Positions 1 to 64,000 of a stretch of 64,000 nucleotides of DNA are shown one piece after another (position 1 is the stretch's first letter; every line of letters begins with the position of its first letter). A program made the translations under genes and the position numbers. The notes under the pieces are model-generated. The model was not told the origin of the DNA, made no database searches, and saw nothing but the letters and a program-made list of their open reading frames with translations. The stretch is taken from the NCBI GenBank assembly GCA_033763455.1, contig JANRKO010000006.1, positions 64,001-128,000 on the forward strand. The letters run 5' to 3'. Source of the stretch: Polyangiaceae bacterium (GTDB lineage Bacteria; Myxococcota_A; Polyangia; Polyangiales; Polyangiaceae).

Positions 1-1553
1 GCGGAATATGCCTGGAGCATCGCGCCAGTTGCAGCCGTTGCTCGCCCGATTTCCAGAGGCCCATGCCGGGTGCGTATTCCAGACGCATCCACGTCGTCCA
101 CGTAGTAGCGCACGGGGCCAGCTCCCCAACTGTGGGGATCGACCCAGAAATACGGCGAGCTTTCGTTCCCGCCCACCATCGCGCGCAGGAGAGAGCCACC
201 GATCAAATCCCGCGTTATCTGCTTGACCGTTCCGCCCTCTTCACGCAACACGTGAAACCCGAGGTTGTCCTGCTCTAGGCCCGTCTCCCAACCCACGAGC
301 ACTTGCCCGTTCGGGAGCCGAACTGCGTGCCCTCCAAGGAAGTCGACGGCAAACAGTGGTGCGGCAGCTTCGGCGCCTTTGGTGTAGAAGGTGGCGACGT
401 TATTTTGGTTGTTGTACGTTGTCTTGATGTAGTCGGCATCGCGGTCAATCGTGGAAAGCCGAACCTCATCGATCTTGTAGAAGGCCGTGCTGGTGTTGAT
501 TCCGTAGGCTCCGCCGATGGTAACGGGGGTGGTAGTGGTGTTTAGGGTTCCTGTCTTGGCGTAGTTGCACCCGGCCTCGGAAGATTGGAGGGCACCGTTG
601 ACGTAGATCTTGACGGTAGAGCCATCCCAGCGCGCAACCACGTGCCTCCAGCCGTTGTTCTGGAACGAGTACGCGCAGGTCTGTTTGGTAGGTGCTGCAC
701 CACCGGTTCCGAAGTGGGTAACGACACCCTCGAAAACGCCGAGAGTGTTTTCGATCGTCATGGAAAAGACGAAATTCGTTGACGATGCGGTATCCGTGTT
801 GGTCTTGGCTACCACGCGAGTTTCACCGTAGTCCTCAGTGCTATTCACCCAGGCTTCAGCTGTGAGCGCGGTCGCGCCCGACAAGAAGTTGGAAGTGTTC
901 ACCCGGTCATCGTCGTTGTCGAAGTCGAGGGCCTTGTGGCTCTTGCCGGTGACGCTCGTGATTGTGTTCATGCCGGTTGCAGTGCCGTTGTAGGCGTTGC
1001 TCGAACTGTCATACATCGTCGAGGTAGACGGGTTGTCGACGGTGGCTTCATCCAAGTGCCAAACGGCAGCGTAGTTCGTCCAAACATCCGTTTTGCGGGC
1101 CGTCGACGTGGTGATCGAAGAATCCCCGTAATACATGTAAATCACGGTATCGCTGCCTGCCGAAATTGTGTTCACCTTTGGCAGTCGTACCCACGCAATC
1201 AACTCTCCCGTGGTGGCCGTGTAAGTCACGAGTTCGTGGCTGAGTGTGCACGCACTCGCACCGTTGCAAGTCGTGGTGTCGAGTGCGCGAAACACAATGT
1301 CGTAACCCGACGAGCTCGTAACATCCCCACCATTCGCAACAGTTTCAAGGTCCGTATCCGTAGTGATGCTCACGAGCAGCGGATAGTTGGAGATAGTGGT
1401 GGCTGAGGTGCCACTTACTCCCACTTTGGTCCGATCGATGGTGATCGATTTTCGGAAGCCAAAATTCGCCCAGGCGGTTCCAGTACATAGTACCGCGACA
1501 CTCGCTAGCACGAGGATCTGGAGCACTCTCAGCAGTTGTCTTCTTACAGGCAT
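1..1553 (-). CDS. Secreted DUF2341 + LamG-like domain protein, paralog of the C25 protease gene at 1768-5871; runs off the left edge (partial)
   Basis: Manual translation from ATG at 1553 (MPVRRQLLRVLQILVLASVAVLCTGTAWA-NFGFRKSITIDRTKVG...) stays open to base 1. It aligns with the neighbour throughout: DIVFRA.DTTTC, YAAVWHL, DEVRLS, FAVDFLG, GWETGLE.DNLGFHV, GPVRY.V.DVDA. Absent from the ORF track because no stop lies in the window. Confidence 0.88.
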   Translation of the reverse strand, partial: MPVRRQLLRVLQILVLASVAVLCTGTAWANFGFRKSITIDRTKVGVSGTSATTISNYPLLVSITTDTDLETVANGGDVTSSSGYDIVFRALDTTTCNGASACTLSHELVTYTATTGELIAWVRLPKVNTISAGSDTVIYMYYGDSSITTSTARKTDVWTNYAAVWHLDEATVDNPSTSTMYDSSSNAYNGTATGMNTITSVTGKSHKALDFDNDDDRVNTSNFLSGATALTAEAWVNSTEDYGETRVVAKTNTDTASSTNFVFSMTIENTLGVFEGVVTHFGTGGAAPTKQTCAYSFQNNGWRHVVARWDGSTVKIYVNGALQSSEAGCNYAKTGTLNTTTTPVTIGGAYGINTSTAFYKIDEVRLSTIDRDADYIKTTYNNQNNVATFYTKGAEAAAPLFAVDFLGGHAVRLPNGQVLVGWETGLEQDNLGFHVLREEGGTVKQITRDLIGGSLLRAMVGGNESSPYFWVDPHSWGAGPVRYYVDDVDASGIRTRHGPLEIGRATAATGAMLQAYS

Positions 1554-1767
1554 CGAACATTTCTCCGCGCACCACTGGTTCGGTGCTTCCTTGGGAGCCT
1601 TGGTCAATCAACCAAACGGTGAGAACGCTGGAGCCTTGAGCTACCCCTGCCCGCGCAAGCCGTTGGGCGCGGTGGGTCCCAGTCTGAGACATGTCGCTCG
1701 TGAGGCTTTGTGTGCACGCCAAGCGCCCCTCGAACATCTTCATGCGCCACGGAGGCGGGAGCATTCC

Positions 1768-4700
1768 CTATCCGTTCTGGACGGCCCTGGCTTTGCGATA
1801 GCGGGCGCAACGCCGTCGCTCGCGCGAGCGCGCGAGGCCCATCCCCGCAGTCAGCAGCAACAGCATGAAACCTAAATTGCCACCCGAGGACGGGCCGGAA
1901 GGCAATGCGCAAGCGGTGCGCTCGGGACCCACGTCTTGTTTCGCGCGCTCGTTAACGGCGGCGGGAGAAGAAGGTGGATCGCTGTTGCCTCCCGGGAGTG
2001 TCGCCACGTGCTCGGTCGAGCTCGGGTAGATCATCCGGCTCCCAGGTAACTCCCATTCAGGAGTCGCCGAGAATAGCCCGCGCACCGGACGCCTGGTTGA
2101 CGTTGACGAAGGCGCCGGAGATGGCGGCTCGGATGAGGTCGGGACGGGCGGGGGAACCAGGACGCCCGGTGGAGGGTCGTTCGCTGGGGCTAGGGCTGCT
2201 GCTCGGGTCTGCGCGACCTGGGGCAGGGCTAGTCTGAGCGACGGATCGCCCAACAGCGCCATCATGCGTTCGGTGTCGGACGGGGCTACCTGGCGCTTCA
2301 CCGCCACCACGAGCTCGCCCAACGTCCGGATCCTGCCCGAGCTCCACTCTGAGATAAAAGTTTGATAGAGCAGCCCGAGATCATCGGACTGCGCCATTGC
2401 GGGAGGCGCCCACACGCTCACGGCGACACCATGGGGTGCGCGCAGCAACCCCTCCGCCAGGCTTTCCCCGTACACATCGTGAAAGAAGCCATTCAAGCAG
2501 GTGAGGAGCGTGAAGACGGAAGGCGGTCCGGTGCGAGATAAGCTCACGGCGTCGCTAGTTGCGAACGCACTGCCGTTACCCCACACCTGGGTCGAACCGT
2601 GCCCAATATACGTTACGAGACGGCTGCTCGGTTCGGTCAGAGATCCCAACAGCTCCTGCTTGGGTGTCATCGGGGTGAGTGCTTGTTCGCGCACCGAAAG
2701 CGGTTCGCCTTGCAACGCATCTTGGCCGATTTTTGCTACGTCGATCAGCGCATCTTCACCCGCTACCAAGAGTACATCAAGCGGCCAGTCAGGCGGAGCC
2801 ACTGAGTAGCGGACAAGCTTCTCGATCACGATCCCGAGCTCTTCGGGTGTGCGTACCGGTAGGCGGCCCACGGCAAGCTCTGGACGACCGTCTTCGTTGA
2901 GGTCAGCATAGTAGTCGTCGTAAGCAGTCTCGAAGGCAGGCGTGTTGAGTGTGGGCACGGGCACAAAATCAGCGACGTTTTTGCCGAGGTAGTTGTGGGG
3001 ATCGAAGCTCCCATCTCCCACCAAGAGCAGATATTTCGCGGGCCTTCCCTGGGCCGCTAGCCAGCGCAGGCTTTCCCGGATCGCCTCCGGATCTTTCCGC
3101 CCGCGACCAAACTCATCGTAAATCGCCTCGACGTCGTCGACGACAACCCGCAAGCCTTCGCTCTCGCGAAGTCGCACGAGCGGGCCAAGGCGTTCCAAGA
3201 AGCTCCCGTGACTCAGGATCACGAGGTCGGCCGGGCCGGCCGCTCTGAGTGCCGAAGACTGGTAACGCTTCAATGATGCAGGCGGCGTGACGGCGTCCTC
3301 GGTGAAGGCAAAGAGATCGCGCGTACCCGAACCCGGAATTGCCACCTTGCCGCTGAGATCGTCGGGTGGGCCGAACTCCAGTACCGAAAGCTCAGTGGGA
3401 ACTGCACTGTTGGTCAGATCGAGCACACGAATACCAGGCTGAGCAAAGCCACTCAGGCTCACATTGTCCCCGCCCAACGCCGTGAAGCGCAGTTGACCGT
3501 TCAGTGCCCTGTACGCCCGCTGATAGAAGACCCGCGCGTTCACGATGGCGGAATAGTCGTAGTCGCCCGCCGTGCCAGTCAGGGTTAGTGTGTTGTCGGA
3601 ATAGATTTCAGGGAGTGCGCTTTCAAACGTCGCTTGCTCTCGATTGGCGAAGCTCACGGAACCGAGGTGGATGCCGTCCCAGGCGACATCCACCTGATGG
3701 GGCAGAAGGCTTGTACCTTGCAGGTTTACCTGTAGGCGCGGCACCACAGCACCCAGGGGGTCCGGGGTAGGAACCGGCACCGTGAGCCCCGAGGGTCGGA
3801 TGAGAGGGCCCATGAAGTTATCCCCCGGGCCATTGTTGAGGGCTGCGAGGTAAAATTTCTTCTCCGCATACTCAGAGGAGGTTGGAAAGCCAGACGGGCC
3901 AAGAGCACTCATCGCAGGCGGGGCCGCGCCCGAGGTCAGCACATCTCTCCCCCGTGGCCCCTCCCAGCTCACTAGGTAGACGCCTTCGTTCGCGTAGATC
4001 CCTGGCTCACCCAACCCCCAAAACTCCAGCGTATCCTCGGCGTCGAACGTGCCGTCAGCTCCATCCTCAATGGAGCGAGCCAACTCGGCTCCATCCTTCA
4101 GCACTGCGACTCGATTCGACGCAACTCCAAGAGGGAATCCTTCGAGCGCCAACGCCGCTCCTGTCACGCGCTGCCAGCCATTCTTCGACACACCCACCTT
4201 GATCAGTGCTGGCAGCGATTCAGGTGTGAACTCTAGTGATCGGGCCACCTCTGCGAAATCTGACTCCGCCACCAACGCTTGCGCTTTCGCATGGTTCTCT
4301 CCGCCCAGTTTGTCTTCCTGTTGTGCAGACCACGCACTCAACAGGCCAGCGTCAGCGTCCGACGGTGGCGCAGGTGCAAAGGGACCGTGCCGCGTCGCTT
4401 TGCCATAAGCATCCACGTCCTCCACAAAGTAGCGCACCGGTCCCGCGCCCCAGCCGTGATGGTCCAGCCAGAAATAGGGGGAGCCGCCATTGCCATCGAG
4501 CATCGCTCGCAAGAGCGACCCTCCCACCAAATCCTGAGTGACCTGCGAAAATACGCCACCCTGCTCGCGCACCACGTGAAACCCGAGGTTGTCGCGCTCC
4601 AGGCCCGTTTGCCAACCCAGCAACACTTGCCCATTTGGCAGCGCTATGGCGTGTGCCCCGAGGAAATCTACCGCAAATTCTCCGACGGTAACGGCGTCTT

Positions 4701-5871
4701 CCGCTCCCACGGTGTAGAAGGTGCTGGGGGAATTCTGGTTGTTGTAAACGGCCTTGAAGTAGCTGGCGCTTCGGGCGACGGTGGAGAGGCGCACCTCGTC
4801 CATCGTGGCAGCCAAGTAGCTCGTGCCTGTGCTCGTGAGGCGCCCCAAGGTAACCGGGGTTGTCGTGGTGTTGAGCGTGCCCGTCTTGGCGTAGGTGCAG
4901 CCAGAGCCACCAGGGGCGGCGCCATTGATGTATACGATGACGTTGGCACCGTCGTAGCTGAAGGCGATATGGCTCCACTCAGAAAAGATGGAAGCGTCGT
5001 AACACTTCTGCGCCGTCCCCGCGACGCCCCCGGTGGCGACGACCGTCTGCACGTAGGCGGGGGGCTCGGGGGAAGGGTCCGGAACATGCCCGAGTGCGAA
5101 CACATAGTTCGTGCTGCTCACTGTATTGGTACTACTTTTTCCAACCAGCGTCTGGAAGGCGAGGCCGTCGTCCGTGTTCAGGATCCACCCCTCCGCGCTG
5201 AACGCACTGACTCCTGACAGGAAATCCGCCGTGCTGACTCCGTCGTCCCCATCCATGAGGAGCCCCTTGGTGACCTGACTGGTAACGCTCTGCGCGGCGG
5301 TCATGCTCCCGGAAGTGGTGCCATCGCGTGCGTTGCTGGTGCTGTCGTCCATCTGAGGCGCGGTTCCGTTGGGGGCCTCTTCGAGGTGCCAAACCGCTGC
5401 GTAGTCCTTCCAAACGTCCGTCTTCCTCTGCGTGGAAGACGTGATGCTGGAGTCCCCGTAGTAGATGTAAAACACCGTATTGCTGGCCGCAGAATAGGCG
5501 TTCACGCTCGGGAGCCGCACGAATGCCACGATTTTCCCCGTCGTCGACGTGTAGCTGATGAGCTCATGGCTCAAAGTACAGGAGGCGGGGCCACCGCAAG
5601 TTGTGGTGTCGTTAGCTCGAAAGACAATGTCGTGGCCTGAGCTGCTCGTCACGTCGCCACCGCTCCCGGTGACCCTCAGATCGGTATCCGTAAAACTCAC
5701 AAACACCGCAAAGTCGGTGATGGTGGTCGTGCCAGCGAGACCTACCTTAGTTCTATCCACCGTGATCGACTGCCGGTACCCGAACGCGGCCTCGGCCGTG
5801 CCCGCCCAAAGGAGCAACAGACAACCTAAAATGGTGGAACAAACTGCTCTCAGGGCTTGGGTAGGAGGCAT
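1768..5871 (-). CDS. Cell-surface C25 (gingipain-family) cysteine protease with N-terminal DUF2341 and LamG-like domains and a MYXO-CTERM-type C-terminal sorting signal
   Basis: Signal peptide from M at 5871. C25 motifs KYLLLVGD, LAVGRLP, catalytic His (TYIGHGS) and Cys (LLTCLNG). Pro-rich linker, then ACAL...hydrophobic helix...RSRERRR tail. Confidence 0.88.
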   Translation of the reverse strand: MPPTQALRAVCSTILGCLLLLWAGTAEAAFGYRQSITVDRTKVGLAGTTTITDFAVFVSFTDTDLRVTGSGGDVTSSSGHDIVFRANDTTTCGGPASCTLSHELISYTSTTGKIVAFVRLPSVNAYSAASNTVFYIYYGDSSITSSTQRKTDVWKDYAAVWHLEEAPNGTAPQMDDSTSNARDGTTSGSMTAAQSVTSQVTKGLLMDGDDGVSTADFLSGVSAFSAEGWILNTDDGLAFQTLVGKSSTNTVSSTNYVFALGHVPDPSPEPPAYVQTVVATGGVAGTAQKCYDASIFSEWSHIAFSYDGANVIVYINGAAPGGSGCTYAKTGTLNTTTTPVTLGRLTSTGTSYLAATMDEVRLSTVARSASYFKAVYNNQNSPSTFYTVGAEDAVTVGEFAVDFLGAHAIALPNGQVLLGWQTGLERDNLGFHVVREQGGVFSQVTQDLVGGSLLRAMLDGNGGSPYFWLDHHGWGAGPVRYFVEDVDAYGKATRHGPFAPAPPSDADAGLLSAWSAQQEDKLGGENHAKAQALVAESDFAEVARSLEFTPESLPALIKVGVSKNGWQRVTGAALALEGFPLGVASNRVAVLKDGAELARSIEDGADGTFDAEDTLEFWGLGEPGIYANEGVYLVSWEGPRGRDVLTSGAAPPAMSALGPSGFPTSSEYAEKKFYLAALNNGPGDNFMGPLIRPSGLTVPVPTPDPLGAVVPRLQVNLQGTSLLPHQVDVAWDGIHLGSVSFANREQATFESALPEIYSDNTLTLTGTAGDYDYSAIVNARVFYQRAYRALNGQLRFTALGGDNVSLSGFAQPGIRVLDLTNSAVPTELSVLEFGPPDDLSGKVAIPGSGTRDLFAFTEDAVTPPASLKRYQSSALRAAGPADLVILSHGSFLERLGPLVRLRESEGLRVVVDDVEAIYDEFGRGRKDPEAIRESLRWLAAQGRPAKYLLLVGDGSFDPHNYLGKNVADFVPVPTLNTPAFETAYDDYYADLNEDGRPELAVGRLPVRTPEELGIVIEKLVRYSVAPPDWPLDVLLVAGEDALIDVAKIGQDALQGEPLSVREQALTPMTPKQELLGSLTEPSSRLVTYIGHGSTQVWGNGSAFATSDAVSLSRTGPPSVFTLLTCLNGFFHDVYGESLAEGLLRAPHGVAVSVWAPPAMAQSDDLGLLYQTFISEWSSGRIRTLGELVVAVKRQVAPSDTERMMALLGDPSLRLALPQVAQTRAAALAPANDPPPGVLVPPPVPTSSEPPSPAPSSTSTRRPVRGLFSATPEWELPGSRMIYPSSTEHVATLPGGNSDPPSSPAAVNERAKQDVGPERTACALPSGPSSGGNLGFMLLLLTAGMGLARSRERRRCARYRKARAVQNG

Positions 5872-6335
5872 GGTCACAAACCGGGCGGTTGCACAGCAGG
5901 GGTAACCTCGGGGTAAACGGCACATCCGACCAGTTCCTTTAGTAAGTCCGAAACGTCGAGACGCCGACCTACACGCACTCCCCCCAAGAAACCGGCTTTT
6001 TCAGCTCCGCAGAGTCGTTGGTCCTTCGGCAGCCGTAGGCCGCCAGAGCATCCGTTGCCAAGCTCTCACCCGACGCATGCGTCCGTTGCTCTGAGTCAGT
6101 CGTCGACCTGTGCCCGAACGTGCCTGTTCAGAATCGCCACGACGAGTGTTCAGGACGCTCCGAACGCCGCTGGCTTGCGCGAAGAGCCGTTTGGCGCACA
6201 CACCCCCATTCTGGCAGGAGCGCTGCGTTACATTCTAGCCGCTATTCCCACCCGCATACCGTCGCGTATACGGGCGATTCGTTTCAAACCGGTCTAGAAG
6301 GTGGGGTACCGGTTGAGGTAAGAAGCGAGTACTTC

Positions 6336-7691
6336 ATGACAGAGAGCAGCCCTTCCACACTCAAGCAACCCACGGCGCGAGGCGTTGAGCTCACGTCTGA
6401 GGTCGCGCGTGAAGGATTGCTGCACGCCAAACGCCCCACGAGCCTGCCGCTTGCCCCCAAGGCTCCTGTTGCTCGTCGCAAACTGCCGCTTGCCGCTGAA
6501 TCGCGTCCTATCGATCGCGCGTGGCGGCCCATTTATGCTGTTTGGGAAATCACTCTCAAGTGCGACCTCGCGTGCCGGCACTGTGGCTCCCGCGCTGGCA
6601 AAGCGCGGAGCGATGAACTCAGCACCGAACAATGCTTCGATCTCATCGAGCAGATGGCGGAGCTCGGCGTGAAGGAAGTGACCATCATTGGGGGCGAAGC
6701 TTATCTGCGTCCGGATTGGCTCGATATCGTACGCAAGATCCGTGATGTTGGTATGCAATCCACAATGACCACGGGCGGCCGCGGGATAACGCCGGAACAC
6801 GCGCGCGCCGCGCGTGAAGCTGGGCTCATGAGTGTCAGCGTTTCGGTAGATGGCCTGGAAGAAACTCACGATCGCTTACGGGGTGTAACGGGGTCCTTTC
6901 AGTCGGCGATGGCCGCTATTGCCGCTTTTCGAGCCGCGGGAGTGCCGGTTTCCGCAAATACTCAGATCAATCGCCTGAGTGCTCGGGAGATGCCCGAGCT
7001 CTTGGAGAGGCTCATTGTGGCTGGCATTCATGGTTGGCAGCTACAGCTTACGGTTCCCATGGGCCGTGCCGTCGATGAGCCGGACGTGCTGCTCCAGCCG
7101 TATGATTTGCTGAAAATCTTTCCGATGGTGGCTGAGCTCAAACGGCGCACGGTTGAAGCTCGTGTAACCCTCTGGCCGGGCAATAATCTCGGCTATTTTG
7201 GCCCGTACGAGTCACTGCTGCGCGGCTCGATGCCTGAGGGCCACCTGGGATCCTGTGGAGCCGGTCGCGGTACGTTGGGTATCGAAGCCGATGGCACCAT
7301 CAAAGGTTGCCCTTCCTTGCCAACCCGTGAATTTGCCGGCGGCAACGTGCTCGACAACCGACTCGTAGACATCTGGGAGCGAGCCGAAGCGTTGCGTTTT
7401 ACAAGGGATCGCCAGGTGCCGCGTGATCTTTGGGGCTATTGCGCCACCTGCTACTACGCCGATACCTGCCGTGCCGGCTGCACCTGGACGGGCTTTACCG
7501 CCCTTGGTAAGGCCGGGAACAATCCGTATTGCCATCACCGCGCGTTAGAGTTCGAGCGAATCGGCAAGCGCGAGCGGCTCGTGCTCGCCTCGCCTGCCCC
7601 CGGTGAGCCCTTTGATCATGGTCGCTTCGATCTTATCGAGGAAGACATTCCTTCAAGCTCTTTATCCCTAGAAACAGCAAGCCCCTCCTAA
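6336..7691 (+). CDS. Radical SAM/SPASM peptide maturase, PlpX/splicease-like (YG/GDL-peptide-associated family)
   Basis: AVWEITLKCDLACRHCGSRAG (CxxxCxxC) and GGEAYLRPDW. SPASM segment CGAG...GIEADGTIKGCPSL...CATC....C..GC.W...GNNPYCHHR. Start set at MTESS (6336); the ORF track extends further upstream. Confidence 0.85.
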   Translation: MTESSPSTLKQPTARGVELTSEVAREGLLHAKRPTSLPLAPKAPVARRKLPLAAESRPIDRAWRPIYAVWEITLKCDLACRHCGSRAGKARSDELSTEQCFDLIEQMAELGVKEVTIIGGEAYLRPDWLDIVRKIRDVGMQSTMTTGGRGITPEHARAAREAGLMSVSVSVDGLEETHDRLRGVTGSFQSAMAAIAAFRAAGVPVSANTQINRLSAREMPELLERLIVAGIHGWQLQLTVPMGRAVDEPDVLLQPYDLLKIFPMVAELKRRTVEARVTLWPGNNLGYFGPYESLLRGSMPEGHLGSCGAGRGTLGIEADGTIKGCPSLPTREFAGGNVLDNRLVDIWERAEALRFTRDRQVPRDLWGYCATCYYADTCRAGCTWTGFTALGKAGNNPYCHHRALEFERIGKRERLVLASPAPGEPFDHGRFDLIEEDIPSSSLSLETASPS

Positions 7692-7709
7692 ACCAAAAGG
7701 AAACTTAAA

Positions 7710-8228
7710 ATGGCTCAACACCTCGTTCCATGCCCCTCCTGCTCACGCCATGTGCGGACCGATGAAGGAAGCTGCCCGTTTTGTGCGACAGCGCTCAACC
7801 TTTCAGGCGTTCCAACCCGCATGATGCCCGCGCGTCGCCTCGGCCGCGCCGCCCTCTTTGCCTTTGGTACGACGTTAGCAGCGGGTGCTCAGTTTGCCTG
7901 TGCCAGCGATGATGACGGCGGTGGTTCAAATACGGGTACGGGTGGCTCGGTCTCTACGGGTGGCGCGAAGGCTACTGGCGGCGCCTCCACGGGTGGCGCG
8001 AAGGCAACCGGCGGTACGGCGAGTAGCGGCGGTGCTGGCAATACGCCTGCAGCTGGGGGCACGTCTGCGGCGGGAGGAACGCCGAACATTCAGCCGCTCT
8101 ATGGTGCTCCTGCGCCGGTGGGTGGTGCGGAAGCAACAGGCGGTGCTGAGGCGGGCGGCGCGGCGGGCGAGGGCACAGGGGGCACGCCGAACCCCGTAGC
8201 GCTTTATGGTGCCGTCCCAGCGCCTTAA
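7710..8228 (+). CDS. Putative RiPP/protein precursor for the adjacent radical SAM enzyme: N-terminal CxxC-x10-CxxC, RR + hydrophobic signal, lipobox-like Cys, Gly-rich linker, two LYG cores
   Basis: Starts 18 bp after the rSAM stop, with AGGA RBS. CPSC...CPFC; RRLGRAALFAFGTTLAAGAQFAC; repeated GGTPNIQPLYGAPAP and GGTPNPVALYGAVPAP. Confidence 0.75.
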   Translation: MAQHLVPCPSCSRHVRTDEGSCPFCATALNLSGVPTRMMPARRLGRAALFAFGTTLAAGAQFACASDDDGGGSNTGTGGSVSTGGAKATGGASTGGAKATGGTASSGGAGNTPAAGGTSAAGGTPNIQPLYGAPAPVGGAEATGGAEAGGAAGEGTGGTPNPVALYGAVPAP

Positions 8229-8263
8229 GCTGCGTGAAGTCAGAGGCGAGGGGCGGTTGGTTT

Positions 8264-8307
8264 CCAAGTGGGCGGGCACAGAGAGATACCTGTGGCCGCC
8301 TACTTGG
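8264..8307. terminator. Long imperfect hairpin between convergent genes (terminator or mRNA-stabilising stem)
   Basis: CCAAGTGGGCGGGCACAG-agagatac-CTGTGGCCGCCTACTTGG: 18-bp stem with one G-U pair and one mismatch. No U-tract. Confidence 0.5.
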
Positions 8308-8406
8308 GGATGCGGTGGATGTAAGGGGGTCGTTAATATCTGAAGGCTTCAGCCAATAGAGGTCGACGTCGTCCGTCAACATGTCCGAGTACTGAGGACC
8401 TATAGC

Positions 8407-9183
8407 TTAGGCGTCACAGACTTCGAAATTTCTCCGCAGCGCTTCTAGCTCCAGCACTTTGGGCCGAAATTCGTGACCCACGTACCCCGCGTAATGGGTG
8501 CGTGCGATGGCCTTGCAGATCCCCCGGTAGTTGAGCTCTTGTTCGTCGTCGAGGTCTCGCCGCTCTGGGTTGCCAGCGGTGTGAAAGTGCCCGATGTGCT
8601 GAATGTGTTGCTCGATCTTGCGGATCACATCCCCCTCCATGATTTGCACATGGTAGATGTCAAATAGCATCTTCACCATCGGGCTTCCCGTGAGCTCAAG
8701 CACTCGAACCGTCGCGGCCACGCTGTCGCATTCGTAACCTGGGTGGTCCACTTTGCTGTTGAGAACCTCTAAGTTTAGGTTCACTCCCAGCTCCTCGGCA
8801 AGCGGCGCAACTTTCCTCAGGATTTTCGCGGAAGCCTGAGCAGCTGCTTCAGGGCCCTGCCCCGCCAGCCGATTCCCACTCAGGCAAATCAGGCCGCGGA
8901 CCCCCGTGCGTGCGGCGGCATGTAGGCTTTCGGTGAGTTCGGCCTCAATGCGAGTGTGCTCGCGTTCATCGTTAGTGCCGCGTTCAAGATTTCCGTGGCC
9001 GCTCATGCTGGCGATAGTTAATTCGTGGCGGCGCGCTGTTTCTACCACTTCCTCGAAGTCAGCTCCTCGATCCCACAACTCAATGGCCCTATATCCAACC
9101 CTTTGCGCGTAGCCGAAGAGCTCCGAGAGTGAGCTGCCAATCGGCTGAAATACGGGGTAACAGAAGGACTGTTGAATGCGCAT
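8407..9183 (-). CDS. Hydroxypyruvate isomerase / xylose-isomerase-like TIM-barrel protein
   Basis: LEVLNSKVDHPGY, MLFDIYHVQIMEGD, HFHTAGNP.R, ELNY, GYVGHEF are Hyi-family motifs. Confidence 0.85.
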   Translation of the reverse strand: MRIQQSFCYPVFQPIGSSLSELFGYAQRVGYRAIELWDRGADFEEVVETARRHELTIASMSGHGNLERGTNDEREHTRIEAELTESLHAAARTGVRGLICLSGNRLAGQGPEAAAQASAKILRKVAPLAEELGVNLNLEVLNSKVDHPGYECDSVAATVRVLELTGSPMVKMLFDIYHVQIMEGDVIRKIEQHIQHIGHFHTAGNPERRDLDDEQELNYRGICKAIARTHYAGYVGHEFRPKVLELEALRRNFEVCDA

Positions 9184-9254
9184 GGAATAGCCGGAGAACT
9201 CCGCTCACGCTGGGTTCTCAAAGGGCAGTATTCCGAATGGGGGGCGTGTTGCCC

Positions 9255-9291
9255 ATGGAACAACTTCGGAGGGTTTTGTGCTTTGTTAAGA
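9255..9291 (-). promoter_or_regulatory. Putative AraC operator upstream of the Hyi-like gene
   Basis: Minus strand reads TCTTAA-N6-ACAAA-N8-AAG-N6-CAT, the same pattern and spacing as 10534-10570 on the other side of the AraC gene. Confidence 0.6.
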
Positions 9292-9656
9292 TTGCTCAAC
9301 TGTGCGCAGAGGTAGCGGTCTGAGGCGGCCTCTGAGGCACCGCCGCGGATCGCGTATGAAGTGCGTGTAGCTTTCCATGGGAAGCCAACCCTTGAGGCGT
9401 TCAATCCACCTAAGCCGAGCAACGCGGGGTTCGCGCTGCTTGCTCACGCGCAGAGCTTGCCGCCCTGATGGTTACTCAGGTTGTAACTGATTTTCCGCTT
9501 GAGACACACGTGTTTACCAGTCTGCTCACCAAGAAGCTCCTTTACGTTGGCACACGGCGAGGTATCTGGCGCGTGGACGGTGAGCGCATATCTCTCCTTG
9601 CAGAAGATTCGACACCGTAGTTTCGGGGGCGTCGGCAGTCGGAGGGTTGGGCCGGC

Positions 9657-10463
9657 TCAACCCTCTCGTGCGCGCTTCCTTAGCGTATTCGGGCTCACCC
9701 CCACATGCTTCTTGAATTGCTTGGAAAACTGAAAAATGTCTTCGTAGCCCACGCGCCGCCCCACTTCACTGATGCTCAGGTTCTGATCTTGGAGGAGATA
9801 TTCGGCTCGCTGCATGCGTTGCCGAATTACAAGCTCGATGGGGCTTACCCCAAAGTATCGACGAAAGGCGCTGCACAAATATTGAGGTGTGAGGGCCGCG
9901 CGCTCCGCCAAGTCTGCCAAGCGGATGGTTTCTTCGCTGTGGGTTTCGATGTAATTCTTGATCTTGAGCAAGCGTTCGGGTGGCTGCCAAGCGGTTGAAG
10001 TGGCCTCGCGGCGACGGCGTACTTCGCACAAGTAGCTCTCTAGACAGTTGAGGGCGATGACCGGATCTGGTGCGAAGGGCCCGGTTAGCTCTCGATAAAG
10101 TGCGAGAAAATAGTGCTCCGCGACTGCGGGATCCGCATCCGCAATAGGCTCCCCAAGCGGCAAGCGCTGGGCTCGCAAGATGGGAGCGATGGCTGTGCCG
10201 TTGCAGTGAATCCACGTGTGGCGCCAGCGCCGCTCTCGGTTTCCGTAGAAGTGTGCGTGCTCAGGCCCCCATAGGATGAGCGTACGCGGGGGGTGGATGT
10301 TACCGGGCCTATCGAGCTCCACGCGCTCGTAGAACAACATGAAAAGGTAGTCATTGGTGCCGTTGGGACGGTGCACAATCTCCGCACGTAGTGCTTCCTG
10401 AACGCCCATGGCTCCGATCGAAATCTCCGGTGTGTTCAGGGGTTTAGAGAAGATGGTTTTCAT
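9657..10463 (-). CDS. AraC-family transcriptional regulator (#1)
   Basis: Cupin-type N-terminus (WRHTWIHC) and C-terminal double HTH (LADLAERAALTPQYL...LSISEVGRRVGYEDIFQFSKQFKKHVGVSP). Confidence 0.95.
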   Translation of the reverse strand: MKTIFSKPLNTPEISIGAMGVQEALRAEIVHRPNGTNDYLFMLFYERVELDRPGNIHPPRTLILWGPEHAHFYGNRERRWRHTWIHCNGTAIAPILRAQRLPLGEPIADADPAVAEHYFLALYRELTGPFAPDPVIALNCLESYLCEVRRRREATSTAWQPPERLLKIKNYIETHSEETIRLADLAERAALTPQYLCSAFRRYFGVSPIELVIRQRMQRAEYLLQDQNLSISEVGRRVGYEDIFQFSKQFKKHVGVSPNTLRKRAREG

Positions 10464-10533
10464 GGCCTACGGGAATCGTAGCGTGTGCTTCGCCCTCGCG
10501 GTTGAAGAAAGGGATAGGGGCGGCCGCCCTGCT

Positions 10534-10570
10534 TCTTAATATAAGACAAATTTCCCAAAAGCCACGACAT
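10534..10570 (+). promoter_or_regulatory. Putative AraC operator upstream of the DUF1080-DUF1592-DUF1552 operon
   Basis: TCTTAAtataagACAAAtttcccaaAAGccacgaCAT matches the motif at 9255-9291 (-). Confidence 0.6.
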
Positions 10571-10637
10571 ACCCTCACCACGCTTGGTGTGCGACCTTTA
10601 GAGGACTTCAGAATTGCTGAAGTTAAGGAGTCGCCGT

Positions 10638-11627
10638 ATGACGCGAGTGCTCGGTCGTGGTCTGTTTGTGGTTGTTTGTCCTTTAATTCTAGGCCATTGC
10701 GTATCCGAGGCAGCTGCGCCACGCGAGGTAAGCCAGGCCGGAGGTGCACCGAGCAGCGGCGGAGCTTCGGCAGGTGGGAGTCCCCCAAGGGTGAATGGTG
10801 TTGTTGGGGCCACTGGCGGCTCGCAACTCAGCAATTCTGGCGGCGGAGGCCCGCTTGCCTCCATGGGTGGTAGGCCCACTGTTCCAAGCGGCGGCACCAC
10901 ATCCGCTACAACCGGCGGGTCTTCCCCGAGTTTGCAGGGGGGAAGCGCGGGGGCCACCGGGACTCAGATGAACCCTGATGGAAGCCTCACGCCCAAGTCC
11001 AAGTTCTCCCTATTCAACGGTGTAGCTCTTACGGGTTGGTCCGCTGACGTACCAGATAAGGAAACAGATCCAACGCTCCCAGACAGTTTCATCGTAAAAA
11101 ATGGCCTCCTTGTGAGCCAAGGTACCGCGATCGGCCACCTGCTCACGGACGCTACCTACAGGGACTATCGCTTGGAGGTGGAGTACAGATTCTCTGCGGG
11201 TGAGGGGAATTGCGGGGTTCTGATCCACGCCTCCGAGTTGCGGGCTCTTTACGGGGCCTTTCCGAAGTCGATTGAGGTTCAACTATTCAGCGGGGATGCG
11301 GGAGATTTTTGGTGCATTCAGGAAAACATCGAGGTGCCCAATATGGATGCGCGTAGGCCCCACGATCCTGGGCAAGCTTACGGTGGGGGCGAGGCGGACG
11401 CGCGACGCATTCTCAATCTAACGGACGACTCGGAGAAGCCAGTGGGTGAATGGAACACAATCGTGATCGAAGCCAGGGCTCGCGGCATCACGGTTTGGAT
11501 GAATGGAGAACTAGTGAACGATGGCTTTAACTGCACCGCCGATCACGGCAAGATCGCGCTTCAAGCGGAAGGGGCGGAGGTTGAATTCAGGCGAGTGGAG
11601 ATTGGCCCACTTTCCGCGACACCCTGA
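10638..11627 (+). CDS. DUF1080 (3-keto-glycoside lyase/hydratase-like) lipoprotein
   Basis: AAGGAG RBS before ATG 10638; lipobox ILGHC; Gly-rich linker. DUF1080 motifs SLFNG..LTGW, YRDYRLEVEYRF, GNCGV, SIEVQL, EKPVGEWN, GKIALQAEG..VEFR. Confidence 0.88.
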   Translation: MTRVLGRGLFVVVCPLILGHCVSEAAAPREVSQAGGAPSSGGASAGGSPPRVNGVVGATGGSQLSNSGGGGPLASMGGRPTVPSGGTTSATTGGSSPSLQGGSAGATGTQMNPDGSLTPKSKFSLFNGVALTGWSADVPDKETDPTLPDSFIVKNGLLVSQGTAIGHLLTDATYRDYRLEVEYRFSAGEGNCGVLIHASELRALYGAFPKSIEVQLFSGDAGDFWCIQENIEVPNMDARRPHDPGQAYGGGEADARRILNLTDDSEKPVGEWNTIVIEARARGITVWMNGELVNDGFNCTADHGKIALQAEGAEVEFRRVEIGPLSATP

Positions 11628-11638
11628 AAGGAACACCG

Positions 11639-13398
11639 ATGAATAGCCGTGCTTATCATTCCCTAGCTAAGCTAAGCGTTACATTCGGGTTATTAGCCGC
11701 CTCTGGCTGCCAGCCAAGCGTTTCTCGCGAAACCCACAGTGGCGCGTCAATGACCACCACTGGCGCCACGCCCGGCAGCAACGCCTCGGGGGGACTCCGA
11801 GCACACCAGATCCCGTTTCGGCAACGGGTGGAGGCGTTTCCCCGAGTGCCACCGCCACAGTTGATGCGCTCACTCCAGCGAACCTCTCGTGTCCCGCGGG
11901 GGCCCCGATAGCGCCTGCCCCGCGGCGAATCTTGCGTCTAGCGTCGTCTGAGTGGCTTGCCTCGATCAAAGCTGTGGCTCCTTTTGAGCCAACGAGTGTC
12001 CCTCCGGGTTTTGATAGCTCTGTGTTGGGCGAGGCGCCCCAAGCCTCGGATGCGGTGTCCAAAGATTGGCACCAAACGGTGGATCAGATTGCTCAGGCGA
12101 GCGCCAAGCTACTTGCCGAGGCACCTTTGGGGCTCGCGTGTCCGATCACTGAATTCGGTAGAGATGTTGCCTGCACTCAAAGCTACCTCACAGAGCAAGC
12201 TCTACGGTACCTGCGAGGGCGCGCGAACCCGAATGATGTGGATAGGCTCCTGCAATTGGCAACGGCAGTTCAAGGACGATCAGGGGGAGCCGCGGCACTC
12301 AAGGTTGCGGTCAGAGCGATGGCCCTATCTCCGAAGTTCATTTACCTCACCGAGGGGCTCGACCGCTCTCTGCCAGCCACAACTCCCGCCCGTATGAGCG
12401 TTGAAGAACTGGCTTCGTTTCTTGCCTTCCGAATTGGCAGGCGTCCGCCGTCCACACTGCTGTTGCAGGTGCTGGCTCAGGCGCCGGCTCTTGATAATGC
12501 GCAGTTGAGTGCCATTATCGAGCAAGAATTCACGCCTGCCGAGCGAGCACAGAGCACCACTGATTTTCTCGCAGCTTGGCTCAACGTTGCGGCGCTCTCT
12601 GGGAGCGTCTCAAAAGATCTCTCAATCCACCCCCAATTCACCTCAGAATTCCTACTTCAACTTCAGCGGGAAACCTACGACACGCTTCATGCGCAGTTCG
12701 TCGCGCCTGGCAACGGTGATCTGAAGCAGTTGCTCACTGAAAATGTTGAATCAACGTTGCTCGATGATAAACGCAATCCCTTGGTGCAAACCTACAAGCG
12801 CCCTGGCGTTCTTGCGTTACCGGGATTCATCGCGTCCATTTCTTCCCCGCAACACACCGGCTTGCCAAAGCGCGGGAAGTTCCTGGTAAACGCCTTTTTC
12901 TGCGACGGGGCTCAACCACCACCTGCAGGCATCAAAAAGCCTGACTTTCCACCGGGCCTATCCGAACGGCAGCAGTTTGAAATGATCGAACAGCTGCCTG
13001 GCTGTGGCCCATGCCACACACGGATCAATCCTCTGGCCTACCCATTCGAACGCTACGACGAAGTGGGTAATCCCCGTGCCGCTGATGCGGCCATGAATGT
13101 GATTGATACGAGCGGTGCTCATGCGCTAACGAGCGGGGGCCCCCGTGACTTCGTTTACTCTGATCTTCAGGATCTAGGGGTTCAGATGTCTGGCAATAGC
13201 GTGGTGCAGACGTGCCTCAGCATTCAAGCGTTCGAATACACTGCGCGCCGAACGGCAGCTTCCCCATACACGGTGGGGCGCAACGATAGCTGTGCGGTGT
13301 CGTCGATAAAGGAGGCGGGAGCCTTGAGTGGTTTTCAACTCACGGGCCTTCTGCGTGATGCTCTCATCGCAAACGCGCTCGCGCCAAGAGCGGATTGA
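11639..13398 (+). pseudogene. DUF1592-family heme-c lipoprotein (#1), split by a -1 frameshift in a G6 run
   Basis: ORF 11639 supplies the lipobox (LAASGC). Adding one G to GGGGGG at 11788-11793 joins it in frame (SGGTPSTPDP...PRRILRLASSEW) to ORF 11932-13398, which has SPKFIY, KRGKF...C, CGPCH, INPLAYPFERYD. Confidence 0.8.
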
Positions 13399-13412
13399 TA
13401 GGGAGAAACAGT

Positions 13413-14759
13413 ATGTTGATTAAGACAACGCGTAGGAGATTCCTTGGTGCCCTGGGCACGGCGACGTTTGCGGCCTCGACTCTTCGCTTTTTCCTCAAAA
13501 CCGCCGAGGCTCAGACCTACCCAAAACGCTTCGTGTTCGTCTTTACGCCGAACGGCGCCGACGGCATGGCAGCGAGCTCTGGCCTTGGGAAGGATTACGT
13601 GCTGGGTCCAGACATGAGCATCTTCAACGAGCTTAAGCACAAGTTCACCGTGCTGGATGGTCTGCAGATCCCCGATCACGGCGGAGAAGAACATCCTGCG
13701 GGTCGCTGCTCAATGCTGAGCTCTTGGCGCTCATCCGGCACTCAGTCAACAGCGGGGAACCGGGGGCAGTCTTTCGATATCTTTCTCAGGGCTAAGCTCC
13801 CTGGAGTTAATGGAAATTCGATCTACACAGGTACCGAAGGGTTAGACGATACCCTGGAGCTTCCGATCAGTTGGCTCAGCGCAGGGGTGCGCAATGACAG
13901 TTATCTGCAGGGCCTCGGACCGCTCATTGGTCGAGTTTTTCAAAATGCGCCCGTGGTGCCTTCACCTATGGCGACAAACTCGGCGATGAGTGCAGCCACG
14001 GCAGATGAGCTTGCGCTCAATGATTACTTGAGGGGAGAGGTGGAACGGCTACGCGCGGAGGCTCCCTTGGCCGAATTCGCAAAGCTGGACCTCCATTTGC
14101 AGGCGCTCAGTCAGCTACGGGCGGGGCTCGTGCCCGCCTCTGGCGATCCGGGAACTGCCCTTCGCATGTGCGATTCGAACCCAACCTTCACGGGGGACGT
14201 CGCGGATCAAATGGGGCTCGCTTTGGCACATGGGCTTGCGTGTGGGCAAACGCGGGTGGCCGTTTTCCGCATCGGCTCTTACGAGCCGAACCACGTGCAC
14301 AGCCATTGGGAGGAGGGCGGTATGGACGGCGTGAACGGGTTCCGCGATGAATTTAGGCGGATCAACCGCGGGTGGGCGCAAAACATCCTCAACTTCTTAA
14401 AAGCACTCGATTCGTTCCCTGAAGGCAACGGCACATTGCTCGACAACACCGCCGTGGTGTGGAGCAGCGAGCTTTCGAACCATTACCGCTCCGAATCTTA
14501 CCTGCGGAATTATCCCAACTGGGCCTACCCAGCAAAAGCTGGTGACGTAAACACTCATGGCACGGTGGATATGCCATTTTGGCTTGCTGGAAGCTTAGGC
14601 GGCACGCTCAAACAAGGCGAACGCATCGTGGCACAAGATAGGTACGCCGGCGAGCTCTACAAAGCCATCGCTACGGCCATGGGCGTAAGCAGCACGGATC
14701 TTTCGAGCTACGGAGAGCCTGCGTTTGCTCCTGGGATTTTGCAGGAGATATTGGCTTAG
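13413..14759 (+). CDS. DUF1552-family Tat-exported protein (#1)
   Basis: TRRRFL Tat motif, KRFVFVFTPNG, KLDLHLQALSQL, LACGQTRVA, HVHSH, GTLLDNT..VWSSE. Confidence 0.88.
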   Translation: MLIKTTRRRFLGALGTATFAASTLRFFLKTAEAQTYPKRFVFVFTPNGADGMAASSGLGKDYVLGPDMSIFNELKHKFTVLDGLQIPDHGGEEHPAGRCSMLSSWRSSGTQSTAGNRGQSFDIFLRAKLPGVNGNSIYTGTEGLDDTLELPISWLSAGVRNDSYLQGLGPLIGRVFQNAPVVPSPMATNSAMSAATADELALNDYLRGEVERLRAEAPLAEFAKLDLHLQALSQLRAGLVPASGDPGTALRMCDSNPTFTGDVADQMGLALAHGLACGQTRVAVFRIGSYEPNHVHSHWEEGGMDGVNGFRDEFRRINRGWAQNILNFLKALDSFPEGNGTLLDNTAVVWSSELSNHYRSESYLRNYPNWAYPAKAGDVNTHGTVDMPFWLAGSLGGTLKQGERIVAQDRYAGELYKAIATAMGVSSTDLSSYGEPAFAPGILQEILA

Positions 14760-14927
14760 TGGCTTCGCCTTATGGCTGAGCATGGCCTTGTGCCACGGCC
14801 TCGTGGAATTGAGCCCGTTCCGCCGCCAAGCCACGCCGACGCGTACGTCTGGGACGTAAAGGAACTCCGAAGCCCTTCGTAGGGAGCGAAAAATGCGGCG
14901 CGTGCGTTGCTAGCGACACAAAATGTG

Positions 14928-15953
14928 TCAAAGGGAGGGCGCGGCGCAGACGCCAAACCCCACGATATCCGTCCCGGCCGCATTAGCCGCGCATACACTG
15001 AAGTAGTTCATCCCGTCGCACCCACACACGCTGGCGGCGATAGGAGCTCTAATGGCCGGACCCTGCACGCCCGAGCCGCTCACCGGGCACACCTGCGGCC
15101 GTTTCTTGCAAACGCCTGCCGGGGAAGGGGAAAGGCACGACGCATTGTCGTCGAAATCACAGAACTCATCGTCGAGGCACCCAGCGCCCTGTACGCCGCC
15201 GCAAGGCTTGGCTGGACATGCTATTTCGGTGCACGCCACCGCGCCACCAGCACACGAGCAGGTGTTACAGCCATCAGGCGCAGGAATGTTGGTAGTGCCG
15301 TCGGCATAGACTTGACCCCCAATGGTGCACGTGCCAGCCGCCTGACACTCACCCTTAGTGCTGAAGCCCGTACCTGCAGCCGCAGCAACGCAGTCGTTGG
15401 AATAGGTCTTCCCATCGCACCCGCACACTGGATCAAAGATGTCAGCGCATACCTGCGGACGCTTAGCGCACACCGCCGAGGCGTCGGCTGCCCCGCACAG
15501 GCCCGTGCCCGCGTAGGCACAATACTCGTCCGTTGCACAGGTTGCTCCGGCGAACCCGCCGCACACGACTGCCACGCACGCTTTCAAGGTGCATGCGACC
15601 GCACCATCGTGACAACTACAGGTATTGCAGCCATCCTCTGAGGGGAAGCTGCTGCCATGTGGGTATTCCCGGTTGCCCACCGTGCAGTTCTTTGCAGAGC
15701 CCGAACCTCCAGAGGCAAAGCCTCCCCCGGTCGCCTGAGCGCCGCCCGTACTGCTCATTCCTCCGCTGCTGGTTCCTCCACCGGTCTTTGCCCCACCCAA
15801 AGGCCCCGCGCCCCCTGTAACGGCGACCGAGCCTCCGGAACCCCCCGCCCCCTCGGGCGTTACCGCTTCGAACGAGCCGCCACAGGCCACGAGCCCGCCA
15901 CAGGCAATCAGAAACAGAAAGACACGACCTGGCAAACGCGAAGGGGTAAACAT
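14928..15953 (-). CDS. Lipoprotein with two pacifastin-like and two Kazal-type protease-inhibitor domains
   Basis: Lipobox LVAC. Pacifastin patterns DGCNTCSCHDGAVACTLKAC and DGCNTCSCAGGAVACTEIAC. Kazal patterns CADIFDPVCGCDGKTYSNDC and VCGCDGMNYFSVC. Confidence 0.85.
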   Translation of the reverse strand: MFTPSRLPGRVFLFLIACGGLVACGGSFEAVTPEGAGGSGGSVAVTGGAGPLGGAKTGGGTSSGGMSSTGGAQATGGGFASGGSGSAKNCTVGNREYPHGSSFPSEDGCNTCSCHDGAVACTLKACVAVVCGGFAGATCATDEYCAYAGTGLCGAADASAVCAKRPQVCADIFDPVCGCDGKTYSNDCVAAAAGTGFSTKGECQAAGTCTIGGQVYADGTTNIPAPDGCNTCSCAGGAVACTEIACPAKPCGGVQGAGCLDDEFCDFDDNASCLSPSPAGVCKKRPQVCPVSGSGVQGPAIRAPIAASVCGCDGMNYFSVCAANAAGTDIVGFGVCAAPSL

Positions 15954-15964
15954 GACGCAGCTAT

Positions 15965-15980
15965 AGCAAGCTTGGTGCCG
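15965..15980 (-). promoter_or_regulatory. Putative sigma-54 promoter for the inhibitor lipoprotein gene
   Basis: Minus strand CGGCACCAAGCTTGCT has GG-N10-GC spacing and is close to TGGCACG-N4-TTGCW. Confidence 0.55.
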
Positions 15981-16210
15981 AGGCGCTGCGCTCTTCTTTC
16001 CTCAAAGCATCGGCCAGGCCCAGTGAGTGTTTACGCAAAGGTTCCCCTTGGCTGGGTCCTTCCCGCCGGATCGAGCCGACTCGCGCCCACCTGAGGCCAT
16101 GCCAGAACGAAGTTGGCACAGCTACGGGCACGTCGATCAGGGTGGTACGAGGTCGAGCCAGTTGTTGTACGGCACTTGTCAATGCCTTGGTTGCGACGCT
16201 GTTCGGAAGG

Positions 16211-17101
16211 CTACTGTGCGGGGCTCACTTCAAGCACATCTAGTTGGACGAATTGCCCATCGAATACCTGAGGTGCTGGCGGGATGCCTGGCACCACTAG
16301 GCTCACGTTCGCGGATTGCTCCGTGTTATCGTCCTTGAAATTGAACGTGACGACAGAGCCCCCTTTGACCAGGATGGTTGCTTCGTAATCAAGCACAAAT
16401 AGCTGATGATCCACGGAGCCGCTCACCGTGTAGTAAGCGTTCAAGTAGTACTTCTCTGCAGGGGTCGGCACGTCGATCCAGAACAGCGCATGAGCGTCCT
16501 CGTTAGGTGTGCCTCCGCTGCTATCCAAGAAGTATGGCGCCGCAGTTTCCGTTGCTATCGTCTCGCCGTTGGCATCATTGAAGGTGTGAGCCTCGGTGAC
16601 ACCACGGACCCTTAGCTTCACCTGATACGTGAGCTCCGGGTTACCACCTACCGACAGCATCTGTGGCGGAAGGCTCTGCGCGGAGCTGCAAAGGTCGCCC
16701 TCGTGCGCACCTTGGCACGGTACCTCTATGCGCGTATTCAACGCTTGAGCGATGGATGCCCCGGCAACCCCGCTGGCGCCGCCCAATGATGCCGCTCCCC
16801 CCGAACCTGACGTGCCTCCGCTCGCGGGCAGGCCGCCTCCGGTTCCTGCTCCACCCAAGCCGACGTTACCCCCAGTTCCCCCAGTTCCCCCAGCTCCCCC
16901 GGAACGATCTGCTGACTGGCCACCCGAAGCCGGAACCATCGCGCCTTTGCCCCCCGCAGCGGTGGGGCCTCCAGGCTGTGCTGAAGGTACCATTCCCCCA
17001 CTACCCCCCGACAATGCCGAAGAAGACCGTACTTCGCCGTCGGAGCTGCAGCCTACAACGGCACCAAGAAGAAAGCAGAGCGCGGCCCATTTGTTTAACA
17101 T
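16211..17101 (-). CDS. Lipoprotein of unknown function, third gene of DUF1592-DUF1552 operon #2
   Basis: Likely start MLNKWAALCFLLGAVVGC (lipobox) at 17101, 32 bp after the DUF1552 stop. Gly-rich linker then a beta-rich domain (YQVKLRVRGVTE...FDGQFVQLDV). Confidence 0.8.
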   Translation of the reverse strand: MLNKWAALCFLLGAVVGCSSDGEVRSSSALSGGSGGMVPSAQPGGPTAAGGKGAMVPASGGQSADRSGGAGGTGGTGGNVGLGGAGTGGGLPASGGTSGSGGAASLGGASGVAGASIAQALNTRIEVPCQGAHEGDLCSSAQSLPPQMLSVGGNPELTYQVKLRVRGVTEAHTFNDANGETIATETAAPYFLDSSGGTPNEDAHALFWIDVPTPAEKYYLNAYYTVSGSVDHQLFVLDYEATILVKGGSVVTFNFKDDNTEQSANVSLVVPGIPPAPQVFDGQFVQLDVLEVSPAQ

Positions 17102-17133
17102 AGATTTGCCTAACCGAGCGTGAAGGCACCCGC

Positions 17134-18558
17134 TCAAACGAGGATACCTGGAAGTGGGCCTGTGCCGAATTCGGAGCTGCCGAAGCTGGTTGCGGGGACG
17201 CCGAATGCGTTCAACAAGGTAACGTGGAGCTTGTTGTGCGGCTGGCTGCCAAACGCCAAGTGTTGCCCGGTTTTGATTTTTCCTCCTGCGGTACCGAATA
17301 GGAAAGCTCGAATGTCGGTATAGGTGTGGCTTGAGGCGTAGGAGACTTCGGAACACCAGAGGGCCAAAGAATTGTCGAGGAGTGTAGCCCCGCCCTCATT
17401 GACCGAATCCATCTTTCCCAAAAGGTACGCCACTTCCCCGGCATACCAGCGATTGATCCACGCCATTTGTGCGTCGGACTGAGCATCACCGCCGCGATGT
17501 GAAATCGAGTGGTGATCTTGCGTGATCGTCCCGCAGCCGGAGCACCCCGTAGGATCGATCCACTCCAGGCGTTCAACCGAGCGGGCGTAGGAGTATTGGA
17601 GCGACGCCACTCGGGTGAGATTGCACGAAAGGGCGAGCACCATGAGGTCCGCCTGCTGGCGACCCACGACGGGGAAATTAGAGTGCAGATTGTGATCAGC
17701 AATCGGAGTAAAGCTGGTTGCTTGGTCACAAGAAACAGGCAGACCGTTCGCCTCGGCCGCCAGGCGCCGCTCTACCTCACGGATCATCGTTAGATGTTGA
17801 TCGAGCCTCGCCTTGTCGCTGGCCGGGACCGTGGCGTTCACGGTCTCGAACTCCTTGATCACAAAGTCGATGACGCTCTTGCGGCGAGCCAGGTTGGTGT
17901 TCAGCATCCCCGGAGGGGTTGTGGGTCCGCTCAAGTTGCTGAAGAGGCGGTTGTAAGCCGCGAGTGGGCTATCTTCTGGAGGGACTGGCGCGAGTGGGCC
18001 CGCGTAGCTCATTCGGCTAAAGGGGTGGTTGCCAAATCGCACTGAGGTTTGCACGCCAAAACCCAGCGATTTGTAAGGGCTAGCGCCGCCGATCTGGTTA
18101 GCCAACTCCTGATCCACGGATATCCCGTTGGCAAACCCCACGGGGTAATCCGGCGCTACCCCGGGCTCAGGATCGGCAACGGGCAAGGTCGGATCCACAG
18201 AAAAGACCTGACCGGTTAACATGTGACCCATACCAACAGAATGCTGATCCCCAACATCGCCCTCCGCTGCGCTAACCATGTCCACCCCACTCAAAGCCAA
18301 TAGCTTGTTTTTGAAGGGCAAGACTGGCGCCGATTCAATGCCCAAGGTGAAATTCGCGCCGTCCCCCTGGGGCATGAATTGACTCAGGTTGTTGGAGCCG
18401 TTGGGTGTGAATAGAACCAAGAACCGCGACTCGGGATTGGCGGCCCTTGCGGCACGTGGCGCAAAGGCCTCCAGGAAGGGCAACCCCACCGCGATGCCGC
18501 CGGCAGCAGCGAGAAATCGACGGCGCGCTAATGAGCTGGTTTTTGTGTTCGTTGGCAT
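17134..18558 (-). CDS. DUF1552-family Tat-exported protein (#2)
   Basis: ARRRFL Tat motif, LPFLEA, RFLVLFTPNG, ISVDQ, RRKSVID, RLDQHLTMIREVERRL, LSCNLTRVASL, HHSISH, TLLDNS. Confidence 0.92.
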   Translation of the reverse strand: MPTNTKTSSLARRRFLAAAGGIAVGLPFLEAFAPRAARAANPESRFLVLFTPNGSNNLSQFMPQGDGANFTLGIESAPVLPFKNKLLALSGVDMVSAAEGDVGDQHSVGMGHMLTGQVFSVDPTLPVADPEPGVAPDYPVGFANGISVDQELANQIGGASPYKSLGFGVQTSVRFGNHPFSRMSYAGPLAPVPPEDSPLAAYNRLFSNLSGPTTPPGMLNTNLARRKSVIDFVIKEFETVNATVPASDKARLDQHLTMIREVERRLAAEANGLPVSCDQATSFTPIADHNLHSNFPVVGRQQADLMVLALSCNLTRVASLQYSYARSVERLEWIDPTGCSGCGTITQDHHSISHRGGDAQSDAQMAWINRWYAGEVAYLLGKMDSVNEGGATLLDNSLALWCSEVSYASSHTYTDIRAFLFGTAGGKIKTGQHLAFGSQPHNKLHVTLLNAFGVPATSFGSSEFGTGPLPGILV

Positions 18559-18571
18559 GTGGCGGCTCCTG

Positions 18572-20353
18572 CTAGGGCACTTTGCGATAGAGAAAAGTAT
18601 CCGTCTGTGTGAGCGCTACTAGAAGGTCGCGGATGTCGCCCTTGGAATTGGCGAAGGTAGCTCGGAGCTGTTCCATGGCGCAGGCGTCTTCCTGAGCTTC
18701 CACCCGGCCATAGGCAAAGTGAAACCACCTGGTAGCGGCACAGTCACTCACCACGCGACTTGTCCCTAGCTTTGCACCGAGCTCCACCGCGCCAACGAAC
18801 GGCCCGTCGACATCGGTGTCGGTGAGCATTCCAGTCGCGTCGATAGGCTTTCCAGCTTCTTCGGTGCGCCACCGACCGACGGCGTCATAATGCTCCATAC
18901 CGAGGCCAATGGGATCGAGCTTCTGGTGGCACTGCGCGCACGCCGCATTGCTGGTGTGAGCAGCAAAGCGTTCTCGCGTCGTGAGCGCCGGGTCAAACGC
19001 GGGCACCATGATGTTGAGGTTGGTAGGGGGCGGGGAAGGCGTCTGGCAAAGAATGCTATCGCGGACAAAGAAGCCGCGCGTCACCGGGTTACCTTGCGTG
19101 GGGGTGGAGTGCCCAGCTAAGAGGCCCGCAAGGGTTAAGAGGCCCGACCTCTGAGTTGGTGGCTGCGACACCGCAACCAATGCGGTTGTGGAACCGGGTG
19201 CGCTCAGCCCATAGAACGCCGCCAAGGCATCATTCATGAACGAGTCGGGAGATTGAAGCAGTGCGGATAAGGTGCCCGCGCCGTCGAATACCGTGCGCTC
19301 CACGAAGGTATTGGCTTCCTCCCGCATCAACTGGGCAACCTCTGGTGTGAAGTCCGGAAAGAGCGTTGCATCCTTGGTGAGCTGCCCCATTGCCATGAAA
19401 TCCAACCACTGCGAGTGAAAGCTCACCACGTTGGATCGAGCCTTGGGGTTTTGAACAAGCCGCCGAGCTTGCGCCGCCACTTGCTCTTTGGTGGCCAGCT
19501 CCCCCCGTGCCGCGGCTCCGAGAAGCTCAGCATCCGGAGAACTCTGCGTGAGAGTGTACGAAAGGCGCGTAGCGCGCTCATACGGGCCGACCTCCACTAC
19601 GCCGGGTGCAGCCGGAAGCGCGGGGCCCGCGGTTTCCTGGAGTTCCATGCGGTACAGGAACTGCGGCGTCTGCAGGATAGCTGCGACCAGCATTGGAACC
19701 GCCTGAGCGAATCCGTAACTTGCCTTGGCCCCTTGGTAGAAAGCCCAATACCGGGCCTTTTCGGCCGGCGGGAGCGGGCGCCGAAAACTCTTCAACCCAA
19801 ACGAATTCAAGAACTGGTCCGCGCAAGCATCTTCTCCTGCGGTCGCAGGGTCACATCCGAGCAAGGCCGGCAGATCCTGACCCGCTGTTCCCGCCAGCAG
19901 AGTGGCCGCCGACTCGTATTGCTCAGCCAGTACCTGGCTTACGGAGCGAACAGTCGCGTTATTGTCGAATTGGTGGGCTCTCTCCTCCAAAGGGAACGCC
20001 CGAGCTGGTTTGGTGGTGATGCCAAGGATGGCCTCGACGGTGTTGTCGTACTCGGTATGGTTCAGCCTCCGAAGTGGCGCTGCTCCCGGCGAAACAAGCG
20101 TTGGGTTTAGGCACGGACCCACCGCGCCCCCGCCGCCCGCCGACGTTGCCCCACTACTCACAAGGCCGGCGCCGCCCGATGCAGAGCTGTCCCCGGACCC
20201 GAGCGCAGCCCCGCCGCTCCCAGTGGATACGCCAGTGTTGGTAACCGACGACGGACCGGCGCTCCGCTGCGCGGAGGTCGAGCATCCGACAAATGCCAAC
20301 GCTGCGCTGAGCATGAGCCCGCCTGACTTCAAGCCTGGAGGTCCTAGACGCAT
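18572..20353 (-). CDS. DUF1592/DUF1588-family heme-c lipoprotein (#2)
   Basis: Lipobox FVGC, Gly linker, LRRLNHTEYDNTV, PQFLYR, ATRLSY, RSGLLT, PVTRG, CAQCH, DPIGLGMEHYDAVGRWR. Confidence 0.92.
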   Translation of the reverse strand: MRLGPPGLKSGGLMLSAALAFVGCSTSAQRSAGPSSVTNTGVSTGSGGAALGSGDSSASGGAGLVSSGATSAGGGGAVGPCLNPTLVSPGAAPLRRLNHTEYDNTVEAILGITTKPARAFPLEERAHQFDNNATVRSVSQVLAEQYESAATLLAGTAGQDLPALLGCDPATAGEDACADQFLNSFGLKSFRRPLPPAEKARYWAFYQGAKASYGFAQAVPMLVAAILQTPQFLYRMELQETAGPALPAAPGVVEVGPYERATRLSYTLTQSSPDAELLGAAARGELATKEQVAAQARRLVQNPKARSNVVSFHSQWLDFMAMGQLTKDATLFPDFTPEVAQLMREEANTFVERTVFDGAGTLSALLQSPDSFMNDALAAFYGLSAPGSTTALVAVSQPPTQRSGLLTLAGLLAGHSTPTQGNPVTRGFFVRDSILCQTPSPPPTNLNIMVPAFDPALTTRERFAAHTSNAACAQCHQKLDPIGLGMEHYDAVGRWRTEEAGKPIDATGMLTDTDVDGPFVGAVELGAKLGTSRVVSDCAATRWFHFAYGRVEAQEDACAMEQLRATFANSKGDIRDLLVALTQTDTFLYRKVP

Positions 20354-20489
20354 AGATCGATCCTCTCGCTCCGTTTGCCACATCCGGTGCCGGTCACAGC
20401 CCGAGCCCAACTTTGGCTTTGAGCAGTAGGTGACCACCGACAGCCGGTAGCCAAAGCAAGGATGACAGACATGAACTTAGTTGTCAGCG

Positions 20490-20525
20490 AACAGTATTCG
20501 TCATGGTCCCACTATTTTGATCATG
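20490..20525 (-). promoter_or_regulatory. Possible AraC direct-repeat operator between AraC #2 and DUF1592 #2
   Basis: Minus strand CATGATCAAAATAGTG and CATGACGAATACTGTT, 20 bp apart, in an AT-richer divergent intergenic region. Confidence 0.35.
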
Positions 20526-20558
20526 TCTTGCGTGCGCCTGTGTTCTAATAGTGCATGA

Positions 20559-21491
20559 GTGAGCTCCATAAGGTGCGCTGCGTGGCAGCACCCCGATTGG
20601 CGCTCCAGGATTCAACCCATGCTCGCTCTGAATCGCCCGTATTCTCCATGGATCCACCTGGCTGGCACTGAGAGGCGCGGCTCGCGTTGGGCGGTGGTGC
20701 AGCGGGTGGTTGCCCATTATGTCCTGGTCGTGAACTACCAAGGCACGGAGGACATTGTTATCGCCGGCAATGCCTACGAGATCCCCGAAAAGGGAGCATA
20801 TCTCGTCCAACCAGGTGTGTTCATGGAGCGCATTGGCTCGCAGAAAGGGAGCCGCCCTGCATGGATCCATTTCGATCTCATCTATAACGAGCGCCGCAAT
20901 GAGCACAAGAATACCTATTCGTTCGATGGCTTGGAGGGGCGGGAACATCTGCTACAGCCGACAGCCAAGAGCGTGTGGGGTGTAGATCTGCCAGTACTGG
21001 TACCCAAGGCGTTGCTGCCCATGTTCACCCGAAGCGTCGACACCATCGTTCGTCGCTGGTTAACAGGTGACCCCTACGATCAGCTCTTCGCAAACCACGA
21101 ACTGCTAGGGCTCCTTCATGCATGGGTGCAGTACGAGCTACCAAGGAGCCTAGAAACGCTCGACATAGCGCCGGAAACGCGGTTGCGCCGAGCTGAAGCC
21201 AACGCAAGGTTAAACCTGGCCAAGAATTATGGCGTGGACGACTTTGCACGGGCAGCGGGGCTCGGAAGAGCGCAGTTCGCCCGTATCTTCAAGCAAGTGC
21301 GGGGCCTTCGCCCAGGAGAAGCGTTGAGGGATATGCGCATTGGCGAAGCCGAAAGGTTGCTTCGAACAACGCAGCTCAGCATTCAGGAAATTGGCCGTCG
21401 CGTGGGCTATCCTAATATCACAGTGCTAGCGCGCCTCTTTCGAGAACGACACGGTCTCAGCCCAACCGAATGGAGAGAAATGCATAGGTAG
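20559..21491 (+). CDS. AraC-family transcriptional regulator (#2)
   Basis: AWIHFDL cupin segment; C-terminal HTH VDDFARAAGLGRAQFARIFK...LSIQEIGRRVGY...FRERHGLSPTEWR. Divergent from DUF1592 #2. Confidence 0.93.
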   Translation: MSSIRCAAWQHPDWRSRIQPMLALNRPYSPWIHLAGTERRGSRWAVVQRVVAHYVLVVNYQGTEDIVIAGNAYEIPEKGAYLVQPGVFMERIGSQKGSRPAWIHFDLIYNERRNEHKNTYSFDGLEGREHLLQPTAKSVWGVDLPVLVPKALLPMFTRSVDTIVRRWLTGDPYDQLFANHELLGLLHAWVQYELPRSLETLDIAPETRLRRAEANARLNLAKNYGVDDFARAAGLGRAQFARIFKQVRGLRPGEALRDMRIGEAERLLRTTQLSIQEIGRRVGYPNITVLARLFRERHGLSPTEWREMHR

Positions 21492-22040
21492 CGCGTTCAG
21501 CCCGCGCTCAGGGATGCTTGGCGAAAACGTCCTAAAAGCGGGAAGCACGACCTGACCGGTTGTTGGCAAGACGACTTGAGCCATACCCGCCTGGGTTACC
21601 TGCGATGCCTCCGTATTTCGGTCGTCGAATCCCTGGAGTTCCAGCGTTAAATTGCCAGTTGTGCGGTTCACGAGAAACAAAGACTTCCCAGATTTGCTCA
21701 TCACGCCAAGCGGAACAATAGCTTGGGCGTCTTCAGTAGTAGCGCCCACCACGCTGCCGAGAGCGAGGCGATTAAAGAGCTCAAATACGTACGAAGCCGG
21801 GCGAGGCTTGAGTGCGGAATCAAGCTTTCCGTACCAACCGTCAGCTTCGTTCCAGGCCGCGCTCCCTGTAATATCCACTTTAGCAAAACCAACCAATGCC
21901 AATGCATCAAAGACGGCACCTTCGGCGCCGTTCATGCGTACGTCCGGCGGGGCGTAAGAGATATTGTATTCGTTGTGAAAAACCTCAAGCGTGATGCTCT
22001 GGTCCTTAGTTGGGGAGAAGCGGCCCCATGAAAAACATCC
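21426..22040 (-). pseudogene. C-terminal remnant of a clan GH-A (GH39-like) glycoside hydrolase
   Basis: Reading upstream of the 21935 ATG in frame gives LEVFHNEYNISYAPPDVRMNG..GAVFDAL...AWNEADGWYG...RPA, resembling a nucleophile strand plus beta-sandwich. The frame is closed by a stop at ~22041 with no N-terminal half, and the 3' end runs into the AraC gene. Confidence 0.6.
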
Positions 22041-22194
22041 TCAGCTTCTCAAAGGCACTCGACTGGTAGCCAAAGGCCGCCAAGGCGACGCTTGAGGTAA
22101 TCTGCGAGGCGTTGCCCCCATCGCAACGGGCGAGAGTCTGTTAGCGCGAATCACCCGAGCCTGCGTGACACAATTGGCATCGTGCGAACTTGTC

Positions 22195-22608
22195 TCAGGG
22201 CTCGTGAATTACCAGCCGAGCTCCAGCCAAGCCGAGGTGGAAATCTGTCGACCAGCAAGGTTCGATTTTCTTGGCCATCATGATGTGCAGCCCCAGGGCA
22301 TCGGTTAGCGTGAGCTCCTGATCGTCAAACCGTCGCGCAACCTCTGAGGCGGCTTGAATATCCTTCGCTCCTACCGAAAGCACACAGAGCGGCGTCAGGG
22401 CCTCAGCGAAGGCCAAGAACTGCTACGCCCGGTTGCGATCATATCGGCGCAGAAACCAAGCACGTCCCTCTGAAATCACAAGAGCCGTGGTGAACAAGCG
22501 CGGAGGCGACGCGAAGAGCCGCCTGAACAAAAAATGGTACGAGTCCGAACGATCTAGCAGCGCAACGAAGGCCGAGGTGTCGACATACGCATCAGGGCTT
22601 GCCGCCGT
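22195..22608 (-). pseudogene. Inactivated VapC/PIN-domain toxin
   Basis: ORFs 22423-22737 and 22195-22416 share one frame, separated by TAG at 22423-22425. Joined they give YVDTSAF...VISE...LTLTDA...STDFHL (137 codons from ACG at 22608). The expected start position reads ACG. Confidence 0.8.
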
Positions 22609-22816
22609 AGACGACCTCGTCAATGCTTTGGCTCGATTTCGAGTCGCCACTTTCCACCATCCCAGCAAAGCGCATCCATGGCTTTGAGTCATCCACGGGA
22701 AGTAGCGTCCGCAGGGATCGCCGGAGCAACTCGGCAAGAGAAACGCCGAGCCGCTCGGCCTCCGCCTTGGCTGCTTCGTACTCCTCTTCTGTGAGACTTA
22801 CGTGGGTGCGAACCAT
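22592..22816 (-). CDS. CopG/ribbon-helix-helix antitoxin (VapB-like)
   Basis: MVRTHVSLTEEEY...GVSLAELLRR...SIDEVVYG; overlaps the PIN gene. Confidence 0.85.
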   Translation of the reverse strand: MVRTHVSLTEEEYEAAKAEAERLGVSLAELLRRSLRTLLPVDDSKPWMRFAGMVESGDSKSSQSIDEVVYGGKP

Positions 22817-22818
22817 AG

Positions 22819-22847
22819 TGATAACAGCATGCCACGAAGTGTTATCA
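22819..22847. promoter_or_regulatory. Inverted-repeat operator for TA autoregulation
   Basis: TGATAACA-N13-TGTTATCA immediately upstream of the antitoxin ATG. Confidence 0.6.
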
Positions 22848-22940
22848 TCGGCAACCCTTCAGGGCGGAACGCAAAGAGATGCTCGGCGACTAAGCATCCC
22901 GCATGAGCGGGGCTTTTGGCTCGCAAATGCGAGCGCCACT

Positions 22941-25007
22941 TCAAATCGACGTTTGAAGTCGTTCCACTTCCACCCGCGCATCGTTGTAAGTGGCTTGCCC
23001 ACCGAGATCTGCAAGCGATTCGCCGATAAGCGCATTCGCAGTGTTGCCATTTTTCGTGTGGTGCCCCCAAAGCCCTTTGGGCAACACCACGACGCCTGTG
23101 CGCACTTCTGTGGAGAGCCGCACATCTACCCAGACTTCGCCAAGCTCGTTCCAAACGCGCACGGTATCACCTGCTTTGATGCCTCTCAAAGTTGCATCGT
23201 GAGGATGCATTTCGAGCGCGACGCAGCCTTTCCTTAGGTTACCGAACGTAGAGCTGATCTGTTGGGCAATTGCGGGCGAAATGAGGGCAAGCGGGAAGCG
23301 TTCACTTTTCGGATCTGCTCGGTAGTTATAGAGGCCATTGGCTTCTCGATCCAAAGCTTCGGGCACCAAATGGATCTTTTCGTCGGGTGTTGTTGGGAAA
23401 ACATCCATGAACGCAATGGGGTGTGCACCTGAGAGCGGCTCTGCAACGCCAGCTTGCTCCAATTGCTGTCGCAGGACGGCTCCTTCTGGCGTGGCTTGAA
23501 AGATGGCGTCAGAGATTTCCTGATCGGTGTTGGGATCGCCGGGTCGTGTGAGCGAAAGGCGCTGGCTGAGCTCGAAGAACAGCTCGGTATTGCTGCGAGC
23601 TTCACCTATGGGTGCCAGCACTGCTTTAGAATCGTAGAGCCGCATGGTGCCGTAACCACGACGGACTTCTCGGTGCTCAAGGAACGTAGTGGCTGGCAGG
23701 ATAACGTCCGCCAAAAGTGCGGTCTCTGTCACGGTTTGTTCGTGCACCACTACAAACAGGTCGTTGCGCGCAAGGGCGTGCCGTACTCCGTTTTGGTTCG
23801 GCGTCGTGGCCACGGGGTTCGCGTTGTAGACGAAAAGTGCCTCAATTCGTGGGTTCTCTGTTTCGTTGAGCACGCTCGCGAGTTGGCTCATGTTGAGGCC
23901 TCGGGTGGTGCTGGGAGGTTCTGCAATTCCGGGCTCCGCGTTGATACCGAAACGCGCATCCCCGTTTGAAAGTGTGTAGCCACCTCCGCGAACTCCGAAT
24001 TTCCCAGCCACAGCAGGTAGAGCGAGTACGGCGGCCACAGCACTACCGCCATTCCTGTTGCGTTCGAGGCCCCAGCCCGCTCGCACCGCAGCAGGCTCGG
24101 AGTGGGCATAGAGCTCGATGAAGCGCTCCAGCGTGGCCTCGGGGATGCCGCCTTCATTGGCAGCACGGGCAACTGTCCATTCGCGCGCTCGCTTCTCCAA
24201 TTCTTCGGCGCCCACGGTGTGCGCTGCTAAGAATTCCTTCGCTGCCAAGCCCCGCTCGAAGAGTGCCGCGATAACAGCCAGGGCCACGGGAAGGTCTGTG
24301 CCTGGACGGAGCGCGAGGTGCAAATCGGCTTTTCTTGCCAGCGGAGTGCTCCGGGGGTCGACCACCACCAGCTTGGCACCTCTCTCCCGTGCGCGTTCGA
24401 TGATGGGCACGAGGTGAATACCTGTAGCCGAAGGATTCACTCCCCAAAGCACAATGAGCCGAGAATGTTCGTAATCTTCCAAGGGCACGCCCGGCAGATG
24501 TCCATAGAGCCCACGTGTTGCAGCTGTGGTTGCGCACGCACACAGCGTACGCAAGCAACGCGAAGCACCAAGGCGTCGGAAGAAGCGTTCGGCGGTGCCA
24601 CCTTCGCTGATCCAGCCGTTGGAGCCGCCATAATGGTAGGGGAAAATGGCCTCCCCGCCCGCCCGGTCGCGGATCTCGCGCAGGCGGCCCGCAACCAGTG
24701 AGAGCGCTTCTTCCCACGAAGCACGGCGAAATTCAGCGGCAAGTGCGCGCTTTCTGGGAGGATGGCTCGACCCTGCATCGGGATGTTTGGGTGCCACCCG
24801 AACCATCGGGTAAAGGACGCGTTCATCTGAATACAGGTAGCGGTCGATGTTGCGTACCTTACCGCAGATGAAACCTGCGGTGATAGGCGAACGCTCACCG
24901 CCGTTCACGCGCAAGAGCTTGCCGGAGGTTTGGTCGACCTCTACTTTGAGGTCACAAATATCCGGGCAATCGAGCGGACACGCCGTATGTTGCACCTCAA
25001 GGCTCAT
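22941..25007 (-). CDS. Cytoplasmic molybdopterin (bis-MGD) oxidoreductase, DMSO-reductase family, substrate unknown
   Basis: HTACPLDCPDIC...FICGK Fe-S motif, WGVNP, VVVDPR, RPGTD, ADVILPATTFLE, MHPHDA..RGI..GD.VRV.N..G. No Tat signal. Confidence 0.92.
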   Translation of the reverse strand: MSLEVQHTACPLDCPDICDLKVEVDQTSGKLLRVNGGERSPITAGFICGKVRNIDRYLYSDERVLYPMVRVAPKHPDAGSSHPPRKRALAAEFRRASWEEALSLVAGRLREIRDRAGGEAIFPYHYGGSNGWISEGGTAERFFRRLGASRCLRTLCACATTAATRGLYGHLPGVPLEDYEHSRLIVLWGVNPSATGIHLVPIIERARERGAKLVVVDPRSTPLARKADLHLALRPGTDLPVALAVIAALFERGLAAKEFLAAHTVGAEELEKRAREWTVARAANEGGIPEATLERFIELYAHSEPAAVRAGWGLERNRNGGSAVAAVLALPAVAGKFGVRGGGYTLSNGDARFGINAEPGIAEPPSTTRGLNMSQLASVLNETENPRIEALFVYNANPVATTPNQNGVRHALARNDLFVVVHEQTVTETALLADVILPATTFLEHREVRRGYGTMRLYDSKAVLAPIGEARSNTELFFELSQRLSLTRPGDPNTDQEISDAIFQATPEGAVLRQQLEQAGVAEPLSGAHPIAFMDVFPTTPDEKIHLVPEALDREANGLYNYRADPKSERFPLALISPAIAQQISSTFGNLRKGCVALEMHPHDATLRGIKAGDTVRVWNELGEVWVDVRLSTEVRTGVVVLPKGLWGHHTKNGNTANALIGESLADLGGQATYNDARVEVERLQTSI

Positions 25008-25296
25008 GGTGCGGCCGTTTCTCCTGAGCGGTGAGGTCGATTCGTTGCTTTAGCCTTCTAAACCTGAAGAGGCCAAAGAGGCCGAGTGCTCCCGATAGCG
25101 GGATGAGAGCAATAGCGAAGGCGACTACCGCCCTATCATCCGCGAAGAGCTTCAGCAGTGTTACTGCTGATATCAACATCATGATGGTGGTGCGCGCGTA
25201 GGCCAGCAGCGTGCGCTCGTTGGCCAGGTGCGTTCTCTCCAGAGCGAGGTAGTCCCGAACGATGAGGTCAGTTTTTTCGGCTCTGTCGTAAGCCAT
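24997..25296 (-). CDS. DUF202 (YidH-like) small membrane protein
   Basis: RDYLALERTHLANERTLLAYART followed by two hydrophobic helices. Confidence 0.9.
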   Translation of the reverse strand: MAYDRAEKTDLIVRDYLALERTHLANERTLLAYARTTIMMLISAVTLLKLFADDRAVVAFAIALIPLSGALGLFGLFRFRRLKQRIDLTAQEKRPHHEP

Positions 25297-25348
25297 GTGG
25301 GAGTGCTTGGAGGGGCTAGTTGTGCTGTTGCTCTAGCGGGTTGCCATC

Positions 25349-25942
25349 CTACACGGAGGCCGCCCACGGCGCGCCTTGCTGCCGCACCATGGCTTCGAGC
25401 GTATGCTTGGGGCAAACATAGTCTTTCATGAATTGCACAAGAGCTGCGGCGAGCCCCCGCAACGCTTTGGCCGAGCCTTCATCGGTGACAGCTCCACTAT
25501 CGTCAAAAGCACCGCGCACGCCGGCGATGGAAACGGCGGCCGGCAGCACGATGGCGCCGGCATGTGCGCACACGCCGCGTAACTGCTCCAGCGACTTGAT
25601 CGCGCCGATGCGGCCCGCCGCCACACCCAGAAGCGCCACCGGTTTGCCGGCTAAGGCGGACGGAAAGCCTAGGTTTTCTATGATCAGTTTGGTCATAGCA
25701 GAGAAGGTGCCGTGGTATTCTGGAGTCGCTAGCACGATTGCGGGCGCTTGCTTCACTGCCGCGAGCAGGCGTTCCGCGTCGGGCGTCGACGGTTGCCCGG
25801 GGAACCCAAGCGTGATGGTGCGCGCGTCGACAGTCTCGGTGGTGGAGCCAAGCCTGGTCAGCTCAGCGGCCACAATAGCGAGGGCTCGGGAGGTGTAATT
25901 GTCGGGGCGGCTTGAGCCGGAAATGCACACGATGGGGTTCAT
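25349..25942 (-). CDS. NADPH-dependent FMN reductase (flavodoxin-like)
   Basis: ISGSSR, ATPEYHG, LAGKPVAL. Start set at MNPIVC (25942). Confidence 0.9.
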   Translation of the reverse strand: MNPIVCISGSSRPDNYTSRALAIVAAELTRLGSTTETVDARTITLGFPGQPSTPDAERLLAAVKQAPAIVLATPEYHGTFSAMTKLIIENLGFPSALAGKPVALLGVAAGRIGAIKSLEQLRGVCAHAGAIVLPAAVSIAGVRGAFDDSGAVTDEGSAKALRGLAAALVQFMKDYVCPKHTLEAMVRQQGAPWAASV

Positions 25943-26097
25943 GCGGCGCAGCATAGGGCTCAAGTGGGCCAGAGCAACCCAGACGACGGGCTCACTCCAG
26001 GTCGTTCGCCAGATCCTGCGCGGAGGCTTCGGCAGGTGGCTCGGAACTCGCGCTCTCAGGGCGAGCATTCCTACGAAATTGGCCCGGTGTTAGCCCC

Positions 26098-26796
26098 GTG
26101 AGCCGTTTGAAGGCAGTGGTCATGATCGACGGGCTAAAGAGCCACACTCAAGTTGGGGAGGATGCTGGGCACGGCAACGGCTTCATGACTTTGGGTTGTA
26201 CGCCGTTGACACCGGCCCCTGGCAGTCCGGACTTCTTCATTCCTGGCGGGATCACGTTCGCCCAGCACCTAGCGAAAACCATCAGTTCGAGCACCGTCCG
26301 GCGGTCAGTGCTGATTGCGCAGGGCAGCAAGCCGGACGACGAATTCAAATCCAACATGTTCGCCGAGGACCGCAACAAGCCGCTGCCGGCGTTCCAGAGC
26401 CCGACATCCTTGTACAAAGATCTGTTCGGCGACGGCATGGCGCAGGCCGCCGGAGTCGGTACAGAGGCTCCGAACAATCGGCTGCTTTTTGACGGAGTTC
26501 CTCACAATTACCACTTCACCTTCGAGCTCAATACCAAGTTCAAGTACAAGAAGGGGCAAGTGTTCACGTTCTTTGGGGATGATGACCTTTGGGTGTTCAT
26601 CGATAAGAAGCTGGCCTTGGATGCCGGCGGCCTGCACGGCCGACATGAAGCAGATGTGCAGCTTGATACGCTTAATTTGGTAGAGGGGATGGAGTACGAG
26701 TTGAGCGTATTCCACGCCGAGCGTCGCACGGATCAGTCGAACTTCGAGGTGACCACCAACATCACGTTTACGAACTGCAATCCCATTTTGCGGTAG
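26098..26796 (+). pseudogene. Chimeric ORF: internal DUF1552 fragment fused in frame to a fibro-slime C-terminal domain
   Basis: First ~130 aa resemble DUF1552 (VMIDGL, H, ITFAQHLA, SPTSLYKDLFG) without a Tat signal. The remainder (HNYHFTFELNTKF...FFGDDDLWVFID...FHAER) matches the two downstream fibro-slime genes. Confidence 0.7.
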
Positions 26797-27130
26797 ATTC
26801 GCGCTCGAAATAGTTGGGTGCTCAGCCTCAAATTGAGTGGGTGCTCCGCAAAGAAAGAGCCGTCGCCCTCAACCGGGCGACGGCTCTTCTGCATGGTGAC
26901 CAACGCGCTGCGACGGTACTAATGTCAGCCCCTGCGCTTCGGGCTGTCGCCAGTGTCGCCGAAGCGGATGCCCAGCATGGGGCGGATGACCAGCATGGGC
27001 GTCGCATTCACTAAACCCCGCGAGTTTTGGCTAGGTTCCCAGGGGTTTTGGCTAAGCTTGGGCCAATTTTCGGCCGATTCTCACGAGTTTCAGGGCCATC
27101 TCCTCGGTAAACCTGCGTTAGCATGCGGCG

Positions 27131-28084
27131 ATGAGCAAAACGCCGTTCTTCACAGTTGCAGCTTCTTCGCTCGCGGTCACAACTCTTCAGCTCATGCTTG
27201 GTTGCTCCGCGGGAAGCAACGATTCAGGAAAAGCGCAAGGGTCAATATCCCCCGCTACATCAGACGGTTCGGGTGGTGAGGGCAGCGGAGGTGGCCGACC
27301 AATATTCCAGGTGGCGCCGCCTACGGGCACGAACACAACGGCGATCGATCCGAACTTTGGCGTTGGCGTCCCAACGGGGTCGTGCAATCCAAAGTTGATT
27401 GGGGTTGTGCGGGACTTCAATTCTGCCGCCTCTCCCGTGAACCCGAATTCAGACTTCGAGACATTCGTTGGCACCGGTATTACGGCTGGTCTCGTGAAGC
27501 CAGTTCTTGGTGCGGATGGCGCGCCTGTCTATCAGGATCCGCAACCTCCGGGTAACGTCCAGCTCACGAGTGCGTCCAATTTTGCCCTTTGGTACAACAA
27601 GAAGCATCCTGCCAAGGCCACGATTCAGTTGGATTTAGATAACCCTACTGCATCAGCAGGCATCAAAAAGAGTGTTGATCAGGTCACCGGCGCCACGACT
27701 TACGAGTCCACCAGTTTTTTCCCGATAGATGGGGCAGGCACCCAATCGGAGGACCTCCCCTACTTCGACGAGCTTGCCCCGCCCAACCAGCATAACTTCC
27801 ACTTCACCTTCGAGCTCAATACGAAGTTCATTTACAAGCCGGGCCAAATCTTCACGTTCTTTGGGGACGACGATCTTTGGGTGTTTATCGACAAGAAGCT
27901 TGCTGTGGACGTGGGCGGGCTCCACGCTCAGGAATTGGGCTCGGTTGCTCTCGATACGCTCGGGCTTGTAGCTGGCAAAGAATATGAGCTCAGCGTGTTC
28001 CACGCGGAACGGCACACGGATCAATCAAACTTCAAGGCAACGACCAACATCACCTTTTCCAACTGCGAGCCGATTCTCCGCTGA
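27131..28084 (+). CDS. Fibro-slime (PA14-related) domain lipoprotein
   Basis: Lipobox MLGC; VVRDF, FFPIDG, HNFHFTFE, GDDDLWVFI, DVGGLH, FHAERHT. Confidence 0.9.
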   Translation: MSKTPFFTVAASSLAVTTLQLMLGCSAGSNDSGKAQGSISPATSDGSGGEGSGGGRPIFQVAPPTGTNTTAIDPNFGVGVPTGSCNPKLIGVVRDFNSAASPVNPNSDFETFVGTGITAGLVKPVLGADGAPVYQDPQPPGNVQLTSASNFALWYNKKHPAKATIQLDLDNPTASAGIKKSVDQVTGATTYESTSFFPIDGAGTQSEDLPYFDELAPPNQHNFHFTFELNTKFIYKPGQIFTFFGDDDLWVFIDKKLAVDVGGLHAQELGSVALDTLGLVAGKEYELSVFHAERHTDQSNFKATTNITFSNCEPILR

Positions 28085-28343
28085 TCGGACGAGGTAACTG
28101 CCGGGGCGCCCAATTGGCGGCGCGCCCCCAGCGATTGGATTCGTGTCGAGGCGCTTCTGCGTGCGAAGCAATAGGGATTTGTCCTAAGTCGTCGGGGTGC
28201 CTTGCGGTGGAAAAGTCGATCCACTGATTAAACGGTTTACTGACGCTTTGGCCCAGAGCTGTCAGTCTCCCGAGCAGACGACATCTTGCGAACTTTCGGC
28301 CGAACGCAACCAAAGGTCCGCAAACATCTCCATCGAGGGTCTC

Positions 28344-29297
28344 ATGACGAAAACACCGTTCCGCATGGGCAACGCCGCCCTGCTAAGCGTCGCAATTGTT
28401 CAGATCTTGCCAGGCTGCTCCGCGGCCAGCACCGATCCTGGGAAACCGCAAGACCCAATGGCTCTCGTCAGCGGCGACGGCTCGGGTGGTGCGGGCACGG
28501 GAGGTGGCTCGTCGATATTTCAAGTGGCACCGCCTGTGGGGACGAACACCAGCGCGATCAATCCTAATCTTGGGGTTGGTGAGCCAATGGGGTCTTGCAA
28601 CCCGAAGTTGATTGGAGTGGTTCGCGACTTCAACTCGGCCACTTCTCCCGTGAACCCGAATCCAGATTTCGAATCATTCGAAGGGATGGGTATTACCGCC
28701 GGTCTCGTGAAACCAGTTCTCGGCGCGGATGGTGCCCCCGTGTACCAAGATCCGCAGCCTCCGGGTAACGTTCAGCTCACGAGTGCGGCTAATTTTGCTC
28801 TTTGGTACAATAAGAACCACCCGGCCAAGGCCACTATCCAGCTGGATCTAGATAACCCCCTGCCTTCTGCCAGCATCAAGAAGAGCGTTGATCCAGCAAC
28901 CGGCGCCACCACATACGAATCGACCAGCTTTTTCCCAGTCGACGGCTTGGGCACACAGGCGGAAGATCTTCCGTACACGGACGATCTCGTTCCTCCGAAT
29001 GTGCACAACTACCACTTCACGTTTGAGCTCAATACGAAGTTCATTTACAAGCCGGGCCAGGTTTTCACATTCTTCGGCGACGACGACCTTTGGGTGTTTA
29101 TCGACAAGAAGCTTGCCGTAGACGTGGGCGGGCTGCACGGCCAGGCCTTGGGCTCGATCACTCTTGATACGCTCGGGCTGGTAGCTGGAAAAGAATATGA
29201 GCTCAGCGTGTTCCACGCAGAGCGGCACACGGATCAATCGAATTTCAAGGCAACCACGAACATTACCTTCTCCAACTGCGAGCCACTGATCCGCTGA
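28344..29297 (+). CDS. Fibro-slime domain lipoprotein, tandem paralog
   Basis: Start MTKTPF at 28344 gives 954 bp, the same length as the preceding gene, with long identical stretches. Lipobox LPGC. Confidence 0.9.
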   Translation: MTKTPFRMGNAALLSVAIVQILPGCSAASTDPGKPQDPMALVSGDGSGGAGTGGGSSIFQVAPPVGTNTSAINPNLGVGEPMGSCNPKLIGVVRDFNSATSPVNPNPDFESFEGMGITAGLVKPVLGADGAPVYQDPQPPGNVQLTSAANFALWYNKNHPAKATIQLDLDNPLPSASIKKSVDPATGATTYESTSFFPVDGLGTQAEDLPYTDDLVPPNVHNYHFTFELNTKFIYKPGQVFTFFGDDDLWVFIDKKLAVDVGGLHGQALGSITLDTLGLVAGKEYELSVFHAERHTDQSNFKATTNITFSNCEPLIR

Positions 29298-29368
29298 TGG
29301 GGTAGGTAACAATTGGGCCTCGCTGTAGCGCTGCCCCAGAACGCATAAGAAAAACTGAAAGGATAGCA

Positions 29369-30850
29369 ATGCCAGGCTGGAGCACCCCCCTCAATCTGCT
29401 GGAAGAAGAATTCATTCAACGACGAGACGAGGGCGTCGTGATCCCCGAGGCGCTGATCCAACGCGCGGCCGAGCTGCACCGGCAAGCGGATGCTTACAAT
29501 CTTGCGCTGATCGATCCGATCTACGACGCACTCATGGCTCTGCCGGATGATCCGGAGCTCCGAGCTCGCGAACCCAACGAGCTCGACGCGATCCGCGCTC
29601 TTCGCCCCGAGGGCCCGCGGGATCTTCACTGGCAGCCAACTGACGCGGAGTTGTTAGACCGCCTACATGGCGCTTGGACAGGGCGGGCCTCAGGCTGTGC
29701 TCTTGGCAAGCCAGTTGAGGGCATGGGCATACTTTCTAACGAAGGTGGCAGGCACGTTGGGCGCAAGCGCATTAAGGCATATTTGAGCAACCGCGGCGAG
29801 TGGCCGTTGAAGGACTACTTTTCAGGTCGGGATGTTGGTGACGGCCTGAAGATCCATTGCAGGATGTCGCAACGCGAATCCATTGCGTACATGGAGCCCG
29901 ACGACGACATTCACTACACATTGGTGGGCTTGGGGGTTGTTGAACAACATGGGCCGGAGTTTACCTGGCAAGATGTTGGGCACTACTGGCTCGATCGCGT
30001 ACCCCAGACCCAGATCTGTACGGCTGAGGCTCAAGCTGTTCTGAATCTTCAAAATCGCTCGCTTCGAGGACGCCATGGGCACGCGACAGCAGCCTTCACA
30101 CGCCGTTACCGCAACCCATACCGCGAATGGATAGGTGCTCAGATCCGCGCCGATGGCTGGGCCTACTGCTGCGCCGGTAAACCAGAGCTAGCGGCGGAGT
30201 TTGCCTGGCGTGATGCGCATTGGACCCACGAGCGCAACGGCGTTTACGGCGAAATGATGTTTGCCGCGATTCAGGCGGCAGCCTTCGTCGAAACGGATCC
30301 TTGGCGCTTGGTCGAAATTGGGCTTTCAGAAATCCCGCGGGATTGTCGCTTGGCATGCGCTGTGCGCCGTTGCTTGGAAGCAGCCAAGACCCACCAACAC
30401 TGGGAGGGTTGCATGGATGTCGTGGAGGCCGTCTGCAAGGAGCTGAGCCCTAGCCACATCGTAGCGGAGGCGTGGTGGGAGCCCGTGCCAGTACAGGGCG
30501 TGAAACGGGTGGAAGGGATGAACGGGATTCACACCATCAATAACGCGCTCATCTGCGTACTGGGGATTATTTTTGGACGCATGGATAGCGTGGAATCAAT
30601 TGCGATCGGAGTCATGTGTGGGCTCGATACGGACTGCAATGGTGCCACTATCGGGTCCATCGTAGGTGCGGCAGCAGGGCGTGCGCGATTCAAGAACGAT
30701 CTTGCGGGGCGCTTGAACGACACGATCAAGCCCAACATCGTTGGGTTCCAAGAAGTGAGCATGAAAGAGCTCGCGGCGCGCACAGCCATCCAGTGGAGGC
30801 GCGTTGAAGATTGGGCTCGATCTCGCAAAGATGTCCTCAGAGGAGCCTGA
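29369..30850 (+). CDS. ADP-ribosylglycohydrolase family protein
   Basis: GCALGKPVEG, EPDDDIHYT, EWIGAQIRAD, NGVYGE, GLDTDCNGATIGSI. Confidence 0.9.
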   Translation: MPGWSTPLNLLEEEFIQRRDEGVVIPEALIQRAAELHRQADAYNLALIDPIYDALMALPDDPELRAREPNELDAIRALRPEGPRDLHWQPTDAELLDRLHGAWTGRASGCALGKPVEGMGILSNEGGRHVGRKRIKAYLSNRGEWPLKDYFSGRDVGDGLKIHCRMSQRESIAYMEPDDDIHYTLVGLGVVEQHGPEFTWQDVGHYWLDRVPQTQICTAEAQAVLNLQNRSLRGRHGHATAAFTRRYRNPYREWIGAQIRADGWAYCCAGKPELAAEFAWRDAHWTHERNGVYGEMMFAAIQAAAFVETDPWRLVEIGLSEIPRDCRLACAVRRCLEAAKTHQHWEGCMDVVEAVCKELSPSHIVAEAWWEPVPVQGVKRVEGMNGIHTINNALICVLGIIFGRMDSVESIAIGVMCGLDTDCNGATIGSIVGAAAGRARFKNDLAGRLNDTIKPNIVGFQEVSMKELAARTAIQWRRVEDWARSRKDVLRGA

Positions 30851-31047
30851 GCTGTTGAATCCGTAGTACGGGGCCTCGCCGGATGCTCTGGACGGCTAAG
30901 TACCAGTGCTGCTGTCGCAAATGCGTAATGTGATGTCAGAGACTGACTGTTGATAGGGGGCTAGCCTCCAGTCACACTAAATACGCAATGAATGGCGGTC
31001 GCAGGGTTAGCGGCAGCCAGGTGCGTTGCTTTACCGAGAGGCTGAGA

Positions 31048-32841
31048 ATGACGAAGAATTGCAATCCTTTGCGCTCGCTCACTGGTTTTCGTGCGGGGGC
31101 TCTGATGTCCGTGCTGGTGGCCGCAACCGGCTGCTCCACCAGCGTTGACAGCCCGCGCGGGGGAGGCTCTCAGCGGCCTCCAGGTGAGGAGGCTTCAGGT
31201 TCGGGTGGGGCCAACGCCAATGGGTCAGGTGGGGCCCCGGGAGCTCAAGGGACGGGTGCGACCCCAGCCATGGGTGGTGGGGTGAATCCGCCGGGCACGG
31301 GGGGCACGGCACCTGTAATCCCGGTGACCCCCACCGAAGGCCCTGCGCGTGGCGTGCTGCGATTGCTAACCAATGAGGAATATCGGAACACCATTCGCAG
31401 TCTGCTGAATTTCCCGGCCGTCCCCTCCGATGATCTTCAGCCTGAGACGGTGTCCCAGAGCTATCGAAACTTCTCGGATGTGCTCATCGTGACGGGCACC
31501 TTGGGTGGCCAATATGCAAGTCTCGCCGCAAGGGTTGCGCGAGAAGTCACCGACTTTCAAACACTAGCGCCTTGTGCCGAGGGCGCGGCTCCGCGTGAGT
31601 GCGCAGGCGCTTTCGTTCGGAATTTTGGCAAGCTTGCCTACCGCCGCCCGGTTACCGACGCTGAAGTGGAAATACACTTGGGTTTGTTTGACGGAGAGCT
31701 CGCTCGCAGTTCTTATCAGGAAGGCATTCGCTTGGTTCTCGAAGCGATGCTTCAAGCGCCCAACCTCCTGTATCGTTTCGAGCTGGGGACCCCCTCTGGC
31801 AACACGCGTACGCTGAACTCGTACGAGAGTGCTTCCTTGCTCTCCTACATGCTCACCTCGAACCCGCCGGATCCAGAGCTTATGGCGGGCGCGGATGCCG
31901 ATGCTCTCGCTACACCCAGCGGACGCGAAACGCACGCGCGCCGGTTGCTTGCCACCGATCTAGCGAAGGGATCCATCCGGAGCTTCATGCGGCAATGGTC
32001 GCAGATCGACATATTAGGCCCGTTGCAGAAGAACGAGACCGTCTACCCGACCTACTCCGCTGAGCTTTGGGCCTCGATGTTGGCGGAAACCAATCAGTTC
32101 TTTGATTCGGTAATGTGGCAAGGCGATGGAACCTTCAAAACGTTGATGACGAGCGGCAATTCCTTCGCCGACGGCCCGCTTTCCACGCTCTACGGGAGCG
32201 ACAATCAGTCCGCTCCCGGGACGCTCATGCCGATCGCGCTGAATCCAGCACAACGCAGCGGCTTGCTCACGCAAGCATCTGTGCTCGCTTCGCACTCCAA
32301 GCTGGATGAATCGTTCCCCATCGCTCGCGGTAAGCTCGTGCGCACGCGCTTCCTCTGCCAGGACCTGCCACCCCCACCCCCAGCTATTGCGAACGAAGTG
32401 GTGCCCATCCCCGTTGACCCAACCAGGACGGGGCGTGAGACTTTCGAGGCACATTCCATGAATCCTGCGTGTGCCGGTTGCCACGCACTCATCGACCCGG
32501 TCGGCTTTGGACTCGAGAATTACGACGGTATTGGCCAGTGGCGCACGCTGGATAACAACAAGCCGATCAATCCCGCGGGGAACATGACGGCTACCCGGGA
32601 CATCGACGGTCCATTTACCGGCGTGGAGCTTGCGCAGAAGCTCTCTACCAGCTCCGAGGCGCAAGATTGCTTCTCGCTTCAAGCCATGCGTTGGGCGTTT
32701 GGTCGAGAAACCTTCAAGAGTACCACCGATCGCCAAACTGCAACCGCCATTACCACTCAAGTCGGGGCCGGCCTGAACATGCAAGAAGCCCTCGTGGCAC
32801 TCATCAAGAGTGATTCCTTCGTCGTTCGCAGCGCCCAGTGA
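31048..32841 (+). CDS. DUF1592/DUF1588-family heme-c lipoprotein (#3)
   Basis: Lipobox ATGC, LRLLTNEEYRNTI, PNLLYRFE, RSGLLTQ, PIARG, CAGCH, DPVGFGLENYDGIGQWR. Confidence 0.92.
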   Translation: MTKNCNPLRSLTGFRAGALMSVLVAATGCSTSVDSPRGGGSQRPPGEEASGSGGANANGSGGAPGAQGTGATPAMGGGVNPPGTGGTAPVIPVTPTEGPARGVLRLLTNEEYRNTIRSLLNFPAVPSDDLQPETVSQSYRNFSDVLIVTGTLGGQYASLAARVAREVTDFQTLAPCAEGAAPRECAGAFVRNFGKLAYRRPVTDAEVEIHLGLFDGELARSSYQEGIRLVLEAMLQAPNLLYRFELGTPSGNTRTLNSYESASLLSYMLTSNPPDPELMAGADADALATPSGRETHARRLLATDLAKGSIRSFMRQWSQIDILGPLQKNETVYPTYSAELWASMLAETNQFFDSVMWQGDGTFKTLMTSGNSFADGPLSTLYGSDNQSAPGTLMPIALNPAQRSGLLTQASVLASHSKLDESFPIARGKLVRTRFLCQDLPPPPPAIANEVVPIPVDPTRTGRETFEAHSMNPACAGCHALIDPVGFGLENYDGIGQWRTLDNNKPINPAGNMTATRDIDGPFTGVELAQKLSTSSEAQDCFSLQAMRWAFGRETFKSTTDRQTATAITTQVGAGLNMQEALVALIKSDSFVVRSAQ

Positions 32842-32877
32842 GCAGTCTCATCTTCAGTCTTCGAAAGGGAATCTAAA

Positions 32878-34296
32878 ATGCAAAAGAGCCTGATCCAACG
32901 TCGTAGTTTGATAAAGCAGCTCGGTGCGGCTGCGTTCCTGGCGACTCCCGTTTTTCGCTCAGTGTTTGCCGAGGCTCAGGTAGCAAGCCCCAAGCGCCTC
33001 ATCTTGATGGGGATCTTCGGTGGACTGCCAACCAAGATGGATGAGCCGGATTATGACTGGGCGGGGGCGATGTCGGGTCTCAAGGATTTCCAGGCGGAAA
33101 CGATCACTTTTCGCGGGATCAAGAACGAAGCCTGGGCAAAAATGAGTGCCGCTACAGGTACTGACTGCCACGGTGGCGGCACCTGCACCATGTTCAGCGG
33201 ACAATCAGTGCCCGGTCAGAATCATTCTCTTGACCACGTGGTGGCGGACCAAATCGGCGGCGGCAATCGCTTCTCCTCGCTTCAGATCGGCGTTGTTACT
33301 GATGGCGGAGGTGGCATGGATGGCCTCTTTCAGCCCAGTATCAACAATCACCGCACGAGCTGGAGAAATGGCCAGCCCCAGAAGCCTGACCAAGATCCGC
33401 CTGCGCTCTTCAATCGCCTATTCGGCTCGGCTGTTCCCGCGCCTGCTCCCACAGGCACGGCTCCCGATGTCGCCGCTCAGATGGCGGCTCAGAATCGCTA
33501 CGCACGTGGCAAGAGCTTGCTCGACTTTCTCATGGGTCAGGTAACGTCTGTACAAGCTATTGCGGGCGCTGGCGAAAAAGCCAAGCTCGATTCTCACTTA
33601 ACGGCGTTGCGCGAGCTCGAAAAGGGCCTGGTGGATCCTTCCACCATGATGGGGGGAGGATCCGGCGGCGGCGTAGCCGTCACGCCCGGCGCAGGCTGCA
33701 TGCCTCCGGCGATTTCGGGAGTTCCCGGTGTGCTCAATACTGGGCTTGCCGATATTCAGAAGGTCGGCGCCGATCTCACCGCACTAGCCTATCAGGCGCT
33801 CAATTGCGATCTCACGCGAGTCATCTCTTTCATGTGGTTCAGCTCGGGCGATCAGGTTCACCGCTACAACTGGCTCAACGTGGGCGATTCCCATCATGGC
33901 CTGGAGCACAGTTCCAAGGACGAGGGCCCCAACTCCAAGGCAGCTGCAGATTTCTTGGTGCTCCAACGCTGGACCCTCGGCGAGATCGGAAAACTCGCAG
34001 GTATGCTGAAGCAGACTCCTGAGGGTGGCGGAAACATGCTAGATAACTCGGCGCTGCTCATCGGCTCAGACATGGGGCAGGGCGATCACGGTGAACCCGG
34101 CATTCCCATGCCGTATGTGCTGATCGGCAAAGCTGGCGGCTCCATCAAATCAGGTCGTTCGATCACGCACAGTGATCCTGAGCTACCAACATTGTCCCAT
34201 AACGACTTGCTAGTGGCGGTTGGGCAGGCTGTCGGAGCTAACCTTACCTCCATGGGTGATGCGGACTTGAACTCCAGCCCTGTTAGCTTGGGGTGA
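32878..34296 (+). CDS. DUF1552-family Tat-exported protein (#3)
   Basis: QRRSLI Tat-like motif, KSLLD, KLDSHLTALRELE, LNCDLTRV, HHGLEH, MLDNS, HNDLLV. Confidence 0.9.
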   Translation: MQKSLIQRRSLIKQLGAAAFLATPVFRSVFAEAQVASPKRLILMGIFGGLPTKMDEPDYDWAGAMSGLKDFQAETITFRGIKNEAWAKMSAATGTDCHGGGTCTMFSGQSVPGQNHSLDHVVADQIGGGNRFSSLQIGVVTDGGGGMDGLFQPSINNHRTSWRNGQPQKPDQDPPALFNRLFGSAVPAPAPTGTAPDVAAQMAAQNRYARGKSLLDFLMGQVTSVQAIAGAGEKAKLDSHLTALRELEKGLVDPSTMMGGGSGGGVAVTPGAGCMPPAISGVPGVLNTGLADIQKVGADLTALAYQALNCDLTRVISFMWFSSGDQVHRYNWLNVGDSHHGLEHSSKDEGPNSKAAADFLVLQRWTLGEIGKLAGMLKQTPEGGGNMLDNSALLIGSDMGQGDHGEPGIPMPYVLIGKAGGSIKSGRSITHSDPELPTLSHNDLLVAVGQAVGANLTSMGDADLNSSPVSLG

Positions 34297-34460
34297 TCAG
34301 TTGCGGTAGGGGGCCTTTGGCCGGCCTCTATGGTTAGGGCGTCCGTGCCCAATCAGTATGCTTGCGCTTGCCAGTGCGGCTTTCCACAAACACTTTAGCT
34401 AGGGTTCGGGTGGCCAAGTACTCATTGCCCCCTGGCTCAGGTCAGTGTATGGTATGTGGT

Positions 34461-34727
34461 ATGGCGTCTGTAAAGGTAACCATCACTCTGGGCGATGCCG
34501 AGCTTCTGCAAATCAAGAAGTTAGCAACGCAAGGGAAAACGCCCAACGTATCAGCCTTCATCCAACATGCTGTTCAAGTTGCTCTGGCGGACGTGGCAGG
34601 CTGGGGGGCCATGCTGGCGCAGGCGCTTCAGCAAACCGGAGGCCCACTTTCAAACTCGGAACGCGCCTGGGCCGACTCGATCTTGAAGCCGACGCCTAGG
34701 GGGCGAGGTCGCAAGCGCGCTGCATGA
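34461..34727 (+). CDS. Ribbon-helix-helix antitoxin (VapB-like)
   Basis: MASVKVTITL...NVSAFIQHAV...GGPL...E.AWAD; ATGA overlap with the PIN gene. Confidence 0.8.
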   Translation: MASVKVTITLGDAELLQIKKLATQGKTPNVSAFIQHAVQVALADVAGWGAMLAQALQQTGGPLSNSERAWADSILKPTPRGRGRKRAA

Positions 34728-35101
34728 GCGGAGCCACGCTCGACACTGGCGCTCTCATCGCGCTCGATCGAAATGACCGGCGCGTGGTCGCGCTTCTGGC
34801 GCGTGCCGCGGAGCTCGGTGCTACCATCACGGTTCCCGCCACGGCCCTCGCCCAGGCGATTCGTCGTCCTGCCCAACAGGCTCGCCTTGCCCGGCTCATT
34901 CGCCAACCGACCACCCAGGTGGCTCAGTTGGATGGCATAGATGCAACACAAGTGGGCATTCTGCTTGCCAGAAGCGGAACCAAAGACATTGTTGATGCGC
35001 ACGTCGTGATTTGTGCGCGGCGAAACGCTCAGTCAATCGTGACAAGCGACGCCCAAGATCTGAGGCGCCTCGATCCAGACGCGCATTTGATCGCCGTCTA
35101 G
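34724..35101 (+). CDS. PIN-domain (VapC-like) toxin
   Basis: TLDTGALIALDR...DIVDAHVV...IVTSD..DL; 125 aa. Confidence 0.88.
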   Translation: MSGATLDTGALIALDRNDRRVVALLARAAELGATITVPATALAQAIRRPAQQARLARLIRQPTTQVAQLDGIDATQVGILLARSGTKDIVDAHVVICARRNAQSIVTSDAQDLRRLDPDAHLIAV

Positions 35102-35122
35102 GCGGGCGAAGGACGACGGGAG

Positions 35123-38100
35123 TTACTTCGCTGTGATGCTGACAGCCTCGATGCTGGCTTTGGCCGAGCTTCCGGGTTCTGCAGCCGTGGGCACTAAGCA
35201 AAGCTCGTGTCCGCTTGCAAGCTCGACCTCAACGTCAAACGCAACCTTGGCGCCGTCGGAGGGCAGGTCCACCACTTTGAGCGTTACCGCGCGCTGCGTG
35301 TCCTTGTTGAGCAACACCAGTTGGTGGGAGGCCGCTTTGCCCTGAAGGCTTTGGGCCGAGGCGAGGCCGCGTATGCGATAAATGCCCGCGCGCTGAGCCA
35401 TAAATACCAATGCCACGGTCTGCTGGCTCTTTTTGTCCGCTTTGCCCACTTCTGGGCCAAAGATAGTGGCTTGGAAGATCCCCTGCTTAACCTCAGCCGA
35501 GGCTTGCCCTCTGGGCGCTACTCCTTGCGGCGACCAGTTGGTGCCGTTCCAGGCTAGCGGTGTGTAGCTCTCGGCCATCATCAGATCGAATGGCGCGAGC
35601 CGATCCAGGCGGAAAACCGGATGGTTGTCGACCAGGTAAGGATTGCCGAGAGTGTTCTGGGGAGAAGGCTTCCACGTCTCGGGAAGGCTCCAGCTGTTGG
35701 GTCCTGAGTCTTCAAAGACGACCTCAAGCTCCCGAAGCTGTACATCTCCGCCTGTAAGCTCTCCAGAAATTCGCGGCAGTACCACGAGTTCCTCACCGGC
35801 CGCGAGCTCGGTGGTGAACTCGGGGAAGGCTTGGTTCTTCCCAAAAGCAAGCGGCATCCGTTGGAGCTCTTGAATGCCTTCCTTCGACTTGCGAAGGAAC
35901 GTAAGGGCCACGGGGTTGCTGCCATCCCAGAGGTTTAACCGGGCATTCCCCTGCAACCGGTAGCGCCCCGCCTTAGGGGCGATGAAGACAAGCGCGCACA
36001 GCTTCTCTTTCGGAGAATCATCATTCGGTGCGCGAAATTCAAGCCTCACGCCTCCTTCTTTCATCTCAGCTTTGGGCTGATCGCCGAAGGTGTGCTGTTT
36101 GGCTTTCCACCAGCCGTTGTCCCAGGTGAGCGGGCGGTAGCTCTGGGCTTTTTCAACATCCGGATAAACCTGATCCAGACGCCAAATAGGCTTGTTCAGG
36201 TGCATCTGTGGATTGCCATCGGCGACGCCATCTTTTTTGCCTGCCCACACCGGAGGGAAGTGGATGCGGCCACTCCCAAGATCCACCAGCGATACAAGAG
36301 AGCGGTCTTGCGGCTTCAAGGCGGCCAGGAAGTCCTTACCGGGTAACTTGGTGCTCGAATAGATGTAAACGGGGCGCCCCGTCTTTGACAGGGTGATGCT
36401 GCGGCCCGAAACGGGCTCCTTGTTGCCCATCGGATCTTCTGCAATCAAATCTGAAAACGGAAGCTCTACCTTAATATCAGAGCGTGCTTCACGATCGGCA
36501 TAAGCCACGATGACTCCGCGCCGGTTCCGAAGGTCCTGAAAGATGCGCAGGTTGGCACCTGGTGGCCGTACACTTCCGACGCGCTCCGAGAGGCCCAAGT
36601 GGTGATTCAGGACGTTCCACGCGCCAGCGAGAGGGAGAGGAAAGCCGTACCAGTCCCAGAGCGAAGTGCCGGGACCATAATAATCCCAGAAGCTCATCCC
36701 GTGCTCCTCGTAATTGATCAAGAACAGGATGGTCTTATCTTGACCAGTAGCCGTGAGCTCGACGACAGAAGCCATCGCGGCATTGGTGCTTTGAGCGGAG
36801 GTGAGGCGCGTTGCTGCTGGAGGCTCATCTACGGCCGTATTCGTGAACGTCCAGCCCTCGTTGAACCAAATCTCGACGTGTTTGCCGCCGAGTTGGTCGA
36901 GCGCCGTGCGCATGCGCCCTATGATCAGTTCGTCAGCCAACCAACCCTCGTGGTATTCATGCCACGACATAATATCGATGTATTTAGCGCCACCGGCTTC
37001 CAGAAAGCGGCGATTGAGCCCACTCGGAATCGTGTAGAGATTGTTCACCATCACCTTTGCTTTGGGATCGACCTGCTTGATCAGGCGTGCGGTGCGGATG
37101 GTGAACTTGGCGTATTCATCCTCTAATTTGTCCCAGTGGTCGAGCTCAGGTTCGTTTTCAATCTCATAGACCACTGAGCGCCCGCGATACGTTTGCACCA
37201 CCTTCTTGATGTAGCGGTCCCACGCTGTCTCAAGCTTCAGGTTTCCCCAGCGCGGATCATTGCCTTTCCAACGCATATCTTTGGGCAGCGGATGTTTGTC
37301 ATCCATGATCCACTTGGGCCAACCGTAGAGCACTACGTGAGTCGACATGCCGGTTGCTTCGAGATCTCGGATCTCTTTTTCGTACGAACGAAACCCGTTC
37401 GTATTGTCAGGCTGTGTGTCCTGCCACTTGCTCGGGGGGTACCAACGACTCCAACCGAACCCCAACTTGGCGCCGAGCTTGGCTCCTTTGGGACCAAGGA
37501 ATGAGGCGCCGAAACGCTCACGCGGATCCGGCTTGCGATCCTTTTGCGGGTAAGGCAGCGAAGTGACGGGAACATCTGACTGATCGATCAACTTTCCGTT
37601 CAGCCAGGCGCTCACGCGGCTAAGCACCGTCCCCGAAGCACCTAGCTTCATGGGCACGGTTTCACTCAGAGTCTGGCCAGGAGCTAACGTGAGCTTGCGT
37701 TCGACCATTGTACTTCTGGGCAGCGTGCCCTCATAGTCAATAAGCTGAAAGCGCACGTTCGCAATTGCGGGTTGGGCGGTGGCGTTGGAAACGTGAGCGG
37801 TCAGCTTGAGTGTCTGACCCGGTTCAAAAAAGCTGCCGTTTGTCTTGAAGCTGGGCATATCGCGCACTTCGCTCAACACTTCTAAGCGGCGGCGAGGCAT
37901 GTAGCCTTTCGTTGTGGCGGTCCCCTCGGTAATCGTAATCGCGTCCACTTCGACCGGCACCGTTCCCTCCAAGAACAGCGCGTACATGGGTGCCACCCAG
38001 AACCCGTCGGTTGGCAAATCCGCTTTTGCTACGAAAGAAAAGCGTTTCCAGGTCTTGTCCACCTTCGCAACCTGAGTACCGGCTGCATCCCAGATCCTTT

Positions 38101-38530
38101 TGGTAGCCTGCGCTTTTTCGCGAGCTGTAGGCGGTACCTGAACATGGAGTTCGCCTGGCGTATCGGCTCGGGCACTCAAAGTGATCGTGTAAGTGCGACC
38201 CATTTGCCAGAGCATGGGAGAGCTCAGCACCCAGCCCTTCTCACTTCGAAATACGTACTTGCCCGAAGGGGCATCCTTGCGCTCGACCACTGATTGCGCG
38301 GGGCCGGCACCGTGCCAATAGAGCAAGCTGCCTTCAAATGAGCCATTTCGCAGTAGATTTTGCGGCGTGGAAGCGTTTACCACTTTTGCGCTTGGGGAAG
38401 GCTTTGCAGCTGTGTATCCCCACGCCGTCGCAAGTATCCCGGTGGTGATTCCTACCTGCCGGACAGCACGAACCAGGGATGTGGATTTTAAAGAGCGCGC
38501 TAGACATGCAAAGGAGCTCATCTTTGGCAA
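35123..38530 (-). CDS. Large secreted multidomain clan GH-A glycoside hydrolase (GH39/GH5-like) with an N-terminal CBM4/9-like domain and two repeated C-terminal domains
   Basis: NLLRNGSFE (CBM4_9-like start), YEIENEPE (acid/base), DIMSWHEY, IWFNEGW (nucleophile), hydrophobic N-terminal signal. Exact start (38530 TTG or 38521 ATG) uncertain. Confidence 0.75.
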   Translation of the reverse strand: MPKMSSFACLARSLKSTSLVRAVRQVGITTGILATAWGYTAAKPSPSAKVVNASTPQNLLRNGSFEGSLLYWHGAGPAQSVVERKDAPSGKYVFRSEKGWVLSSPMLWQMGRTYTITLSARADTPGELHVQVPPTAREKAQATKRIWDAAGTQVAKVDKTWKRFSFVAKADLPTDGFWVAPMYALFLEGTVPVEVDAITITEGTATTKGYMPRRRLEVLSEVRDMPSFKTNGSFFEPGQTLKLTAHVSNATAQPAIANVRFQLIDYEGTLPRSTMVERKLTLAPGQTLSETVPMKLGASGTVLSRVSAWLNGKLIDQSDVPVTSLPYPQKDRKPDPRERFGASFLGPKGAKLGAKLGFGWSRWYPPSKWQDTQPDNTNGFRSYEKEIRDLEATGMSTHVVLYGWPKWIMDDKHPLPKDMRWKGNDPRWGNLKLETAWDRYIKKVVQTYRGRSVVYEIENEPELDHWDKLEDEYAKFTIRTARLIKQVDPKAKVMVNNLYTIPSGLNRRFLEAGGAKYIDIMSWHEYHEGWLADELIIGRMRTALDQLGGKHVEIWFNEGWTFTNTAVDEPPAATRLTSAQSTNAAMASVVELTATGQDKTILFLINYEEHGMSFWDYYGPGTSLWDWYGFPLPLAGAWNVLNHHLGLSERVGSVRPPGANLRIFQDLRNRRGVIVAYADREARSDIKVELPFSDLIAEDPMGNKEPVSGRSITLSKTGRPVYIYSSTKLPGKDFLAALKPQDRSLVSLVDLGSGRIHFPPVWAGKKDGVADGNPQMHLNKPIWRLDQVYPDVEKAQSYRPLTWDNGWWKAKQHTFGDQPKAEMKEGGVRLEFRAPNDDSPKEKLCALVFIAPKAGRYRLQGNARLNLWDGSNPVALTFLRKSKEGIQELQRMPLAFGKNQAFPEFTTELAAGEELVVLPRISGELTGGDVQLRELEVVFEDSGPNSWSLPETWKPSPQNTLGNPYLVDNHPVFRLDRLAPFDLMMAESYTPLAWNGTNWSPQGVAPRGQASAEVKQGIFQATIFGPEVGKADKKSQQTVALVFMAQRAGIYRIRGLASAQSLQGKAASHQLVLLNKDTQRAVTLKVVDLPSDGAKVAFDVEVELASGHELCLVPTAAEPGSSAKASIEAVSITAK

Positions 38531-38599
38531 GTGCCACAGCTTTATACCCAGTGTCTAGGGTGAAGAAGGTGCTTGGTCGGGCCTCGCGCAGCGCACTCC

Positions 38600-38715
38600 G
38601 GTCTCGCTACCACCAGGCGTATTCGATGTTCGCTGACGCGTTTTACGGCCTGACTGATACGAAGTTCGGGGACTCCATGCTCTGCGGCGGCGGGATCAGC
38701 GAGATCCGTGCATAG
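38600..38715 (+). pseudogene. Possible orphan C-terminal remnant of a DUF1552 gene
   Basis: ...AFYGLTDTKFGDSMLCGGGISEIRA* resembles the tails of the intact copies (AMG...YGEPAFAPGILQEILA*, AFGVPATSFGSSEFGTGPLPGILV*). Confidence 0.4.
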
Positions 38716-39033
38716 GTAAGTAGCCTCTTTGGGGACATTCGTATCGGCAAGGCTCCGCAGTCTGCTCGTGGGCTTCTGCGCACCATGATGCGTGGCGTGG
38801 GTGAATCGAAGCCCCTACGGTGGAAAATAAGGGGGCCGCCCAAGAGCGGCGACAGAAAGAGCGCCAATAGTACCACCTGCTGGCGCTCCAGCTCTGCCGC
38901 CTCACGAGTTGAGCGGCCCCTTGCACAAAACTTTGTGGTGCCGACGTTAGTTACCGGCACACGTTAGCGCGTGCGTGTAGAAGAGCCGGGAGAATAAGAC
39001 CGCCGCTTGAGTGGCTTTCCTGCGCTCGCTGCC

Positions 39034-39061
39034 TTTCCACATAACATTCTTTAGCCTCCCG
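39034..39061 (-). other. dif-like 28-bp Xer recombination site candidate
   Basis: Minus strand CGGGAGGCTAA-AGAATG-TTATGTGGAAA has the 11-6-11 layout with the TAA-N6-TTATGT core of dif sites; the outer arms diverge from the E. coli consensus. Confidence 0.35.
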
Positions 39062-39207
39062 TACGGGTGTTGGCAATAGCAAAATTGCGCAGCCGTAGGT
39101 CAATTCAATGACAGCACTCTAGATTCTTGCTGCGCAGCTCGGCACGAGTGAGCACGATGTGGAGTCGATGAGCAATAGCTGGATTGAGTAGGAAAATAAG
39201 CGAATAG

Positions 39208-39367
39208 GATGTGGAGTCAATGAACGAGATGTGGAGTCAGTGAACAAGATGTGGAGTCAGTGAACAAGATGTGGAGTCAGTGAACGAGATGTGGAGTCAG
39301 TGAACGAGATGTGGAGTCAGTGAACAAGATGTGGAGTCAGTGAACAAGATGTGGAGTCAGTGAACAA
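39208..39367. repeat. Tandem array of 8 x 20-bp GATGTGGAGTCAGTGAAC(A/G)A, plus one degenerate copy at 39156-39175
   Basis: Units counted directly, starting at 39208, 39228 ... 39348; no spacers; non-coding region. Confidence 0.97.
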
Positions 39368-39771
39368 AGTGGCCAAATCACTCGGACGCTTCCGCGCGCT
39401 TTGCCGTCCGTGTAGTTGATGCGAGCCTTACGCGAGTCCCGGATTGTCTTGGGGAGGGAGCGCGTGGGCGCCAAGAATCTCTACGCTCTGTAGTTTAGGC
39501 GGGCGCGATGGCGCCGCCAAAGAGCCATGCCGTAGAGAGCAGTGAGCAAGAAGGCTCCGGCCCAGCTGCTTCTCCCCGAAGCTCCAGCACTCACCGCACA
39601 TGAATTGCGTGCCGGTCCCTCAGGAGAATCGAGTTTTTACAGGCTGACCGTGAACGATCGCTTGCGGGGAGGGGCTTCGTGGTTGGGGGCTGCTCGAAGA
39701 CAGAAAGCTGCTCGCCCTCCAAGCCATCGTGGCCGATCTTTGCGACGTCAATCTGCGGAGCTTCGCCGGAG

Positions 39772-39920
39772 CCTGGGAAATACCTGCTCTTGGTCGGGGA
39801 CAGTACCTTCGATCCCCACAATCACTTAGGAAAAAACGTTGTCGATTTCTTGCCGGTGCCAACCATCAACACACCTGCCTTTGAAACCGCATACGACGAT
39901 TTCTAACGGAAAACCTGAAT
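39772..39920 (+). pseudogene. Inverted fragment of a C25 protease domain
   Basis: PGKYLLLVGDSTFDPHNHLGKNVVDFLPVPTINTPAFETAYDDF* is nearly identical to PAKYLLLVGDGSFDPHNYLGKNVADFVPVPTLNTPAFETAYDDY in the 1768-5871 protein. Confidence 0.85.
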
Positions 39921-40875
39921 TCGTTCGCGTAGATCCCTGGCTCCCCCAAACCCCAAAACTCCAAGGTATCATCGGCGTCGAAGGTGCCGTCCCCACCATC
40001 TGTAATCACACGTGAAATGTCGGCCCCATTTTTCCAGAGGGCGATTTGATTCGAGGGAATTACGAGCGGGAAACCTTGTGCGTAAAGGTCCGCTCCAGTT
40101 ACGCGCTGCCAGCCAGCCTTCAACACGCCGAGCTTAATGAGTGGAGGGCCTGAGACAGGAGCTACCTCCATAGAGCGCGCTACTGGTGCGAAATCTGCCC
40201 CGGCGTCCAGCGCGGATACCGGATCTGTCGCCAATGACATCGGTTGGCTCGCAAGCACAGGCTCTGGTTGCTGCCTGGCCCTCCAAACGCTCATCAACGA
40301 CTCATCCGCACTGCCTGAGGGCGCGCTAGGCGCAAACGGTCCGTGACGCGTGGTCACGCCTTGGGCATCCACATCATCCACGAAGTAACGCACCGGCCCA
40401 GCTCCCCAACCCGTAGGATCTAGCCAAAAATACGGTGAATTGCCGTTGCCGCCCACCATCGCGCGCAACAGCGAACCTTCGACCAAGTCCTTCGTGAGCT
40501 GCGAGAATACGCCCCCCTGCTCGCGTACCACCTGAAACCCGAGGGTGTCGCGCTCAAGGCCCGTTTCCCAGCCGAGCAATACTTGGCCATTGGGAAGCTT
40601 GAGCGCGCGCCCACCGAGGAAATCCACAGCAAAGGCGGGAGCGGCCTCTTCTGTGCCGATCGCTGTGTAAAACGTGGTTGGGGAATTCTGATTGTTGTAA
40701 GCCGTCCTGGCCCAATCGGCGTTGCGAGCCACGTTCGAGATCATGACTTCGTCGGTCCACCCCATCAAGTTTCTTGTCCCTGTGGACGTCAGTCCGCCCA
40801 ATGTCACTGGAGTAGTGGACGAATTGAGCGTCCCAGGCGTTCCCACCGCGTAGTTACACGCGGCACCTACGCCCG
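39920..40875 (-). pseudogene. Internal remnant of a third DUF2341-LamG-C25 paralog
   Basis: ORF 39866-40933 aligns with the 1768-5871 protein from C.YA..GTLN..TTPVTLG to EFWGLGEPGIYANE, then homology stops. No signal peptide or DUF2341 part. Confidence 0.85.
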
Positions 40876-41228
40876 GATAGGAAATCGGAAGTGCTGGCTT
40901 GATCGTCGTAGACGCAGCCCAAGAGCAGCCCACTCAGCCCCCGCCAAAGGTTCTTCATTCGCATGCTCATTCTGGTCACCGATCGCAGGCGGGGGGGAAC
41001 CCTCCCTCGGACGAGAGCCCGCTCTAGCTTGCGAACGGCGAAGCTCGCGATTGCTTGAGTTGTAACGGGGCCGTCCGCCTCTCCTGTGTGCGTTTCTTCC
41101 GTAAAGATGCCTACATGCACGCAGGGCAAGCTTTCAAAAACCTGGATGACCAGTGGCACCCGGTCTTGGCTAGCGTTCATCGTCGTAGCGTCAGAGGCCT
41201 TGGCGGCCTAAACCTCCGCCCGAGCCGG

Positions 41229-43127
41229 ATGTCAGGACAAGAACCCACTTCGCAGCAGCGCTATCAGCAGTTCATCAAGCAGAGGAGCACGCTTGAGCGT
41301 GCGATGTTCGCGCGCACCGAGGCTTCCCGGTCCGAACGCAAGCACCTTCGGCGCCAATACCTGGAGTGGCTGTTGCCGCATAAGTGGCAAGTAGGCGTCG
41401 TCTTTTTGCTCTCTTTGGTGGGCATCGCTGTGGACATGGTGTGGCCGCTCTTGTCCGGCTACCTCATCGACAAGGTAATTCTCAACAGTGCCCTGACAAC
41501 GACCAAGAAGGTTGAAACCATCGCCTTAGCTTCGGCCGGTATGCTCGCTCTATTTTTGCTCAATTCTGGGATGAATTGGGTGCGAAGCTTGCGCATGCAG
41601 CTCCTTAACTCGAATTTGGCGTTCAGCTTGCGTGCGTTGCTTTATCGCCGAGTGCTGCGATTGCCATTGCAGGAAATCAACGCCATGAAAACGGGCGGAA
41701 TCGTTTCGCGACTTTCGAACGATGTGGACAACACCACGGGGCTCCTCCAACAAGCGGTGATTAGCCCAACGCTTTCGACGCTGCGCCTGGTGGCGACGCT
41801 GTCGATCATTGTGATGCTCAATTGGAAGATCGCTCTGGCCGTGATGGTGGCTATTCCACCGATCCTTTTGGTCCAGAATCTGTGGGCGAAGCGCGTTCGT
41901 CTGGTGTGGAAATCTTCGCGGCAAGATCGCCAGGAGATCGACGCGAGGGTGTCAGAAGCCCTGAACGGGATCCGGATTGTAAGGGGCTTTCAGCGGGAAA
42001 CGAGGGAAGAGCGCGAGTACACAGTTGGGCACCACACGGTGATTCGCAAGCAGATGCTCATCACGCGCATGCAACGCAGCGTGGCAATGATTTGGGAACT
42101 GATCTTGCCAATTACGCAGCTTACCGTTATCGCCTACGGCGGCTACTTGGTGGTGATGGGGGAAACCACCGTCGGCACATTGGTGGCTTTTCAGGGCTAT
42201 GTGTGGCGCCTGCTTGAACCCATCATTCAGCTTTCCAATTCCATCAGCGAAACTCAAAGGAGCTTTGCGTCGATGGAGCGAGTGTTCGAGGTGCTCGATA
42301 AGCCAGCAGAAATGCCCGACGCACCGCATGCGGTTGAGCCAAAGAGCCCCATCGAATCCATCGAGTTCGACCACGTCCACTTCGCTTACCGCCCGGATTT
42401 GGTGGTAATTCAAGATTTTCATCTTACCGTACCTGCCGGCTCCGTCGTAGCTCTGGTTGGCCCGAGTGGTGCGGGCAAGACCACCGTTACCGATTTGGTG
42501 GCTCGCTTTTACGATCCAACCAGCGGCGCGATTCGGATCAACGGCATAGATCTTCGGGAGCTTCGGCTGCGCTCCTACCGCAGCCTATTGGGCATCGTTG
42601 CTCAAGAGGTCTTCTTGTTCGATGGAAGCGTGCGTGAGAACATTGCCTACGGGCGAAAGAGTGCGGCACATTCGGAGATTGTGGGTGCAGCTATGCGGGC
42701 GAACGCTCATGAGTTTATCGAGCAACTTCCGGAGGGTTACAACACTCTGATTGGTGAGCGAGGGGTCAAGCTTTCAGGTGGGCAGAGGCAGCGGCTGAGT
42801 ATTGCGCGAGCGCTCTTGGCGGATCCGAAGATCCTGATTTTGGACGAAGCCACGAGCAACCTGGATACCGAGAGCGAGCAGTTGATTCAGGCGTCGATCG
42901 CCGAATTGCTAAAGAATAGAACAACGTTTGTGATCGCTCATCGCCTCAGCACCATTACGGACGCCAACGTGATCGTGGTGATGGATGGAGGGCGCATTGA
43001 GGAGCTTGGCACACATGATGAGCTGATGAAAAAGCGCGGGATGTATTTTCAGATGGTGGAGCGCCAGCGGCAGAGGGAGCTTTCGGGCGAACATGGGGCT
43101 CTGGAGTGGGCGCCTGCTCCCGGCTGA
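41229..43127 (+). CDS. ABC exporter, fused permease/ATP-binding subunit
   Basis: N-terminal transmembrane domain; GPSGAGKT, LSGGQRQR, ILILDEATS, IAHRLST. Start set at MSGQEP (41229). Confidence 0.95.
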   Translation: MSGQEPTSQQRYQQFIKQRSTLERAMFARTEASRSERKHLRRQYLEWLLPHKWQVGVVFLLSLVGIAVDMVWPLLSGYLIDKVILNSALTTTKKVETIALASAGMLALFLLNSGMNWVRSLRMQLLNSNLAFSLRALLYRRVLRLPLQEINAMKTGGIVSRLSNDVDNTTGLLQQAVISPTLSTLRLVATLSIIVMLNWKIALAVMVAIPPILLVQNLWAKRVRLVWKSSRQDRQEIDARVSEALNGIRIVRGFQRETREEREYTVGHHTVIRKQMLITRMQRSVAMIWELILPITQLTVIAYGGYLVVMGETTVGTLVAFQGYVWRLLEPIIQLSNSISETQRSFASMERVFEVLDKPAEMPDAPHAVEPKSPIESIEFDHVHFAYRPDLVVIQDFHLTVPAGSVVALVGPSGAGKTTVTDLVARFYDPTSGAIRINGIDLRELRLRSYRSLLGIVAQEVFLFDGSVRENIAYGRKSAAHSEIVGAAMRANAHEFIEQLPEGYNTLIGERGVKLSGGQRQRLSIARALLADPKILILDEATSNLDTESEQLIQASIAELLKNRTTFVIAHRLSTITDANVIVVMDGGRIEELGTHDELMKKRGMYFQMVERQRQRELSGEHGALEWAPAPG

Positions 43128-43285
43128 GCGTCGCGCCGCGAAAGGTGTGAACCGGGAAGCGATATGGAAAAGGCGTGTTGAGCGGATCTGCTACTGCCGT
43201 TTGAAGAAGCTCACGATGATGAAATCACCCAGAGCCAATGGGGCCATGGTATTGCCGTCGACAGGATTTGCCGCACCCGTGCAGC

Positions 43286-44632
43286 CTACAAGGCGCTCGG
43301 GCAACCCGCGGGAAGGGCGTAACCGGCGACGAATTGGTGGATAAAGATATTGCTCGTGCCCGGGGCATCCGTCCATGAGAGGCCGTCGTTGCTGGTCGCG
43401 AACGCCGCGTTGTTACCCTGGCGCGCCGTGACCCAAGCACCCGAAAGGGTCCGTACGTTCGTCTCGATGTGTGCCCCACCGGGACTTATCGTGACGCTCG
43501 TCCACGTAACGCCATCTTGGCTCCGAAATCCATCGTTCCAGTGGTAAGCAATGAATTCGCTACCGGTCCAAAGGATAGTCCGCAGGTTGTCGGTCGGCGT
43601 CGAGGCCCCCACGGTTTTCAGAGGCAGAGGGCCCGTCCAGTGAACACCACCGTCGTCGGAACGGCAAACGTGGCCGTCGTTGGTGGTCATGACGAACACT
43701 CCGTTGCCATAAGCCAAGCCGCTTGGGCTACAGGCTTGGGGGTAGGCGAGAGGACGGGAAAAGTTGATGCCGTCTGTGCTCACCACCATGTCGCGCGCGC
43801 CTCCCGTATCGTAATGGAGCAGAAAACGCCCCCCTCCGTAGGGGGCGAAAAATGCGGCCCGTGCGTTATTCGCGCCAGGAAATGTGTCAAAAGGGGCGCC
43901 CTTTTTCCAGGTTGCACCGTCGTCGTCGCTGTAGAGCGCGGGCCTGCTGTTGGCAACGATGCGCCCGTTGCCGACGGCCATTCCGCCGGTGCTTTGGTCA
44001 TAAACTCGTTCCCAGTGGAGGCCGTCGCGGGTGCGTCGGATCTGGGTATCATTCCCTTCGTTGCCGAACGGCGCGACAAACCAGCCGTTCGAATACGCAA
44101 GACCGAGAGCCCGACCGGGATCGTGTGAACAGTCGCCATCGTTTGCGCAGTTCCCTCCCGGCACCGCGCGACCTTCGCGCCAGGTTCGGCCGTCGTCACA
44201 CGAGACCATTGTCAGAAACCCGGAGCCGACGCCGAGTACCATCGGCACCCCCCCGGGAATGCTCGGCTCGTTTGAGCCTCCATTACCACCGGTACCGCTG
44301 CTTGAAGCTGTCCCTCCCGCACCGACTTGTGCGGAGCCGCCTCCCGCTCCTCCAACCTGCTGTGAGCCGCCCGTCGGGGACGAAGCACCTCCTGCGCCGC
44401 TTTGCGTGGAGCCGCCTATCGGGGGTGAGCCACCGGCTGCTAGCGGGGCCGGGCCAGCCATTGTCGACCCGGTTCCGCCCGCTTGCGGGGAGCCTCCCCC
44501 CGAATTGGGGCTGCCTCCTGTGGCGCTCGCGGGGGTGGAAGCGATCCCCCCACGGGTCCTCTCGCCGGACTGGCCGCAGGCACCAGCCACTAAGGTCGCA
44601 GCAATTGCCAGAGCATGTGCACTTCGTCGCAT
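43286..44632 (-). CDS. Lipoprotein with BNR/Asp-box beta-propeller repeats
   Basis: Lipobox AGAC, Gly linker, repeats SCDDGRTW, TRDGLHW, SDDDGATW, STDGINF, SDDGGVHW, SQDGVTW, SNDGLSW. Confidence 0.85.
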   Translation of the reverse strand: MRRSAHALAIAATLVAGACGQSGERTRGGIASTPASATGGSPNSGGGSPQAGGTGSTMAGPAPLAAGGSPPIGGSTQSGAGGASSPTGGSQQVGGAGGGSAQVGAGGTASSSGTGGNGGSNEPSIPGGVPMVLGVGSGFLTMVSCDDGRTWREGRAVPGGNCANDGDCSHDPGRALGLAYSNGWFVAPFGNEGNDTQIRRTRDGLHWERVYDQSTGGMAVGNGRIVANSRPALYSDDDGATWKKGAPFDTFPGANNARAAFFAPYGGGRFLLHYDTGGARDMVVSTDGINFSRPLAYPQACSPSGLAYGNGVFVMTTNDGHVCRSDDGGVHWTGPLPLKTVGASTPTDNLRTILWTGSEFIAYHWNDGFRSQDGVTWTSVTISPGGAHIETNVRTLSGAWVTARQGNNAAFATSNDGLSWTDAPGTSNIFIHQFVAGYALPAGCPSAL

Positions 44633-44912
44633 CGCCCCCAGTAACTCGGGGTGCGACTAGTGGGTCACCAACGGGGAGCCCAGTGAGCGCGATGAGCCAA
44701 GCGTGACTAACCGGGAAGGCGTGTCAGAGGCACGTTTGCGTGACCTTCGAGGTACTGCGCACGCAAGAGCCAACGCAGCCGAGGATACGTCCGATCGTAG
44801 CAGCTTGGGCCACCGCCGGTCCGATCACTAGCTGGCAACGTGGATGGAATAAAGCGCTTACGCCGAAGCGCCCCGGCTCCTGAGAGCCGAGGCGCCCATC
44901 GAGTACACCCGC

Positions 44913-46841
44913 TCAGCTTCCGATCTGGCCGCCGTCCTCTTTCGTAATCACGATGGTCGACGAGCGTGGACGCCCGCCCAAATCGCCATCGGGCCATGAA
45001 CTGTAACGCTTTGGGTTCAGTGGGTCATTCACCCCAGTGGGTGCCTCGCCAGGGTGTTGAATGCCCACAAACATGGTCTTTTCATCCGGGGTGACGAACA
45101 CTCCGGTGACTTCGCACACGTTCGGGCCCTGGAGGAAGCGGCGTGTTTCTCCGGTCCAAGGATCCGCACACAACATCTGGTTGTTGCCGAAGCCCGCGTA
45201 GGCACCTGCGTTGATGGTGCTGCCCGAAACGTCAGTTTGGATCCAGAGGCGGCCGCTCGGGGCCACGTAGATGCCGTCGGGTGAACCGTATTTGTCTCCC
45301 ACGATGGTGGAGCCGGTAGCTGGATTGGCAGGGTCGCCGGCGAGCGCGAAGATGTCCCAACCGAAGGTATTTTCCGTCCAATCGTTGCGGTAGTACCAGC
45401 GAATGATGTGGCCGTAGGGGTTCGGACCACGTGGGTTTGGCGCATCCACCGGGGCTGTGGTCCCACGTCGACTATTGTTCGTGAGTGTTGCGATGGCCGT
45501 GAGTTGATCCGGGAACGTGTCGATCCACTCGGGTCGATCCATCTTGGTTGCACCCACACGGTCTGCGGCGCCGCGCGTATTGATGAGAATGTCGCTCATA
45601 GACCAACCGGCAAGTGCGGGATTGCTCGGTGTGAGCGGAAGCCATGCTCCAGAGCCGTCGGCGTTGAACTTGCCCACGTAGAGCGTGCCTTCGTCCAGTG
45701 GGCTCTTGCCTTGCTTGATGGCCTTGCGCCACGGCAAGGCAGACACGAAGCGGTAGATGTACTCGAACTGCTCGTCATCGCCCGAGTAGACGACAACACG
45801 GCCGTCCCGAGCTTCTTGCACCCAGGCACCTTCGTGCTTAAAGCGGCCGAGGGCCGTACGCTTGACGGGGGTGGACTCGGGATCGAACGGATCAATCTCG
45901 ACAACCCAGCCAAAGCGGTTCGGCTCGTTCGGTTCAGCATCGACACTGAAACGCTTGTCTGTCGTGTGCCAGAGGTAGCCGAACCCAGATGCCGTTATCC
46001 CATAGCGGCGCTCGAGTTCGGTCTGTGTGCCCGTCTTACGGAAATAACCATTAAAGTTCTCTTCGCAGGTGAGGTAGGTACCCCAAGGCGTGTAACCCAT
46101 TGCGCAATTGTTGAGGGTTCCAAGCACGAGCTTGCCAGTCGGATCTGCGCTCGTCATGAGGCGCGGATCGCCCGCCGCAGGGCCGCCCATGGCGATGGGC
46201 GTCATGCCCGTGATGCGCCGGTTATACTCAGACCTTTGCACCACTCGCCACTGGTTGCGAACTCGACGCGCGCGACGTTCGTCGCGAGCGTCATCGTCCT
46301 TGTCCTCGTCGCGCTTGTGGCCGCGCTTGACCACCTCAACAATGCTCACCCCGTGCGCATTTAGAGACTTGTTGGTCTTCTCTTGGTTCCAGTTCGCTAT
46401 GCCATCAGTGAAGAGCAACACATCGTCAGTGTATTCGTGGTTTTGCACGAGGAGCCCGCGATCGGAATCCTCAATCGGGAAGTAAACCAGGCCATCGTTG
46501 TGCATGCCCCACTGCTTGGCCTGATCTTCTGCCGTATTGCTGGCGTCCTGCGCAAAAGCAGGGGCTCGGCGAAGGATCGGATCGCCCCAGGAAATGAGCA
46601 CCTCTGCCTTGTACCCCTGGGGAACGACTATCGAGTCGGCGCTCGAAACCGGAATTGCCTGAAAGCCAAGTAGCGCTTTGGGCTTCTTGGCGGCCGCAGG
46701 GACGCTCGCAAGGAGGGCGCTAACGCCTGCCAGCGCAGAGGCTCCGAGCAAACCGCGGCGCGACAAGCGCGCTTTGGCTACCTCTTCAAGAGTTTCGTTG
46801 CTTGAGATGTTAGAAATGTTGTCATCGTCGATAATAGACAT
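44913..46841 (-). CDS. phoX: PhoX-family alkaline phosphatase (Tat-exported)
   Basis: SRRGLL Tat motif, GMHNDG, NHEY, GTLNNCA.G.TPWGTYLTCEEN, ALGRFKHE, MDRPEW, FVGIQHPGE. Confidence 0.95.
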   Translation of the reverse strand: MSIIDDDNISNISSNETLEEVAKARLSRRGLLGASALAGVSALLASVPAAAKKPKALLGFQAIPVSSADSIVVPQGYKAEVLISWGDPILRRAPAFAQDASNTAEDQAKQWGMHNDGLVYFPIEDSDRGLLVQNHEYTDDVLLFTDGIANWNQEKTNKSLNAHGVSIVEVVKRGHKRDEDKDDDARDERRARRVRNQWRVVQRSEYNRRITGMTPIAMGGPAAGDPRLMTSADPTGKLVLGTLNNCAMGYTPWGTYLTCEENFNGYFRKTGTQTELERRYGITASGFGYLWHTTDKRFSVDAEPNEPNRFGWVVEIDPFDPESTPVKRTALGRFKHEGAWVQEARDGRVVVYSGDDEQFEYIYRFVSALPWRKAIKQGKSPLDEGTLYVGKFNADGSGAWLPLTPSNPALAGWSMSDILINTRGAADRVGATKMDRPEWIDTFPDQLTAIATLTNNSRRGTTAPVDAPNPRGPNPYGHIIRWYYRNDWTENTFGWDIFALAGDPANPATGSTIVGDKYGSPDGIYVAPSGRLWIQTDVSGSTINAGAYAGFGNNQMLCADPWTGETRRFLQGPNVCEVTGVFVTPDEKTMFVGIQHPGEAPTGVNDPLNPKRYSSWPDGDLGGRPRSSTIVITKEDGGQIGS

Positions 46842-47040
46842 TGGGGGATTCCTTTGGGTTGTAAGGACGGACCAATCCCGTCGAGCAGCTCCGTGCTAGC
46901 CCATGAGGGCGGTGTCGCTGGGTGACGTTCTGGGGAAGAATCGGCAGCGGTTCCTCGAACCCTTGGTGAAAGTTTCAACCTTTCATCACCGCGCCGGACA
47001 GGTCCGACCCACTGCAGTTCCAAGGCCCCGCGTCGTGCGC

Positions 47041-47943
47041 CTAGAGCTCCAAGAACTTCCAGTCGCAGCTGGATGTAACTAATTCGACAAACGCACGAAC
47101 CTTGGCCGAAAGCATGCGCGTGCTCGAATACACAATATGGATCGGCAAGGGGGGAAGCTCATATTCCGGTAGAATAACGCGCAGCCGTCCGGCCTTCACC
47201 GCCTCGACGACTTGATAGCTGAGGGCCAATGTGAGCCCTCCGGCGCGTTCGGCGTGCCCGATGGCGGCATCCGCGCTGTTGGTGGTGTAGTGGGGCTTGA
47301 TAGCGATGCGATGATCTGCGCCCAAAGCGCTCTGGAAACGCCACTCTGGCAAAGGATTGAGCGCGGTGAACTGGATGGTATGGTGGTGCACGATGTCATC
47401 AGGTGTGCGGAGCTTTTTGCTTCGTGCCAGGTATTTCGGTGCTGCAACCAACACGCGCCGAGTAGCGCCCACCATGCGAGCCACCTGCCTTGAATCTTCA
47501 AGGTGACCAATGCGCACGGCTGCGTCGATCCCTTCCTCGACCAAATTCGAGACGCGATCAGATAAGGTAAGCTCCCCTGTGACGGCCGGGTAGCGAGCCA
47601 GATATGTGCACATGAGGGGCGCGACGTGGAGGCGACCAAACACGTTGGGCGCGGCAACCACGAATTGCCCGGCGGGCGTGGTACGCTCGGCTTGCGCGGC
47701 AGCCTCCGCCTCTGCCACGTCCGCCAAGATACGCCGTGCGCGTTCTAGATAACGAGAACCAGCATCCGTAAGCGTGACCGAACGGGTAGTTCTTTGCAGC
47801 AGGCGTGCGCCTAAGTGCTCCTCTAAGGCGGCGACTAGGCGAGTGGCTGCCGAAGCTGACACTTTGAGACGCCGCGCAGCGGGCGCAAACCCACGGAGCT
47901 CGGCCACAGCTACGAAAACTCCCATGGCTTCCAGGCGATCCAT
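47041..47943 (-). CDS. LysR-family transcriptional regulator
   Basis: MDRLEAMGVFVAVAE..GF..AARRL...LE..LGARLLQRTTRSVTLT.AG. Confidence 0.96.
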   Translation of the reverse strand: MDRLEAMGVFVAVAELRGFAPAARRLKVSASAATRLVAALEEHLGARLLQRTTRSVTLTDAGSRYLERARRILADVAEAEAAAQAERTTPAGQFVVAAPNVFGRLHVAPLMCTYLARYPAVTGELTLSDRVSNLVEEGIDAAVRIGHLEDSRQVARMVGATRRVLVAAPKYLARSKKLRTPDDIVHHHTIQFTALNPLPEWRFQSALGADHRIAIKPHYTTNSADAAIGHAERAGGLTLALSYQVVEAVKAGRLRVILPEYELPPLPIHIVYSSTRMLSAKVRAFVELVTSSCDWKFLEL

Positions 47944-47949
47944 CCTATT

Positions 47950-47966
47950 ATTGCATCATGAGCAAT
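47950..47966. promoter_or_regulatory. LysR-type T-N11-A operator
   Basis: ATTGC-atcatga-GCAAT palindrome in the divergent intergenic region. Confidence 0.6.
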
Positions 47967-48073
47967 AGTGAAGTGTCAATCGGCATAATTGTTATCTTTC
48001 GGGCAATGACGCACCTTCTCAGCACACCGGAGCGAACCTTTCGTTCCCATCATCCCCAGAAAGAACCCTAATA

Positions 48074-48667
48074 ATGTCTCGTATTCCGACCCCTGATTCG
48101 ATCGAAACCTCCCCCGCGCAGGCTCAACCGCTGCTCCAGGCAGTTCGCCAGCAGCTCGGCAGCGTGCCCAATCTCTTTCGCATCGTTGGCAATAGCCCGG
48201 CCGCTCTCGAAGGGTACCTTGGGCTGAGCGGCGCGCTCGGGCACGGAAAGCTGGACGTGCGAACGCGAGCTCGCATCGCCCTTCTGGTCGCAGAGTTGAA
48301 CCGTTGCGGCTACTGCCTCTCGGCGCACACCTATCTCGGAAAGAATGTGACTCGGCTGGACGACGCCGAAATGGAGCAGAACCGTGCCGGGTTATCCGCG
48401 GAGCCGAAATCGGAAGCAGCTCTGCGTTTTGCGAGCGCCCTGGTGCGCGAGCGTGGCCATGTGTCCGAAAGCGACGTCGAGGCCGTAAGAGCGGCAGGCC
48501 ATAGCGATGCCGAAGTAGTGGAGATTGTAGTCCACGTGGCCCTCAATACGCTCACCAACTACGTGAACAGCGCGCTTGGAACCGATGTTGATTTTCCAAG
48601 CGTTGCGCCTCGCCCCCAAGCGGCCACCGCGCGCGTTTCGGCCAACACTGCTACTTTGAGTTTGTAA
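48074..48667 (+). CDS. Carboxymuconolactone decarboxylase / AhpD-like peroxidase-related protein
   Basis: LGSVPNLF, N.CGYCLSAH, ALNTLTNY.N....T.VDFP. Confidence 0.92.
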   Translation: MSRIPTPDSIETSPAQAQPLLQAVRQQLGSVPNLFRIVGNSPAALEGYLGLSGALGHGKLDVRTRARIALLVAELNRCGYCLSAHTYLGKNVTRLDDAEMEQNRAGLSAEPKSEAALRFASALVRERGHVSESDVEAVRAAGHSDAEVVEIVVHVALNTLTNYVNSALGTDVDFPSVAPRPQAATARVSANTATLSL

Positions 48668-48677
48668 GGCGGTTTCA

Positions 48678-49307
48678 ATGAGCAATCCGCATCTGTTCCC
48701 GAGCGATGTCGCGTTTACGCCCGCCGTCAAGGCTATCCAAGCCTCTAAGGGCTCACGGGAGGCGTACGCGCGTATGGAGCGGGGCTCCGGGTGGGAGACC
48801 AAAATCAACGAAGAGCTCGCTGCATTCATCCATGAACAGACGAGCTTCTTTCTGGCGACCGCGAACCAGGAAGGTCAGCCCTACATCCAGCACCGTGGAG
48901 GCCCCAAGGGGTTTCTGCGAGTGTTGGATGAGAGCACGCTGGGCTTTGCGGATTTTCGAGGCAACCGCCAATACATCTCCATGGGAAACCTCGTGGAGCA
49001 ACCGAAAGTGCACTTGTTCTTGATCGACTACGCCGAGCGCAGGCGTGTGAAGATTTGGGGCGAAGCACGCGTGGTGGAAGATGATCCTGAGCTGCTAAAG
49101 GAACTTACTCCTGATGGGTATGAGGCTCACCCCGAGCGGGTAATGTTGATCCACGTAAAGGCCTGGGACGCCAATTGCCCTCAACACATCCCGCAGAGGT
49201 TTGAAGCGGCCGATGTGCAGGAGGCCCTGGAGTCGCGCGAACAGCGCATCTTGGCGCTAGAAGCTGAAGTGGTGAAGCTGAAGCGAGAGCTGGGAAAGGC
49301 ACGTTGA
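48678..49307 (+). CDS. Pyridoxamine 5'-phosphate oxidase-like FMN-binding protein
   Basis: FFLATAN..GQPYIQHRGGPKGFL, ADFRGNRQYISMGNL, WDANCPQHIPQR. Confidence 0.92.
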   Translation: MSNPHLFPSDVAFTPAVKAIQASKGSREAYARMERGSGWETKINEELAAFIHEQTSFFLATANQEGQPYIQHRGGPKGFLRVLDESTLGFADFRGNRQYISMGNLVEQPKVHLFLIDYAERRRVKIWGEARVVEDDPELLKELTPDGYEAHPERVMLIHVKAWDANCPQHIPQRFEAADVQEALESREQRILALEAEVVKLKRELGKAR

Positions 49308-49568
49308 CCAGATCGGTGTTTGGTGATCTGGTGCGGACCCAAAATAACAGCAACCGCGGCCAACGGAGCATCGCTTGAGATCGTGCCTGGCTCCGCACTC
49401 TACTACCCGGAAGCTATGGACCCCGGCGGCGTGGGAACCGGTGGCAGCACCGGTAACCTTGGCCCAGCTGGAGGCGCACCAAGCAGCCCTCGTGGAACCG
49501 GCGGTGCAAGCACCTCAGCAATTCCCACACCCTCCAATTGCCCTTAGCGTGAACGGAACAAGTGCGGC

Positions 49569-50987
49569 TTAGCTCACGCGTTCCACCCGGAATTTTTTGC
49601 CTTTGATACGCCCGGTGCGGAGGCTCTCGAAGGCGCGTTCACTCACGTTTTTCTTGATCGCGACGTAAGCAAAGCGCTCGTGGAGCTCGATCTTTCCTAT
49701 GTCTTCGCCTTTGAGGCCTCCGGCGTCTCCGGTTAATGCTCCGAGAATGTCGCCAGGGCGCAGCTTCTCCTTGCGGCCGCCGTACAGCTTGAGAGTGTCC
49801 ATGCTGGCATCGCGCACTACAGCCTTTGAGGGCGTCTCGCGTTCCTTAGAGGGCCGAGGGCTATGCTGAGTAGGCGTTAAGGTGGTGCCCACGTAGTGTT
49901 CGATGGCTTCGAGCCTAGCCTGCTCAGCGGGAGCGCAAAGGGAAACGGCCAGGCCCTGGTTGCCGGCACGCCCGGTGCGGCCGACGCGATGTAGGTATAC
50001 TTCTGGCTGGCTCGGGAGCTCGTAATTGACCACCAAATCGAGCTTATCGAGGTCGATGCCGCGGGCGGCAACGTCAGTAGCCACGAGGACGCGGGTACTG
50101 CCGTTTCTAAACTTTGCCATCACTCGGTCGCGGTCGAATTGTTTAAGGTCTCCATGCAAACTCGCGACGCTGATGCCTGCGGCGCTGAGCACGGCTTCGA
50201 GCTTTGCCACCGAAAGCTTGAGGTTAGCGAACACCAACGCCGAATCATGCCGATGTGTTTGAAGCGTGTTAAGGAGAGCTTGTGGTTTGTGCTCAGCTGC
50301 AACGTGCACCACCAGCTGCCGAATGTCGCGGGGTTCGTCCGGTTGGTCGATGCTGATCTGCAGCGGATCGCGCTGATATTTACAGCTCAGCTCCTGCATT
50401 GAAGGCGGGAAGGTGGCGGAGAAGAAGATCGTCTGCCGCGCGGAGGGGAGCGCTTTTAAGATCTTGGCCATGTCGGGGGCAAAACCCATGTCCAACATGC
50501 GGTCTGCTTCGTCGAGCACAACGGTGTTCACGTTATGCACTCTCAAGGTGCGGCGGCGAAGATGGTCAAGCACGCGGCCCGGCGTGCCAATCACAACGTG
50601 CACCCCCGTGGTGAGCGCGCTGGTCTGATCCCGGAGCGGCTGGCCTCCCGCCAACACCACCAGCGAAAGCCCCGGCAGGTTGCGCCCAAGCTTACGAAAC
50701 TCACGTGCAATTTGCGCACCGAGCTCACGCGTCGGGCAGAGCACGATTGTGCTGAGCTCGCGCGGCTGAAGCTTGAGGCGCTGCAAGATCGGCAGAGCGA
50801 ACGCGGCCGTTTTACCGCTCCCCGTTTTCGACTGCCCCACCACATCTTTGCCTTCGAGGATCCTCGGGATAGCGGCGGCCTGGATGGGCGTGAGCTGCTC
50901 ATAACCCAGCGCTTGGACCACCTCGAGCAGCTCGGGAGAGAGGGCGAGTGTGCTCGGATCTGTGTCGGAAGGCATCTGGCGGAGCAT
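49569..50987 (-). CDS. dbpA: ATP-dependent DEAD-box RNA helicase DbpA
   Basis: TPIQ, KTGSGKT, PTREL, DEADRMLDMGF, SAT, HRVGRTGRAG, and the DbpA C-terminal domain GGRKEKLRPGDILGALTG. Confidence 0.95.
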   Translation of the reverse strand: MLRQMPSDTDPSTLALSPELLEVVQALGYEQLTPIQAAAIPRILEGKDVVGQSKTGSGKTAAFALPILQRLKLQPRELSTIVLCPTRELGAQIAREFRKLGRNLPGLSLVVLAGGQPLRDQTSALTTGVHVVIGTPGRVLDHLRRRTLRVHNVNTVVLDEADRMLDMGFAPDMAKILKALPSARQTIFFSATFPPSMQELSCKYQRDPLQISIDQPDEPRDIRQLVVHVAAEHKPQALLNTLQTHRHDSALVFANLKLSVAKLEAVLSAAGISVASLHGDLKQFDRDRVMAKFRNGSTRVLVATDVAARGIDLDKLDLVVNYELPSQPEVYLHRVGRTGRAGNQGLAVSLCAPAEQARLEAIEHYVGTTLTPTQHSPRPSKERETPSKAVVRDASMDTLKLYGGRKEKLRPGDILGALTGDAGGLKGEDIGKIELHERFAYVAIKKNVSERAFESLRTGRIKGKKFRVERVS

Positions 50988-51016
50988 AGCCCTACGTGGA
51001 GTGCTACTGTCACGGT

Positions 51017-52186
51017 ATGTCCAAAGAAAGCGAACTGGAGCTCTCTCGACGGCGTGCCCTCAGCCTTGTGGTGGCCGGAGTAGGCGTCAATGCGTGTTCT
51101 CGGGCGGAGGGCCCGAAAGGGGGGCCAGCGAGCCTGGTGGCGCCTGCTCGCAGTCTTTGGTCGACCACTAACCCCGTGTTGCAAGCATCGCCATTGCCCG
51201 CTGGGTCAACCTGGGAAACGTTGGATCCTTTCCTTTTTTGTGCCCACCACGACGACCATTATCCACCAGGTAACGGCGCATTCGGCCCGCGCGTGAGCTT
51301 GGCTGGCCGCGCATTGGGGCAGGATTTTAGCGGTAGAGATGGCTTTAGCATGTACCACGGCCTCAGCGTTCCCGGGTTTCCGCAGCACCCGCATCGCGGC
51401 TTTGAAACCGTAACGGTGGTGCGCCGAGGCCTTTTGGATCACTCTGATTCATTGGGGGCCGCCGCTCGCTTCGGCGAGGGGGATTTGCAGTGGCTCACCG
51501 CGGGCGCCGGCATTCAGCACGCCGAGATGTTTCCGTTGCTAGGCCAGGCTTCAGCGAATCCGCTGGAGCTTTTTCAGATTTGGCTCAATTTGCCCCAAAA
51601 GAATAAGATGGTGGCGCCTTATTTCTCGATGTTTTGGTCCAAAGATGTGCCGACGCGTACTTTTTTGGATACGCGCGGGCGCCCCTGCGAAGTTAGCCTG
51701 AGAGCGGGAGATCTTGAGGATATGCGAGCTCCAACGTCGCCTCCGCATTCGTGGGCCAAAGATCCGGGTAACGCCGTGTGCATCTGGACCATCAAGCTCG
51801 GGCCTGGGGCAAGCTGGGAGCTGCCGGGTGCGTTAGCCGGCCTCAATCGGTCTCTGTATTTCTTCCGCGGCCAATCGCTCACCCTCAACGGCGTGGTGGC
51901 GCCCACAAGGCACCGGCTGGATCTCCGCTCCGAGTTGCGCGTACGGCTCGAAAATGGTCCCGAAGAGAGCGAGCTTCTGCTCCTTCAAGGGCGCCCTATC
52001 CGTGAACCCATCGCACGCCGTGGGCCGTTTGTGATGAATACAGACGAAGAGATCCGCGCCGCCTACTACGATTATCAGGCCACCCAATTCGGCGGCTGGC
52101 CCTGGCCCAGCGAAGCGCCGGTGCATGGCGGCGAGCGGCAGCGTTTTGCCCGCCATCCAGATGGTCGCGTCGAGCGCCCGGGTTGA
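51017..52186 (+). CDS. Pirin-family protein with an N-terminal Tat/lipoprotein-like signal
   Basis: DPFLFC, FPQHPHRGFETVT, HSDS, QWLTAGAGIQHAE, QIWLNLP, GPFVMN; N-terminus SRRRALSLVVAGVGVNAC. Confidence 0.9.
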   Translation: MSKESELELSRRRALSLVVAGVGVNACSRAEGPKGGPASLVAPARSLWSTTNPVLQASPLPAGSTWETLDPFLFCAHHDDHYPPGNGAFGPRVSLAGRALGQDFSGRDGFSMYHGLSVPGFPQHPHRGFETVTVVRRGLLDHSDSLGAAARFGEGDLQWLTAGAGIQHAEMFPLLGQASANPLELFQIWLNLPQKNKMVAPYFSMFWSKDVPTRTFLDTRGRPCEVSLRAGDLEDMRAPTSPPHSWAKDPGNAVCIWTIKLGPGASWELPGALAGLNRSLYFFRGQSLTLNGVVAPTRHRLDLRSELRVRLENGPEESELLLLQGRPIREPIARRGPFVMNTDEEIRAAYYDYQATQFGGWPWPSEAPVHGGERQRFARHPDGRVERPG

Positions 52187-52200
52187 GCGCAGTCAGTCGG

Positions 52201-52953
52201 CTACCAGCTCCGTACCTCACCAAGAAGCAGGCGTCGCCGGGCGTCTCCCTGCTCGATCATCTCGCGCACCAAGGGGCCATCGAACGTCTCCCGTGGCTTC
52301 ATCCAGGCGTTTTGATAACACATCAGGCACACGCGCCGATCAACCGTGCTCGTGTTGTTACCGCGGCGGTGCCAGAGCCAACCGTCGAATAACACCGCTT
52401 GGCCCGGGCTTGCGTAGACGGCCACTTCATTCGGTAGTGCGGGGTGGCCATCTGGCGCGGCGCGGTTCATACGGTGGCTTCCCGGGAGCACGCGAATGGG
52501 GCCGGTTTGTTCGGTCAAAGGATCTAGGTAGTAACCGCAGTTGATTTGGCCGGGCAAAGAGCCGTACGGCGTGCCCTCGGGGTCCATCGGCCACGGCCCA
52601 TCACGGTGCCACTTCTGATCCGGCGCACCTGGGCGAGCGATCTGCGCGCAGGCGCTGTGAAGCTGTATGCAGGTACCAAGGATCGCTTCGATTCGACGGA
52701 TCACCGGTTCATTGTCGAGCAAGAAGTGGAAACGTCGATCGACATCCAAAAGTTGTTGACGCAGCGCTTCAACGCCTACGTTTGCGAGATCAAAGACTGA
52801 CGAGAATGCACCGCGTAGCGTTTCAACCTGCTCGGGTGTCAGAGCGTTATCGATGACTAGGTAACCGTGCTTACAAAAGAAGTCCACATCGCGTTGCATT
52901 GCTGCGTCGCGCTTCACGTTGAGTTGGGTGGGCACGATGTTCTGCTCATACAT
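52201..52953 (-). CDS. Phytanoyl-CoA dioxygenase (PhyH) family Fe(II)/2OG enzyme
   Basis: GYLVIDNAL, WHRD, G.IRVLPGSH, PG.AVLFD..LWH..G.N.S..DR. Start set at MYEQ (52953). Confidence 0.9.
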   Translation of the reverse strand: MYEQNIVPTQLNVKRDAAMQRDVDFFCKHGYLVIDNALTPEQVETLRGAFSSVFDLANVGVEALRQQLLDVDRRFHFLLDNEPVIRRIEAILGTCIQLHSACAQIARPGAPDQKWHRDGPWPMDPEGTPYGSLPGQINCGYYLDPLTEQTGPIRVLPGSHRMNRAAPDGHPALPNEVAVYASPGQAVLFDGWLWHRRGNNTSTVDRRVCLMCYQNAWMKPRETFDGPLVREMIEQGDARRRLLLGEVRSW

Positions 52954-53011
52954 GAGGGTTGTATATCCTGTTGGGGTGGAATGCTCAGTGTGCGATGGAT
53001 TTGTTGCGGGT

Positions 53012-53050
53012 TCTTGTACTCCTCTGCATAAAGGATTGTATATTCTTGCG
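53012..53050 (-). promoter_or_regulatory. Putative AraC operator upstream of the PhyH gene
   Basis: Minus strand CGCAAGAataTACAAtccTTTAtgcagaggagTACAAGA has the same pattern as 54043-54081, followed 19 nt later by a -10-like CACACT. Confidence 0.7.
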
Positions 53051-53101
53051 GGTCCTGAGTGCTTGAAATTGCACCCCTTCGTGTCACACTGGTAAGCACC
53101 C

Positions 53102-54016
53102 ATGCCTCCCTCGCAGCACCCCGCGTCTGAGTACCATTGGACGGTTGCTGAGCTGTTTGGGTCGAGCAGCATTCCTGTGTTGGTGTTAACGCATCGGGAT
53201 TATAGCGTTGGAAGCCATACACATGAGTTTCTAGAGCTCAATCTGATTACTTCGGGCAGCGGTTGGCATGAGCTCTCCGAAGGTCGCATGCGCGTTCAAA
53301 CGCACGATGTGTTTGTCATTCCTTCTGGTGTTGTGCACGCATATGGTAGCGATCAAGGTCTGGATGTGTTGCACATTCTGTTGCGCCCTGGGTTCTTGCT
53401 GGAGCATCAAGCAGAGTTCTTGGCTCTCCCCGGGTTTGATCTGCTGTTTACGGTGGAGCCCGCGTTTCGTTCCAGCGTCGGCTCCCGCTACAGCCTGCGC
53501 TTGGAGCCGAAGGACACTGCACGGGTGTTAGCTCTCTGCAAGTCGATCGAAGAGGAGCAGCAGAGGGAGCCCTCTCCACACCGTGACATGATCATCGGTG
53601 GCCTAGGCTTGAGCCTGATAGGCCTACTTTGTCGCTGTTACATGGCCCAGCACGCTGGCATGCTGCAGAAGCGCGGCGTTACGGACGTTCGCGCCCTGGC
53701 CATTCACGATACCGTGCAGTTCATGAGTCAACACGTGGGCGAAGCCTTGAGTTCGGCGGCACTCGCCGAGAGGGCTCGGATGAGCCCTTCTGCGTACAGT
53801 CGGCTATTTCACCGGATTATTGGCGTCACACCGAGCGATTACCTGGCGCGTTTGCGAATACAACGCGCTCGCCAGCTCCTCACGACCAGTGATATGCCAC
53901 TTACAGCTATCGCTTTGGGCACCGGCTTTTACGATGCTGCACACTTTACGCGAACGTTTGGGCGGCTAGTGGGGTGCACCCCTGGGCAATATCGCAAGCG
54001 CTTTGCGCAGGCATGA
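53102..54016 (+). CDS. AraC-family transcriptional regulator (#3), RhaR/RhaS-like architecture
   Basis: HTHEFLEL..I.SG.G.H cupin; C-terminal HTH ...LTAIALGTGFYDAAHFTRTF...GCTPGQYR. Confidence 0.95.
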   Translation: MPPSQHPASEYHWTVAELFGSSSIPVLVLTHRDYSVGSHTHEFLELNLITSGSGWHELSEGRMRVQTHDVFVIPSGVVHAYGSDQGLDVLHILLRPGFLLEHQAEFLALPGFDLLFTVEPAFRSSVGSRYSLRLEPKDTARVLALCKSIEEEQQREPSPHRDMIIGGLGLSLIGLLCRCYMAQHAGMLQKRGVTDVRALAIHDTVQFMSQHVGEALSSAALAERARMSPSAYSRLFHRIIGVTPSDYLARLRIQRARQLLTTSDMPLTAIALGTGFYDAAHFTRTFGRLVGCTPGQYRKRFAQA

Positions 54017-54042
54017 ATAGGTCCCGCTTGGGGTCACGAGGG

Positions 54043-54081
54043 CGCAAGAGCGTACAAGTGTTTACTACAGCGCATACAAGA
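54043..54081 (+). promoter_or_regulatory. Putative AraC operator upstream of DUF1592-DUF1552 operon #4
   Basis: CGCAAGAgcgTACAAgtgTTTActacagcgcaTACAAGA, followed 20 nt later by a -10-like CATACT. Confidence 0.7.
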
Positions 54082-54214
54082 CCGTGCCCTACGTTCAGAG
54101 TCATACTGTGAAAATCAACCACCGTCCTTTGCGGGTCGCGGCAGTTCGCTAACCGAACGCCGATCAGGAGAGTGACGAATGGCGCCCGTTTGTCGGCAGC
54201 GAGGATGAGAACAT

Positions 54215-56059
54215 ATGCGGTCATTGGCTCCGAAGGCATCGTTGGGGTGGGCGGAAAACGCGAAAAAGGCGCGAATTTCATATTGGCTTCTGGGTAGCGC
54301 TCTGGCCTTGGGCTGCACGGCGAACGTGCCCGAAGGGAGGCCGCATTCAACTGCTGCGGATCCCAATGGGAGCGGCGCTACAGGCTCTGGCCCGCTTGGC
54401 GGTGGAGCGGGCCCCAGCGGAGCCGGTGGGTCGACGTCGGGTTCGGGTGGGTCTGTCACTGGCCCTGTGGGAACCGGTGGCAGTATTGTTATCCCCGAAA
54501 ATTGTAACTCGCCTGTGGCTCCGCGCGCCCCCATGAGGCGCCTCAGTCGCTTCGAATACACGAATACGATGCGCGACCTTGTGGGCGATACCACCTCACC
54601 GGGTAACGATCTGGCGGCGGAGGATCTTGGTAACGGCTTCAGCAACGACGCCGATACGCAGACTGTGTCCTCCTTGCTCGCGGGACAATACGTCGATGTG
54701 GCCGCCGGCATTGCAACACGAGCGATGGCGCCGGGTGGCGCGATCTCAAAGTTGAACGCCTGCGCTACCAGCGTGCCTGCGAATACAGCTGCCGAAACGG
54801 ACTGTTTTAACGCTGTAATCCCGCCTTTGGCTACCGGCGCGTACCGTCGCCCCTTGGCTGCGGGTGAGGCGGAGGAGTTGCTCGCGCTGTTCCAAACGCT
54901 GCGCAACAACGGTAGCGATTTTGCGAGCAGCCTGACGGGCGTGGTGCAAGCCTTGCTGCTCACTCCAGACTTTCTCTACCGCCCGGAGTTTGGCGTACCA
55001 GTCCCTGGCCAAGCCAACTTGTTACGCCCAACTGGGTACGAAATGGCGACGCGCCTTTCGTATTTGTACTTCGGCAGTATGCCGGATGCGGAGCTGGCTG
55101 CAGCCGCTGCGCGGGGAGAGCTGGACACGGCCGATGGTGTGTTGGCTCGCGCCACGGCAATGGTGAATGACCCCATGGGCCGCGCCGCCACAAACGTGGG
55201 CTTCTTCTTTGATAATCTGTTGCCGATAGCTCGTGTCGGGTTTCTCTCGCGGGATGCAGCGACATTCCCGACGTATTCGACCAAGATCGGCTTGCTGATG
55301 CGGCAAGAAACGCAAGCCTTTGTTAAAGGCGTGATCTTTCAGGAAAACGGCACGCTCGACAACATTTATACCGCGCCCTACACCTACGTGAACGACGAGT
55401 TGGCAGCGTTCTACGGAATAGCTGGGGTCACGGGAAGTGAGTTTCGCCAAGTACCGCTCCCGGATACTACCAAACGTTTGGGGCTCCTTACCCAAGGAGC
55501 CGTGCTCATGGGGCCCATCGCTACCAACGTGACGAGCCCGGTTGCGCGCGGTGGTTTTCTCACCCACAAGCTGCTCTGCCAGGAAATTCCCAAGCCGAGT
55601 GCGGCCATCTTGGCGATGATCAAGCCCCCCGATCCGTACTCGGCGCCCACGGCCCGTGAGCGCTTTGCCCTGCACTCAAAAGATCCCGGTTGCGCTGGTT
55701 GTCACCAGTTGATGGACCCAGCGGGCCTTGCCCTTGAGAATTTCGATGCCGTGGGTATGTGGCGAGATCAGGAAAACGGCGTCACCATCGACGCTTCGGG
55801 TACGTTGGCCGTACTCGGCGCCCCTTTCAACGGCCCCGTGGAGCTGGCTCAGCGTACCAACGCAGCTATGGAATCCAAGACGTGTTTTTCGAAGCAGTGG
55901 ATGAATTTTGCTTACGGTCGCACGCTGAACGCAGCCGATAAGTGCACCCAGGAAGCCGTTCAAAGCAAGTTCACCGAGGCCGGCAGCAATGTGAAGGCTT
56001 TGCTCACGGCGCTGGCCCAATCGGATGCGTTTCTCTACCTCAACGCGGTGAAGGAGTAA
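54215..56059 (+). CDS. DUF1592/DUF1588-family heme-c lipoprotein (#4)
   Basis: Lipobox ALGC, MRRLSRFEYTNT, PDFLYRPE, ATRLSY, RLGLLTQ, SPVARG, CAGCH, DPAGLALENFDAVGMWR. Confidence 0.92.
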   Translation: MRSLAPKASLGWAENAKKARISYWLLGSALALGCTANVPEGRPHSTAADPNGSGATGSGPLGGGAGPSGAGGSTSGSGGSVTGPVGTGGSIVIPENCNSPVAPRAPMRRLSRFEYTNTMRDLVGDTTSPGNDLAAEDLGNGFSNDADTQTVSSLLAGQYVDVAAGIATRAMAPGGAISKLNACATSVPANTAAETDCFNAVIPPLATGAYRRPLAAGEAEELLALFQTLRNNGSDFASSLTGVVQALLLTPDFLYRPEFGVPVPGQANLLRPTGYEMATRLSYLYFGSMPDAELAAAAARGELDTADGVLARATAMVNDPMGRAATNVGFFFDNLLPIARVGFLSRDAATFPTYSTKIGLLMRQETQAFVKGVIFQENGTLDNIYTAPYTYVNDELAAFYGIAGVTGSEFRQVPLPDTTKRLGLLTQGAVLMGPIATNVTSPVARGGFLTHKLLCQEIPKPSAAILAMIKPPDPYSAPTARERFALHSKDPGCAGCHQLMDPAGLALENFDAVGMWRDQENGVTIDASGTLAVLGAPFNGPVELAQRTNAAMESKTCFSKQWMNFAYGRTLNAADKCTQEAVQSKFTEAGSNVKALLTALAQSDAFLYLNAVKE

Positions 56060-56065
56060 TCAGGT

Positions 56066-57496
56066 ATGTCATCAATCCGATTGAGCCGAAGAGCCATGAT
56101 TCGTGGTGCGGGTAGCATTGCGATTGCCCTGCCGTGGCTTGAGATCATGGAAACTCCGAAGGCAGTTGCTCAAGCCGCATCGGCTGCCAAAAGGTACCTT
56201 CAAGTTTATACTCCCGGTGGCTGCCAACAGTTGCCCATCAACGGTTCCCAACGCTACTGGCCAAGTGGCACCGAGACGGCGCCTGTGTTGAGCCCCATCT
56301 TGGGTCCTCTTCTGCCGGTAGCCTCCAAGCTGTTGACCATTCGTGGCCTCGAGATGAAATGCGCAAACAGTGGAGAGGCCCCCCCGCACCAAACAGGTTC
56401 GGTGGGCCTATTCAGTGGCGCAACATGGGACGGCGGAGCAACGTTTTCGAGGTTGGCCTCGATCGATCAGGTGATCGCCGGCCGGATCTCCACGGGAAAG
56501 AAGAAGAAGAGCCTTCAGCTCGGAATTCGTTGGGGCACAGGTCAATTCAACGGGGCCGTTTCGACGGGAAATACCATGTCTTTCGAGGATGGCCCCGGCA
56601 CAGCTCCCATTCCTCCTAGTATTGATCCGGTGGCCATTTACTCCGATCTATTCGGCACCCTTACGCCCAGCGTGACGCCCACGATGGGGCAGCCTGATCC
56701 GAGCATTGCGCGCAAGAAGTCCATCTTAGACTTTACGGATAAGAAATTTGTTTCGTTGGGCGCCAAGCTGGGGCCCTCTGATAAGGCCAAGCTCGATCAG
56801 CATCTCGAAAAGATTCGCGAGATAGAAAAAAGCTTGGATGTGATGGTTACAGCGAGTGCCACGTGCCACGCGCCCACCAAGGTGGATACTAGCAAGTACG
56901 ATCCAACTGCGGGGCTCTACGCGGAGATGGACAACGCCGCACTTGATAATGGTACCGATGGCATGATTCCGACGGTTGGCAAATACATGACTGATATGAT
57001 GGTCATGGCGTTGGCTTGCGACATCACAGCGGTTGGCCATTTGCAGTGGTCAGACAGTGAATGCCAGCATTCGCTTCCCTACCTGAATCTTCTCCAGCAC
57101 CATCATTACTACCAGCACGAAAATGGCTATGCACCGGCAGAAATCGAACAGATCGGCATGTGGTATAGCCAGCAACACCTATACCTCTTGCAACAAATGA
57201 TGAGCGTGGACATGGGCGGGCATTCACTACTCGACGAAAGCTTGGTATTTTTTGGTTCAGAAATTGGGTGGCCCGAAAGCCACTCGCAAGACAACATTCC
57301 GATTATGCTCGCTGGTGGCGCCGGCATCCGTACGGGGCGGCACCTTGATTTCAGGAAAAACAAGGCGAACGATAGTGACCCAGGCATACCCCATAACAAC
57401 CTCCTGGTGAGCATTCTGAACCTGTTCGGTGATGCAAGGACGAGCTACCAGGAGCCCGGTAAAAGCCTCTGCAACGATCCGATCTCACTCACATAG
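56066..57496 (+). CDS. DUF1552-family Tat-exported protein (#4)
   Basis: SRRAMIRG...LPWLE.M, SIDQ, RKKSILD, KLDQHLEKIREIE, LACDIT.V, HHHYYQH, SLLDES, HNNLLV. Confidence 0.92.
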   Translation: MSSIRLSRRAMIRGAGSIAIALPWLEIMETPKAVAQAASAAKRYLQVYTPGGCQQLPINGSQRYWPSGTETAPVLSPILGPLLPVASKLLTIRGLEMKCANSGEAPPHQTGSVGLFSGATWDGGATFSRLASIDQVIAGRISTGKKKKSLQLGIRWGTGQFNGAVSTGNTMSFEDGPGTAPIPPSIDPVAIYSDLFGTLTPSVTPTMGQPDPSIARKKSILDFTDKKFVSLGAKLGPSDKAKLDQHLEKIREIEKSLDVMVTASATCHAPTKVDTSKYDPTAGLYAEMDNAALDNGTDGMIPTVGKYMTDMMVMALACDITAVGHLQWSDSECQHSLPYLNLLQHHHYYQHENGYAPAEIEQIGMWYSQQHLYLLQQMMSVDMGGHSLLDESLVFFGSEIGWPESHSQDNIPIMLAGGAGIRTGRHLDFRKNKANDSDPGIPHNNLLVSILNLFGDARTSYQEPGKSLCNDPISLT

Positions 57497-57667
57497 CAAC
57501 GCGGTCCAATCCAGGTTATCACTCGCGTTGACGATACTTTGAAAGATGCGCGGGGACAGGCATTACCGCCTCGGGTTAGGGGTGGTGATGGGTACCGCGC
57601 AAATGCACGCCGCGTGCGTTCAGGTTGAGAGCGAGGTGGGGTGGGGGACGCGGTTTCGTTCCGGGGA

Positions 57668-59251
57668 TCAGCCAGTGCCGGTGCGCCCGAGGGCTCTGGA
57701 GGCGGGCGACTTCGCGGCTTTGCGCAGCGGGGTGGGGGGCGTCGATCTGCGTTCGGTTCCTGCCACACGGAACCGCCCAGCTGTTTCTTCCAGCGAGGAA
57801 GCTTGCCCCAAGAGCTCTTGAGCAACGCTTGCGGACTCTTCGGCGGCTGCCGCTGTCTGCTGAGTGCTTCGGCTCAGTTCGGAGACGGATTGAGAGATAT
57901 GATCGACGGAGCGTGTCTGCGACGTTGACGCAACAGAGATAGCTCCCATCATTTCTTTGATTGCACGGATCCCCGAAGCGATGGATTCTAGCCTTCGGGA
58001 CACTTCGGCTTGGGCCGCCACTCCAGCTTCCGCCTGGCTCTGAGATTCGACGATGAGCCCGGCCGTGCTTTTCGCGGCCTCTGCGCTGCGAATAGCGAGG
58101 CTGCGAACCTCCTCGGCTACGACGGCAAATCCGCGCCCGGCGTCGCCCGCGCGCGCGGCCTCTACGGCTGCGTTTAGGGCGAGCAAATTCGTTTGAAAGG
58201 CGATTTCATCGATCGATTTAACGATGCGAGCGCTCTCGTCACTCGTGGATTTGATGCGGCCGATGGTGGTGGAGAGGCCTGTCATAGCCACTAGGCCTTG
58301 GTTGGCTTCGTCGACTGCCTTATCTACAGACAGCTGCCCATTTCGAGCATTCTCGGCAGCGGTTCGGCTTGCGTTAGATATTTCGTCGATGGACGCTGAA
58401 ACCCTGGCTAGTGCGCCGGCCTGTTCAGTGGTCGCAAGGGCACTGGCTTGGCTGCCAGCGGCCACTTCACGCGCAGCGACCTTTACTTGCGCAGAGGCCT
58501 GCACAACTTGTGCGAGAGCTTCGCCAATCTGAGCAACGGCTCCGTTGAACAGCGTACCGACTCGTTGAAAGTCAGCATCGCTGGCTTGGGGGATGGTGGC
58601 CGTAAGGTCACCTTCGGAGATCTGCTGCACGGTGTTCGCAACGCTTTCCACGAAGCCCGCCATTTTTGTTTGCTGCGATTGCGAGAGCACCTCAATGCGT
58701 GCTGCGCGCGATGCCATCAGCGAGTTGATGGTGATCGCCGAATCTGCGTAGAGTAGGCGAGCGAATGCGTTTTGGAAGCGGCGAAACTCCACGGGCGTTG
58801 CGCCCGCCGCTTCGACGGCAGCCGCGAAGGAAGCTCGCAGGATTTCGTATCCGCCGAAGTAGTACATGGTGTCGAGGTTGATGTCGTCATGACGCCGTCC
58901 AACGTGTTGGCGAAACGCGATCCATTCGTCGTCAATCCTTCCGTCGAAAAGAGTTGACAGATAACGTTCAATCACGGGCCGCTGCTTGGCAACCGTCGTG
59001 TGTTTCTCGAGAACGCTACGAGCTCCGTTGGTGCGATTCACCGCGTCGTAGAAAGCCGTGGATACGCCCGGGAGTGCCGCACGACAAACCTCCGCCCATG
59101 TAGCGACCACCCCGACGTCTTCTTCGGTGAGCCCAAGGAACTGGAGTCGCTCGAAGATTTCGGTGTTGCTAATGCGGACGGTTCCACGGAGGTATTGGCG
59201 TTCGGCTTTGCGAAATAGGCCCATGGCCCGATCAACGGCACGGTCATTCAT
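57668..59251 (-). CDS. Globin-coupled sensor methyl-accepting chemotaxis protein (HemAT-like, with a HAMP-like linker)
   Basis: Protoglobin-like N-terminus ([20 protein letters not shown]) with no TM helices; MCP hairpin [37 protein letters not shown]. Confidence 0.92.
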
Positions 59252-59421
59252 TCCCTAAGGGGAGCTTCAGAGCGTTTCGCCGTTTTCGCGATCGCTCGTT
59301 CTGGGGAGCGCCATCGTGTCCAATATTGGCCCTCTGGTCGAATTCAAACCCTGGCCGAAAGCCGGGCCTCCTGGTTGTGAACCCCTTGTCCGCGGGCCCT
59401 CGCGGCGCAACACCTCCGTCC

Positions 59422-60210
59422 ATGGAGCTCGCATCGTTTACGCAGCGCGCCGTTCCGGCCTTCGGCAAGCGGGTGCACAGACTTGGCTTGGCTTGCAACA
59501 TGATCGACGAACGAGGCTTTGATGCTGCGCTGGATCGTGGGCTCAACTACATTTTTTGGACGGCGCTTAGAACAGGAAAGCTGAAGCCTGCGTTGAGGCG
59601 AGCACTGAGCGCGCGCCGTGAAGACTACGTCTTGGCTACGGGCCCTTCTTTTGGCTACTTCGGTGGCAACGTGCGCCGAGCCGCGGAGCGCCTGCTTTCA
59701 GATCTTGGAACTGACTATATTGATGTTTTTCAATTGTTTTGGTTGGGGGTTTCTTCCGCGTGGACGCCCGGCACCATGGAGGCATTGGTGCGGCTCAAAG
59801 AAGAAGGCAAGGTGCGCGCAATTGGCACCTCCATTCACGATCGGGTGCGCGCAGGAGAGCTCGCCAAAGATTCGCCGTTAGATCTTCTCATGCTGCGCTA
59901 CAATGCAGCTCACCCCGGTGCGGAGAAAGACGTTTTCCCGCACCTTTCCCACCGAAATCCAGCGGTCGTAGCCTACACGGCGACCTCTTGGAGAAAGTTG
60001 CTCAAGGCCCCTCCAGGTTGGGACAAAGCGCCCATGACGGCCGGCGATTGTTATCGTTTCTGCCTATCTGATCCACACGTCGATCTGGTGCTGATGGGTG
60101 CGGCCAACGAAGCCGAGCTCGACGAGAATCTGAAAGCGCTAGGGCGTGGTCCGCTTTCCCCGGACGAAGCCGAGTGGATGAGGAATTTCGGTCGGGTGGT
60201 TCACGGGTAA
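59422..60210 (+). CDS. Aldo/keto reductase family protein
   Basis: LGTDYIDVF, L..LKEEGKVRAIG.S.H, RYNAAH, YRFCLS.P.V. Start set at MELAS (59422). Confidence 0.88.
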   Translation: MELASFTQRAVPAFGKRVHRLGLACNMIDERGFDAALDRGLNYIFWTALRTGKLKPALRRALSARREDYVLATGPSFGYFGGNVRRAAERLLSDLGTDYIDVFQLFWLGVSSAWTPGTMEALVRLKEEGKVRAIGTSIHDRVRAGELAKDSPLDLLMLRYNAAHPGAEKDVFPHLSHRNPAVVAYTATSWRKLLKAPPGWDKAPMTAGDCYRFCLSDPHVDLVLMGAANEAELDENLKALGRGPLSPDEAEWMRNFGRVVHG

Positions 60211-60225
60211 AGCGAGTAAGCGTTC

Positions 60226-61281
60226 TTACGCTTCTGCGCTAGTTAGCCGCTTGGACAACCGGAGGAGTGGGGCGTGAGCCTGAACTAACTGGCCACACGC
60301 ACCTTGTACGTCCCGTCCGCGGGAGTGCCGAACGGTAACCAGTGGGGCACCAGCTGCCCGTAACTCGCGAAAGAAATTATCCACGCGTTCTTCAGTTGGA
60401 GAGCGAAATTCGGCGTGTTCGTGTTCGTTGAAAGGAATAAGATTGATATGGTGGCGGAGCGGGCGAGCGAATTCCGCCAGGCGTACCGCATCTTCTGGCG
60501 AATCGTTCACGCCAGAAAGCAGCACGTATTCTAGGGTAATGCGCTCTTTGGGCCGAAGTGGGAAAGCTTTGAGGGCGGCCGCGAGGTCAGCCAGGTGGTA
60601 GCGGCGCCCTATGGGCATAAGATCTGAACGCAAGCTATCTGTAGTGGCGTTGAGGCTCACCGCCAAAAGGGGCCTGACGGGCAAGCGCCCCAGTTGGCCG
60701 ATCTCGGGTACTAGGCCCGAGGTGGAAACCGTGATGCGGCGTGGCGCCATGCCCATACCAAGAGGATCGGTTAAGATGGAAATCGCCTTGGCAACGGCGG
60801 AGAAGTTGTGCAGTGGTTCGCCCATTCCCATGAAGACCAACGTGAGATCCCCAGGGTGCCTTGGCCCAAGCCTATGCACTGCGGCCAGCACCTGCACCAC
60901 AATTTCACCCGCGCTCAAGTGGCGACGAAACCCCATGCTCGCGGTTGCGCAGAAGCGGCAGCCCATACCGCAACCAACCTGACTCGAAATGCAAAGCGTT
61001 ACGCGACCTGTTCCCACGTTCCGTGGCATGTGGACGGCTTCAATACGCTCGCCTTGCAGATCTAAAAGTAGCTTGGTGGCTCCGTCCCGCGAGGCGTCCC
61101 CGTGCAGCAATTGGGGGCGTTCTAGGCCGATTTTTCGCAAGATCGAGCGCGCATGCCCGGATAAGATTGGCCCCTCTTCGCTCCACAGCCAGGGCCGCTG
61201 CAGGGCGGCAAAGCTCGACGAGCTCAGGCCCAGAGCTTTGAGCTCGAGCGGGCTTTGTGCAAAGGCGTCAGCCTGCAACAT
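60226..61281 (-). CDS. rlmN: RlmN-family radical SAM RNA methyltransferase
   Basis: TLCISSQVGCGMGCRFCAT, FMGMGEP, ITVSTSG, EYVLL.GVND, NLIPFN, SRG.D...ACGQL. May be a second paralog because the N-terminus is atypically short. Confidence 0.85.
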   Translation of the reverse strand: MLQADAFAQSPLELKALGLSSSSFAALQRPWLWSEEGPILSGHARSILRKIGLERPQLLHGDASRDGATKLLLDLQGERIEAVHMPRNVGTGRVTLCISSQVGCGMGCRFCATASMGFRRHLSAGEIVVQVLAAVHRLGPRHPGDLTLVFMGMGEPLHNFSAVAKAISILTDPLGMGMAPRRITVSTSGLVPEIGQLGRLPVRPLLAVSLNATTDSLRSDLMPIGRRYHLADLAAALKAFPLRPKERITLEYVLLSGVNDSPEDAVRLAEFARPLRHHINLIPFNEHEHAEFRSPTEERVDNFFRELRAAGAPLVTVRHSRGRDVQGACGQLVQAHAPLLRLSKRLTSAEA

Positions 61282-61969
61282 GCCGAGTTACCAACCAAGC
61301 CTTCTCGTTCAAAGCGTCCAAGCCGCGTTCCTTGAACCTTGGCTCTTTCTCCAGAATGTCCCGATCAGCGAGTTGTTCAAGCGTGCTCGCGTGGCTGTAT
61401 AAAGCCGCAAGCTCTGCATCAGTAACGCTGAAGGGAGGGCCGTTCATTTTCGCCGAGTCGTAGACGAAGGTGATAACCAATAACTTCGCTTTTGCCGTGA
61501 CCCATTTTAGGAGTTGTTCGACATAGCGTTCGCGATCTTCGCGCCGAAGTGCAACGAGTGCCGCGCGATCATACACGGCATCAAAAGAGCCAGCCGGGAT
61601 GGCGCCCAGCTCAAACACGTCTCCTACCACAATCCGGATCCCATCTCCTGCCAAAGATTCGTAGCCGTACCAACCCTCCGAACGACCAACGAGCTCATTT
61701 TCCTCGAAAAACGCCTGAGCTGCACTCCGCACCAACTCGATCCCCACGACCTCAAAGCCTTTCGCATGGAGCCATCTGAGGTCTCTTGACTTCCCACACA
61801 GGGGCACAAGCACGCGGGGCCTTTGGCTAGCAGCCGCGGCTGACGCGTTCGCTGGTAACAGGCGATATCCGAACTCTTCTAACAGCGCGTTCGGACCCCC
61901 TTCATGGAAACCAATCTGCTGCTTCTCCCAACGCTCGCGCCAGAAATCAGGTTCCATGGTCAATGCCAT
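61268..61969 (-). CDS. Thiopurine S-methyltransferase family protein
   Basis: FWRERW..QQIGFH, RVLVPLCGKS.DL, YDRAALVAL, GPPFSV. Confidence 0.93.
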   Translation of the reverse strand: MALTMEPDFWRERWEKQQIGFHEGGPNALLEEFGYRLLPANASAAAASQRPRVLVPLCGKSRDLRWLHAKGFEVVGIELVRSAAQAFFEENELVGRSEGWYGYESLAGDGIRIVVGDVFELGAIPAGSFDAVYDRAALVALRREDRERYVEQLLKWVTAKAKLLVITFVYDSAKMNGPPFSVTDAELAALYSHASTLEQLADRDILEKEPRFKERGLDALNEKAWLVTRHVAG

Positions 61970-62001
61970 AGCGCTCGGGGGCGAGGTTGTCGACGGCGAC
62001 G

Positions 62002-63024
62002 CTATTCGAGGAGGTTCTCACGGTACGTGCCAGCAAGGAAGGGGAAAACTGGCAGATCTTTCGCCTTCCGATCGAGCGGAGTCACCAAAGTAACGTCGAG
62101 CCCCAGGTGTTTGCCAGAAAGGCGGACACCGGTGCCAGCGGCGATTCCGTTGTAGATCCCGGCTTCCCGCCCCAGCGGCACTAGGCTATCGACTTCGAAT
62201 AACCAATCGACGGTATCGCTCACTTTTAAAATAGACCCAACGGCGTTGGCGGTGATGAGGCCCGGGCCGATCAAAAGCAGAGTGGAAGCCACGTTCACGC
62301 TCGAAGAGCACGCCTCGTTGAAGCAGCCCTGAAAGGCTCCTCCGACGCGACCTACGAATGCGGCTCCTTCTTTCAGGCCCAAGATGCCGCTGGCTGAACC
62401 AAAGGCGGCTAGCCGCACCTTAGGCTCTCGAAGCACCACACTCTTAAGTGAGATATCAAGTGGGAGTACGTCGTCTTTTCCAACCGGAGGCGTTAATGTA
62501 AAGCTAATCTGCGTGTCGTTGCCCACCGCATAGCCCGCTTGCAAAAGCACGATCTCGTAGCTTGAAAAGTAGAGGGTGCCCTTTGGTTGTGTTTCTGCCG
62601 TGGGCATGAGGATTACCCGATCCACGTGGGTGTTGGTTGCACGCTCACGCTCGGCGGGTGATTGAGGGGGTGCGAGCGGCACGGGGGAGGCTGAGCCTGC
62701 AGCGTTGGGCGCGCTCAAACCCTGAACGGGAGGAACATACGTGTAACCAGCCGTTGACGGTGGTGTGTAACCGTACGGCGCCTGAGGTGGAGGAGCCGAT
62801 GGGGTCGCGGGAGGTGGAGTTAGGGCCGCCGCACTTGCGGGCGCTGGCGTAGGGGGTGATATGGCCGGAGCCACGGTAGCCGGGGCGGTTGGCGTCGCGG
62901 CTGGTGGCTCCGATGACTGCGGCGTGGAGAGCGCCTCGGTTGTTGAGCCCTGTGCGTGCGCGGGCTGCTCCAGGCACACAAGGAAAATGACTAGAAGGGG
63001 CGCGAGGGCGCGGAGCGAAGGCAT
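62002..63024 (-). CDS. Secreted hypothetical protein with a Pro-rich N-terminus and a probable outer-membrane beta-barrel
   Basis: Signal peptide ending AHA-Q, Pro/Ala-rich linker, amphipathic strands ending FPFLAGTYR. Confidence 0.7.
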   Translation of the reverse strand: MPSLRALAPLLVIFLVCLEQPAHAQGSTTEALSTPQSSEPPAATPTAPATVAPAISPPTPAPASAAALTPPPATPSAPPPQAPYGYTPPSTAGYTYVPPVQGLSAPNAAGSASPVPLAPPQSPAERERATNTHVDRVILMPTAETQPKGTLYFSSYEIVLLQAGYAVGNDTQISFTLTPPVGKDDVLPLDISLKSVVLREPKVRLAAFGSASGILGLKEGAAFVGRVGGAFQGCFNEACSSSVNVASTLLLIGPGLITANAVGSILKVSDTVDWLFEVDSLVPLGREAGIYNGIAAGTGVRLSGKHLGLDVTLVTPLDRKAKDLPVFPFLAGTYRENLLE

Positions 63025-63040
63025 AGTCAGCGGTAAAGAC

Positions 63041-63056
63041 TGCGGCTTTCGTGCCA
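63041..63056 (-). promoter_or_regulatory. Possible sigma-54 promoter
   Basis: Minus strand TGGCACGAAAGCCGCA: perfect -24 box and GG-N10-GC spacing, 16 bp upstream of ATG 63024. Confidence 0.45.
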
Positions 63057-63057
63057 G

Positions 63058-64000
63058 TTACTCAGCCGGGCCGCCCGGGGGAGCTCCCGCGCCGGGCTGC
63101 GGGAGCACATTTTTCCCGAGCAGGTATTGAAGTAGCGCGAGTGACATCAGTCCACTTTGCTCGCCGGCTCCGCCACCACCCTGGCCACCACCCACGTACA
63201 CATCCGGAATGAGCTTAAGCTTGTTGGAGGCAATCTTTTCAACGACCTGGATTTGGCCGAAGACATCGTTGCCCATGGCGTTAACCTGCAATTTGTAAGA
63301 TTCGGCTGTCGATTTTCCTTGCTCCAGGATGACAAGCGCGCTTGCTAAGCCCTTCTTTTCGATGGCTTCTGCATCGGCTGTGGCCGTAACGGTGGTCGCC
63401 TCGGCATCGGCGCCCGCCTGCAGGCGCGTGGCCTTGGCTTTGCCTTCGGCGCGAATTTCAATGGCTCGAGCTTCGCCCGTGGACTTTTCAATCTCGCCGT
63501 TGGCAAGGTTCTTAGAGATTTCAACGCCTCGTTCTGACTCCACGACTTGGGGCTGCATGTTGGCTTGTGCCTTGGCATTTTCGAGCAATTTGCGCTCCTC
63601 TTGGGCCTGGCGCTGGGTGCTGAAGGTGATCCTCTCCTGCTCGGCTATTTGCCGGTCCGTTACGGTGCGCGTGAGCTCACCGGGCAACACCACGTCTGCT
63701 ATCATGGTGTCTTTGGATTCGATGTGGTGAATGCGGAGCACGCTTTGCAGGTGTTCCTTGGCTCGGCTTTGGAGCTCGGCGCGCTTGGTATAGAGATCGA
63801 GCGCCTTTACCGCCTGTGCTGAGTTGCGAAAGTGCGAGGAAATTGCCGGCTCAAGCACCTGAGAAATCATGTTGTCGACCGAACCCAAGTTGGCCACCAC
63901 TTTGGGTGCATCTAACATCGCAATGTGAATGATAACGCTCACATCCATGCTCACGTTGAAGGCATCTGCGGTGCGCAGCGTGATCGTTTTCAGGTTGGAA
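63058..64000 (-). CDS. SPFH/band-7/flotillin family protein (5' part outside the window)
   Basis: MDVSVIIHI....APKV....GS..N....VLEP.I...FRNSAQ, Ala/Glu-rich coiled coil, AESYKLQVNAMG, LIPDV.VGG. Confidence 0.88.
   Translation of the reverse strand, partial: SNLKTITLRTADAFNVSMDVSVIIHIAMLDAPKVVANLGSVDNMISQVLEPAISSHFRNSAQAVKALDLYTKRAELQSRAKEHLQSVLRIHHIESKDTMIADVVLPGELTRTVTDRQIAEQERITFSTQRQAQEERKLLENAKAQANMQPQVVESERGVEISKNLANGEIEKSTGEARAIEIRAEGKAKATRLQAGADAEATTVTATADAEAIEKKGLASALVILEQGKSTAESYKLQVNAMGNDVFGQIQVVEKIASNKLKLIPDVYVGGGQGGGGAGEQSGLMSLALLQYLLGKNVLPQPGAGAPPGGPAE

Follow-up and report, generated by a model that had tools for sequence, protein, structure and literature searches.

A putative two-gene splicease system with a zinc-finger-headed, lipoprotein-like precursor in a Polyangiaceae genome

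Morinaka 2018 is reportedly the source study for the type I spliceotide systems PlpX/PlpY/PlpA and PcpXYA. These systems are described from Pleurocapsa (PMC11414181, PMC11002830) and, as far as excerpts of the literature go, belong to a family of 27 characterised and 939 predicted splicease systems (PMC10533398), occurring in 189 genera (PMC10849128). Splicease types II, III and V have double-glycine leaders (PMC11414181 supplement, in part). PlpY and the RhaA leader are reported to activate their respective enzymes, and both still work when fused to the enzyme C-terminus (PMC11414181).

Within the window, i.e. the whole 64,000-nucleotide stretch of a Polyangiaceae bacterium genome that was analysed, a radical SAM/SPASM enzyme gene is followed by the gene for a putative precursor (Table 1). 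The locus shares with the type I systems an rSAM/SPASM enzyme, an L/M-Y-G site in a P-x-Y-G context and the occurrence of several sites per precursor, but differs from them in having neither PlpY nor a Nif11 leader, in its enzyme score (518 bits, against a cut-off of 725) and in the zinc-finger leader and lipoprotein-like anchor of its substrate. Like the binary type II systems RhaXA, RcsXA and RasXA, as described in excerpts of PMC11414181 and PMC11626197, it has two components, no Y protein and a recruiting or activating element borne by the substrate; in type II, however, this element is an α-helix within a leader that is cut at a double glycine, whereas here a Cys4 zinc finger is followed by a probable type II signal.

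The TIGR03913/DUF1843 systems (PF08898; GDL-motif peptide-associated maturases), set beside the present locus as splicease-clade by sequence, share with it a CxxC-x10-CxxC module and the enzyme residues Y373 and Y374. In TIGR03913 this module is located at the enzyme C-terminus, whereas here it resides on the substrate and the enzyme has no such tail; the DUF1843 partners are about 60 aa long, lack a leader and bear Y(G) at their N-terminus. Engineered fusions of a Rha-type leader to the enzyme C-terminus, as reported in part in PMC11414181, mirror what TIGR03913 enzymes show naturally, although the module is another one. A looser precedent is the Bacteroidota pair TIGR04133/TIGR04134, in which a SPASM enzyme is encoded next to a predicted lipoprotein and, in the one example examined, EYGSP occurs ten residues after the lipobox Cys. 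The TIGR04133 enzyme is nevertheless distant (164 bits, outside the 42-row clade described below and with 48 of the 94 invariant residues), and its lipoprotein has a normal-length signal peptide and no zinc finger. In the literature, no account was found of a myxobacterial splicease substrate that has a zinc finger or is a lipoprotein; an earlier one is possible, for example in a 2022 survey, and the 939 predicted systems may well include the myxobacterial pairs.

The locus and the placement of its enzyme

Re-reading of the coordinates showed the anatomy given in an earlier note on this DNA (an rSAM/SPASM gene, then a 172-aa ORF with a Cys4 motif, a hydrophobic stretch, a linker and two LYG sites) to be accurate. 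The two genes are co-oriented, with a gap of 18 nt between the enzyme stop codon and the precursor ATG, and the enzyme start has an alternative, as the ORF listing extends the frame upstream to a GTG at position 6120. In the precursor, R42 and R43 are located upstream of the hydrophobic stretch, which closes with F62-A63-C64, and a DNA repeat is common to both cores (at 8073 and 8178). The sequence agrees with the further claim that the LYG sites hold the only tyrosines of the protein, of which there are two in total. A contig from a public run that spans the enzyme-precursor junction (7290 to 8044) differs by 20 substitutions and 0 gaps, with 6 of the 7 differences listed for the small ORF falling at third codon positions. 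Scans of the locus for promoters and terminators found none, and no RNA data set containing the locus was listed, which speaks neither for nor against its expression.

Table 1. Features of the enzyme-precursor locus, in window coordinates
Feature	Position	Strand	Basis or remark
Radical SAM/SPASM enzyme gene, 451 aa	6336..7691	+	ATG 6336, stop 7689-7691; without C-terminal zinc-finger tail
CxxxCxxC radical SAM cluster motif (C76, C80, C83)	6561..6584	+	Sequence, conservation
Enzyme residues 288-293 (FGPYES), part of the surface on which the precursor zinc finger is predicted to dock	7197..7214	+	Complex model, conservation
SPASM region with seven invariant Cys (C307-C399)	7254..7532	+	Pfam, conservation
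Enzyme residues 373-377 (YYADT), predicted docking surface	7452..7466	+	Complex model, conservation
Shine-Dalgarno-like AAGGA, 8 nt 5' of the precursor ATG	7697..7701	+	Sequence
Precursor/substrate gene, 172 aa, of a large unnamed Myxococcota family	7710..8228	+	ORF, profile searches
CxxC-x10-CxxC zinc finger (C8, C11, C22, C25), RanBP2/NZF-like in the model, predicted enzyme-docking module	7731..7784	+	Homology, model
Hydrophobic helix 46-63 (R-A-A-x-F-x-F), closed by Cys64; probable type II signal	7845..7901	+	Family alignment, fold model
Gly/Ala/Thr/Ser low-complexity linker	7902..8072	+	Sequence
Core 1, P-LYG-AP putative splice site, LYG 8097-8105	8073..8117	+	Sequence
Core 2, A-LYG-AVP putative splice site, LYG 8202-8210, C-terminal	8178..8225	+	Sequence

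Radical_SAM and SPASM domains were assigned to the enzyme by Pfam, and C76, C80 and C83, together with the seven further cysteines (307-399), were 100% conserved across all three enzyme groups compared. Against NCBIfam, the enzyme scored 517.7 bits with TIGR04103 and 460.5 bits with TIGR03913, in both cases below the curated cut-off (725 and 591.75, respectively), followed by the next family at 164 bits; its identity was about 54% to TIGR04103-type family members and about 50% to TIGR03913. The entry IPR026482 is presumably that of TIGR04103. PlpX has been described as a member of IPR026482 (PMC11002830, in part). The closest named relatives among the matches listed were mostly from Myxococcota, many of them from Polyangiaceae or Polyangiales, and a sequence search of the PDB returned no splicease structure, the nearest entry being SkfB (E 5e-24).

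A tree of 51 rows was inferred, including three DUF1843-linked enzymes, nine outgroups and seven cyanobacterial proxies for PlpX (four over the TIGR04103 cut-off, one annotated as TIGR04103 and two unscanned, with PlpX itself outside the tree). In this tree, the enzyme was found in a mostly Myxococcota clade of 24 rows (support 99/95), nested in a clade of 42 rows (99/97) that includes the 7 TIGR04103-type and 3 DUF1843-linked enzymes. MftC, TIGR04053, TIGR04347 and TIGR04133 were positioned outside the 42-row clade, several of them on long branches. Furthermore, the enzyme retains 93 of the 94 columns that are invariant in 30 reference enzymes, as compared with 35-57 in eight outgroups. The phylogeny that had been suggested as a check thus groups the enzyme with PlpX-type proxies and TIGR03913-type enzymes, apart from other SPASM maturases, in support of its original designation as splicease-type. 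By sequence, the enzyme is a splicease-clade protein outside both curated families and, by analogy with characterised members, it very probably performs tyramine splicing on the precursor.

The precursor family and its YG sites

No Pfam or NCBIfam entry matched the precursor over its cut-off, including the Nif11/NHLP leader families and DUF1843, and the corresponding Atlas clusters are unnamed. A profile of the leader retrieved 4,493 clusters at E≤0.001, of which 1,867 reached E≤1e-10. A genome scan listed at least 581 relatives in at least 600 stretches, of which the best 80 loci were analysed. A zinc-finger-headed gene was present in 62 of these 80 loci, the best of at least 581 relatives (104 genes in total), and within this same set a precursor-type gene was located at most 300 bp from the enzyme gene in 61 of the 62. 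Among the 18 of 80 loci without the leader pattern, six are cyanobacterial and harbour Y-like genes, while L069 has a divergent finger that was missed by the pattern; the remaining loci are incomplete or without an evident reason.

Tyrosines in this family are strongly associated with a following glycine, in motifs of the form (P/A)-X-Y-G-x-P. Past residue 45, 287 of the 320 family tyrosines were found in YG, compared with 58±7 (maximum 77) in 500 within-protein shuffles, the family counts being inflated by kinship among phylogenetically non-independent members. Pro or Ala was present at position -2 in 239 and Pro at position +3 in 234 of these contexts, and complete family genes carry 0-5 XYG sites each. 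Conversely, only 9% of tyrosines were in YG in control lipoprotein-like ORFs. Among the listed database homologues of the leader, all 120 have YG, accounting for 316 of 343 tyrosines. The YG signal of the single precursor is weak when taken alone, because both tyrosines precede glycine in 9% of shuffles of its 172-aa protein's body; the fuller [PA]xYG..P context occurs twice in 0.015% of such shuffles. The precursor sites also resemble the PlpA2-derived tag IRPLYGLP and the PcpA cores QPMYG and QAMYG, as given in excerpts of PMC10533398 and PMC11414181. The linkage and YG enrichment across the family uphold the proposal that the small ORF encodes an XYG substrate, and it is almost certainly the cognate substrate of the adjacent enzyme.

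The zinc finger as a candidate docking module

The Cys4 module of the precursor was compared with the C-terminal tails of TIGR03913-type enzymes. The leader profile matched the tails of three DUF1843-linked enzymes and none of the other 48 enzymes. Weak matches to the TIGR03913 model were obtained for 19 of 46 leaders; the two that were inspected aligned at positions 428-455. Alignment of leader and enzyme tail by hhalign gave a probability of 96.9 (E 1.9e-10), and with a tail-only profile the two precursors of this genome took the top two ranks out of 75,050 six-frame segments. A CxxC-x10-CxxC motif with the exact 10-residue spacing was present at the C-terminus of 120/120 TIGR03913-type enzymes, which were chosen as the best homologues by whole-length likeness to one tailed enzyme, a selection that favours tails, versus 0/91 locus enzymes. 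Judged from these alignments, one clade bears the Cys4 module on its substrate and another bears it on its enzyme. As a sister family has this zinc finger fused to its enzyme, the finger is likely to represent a movable address tag for backbone splicing.

The x2-x10-x2 spacing of the four cysteines in the precursor matches that of RanBP2/NZF fingers, and the module is referred to here as a predicted zinc finger. The top Foldseek rows were NZF/RanBP2 fingers that superimposed at ~1 Å over 24-27 residues, albeit weakly (E 0.14 or higher), and the fold model of the leader consisted of a small finger plus helix 46-63 (pLDDT 81.5). A complex model of enzyme residues 40-440 and the leader alignment scored 0.74, compared with 0.02 for the best control; the mark applied is reached by 116 of 157 solved pairs and by 2 of 215 mismatched pairs, although the model may have learned the contact from fused TIGR03913 enzymes. 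Runs agreed in at least 20% of contacts, with a partner pLDDT of 57-58. Confident contacts were predicted between leader residues 2-3, 5-7, 11-14 and 23-24 and enzyme residues 288-293, 298-299, 373-377, 401 and 404. The modelled interface uses H14 and F24 of the leader, which are invariant, as well as R13 and P23, which are at least 90% conserved.

Conservation on the enzyme side was consistent with this interface, as Y373/Y374 were kept in 73/73 myxobacterial and 40/40 TIGR03913-type enzymes that use a zinc finger, whereas among the type I enzymes (n=7) Y373 was present in none and Y374 in one, with mostly E/K-F at these positions. Exceptions are the enzymes of L069 and L055, which have P/F (the L069 precursor has a zinc finger nonetheless), and that of L059, which has Y/Y without a visible zinc finger. 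The earlier suggestion that the Cys4 motif may be the enzyme-recognition element thus gains from tail homology, complex modelling and Y373/Y374 conservation, and the predicted finger is, with high probability, a docking element for the enzyme. If so, it would represent a new kind of splicease recognition or activation element, in addition to PlpY and the Rha helix. Its natural occurrence both on substrates and on enzymes suggests a tag of roughly 30 residues for aiming splicing at chosen proteins, and TIGR03913 enzymes may be ready-made single-component splicing tools.

Signal region, fate of the product and scattered substrates

We lean towards reading the locus as a two-gene myxobacterial splicease system, in which the finger-docked precursor would undergo tyramine excision at both LYG sites and then be exported and lipid-anchored. 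The N-terminal zinc finger would dock near the SPASM domain, in the recruiting or activating role of PlpY or of the RhaA leader helix. Judging from the chemistry of the family, SAM-dependent radical splicing would take place in the cytoplasm at -135.07 Da per site, the loss of tyramine (C8H9NO) at both Leu-Tyr-Gly motifs leaving α-keto-β-leucine residues (an α-keto-β-amino amide). With its long n-region and mildly hydrophobic helix, the precursor may have its disordered body exported post-translationally through Sec once splicing is complete, and Lgt/LspA processing at Cys64 would remove the zinc-finger leader. More speculatively, two ketoamides on a flexible tether could act as a trap for serine or cysteine proteases of the envelope. 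Protease inhibition may be entertained as a role of the spliced precursor, by extrapolation from synthetic spliceotide peptides, which are reported, in excerpts of PMC9811515 and PMC10849128, to inhibit proteases.

The signal region was analysed across the family. A cysteine closes the helix in 103 of 105 family precursors, with Ala/Gly at -1 in 99 of the 103 and Gly or Ser at +2 in 85, and the 12 residues before it are uncharged in 97 of the 103; in the present precursor, R46 is followed by 17 uncharged residues and then by A63-C64. The genome has both lgt and lspA. Additional AgmX/PglI-like (37-39 bits, cut-off 40) or CarboxypepD_reg domains occur in some family members and fit an envelope location of the family. 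The strict lipobox pattern, [LVI][ASTVIG][GAS]C, was present in 37 of 103 family members versus 117 of 392 control ORFs. The lipobox of the precursor (A-Q-F-A-C) is non-canonical, with its Cys at residue 64; in the family, the anchor Cys is at about residue 62, far from the normal signal-peptide position, and helix hydrophobicity is 1.8 versus 2.2 in controls, which were pre-filtered. Lipid anchoring at Cys64 is rated as likely from its sequence context, and the former description of the protein as lipoprotein-like and membrane-tethered is plausible with regard to the conserved Cys, the lgt/lspA genes and the envelope-type domains, and is weakened by the non-canonical lipobox and the late position of the Cys.

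A check for a Tat signal had also been suggested. The Tat motif follows the pattern RRx[FLI][LI], which was found in 0/103 family precursors and in 1/118 sequences of a second set, the figures for a plain RR being 15/103 and 34/118, respectively. Tat export of the precursor was rejected because the twin Arg is not conserved in the family.

If splicing and export occur but the anchor is transient, envelope proteases might cut the linker and free short ketoamide peptides, as in a conventional RiPP. This outcome is considered unlikely, even though the short repeated cores in a disordered, variable linker (0-5 sites per gene) resemble those of multi-core precursors and synthetic spliceotides inhibit proteases, native end products being described as not known in an excerpt of PMC9811515. 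No conserved protease or transporter neighbour was identified in 82 loci, no conserved cleavage motif is evident around the cores, and some family members have folded domains. ORF clustering across the 82 loci yielded Ser/Thr kinases, a histidine kinase, shadow frames or close-kin neighbours, and no conserved accessory genes. The next gene upstream (1768-5925, minus strand, divergent) has a Peptidase_C25 domain according to Pfam; the previous statement that no protease or transporter gene is adjacent is therefore incorrect for this gene, and holds in that none is conserved. The C25 peptidase was rejected as a part of the system, there being no such link in related loci, and two same-genus loci have a different upstream gene.

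Less probable again is that splicing occurs with Cys64 left unlipidated, the helix acting either as a signal anchor that is not cleaved or as another helix for enzyme binding, and the product, in the cytoplasm or at the inner membrane, keeping its zinc finger. Such a product would be in line with the non-canonical lipobox, the late Cys and the modest hydrophobicity, with the helix that also follows the finger in TIGR03913 tails, and with the activation of RhaX by a leader helix reported in part in PMC11414181. However, the hydrophobicity of the precursor helix exceeds that of the helix in the enzyme tail (1.8 versus 0.95), and nearly all members have (A/G)-C-(G/S) at the end of the helix. The confident contacts of the complex model include no helix residue, an uncertain rather than a negative result. 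Homology to PlpY was likewise not detected: the leader helix or enzyme tail was rejected as a PlpY homologue (hhalign probability 0.1), and a profile of 5 Y-like proteins matched only 6 cyanobacterial loci, with a best match of E 0.99 in the present genome, in agreement with the claim that no PlpY is adjacent.

Spliceases aside, the ORF could be the substrate of an enzyme that performs other tyrosine chemistry (cross-link, cyclophane or decarboxylation), considering that the enzyme belongs to its own Myxococcota subclade below both cut-offs and that the X residue of family XYG sites includes Pro, Arg, Glu and Asp. This is improbable given the retention of 93/94 invariant splicease-clade residues, the same YG target motif and the 27 pairs across the splicease family reported as confirmed spliceases (PMC10849128, in part). 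That the two genes are neighbours by chance and the small ORF encodes some unrelated lipoprotein, as Gly-rich lipoproteins are common in this genome and 9% of shuffles of one Gly-rich body place both tyrosines before glycine, can practically be dismissed, being contradicted by the family-wide linkage and YG enrichment and by the low YG share (9%) in control lipoprotein-like ORFs.

If the favoured reading of a lipid-anchored, multi-site product is correct, β-amino-acid editing would act on envelope proteins rather than on secreted peptides, and membrane proteomes of culturable myxobacteria would be a direct place to look for the product. Leader genes were also observed away from enzyme genes. 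The enzyme was detected in 36 of 61 related genomes and the leader in 35 of them (both in 32, enzyme only in 4, leader only in 3 and neither in 22), and several genomes contain 10-17 leader genes each, up to 17. In a sample of 40 stretches around leader matches, picked away from known enzyme positions, an enzyme gene was present within ~1.5 kb in only one, and 41 of the 42 scattered leader genes have YG, with 92 of 101 tyrosines in YG. One enzyme thus probably serves many unlinked substrates.

A broader proposal, which is advanced tentatively, is that myxobacteria run genome-wide lipoprotein backbone editing, in which a portable finger tag heading an extended lipoprotein signal peptide would recruit and activate the splicease, so that up to a dozen or more scattered genes per genome give rise to lipid-anchored, ketoamide-displaying envelope proteins; relocation of the finger to the enzyme C-terminus would make TIGR03913 enzymes spliceases that by nature need no leader. 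Of most interest to the specialist are the portable zinc-finger module and the scattered substrates. At a paralogous locus in the same genome, YV and YR are present and YG is absent, and the genome has only two leader genes, each of which is located beside an enzyme.

A second enzyme/precursor pair in the source genome

The source genome encodes a second enzyme/precursor pair (L081; see table below), whose enzyme shares 54% identity with that of the window, occupies a long branch in the tree and retains 87 of the 94 residues invariant among 30 reference splicease-clade enzymes. Its precursor possesses both the zinc finger and the anchor Cys, and contains two tyrosines, in PYV and IYR contexts, each a single base away from YG. 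A contig from a public run, possibly one connected with the source sample, covers both sites and shows no differences. These non-YG sites reflect either decay or altered specificity.

Position of Tyr sites and partner diversity

In sister clades represented by L069, L108 and L111, the YG site adjoins the anchor Cys as C-Y-G or C-A-Y-G, and a ketoamide would therefore be located at or beside the lipid anchor. At L069, F replaces the finger residue H14 and P/F replaces Y373/Y374 on the predicted finger-docking surface of the enzyme.

Five leader-bearing proteins, with AgmX/PglI-like C-terminal or carboxypeptidase-regulatory-like domains, represent candidate spliced envelope proteins. Leader residues 5–61 of one of these (L043, 6267–6833) matched NCBIfam NF049861 (SCO2400 family) below the cut-off (E 2.3e-5); Streptomyces proteins may carry a related zinc-finger head.

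DUF1843 partners exhibit an N-terminal Tyr site followed by a helix; YM or YA replaces YG in some, and non-YG sites thus exist in this family. The Parabacteroides lipoprotein harbours EYGSP shortly after its lipobox Cys, and this TIGR04133/TIGR04134 pair possibly constitutes a distant, parallel lipoprotein-editing system.

Within the two-enzyme clade of L059 and L116, an acidic repeat protein with PLYGAP adjoins the L059 enzyme; a YG precursor was not evident at the Tropicibacter locus.

Locus architecture

The 1,385-aa protein comprises a signal-like N-terminus, a LamG domain, a Peptidase_C25 (gingipain/PorU-like) domain and a hydrophobic-plus-basic C-terminal tail; its gene is not kept next to the enzyme in the other loci compared. 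Tandem duplications were observed at L009, L010, L011, L012, L014, L016 and L070, with a pair of enzymes and between two and five precursors at each locus.

Coordinates of features in the window and at related loci (L)
Feature	Location	Strand	Remark
Second enzyme/precursor pair	L081:5850-7660 = G000:C91:15849-17659	minus	
Two-enzyme clade	L059:87-611; L116:2192-3814		zinc-finger partner not visible
Leader-bearing proteins with folded domains	L142:930-1964; L110:806-1492; L037:7546-8754; L043:6264-6833; L066:4333-5052		
DUF1843 partners	L114:1684-2384; L117:2276-2989		
Parabacteroides TIGR04134 lipoprotein	L112:2174-3016		adjoins TIGR04133 enzyme
Sister-clade precursors	L069:4504-4989; L108:987-1532; L111:2649-3308		YG adjoining anchor Cys
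1,385-aa protein gene	window 1768-5925	minus	divergent from cassette

Follow-up and report, generated by a model that had tools for sequence, protein, structure and literature searches.

The names of the PSCyt and PSD domains reportedly go back to Studholme et al. 2004, as cited by both He et al. and Kamneva et al. A 'Group III' of planctomycete-specific cytochrome genes, in which PSCyt3 occurs with PSD4 and often with PSD2, PSD3 and PSD5, has been found to adjoin DUF1552 genes; their function was given as unknown, and a link to carbohydrate use was suggested (He et al. 2017, mSphere, PMC5615132). Modules of DUF1501 with PSCyt1, PSCyt2 and PSD1 are known from Planctomycetes and Verrucomicrobia, and electron transfer to specific acceptors was proposed for them (Kamneva et al. 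2012, PMC3542564). The gene pairs studied here resemble the Group III genes in domain architecture, gene order, the presence of CxxCH in PSCyt3 and high copy number. They differ in their myxobacterial host, whose closest named relatives are MAGs of Polyangiales, in their single-CxxCH lipoprotein, in their number of about 80 copies and in that a third of them lie beside an AraC-type regulator. The DUF1501 modules share the logic of a Tat-motif protein beside a multi-domain cytochrome-motif protein, in many diverged copies, but are made up of different families, and DUF1501 has only 3 matches in the genome studied here compared to 83 for DUF1552. A sequence-only reading had presented the module as undescribed. 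This does not hold, as He et al. 2017 (PMC5615132) already describe the pairing of PSCyt3 with DUF1552 and suggest a role in carbohydrate use. The pair is already known; specific to the present case are the link to AraC-type regulators and the genus-level expansion, and a literature search found no paper on the AraC link of the pairs or on their expansion in myxobacteria. The regulators beside a third of the pairs provide a way into finding the function of the pair.

Gene pairs in the window

The window, i.e. the whole stretch of 64,000 nucleotides analysed, holds four pairs of a DUF1592-type (PSCyt3/PSD) gene and a DUF1552 gene in fixed order, as first read from the sequence and now confirmed by Pfam (Table 1). 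In pairs B, C and D a gene with the domains PSD3, PSD5, PSD4 (DUF1592), PSCyt3 (DUF1588) and PSD2 precedes an HXXSHH (DUF1552) gene of the same strand. Pair A gave weaker matches and is more diverged than the other three. All four DUF1592-type proteins carry a lipobox, a Gly-rich linker and, inside PSCyt3, a single CxxCH, and all four DUF1552 proteins carry the RR motif. The lipobox of pair A is out of frame: its frame starts at ATG 11639, while the body lies in a different frame, open from 11671, and was searched with Pfam as the open reading frame 11932-13398 (+). Contigs of two public runs contain one extra G behind 11787, which brings lipobox and body into a single frame, so that an assembly error or a variant probably accounts for the break.

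Table 1. Coordinates, strand and supporting matches of features in the window.
Feature	Coordinates	Strand	Remarks
Xylose-isomerase-like TIM barrel AP_endonuc_2 ('Hyi-like'), module A cargo	8407..9183	-	Pfam E 2.7e-29; no signal peptide
AraC-type regulator A (AraC_A)	9657..10463	-	HTH_18 4e-21, AraC_binding 4e-5; divergent from DUF1080/pair A operon
Exported DUF1080 / 3keto-disac_hyd (3-keto-disaccharide-hydrolase) family protein	10614..11627	+	Pfam 4.9e-35; hydrophobic leader, Gly-rich linker; upstream of pair A
Pair A DUF1592-type haem-motif lipoprotein	11639..13398	+	PSCyt3/PSD4/PSD5 matches; frame broken near 11787
Pair A Tat-motif DUF1552	13395..14759	+	HXXSHH 3.8e-17; in-house profile 5.7e-90; TRRRFL; 4-bp overlap with upstream gene
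Lipoprotein of no known family	16211..17101	-	Lipobox LGAVVGC; downstream of pair B; no Pfam match
Pair B Tat-motif DUF1552	17134..18558	-	HXXSHH 1.3e-70; alkaline-phosphatase/sulfatase-superfamily fold, model pLDDT 87
Pair B DUF1592-type mono-CxxCH lipoprotein	18572..20353 (longest open frame 18572-20437)	-	Five PSD/PSCyt3 domains; lipobox, CAQCH
AraC-type regulator B	20559..21491	+	HTH_18 9.4e-20; divergent, 121 bp from longest open frame of pair B
DUF1552 remnant fused to PA14 domain	25957..26793	+	Profile positions 81-219 of 450
AraC HTH remnant, 51 aa	25995..26147	-	In-house AraC profile E 9e-6; opposite DUF1552 remnant
ADP-ribosylglycohydrolase family (ADP_ribosyl_GH), module C cargo	29369..30850	+	Pfam 4.8e-33; no signal peptide; 137 bp upstream of pair C
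Pair C DUF1592-type mono-CxxCH lipoprotein	31048..32841 (open frame in Pfam search 30988-32841)	+	Pfam domains, motifs
Pair C Tat-motif DUF1552	32878..34296	+	HXXSHH 2.5e-42; RRSLI
PhyH-family dioxygenase, module D cargo	52201..53172	-	Pfam 6.6e-21; divergent from AraC D; no signal peptide
AraC-type regulator D	53102..54016	+	HTH_18 2.1e-25, AraC_binding 2.1e-13; same strand, 198 bp upstream of pair D
Pair D DUF1592-type mono-CxxCH lipoprotein	54215..56059	+	Pfam domains, motifs
Pair D Tat-motif DUF1552	56066..57496	+	HXXSHH 5.6e-60; SRRAMI

The AraC genes read near pairs A, B and D were confirmed as well, and so was the different cargo of each module, including the lipoprotein that matches no Pfam family. 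Two DUF1552 remnants had been proposed, and only one was found in the window, even at E<=1. The genes at 27131-28084 and 28197-29297 encode PA14 lipoproteins and not DUF1552 proteins. About 80 pairs in 6.56 Mb correspond to 0.8 expected pairs per 64 kb, and the four pairs of the window are thus locally clustered members of a family that is very abundant.

The two-gene core and its predicted folds

The DUF1592-type gene was located directly upstream of the DUF1552 gene in 63 called pairs of the same genome. The order was identical in all 17 loci taken from other genomes, among which several phyla are represented, and this bears out the proposal of a conserved two-gene core behaving as a single unit. 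Members of the pair family are frequent in non-predatory phyla as well. Coupling is tight, with a 4-bp overlap (gap -4) in 23 of the 63 pairs and a gap of at most 51 bp in 61, and the identity matrices of the two partners correlate with r=0.78 in a mirror-tree comparison, a value reached by 0 of 2000 permutations. A single CxxCH was present in 59 and the RR motif in 62 of the 63 pairs; in the alignment, 57 of 60 rows retain the lipobox Cys and all 60 retain C503/H504. Pfam gave 83 (DUF1552) and 80 matches, equal to about 80 pairs, and the pairs occupy 3.7% of the genome DNA. Candidates from a first look numbered 86 in this genome, 91-98 in three genomes of the same genus and no more than 27 in any of the 27 remaining relatives; the expansion to about 80 pairs is common only to the genus. 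The genome also has 3 Cytochrom_C_asm matches and 1 TatC, i.e. the maturation and export machinery.

DUF1552 models as an alkaline-phosphatase/sulfatase fold that lacks the sulfatase nucleophile motif. The model of the pair B protein matched sulfatases with a Foldseek probability of 1.0, aligned to iduronate-2-sulfatase 5fql_A with a Z of 17.4 and an rmsd of 3.7 over 271 residues, and to NPP, PMH, MCR-1 and PafA with a Z of about 16. The core fold is thus shared, at Z 16-17, with type I (formylglycine) sulfatases, NPP, phosphonate monoester hydrolase, PafA and MCR-1/EptA. DUF1552 differs from these hydrolases in sharing only about 10% identity with them, in its His-rich conserved site, in an obligatory partner gene with a haem motif and in carrying the nucleophile motif [CS]xPxR in only 4 of 72 sequences. 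Pfam Sulfatase did not match the DUF1552 proteins of the window, and a DUF1552 profile search found no solved relative by sequence (best sulfatase E 0.15). The C-terminal motif 'LDN..V....SE...G..H' aligns with the metal-binding 'DHG' stretch of sulfatases. The His cluster noted earlier was recovered in 87 sequences from several phyla, in which D149, H354 and H411 are invariant and H350 is kept in at least 90%. The His/Asp cluster H106, D149, D231, H350, H354, D395 and H411 most likely binds metal. H106 may stand at the nucleophile position, as deduced from secondary structure only, and no more than 28 of 72 sequences fit the pattern H-x8-[TS]G. The pair B DUF1592-type protein was modelled as all-helical (pLDDT 90.3). 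No solved fold was matched, that of cytochrome c included; the highest Z, 5.9, is at noise level, and the search of the alignment for a sixth haem ligand gave no conserved Met and one His in only 47 of 60 rows.

Regulators, neighbours and possible roles of the pairs

AraC genes made up 20 of the 201 neighbours within two genes of a pair, compared to 48 of 4993 genes genome-wide (p=3e-16). An AraC gene was found within three genes of 23 of the 63 pairs (random mean 3.06, maximum 12 in 10000 draws), leaving 40 pairs without one. Other regulators near pairs were five XylR-like proteins (Peripla_BP_3 + HTH_18), four ECF sigma genes and one LacI, and about 60% of the pairs lack a regulator next to them. 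The association with AraC is labile in evolution, with at least 14 gains or losses of adjacency along the DUF1552 tree and with an AraC gene within 6 kb in only 1 of 17 loci outside the lineage. The earlier idea of local, swappable regulators is supported by the AraC enrichment in combination with a lack of co-divergence between AraC and pair, and by the different AraC beside the pair B orthologue of a sister species; the neighbours were diverse, as also proposed.

The best explanation, to which a probability of roughly 45% is given, is that the modules are two-gene operons for an exported two-subunit metalloenzyme, with substrate-specific paralogues of which about a third are under a ligand-sensing regulator. 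The first product is an all-helical protein, exported by Sec and lipid-anchored, that carries a single haem c attachment motif (PSD3-PSD5-PSD4-PSCyt3-PSD2). The second is a Tat-exported member of the alkaline-phosphatase/sulfatase superfamily that lost the sulfatase nucleophile motif and kept the His/Asp cluster. The two proteins would form a complex that binds haem and metal, with hydrolytic or redox-coupled chemistry. The pair duplicates and diverges as a single unit. Since the genus carries about 80 to 90 paralogues of old origin, with a median identity of 25-29%, each pair probably has its own substrate. An adjacent ligand-sensing regulator has been acquired by about a third of the pairs (classical AraC, XylR-like AraC, ECF sigma/FecR or LacI). 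These pairs, with AraC as the putative controller where present, would probably be induced, along with the adjoining catabolic genes, by specific small molecules that include sugars; the substrates may be carbohydrate-derived.

A second explanation, judged unlikely but with about one chance in four the strongest of the alternatives, is one of shared location, in which AraC genes, catabolic genes and pairs would all accumulate in the flexible genome. AraC would then control cargo such as Hyi and DUF1080, and the pairs would do something unrelated, such as the scavenging of ester-bound phosphorus or sulfur or a general redox function in the periplasm. The phospho-/sulfo-ester hydrolase fold of DUF1552 fits this, and so do the many changes of AraC adjacency. 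Co-divergence of AraC and pair was looked for and none was seen (r=0.05 and 0.01). The orthologues of pair B have three different contexts in three genomes, and the one in the sister species adjoins a different AraC. The trio of Hyi, AraC_A and DUF1080 is kept in five loci of the genus with 70-78% protein identity (76-78% for the Hyi-like orthologues adjoining AraC_A), and the pair follows in only one of them; its place is taken by a FAD amine-oxidase-type gene (Pfam) in L096 and by a 359-aa ORF in L097 and L099. Because the trio stands without the pair in four of five loci, AraC_A may serve Hyi/DUF1080 rather than pair A. However, 19 of 24 AraC placements are immediately adjacent to the pair, most commonly upstream and divergent (9), the usual arrangement of AraC and target, and no gene lies between AraC and pair in modules B and D. 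Two thirds of the AraC genes of the genome (31 of 48) are at pair loci, within three genes, which is hard to explain by habitat alone, and control loci of the same genome had only 2 AraC among 140 genes.

The PUL-like interpretation was partly supported. In this interpretation a specific polymer would be bound at the cell surface by the lipoprotein and processed or oxidised there by DUF1552, AraC and cargo completing a substrate-specific utilisation locus. Like SusC/SusD-anchored PULs of Bacteroidota, the pairs are a recurrent conserved core with variable neighbouring enzymes, a local sensor or regulator and many paralogous loci per genome. ECF sigma/FecR pairs at two loci and XylR-like sensors at five recall PUL regulation, and glycan-active neighbours occur at some loci (GH38, GH31, GH4, pectate-lyase-like, CBM_6, Laminin_G_3, SASA). 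An excerpt of the protein list of a lignocellulose-degrading community includes a Cellvibrio DUF1592 protein with CBM2 (PMC6004670). The comparison with SusC/D loci fails at the core, which lacks a TonB-dependent transporter or SusD-like protein and looks like an enzyme rather than a transporter; the 201 neighbours include one TonB-dependent receptor and no SusD-like family. The predicted enrichment was seen for AraC but was not significant for carbohydrate-type neighbours, a class of our own making (18 of 201 vs 5 of 140 controls, p=0.077). The Hyi-like, ADP-ribosylglycohydrolase and PhyH cargo, without signal peptides, are not polysaccharide enzymes, and Pfam found no carbohydrate-binding module fused to the four DUF1592-type proteins of the window. 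A full PUL equivalent is accordingly regarded as improbable.

Least probable is that the proteins are structural or sensory envelope proteins whose His/Asp site holds a structural metal or ligand, so that the expansion would serve a predatory and social bacterium in recognising ever more kinds of prey, kin or surfaces: the extreme paralogue divergence, the lipid anchor with its flexible linker, the lack of a known catalytic motif and a helical partner without an enzyme-like fold match would suit it, but the few conserved polar residues are of the metal-binding kind, with D149, H354 and H411 invariant across phyla, Tat export is typical of cofactor-loaded enzymes, and the family is not restricted to predators.

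Many neighbours of the pairs are housekeeping genes (RecA, RNase III, TGT, PurM/N, PEP carboxylase), and at the thresholds applied the 201 neighbours included no ankyrin family. Tightly linked neighbours of glycan or 3-keto-sugar families were DUF1080 (twice), ThuA, whose gene overlaps the next pair, Laminin_G_3, a BNR protein, a Cip1-like lyase and GDSL.

The DUF1592/DUF1552 pairs of the window and of the genome

Pfam scans of all long open frames of the window bore out the four DUF1592-DUF1552 pairs of fixed order (pairs A-D, see the table) described in the sequence-only reading. In all four units the DUF1552 gene (HXXSHH, PF07586) lies directly beside the DUF1592-type gene, downstream and on the same strand. 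The domains found in the first protein were PSD3 (DUF1587), PSD5 (DUF1595), PSD4 (DUF1592), PSCyt3 (DUF1588) and PSD2 (DUF1585). The complete set of five was present in pairs B, C and D; pair A, the most diverged of the four, matched PSCyt3, PSD4 and PSD5 only. A lipobox, a Gly-rich linker and a single CxxCH inside PSCyt3 were confirmed in 4/4 DUF1592-type proteins, and a twin-arginine motif in 4/4 DUF1552 proteins. The cargo proposed for the modules (a pair with its neighbouring AraC and/or cargo genes) was recovered as well, namely AP_endonuc_2 and DUF1080 (3keto-disac_hyd) at A, a lipoprotein without a Pfam match at B, ADP_ribosyl_GH at C and PhyH at D.

Features of the window, ordered by position
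Feature	Positions	Strand	Basis or description
Laminin_G_3/DUF2341 protein	3-1607	-
Peptidase_C25 protein	1768-5925	-	1385 aa, gingipain family
Radical SAM/SPASM protein	6120-7691	+
Open frame without Pfam match	7710-8228	+	172 aa
AraC-type gene	9657-10463		Pfam, C-terminal double HTH (HTH_18/HTH_AraC)
Pair A, DUF1592-type	11932-13398	+	Pfam on open frames
Pair A, DUF1552	13395-14759	+	Pfam on open frames
Lipoprotein with Cys-rich modules	14928-15953	-
Pair B, DUF1552	17134-18558	-	Pfam on open frames
Pair B, DUF1592-type	18572-20437	-	Pfam on open frames
AraC-type gene	20559-21491		Pfam, C-terminal double HTH (HTH_18/HTH_AraC)
Molybdopterin oxidoreductase	22941-25007	-	no Tat leader
FMN reductase	25349-26068	-
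DUF1552 remnant	25957-26793		fused to PA14
PA14 lipoprotein, first copy	27131-28084	+
PA14 lipoprotein, second copy	28197-29297	+
Pair C, DUF1592-type	30988-32841	+	Pfam on open frames
Pair C, DUF1552	32878-34296	+	Pfam on open frames
AraC-type gene	53102-54016		Pfam, C-terminal double HTH (HTH_18/HTH_AraC)
Pair D, DUF1592-type	54215-56059	+	Pfam on open frames
Pair D, DUF1552	56066-57496	+	Pfam on open frames
Protoglobin-MCP fusion	57668-59251	-	globin-coupled chemotaxis sensor

The observation is real, given two corrections. Within the window, the signal peptide of pair A (ATG 11639) and the body of the gene are in different frames. Contigs from two public runs of a single study, at a depth of about 3, both have one extra G behind position 11787 that brings the two parts into one frame, and because of these contigs an assembly error or a variant is the likelier cause of the frame break. 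Two DUF1552 remnants had been claimed; one was found, with a 51-aa AraC remnant opposite, and the second gave no match at E<=1 in a six-frame translation of the window. Among the public runs listed as sharing sequence with the window none was RNA; those listed were DNA runs labelled sediment or soil metagenome, most of which shared only a small part of it.

The pair had been called undescribed, and this does not hold. In He 2017 (PMC5615132), 'group III' is described as PSCyt3 and PSD4, often with PSD2, PSD3 and PSD5, in one protein, its gene adjoined by a DUF1552 gene. Both features are found in the pairs of the window, which thus belong to a known, still unexplained system. Three further papers contain a parallel DUF1501/PSCyt1-2 system with proposed electron transfer to specific acceptors (Kamneva et al. 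2012, PMC3542564), a DUF1552 protein in the gene table of a stress-response transcriptional study (Wecker et al. 2009) and a CBM2-bearing DUF1592 protein tabled among proteins of a lignocellulose-degrading community (Alessi et al. 2018, PMC6004670). The full-text literature located by domain names made no mention of AraC or myxobacteria in connection with these domains. Three points are new here: the lipoprotein form with a single haem motif, the growth of the family to about 80 pairs in one Polyangiales genus, and the coupling to AraC-type sensors, which is strong yet labile.

The genome of the window (6.56 Mb, 92 contigs, 93.7% complete) contained 83 matches to PF07586 and 80 to PF07631. Using our own gene caller (4993 genes) and in-house DUF1592 and DUF1552 profiles, 63 strictly adjacent same-strand pairs were called, with DUF1592 first every time. 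The intergenic gap was -4 bp in 23/63 and at most 51 bp in 61/63; one CxxCH was present in 59/63 and an RR motif in 62/63. Median identity between paralogues was 25% for DUF1552 and 29% for DUF1592, and the pair paralogues of this genome are old. A first look at 30 relatives gave 91-98 candidates in three same-genus genomes and at most 27 in each of the other 27, compared to 86 in the genome itself; among these relatives the expansion is common only to the three same-genus genomes. The nearest named relatives of the DUF1552 protein of pair B (DUF1552 B) were Polyangiales/Polyangiaceae MAGs at 74% identity, and remoter ones at 27-33% came from Planctomycetota, Verrucomicrobiae, Acidobacteriaceae, Bacteroidota and Proteobacteria. 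The DUF1552 family as a whole is large, with 28,647 clusters at 50% identity (E<=0.001; 17,957 at E<=1e-10), and has members in Myxococcota, Planctomycetota, Verrucomicrobiota, Acidobacteriota, Bacteroidota and Proteobacteria.

On contig C45 (loci L029, G000:C45:77997-96932, L030 and L031) nine called pairs stand in about 40 kb, more densely than anywhere else in the genome. A ThuA gene overlaps the start of the next pair there, and CBM_6 and Laminin_G_3 proteins are near.

Adjacency and gene order were unchanged in 17/17 loci of other genomes. Within the genome, the identity matrices of the two partners correlated with r=0.78, a value reached by 0/2000 permutations (highest permuted r 0.16), which shows that the two genes of a pair duplicate together. 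This is compatible with a physical DUF1592/DUF1552 complex but is not proof of one.

Predicted properties of the two proteins

The model of DUF1552 B, built with 60 paralogues, had a pLDDT of 87 and a pTM of 0.81. Sulfatases were the top Foldseek matches, with probability 1.0 and a TM-score of just 0.3-0.4. VIA-align gave Z 17.4 to iduronate-2-sulfatase (5fql_A; rmsd 3.7 A over 271 aligned residues), Z of about 16 to NPPs, phosphonate monoester hydrolases, PafA and MCR-1, and Z>=8 for 475/943 chains. From these matches, DUF1552 B is modelled as a distant member of the alkaline-phosphatase superfamily with the core alpha/beta fold present. The DUF1552 profile gave no significant match to PDB sequences, and Pfam Sulfatase (PF00884) did not match the DUF1552 proteins of the window. 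The protein resembles type I sulfatases (S1) in its core fold but differs from them in the formylglycine motif C/S-x-P-x-R, which is absent; [CS]xPxR was found between residues 41 and 200 in just 4/72 paralogues.

In a set of 87 DUF1552 sequences that spans several phyla, D149, H354 and H411 never vary, and each of H106, D231, E263, C312, R316, H350 and D395 is retained by at least 90%. An hhalign comparison with the genome's five sulfatase-domain proteins placed the DUF1552 stretch 'LDN..V...SE' on the metal-binding 'DHG' stretch of the sulfatases, at 44% probability. Nucleophiles of the alkaline-phosphatase superfamily sit at the start of a helix following a strand. H106 is located at such a helix start in the model and may thus occupy the nucleophile position. 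C312 (C-D-L-T-R) was considered as a formylglycine site and dropped, as it precedes a late strand and not the first helix, in a motif without Pro. The RR of the Tat motif is invariant in 60/60 aligned rows and kept in at least 90% of the 87 sequences, a hydrophobic stretch follows and TatC is present in the genome; by this motif DUF1552 is a predicted Tat substrate.

The DUF1592-type protein of pair B was modelled as all-helical (pLDDT 90.3, pTM 0.88). No PDB entry was matched by the whole model in Foldseek at E<=0.001, no solved fold, cytochrome c included, was matched in Foldseek or VIA-align, and a search of the ESM Atlas returned the protein's own family only. The best hit of a wide VIA-align search, to phycobilisome linker domains, had Z 5.9, which is noise level for helical proteins. 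C503 and H504 of the CxxCH are present in 60/60 paralogues, and this invariant motif is the sole basis on which we infer a haem on the protein. For a sixth haem ligand, no Met column reached 60%, and H494 is a candidate (47/60 paralogues). Cytochrome c maturation genes are present in the genome. The lipobox Cys column is kept in 57/60 aligned paralogues. A relaxed regular expression likewise found the lipobox in 57/60 and a strict one in 33/63, and the lipobox after a hydrophobic leader suggests a bacterial lipoprotein.

Two weak, independent hints of phycobilisome linker similarity, both below the trusted level, were noted. The Z of 5.9 concerned residues 70-247 of the model, and the profile of the PSD2 region had its best match among PDB sequences to ApcE linker repeats, with an E of 0.025. 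The regions concerned are residues of about 126-303 and the C-terminal PSD2 region.

Regulators, cargo and interpretation

Enrichment of AraC genes compared to random loci was confirmed in the genome of the window. Within two genes of the pairs, 20/201 neighbours were AraC genes, against 48/4993 genes overall (1.9 expected, p=3e-16); in 20 control blocks of 10 kb, placed at random and no closer than 8 kb to a pair gene, the count was 2/140 (Fisher p=0.0013). All 20 were upheld by Pfam, five of them being XylR-like (Peripla_BP_3 and HTH_18), and the further regulators among the neighbours were four ECF sigma factors, two with FecR, and one LacI. An AraC gene lies within three genes of 23/63 pairs, compared to a mean of 3.06 and a maximum of 12 in 10000 draws of random adjacent gene pairs, and 31/48 of the genome's AraC genes lie within three genes of a pair gene. 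Direct adjacency was seen in 19/24 placements, most commonly upstream of DUF1592 (nine divergent, three on the same strand).

Duplication of AraC and pair as one module was rejected. AraC identity was uncorrelated with pair identity (r=0.05 and 0.01), a comparison of low power at about 20% AraC identity. The DUF1552 tree requires a minimum of 14 changes in AraC adjacency, compared to 18.1 with shuffled labels (13/500 shuffles at or below 14). The trio of isomerase-like gene, regulator (AraC_A) and DUF1080 gene of module A is kept in five same-genus loci, two of which miss one member. A pair follows DUF1080 in only 1/5, and that pair is orthologous to pair B (74%) and not to pair A; in three others a 359-aa open frame stands in this position, the copy in locus L096 being of the FAD amine-oxidase type (Pfam). 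No AraC gene lies within 6 kb of the other named Polyangiaceae orthologue of pair B, and only 1/17 loci outside the genome has one within this distance. The lack of co-divergence, the changes in adjacency, the trio without a pair and the 1/17 elsewhere point to a regulator that is lineage-specific and often exchanged. AraC_A may chiefly serve the isomerase-like gene and DUF1080. Such variation of the partners by lineage argues for a generic core pair whose wiring differs between lineages.

When the 201 neighbours were clustered by BLAST, AraC formed the one large family and every other group had one or two members; many neighbours are housekeeping genes plainly unrelated to the pairs. The expected excess of carbohydrate-type neighbours (our own classing, E<=1e-8) was not significant, at 18/201 against 5/140 in the controls (odds ratio 2.7, p=0.077). 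The 18 were DUF1080 (two), GH4, GH31, GH38, GH77, alpha-amylase, SASA, Laminin_G_3 (two), CBM_6, PA14, pectate-lyase-like (two), ThuA, a Cip1-like lyase, gluconolactonase and a BNR protein. Some of these genes share the strand of a pair and are tightly linked to it: those of DUF1080, Laminin_G_3, the BNR protein and the Cip1-like lyase, and that of ThuA, which runs into the pair after it. By Pfam, neither ankyrin nor SusD-like proteins were found among the 201, which included one TonB-dependent receptor, and a SusC-like TonB-dependent transporter with a SusD-like lipoprotein was absent from the modules of the window. What the loci have in common with a polysaccharide utilisation locus (PUL) is a central gene pair, a regulator close by and neighbours that vary, but the SusC/SusD core is missing. 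The label 'PUL-like' thus stands as a loose analogy only.

In the most likely working model the pairs would be substrate-specific, partly inducible, exported two-subunit metalloenzymes, with hydrolytic or redox-coupled chemistry. A more specific joint reading is unlikely, at a probability of roughly 15%. The pairs would then be periplasmic enzymes of a modular family, substrate-specific and redox-coupled, and would form a new catalytic class of the alkaline-phosphatase superfamily. A His/Asp metal centre would stand in for the Ser/Thr/formylglycine nucleophile of that superfamily, with electrons passing to or from the tethered mono-haem partner. They would be the main inducible catabolic toolkit of the genus, with an own small-molecule sensor per pair, in the place held by PULs in Bacteroidota. 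The pair genes of this genus account for 3.7% of the genome's DNA and have two thirds of its AraC regulators beside them. The ligand-sensing regulators offer a practical handle, as a candidate substrate for a pair could be named once the inducer of its AraC or XylR-like neighbour is found.

Further genes close to the pairs

The Peptidase_C25 protein carries a Laminin_G_3 domain and its gene adjoins that of the Laminin_G_3/DUF2341 protein. The radical SAM/SPASM protein, encoded immediately upstream of module A and followed by the 172-aa open frame, could be a peptide- or protein-modifying maturase, perhaps linked to the DUF1552 proteins. The lipoprotein between pairs A and B combines a Gly-rich linker with Pacifastin, Kazal, VWC and RECK-FnI-like Cys-rich modules, which are animal-type protease-inhibitor domains. 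The molybdopterin oxidoreductase and the FMN reductase adjoin the degraded AraC/DUF1552 remnant. The two PA14 lipoproteins, which closely follow the DUF1552-PA14 remnant and precede module C, are tandem paralogues, each with a Gly-rich linker and its PA14 domain at the C-terminus; a PA14 protein also follows the orthologue of pair A in a same-genus genome (L100:2381-3154). The protoglobin-MCP fusion lies directly downstream of pair D, on the opposite strand.

Elsewhere in the genome, a rifampin ADP-ribosyltransferase (Arr-ms family, E 1.4e-49) on contig C84 (L047:1987-2451, +) lies 1.4 kb downstream of a pair on the opposite strand and is probably unrelated to it. On contig C19 (G000:C19:60077-61237; L013:1-1161, -), a bacterial contig of 243 kb, a gene of 386 aa located two genes from a DUF1592/DUF1552 pair matches eukaryote-type Actin (PF00022) over its whole length (E 2.4e-148). 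Eukaryote-like actin is known in the myxobacterium Haliangium ochraceum.
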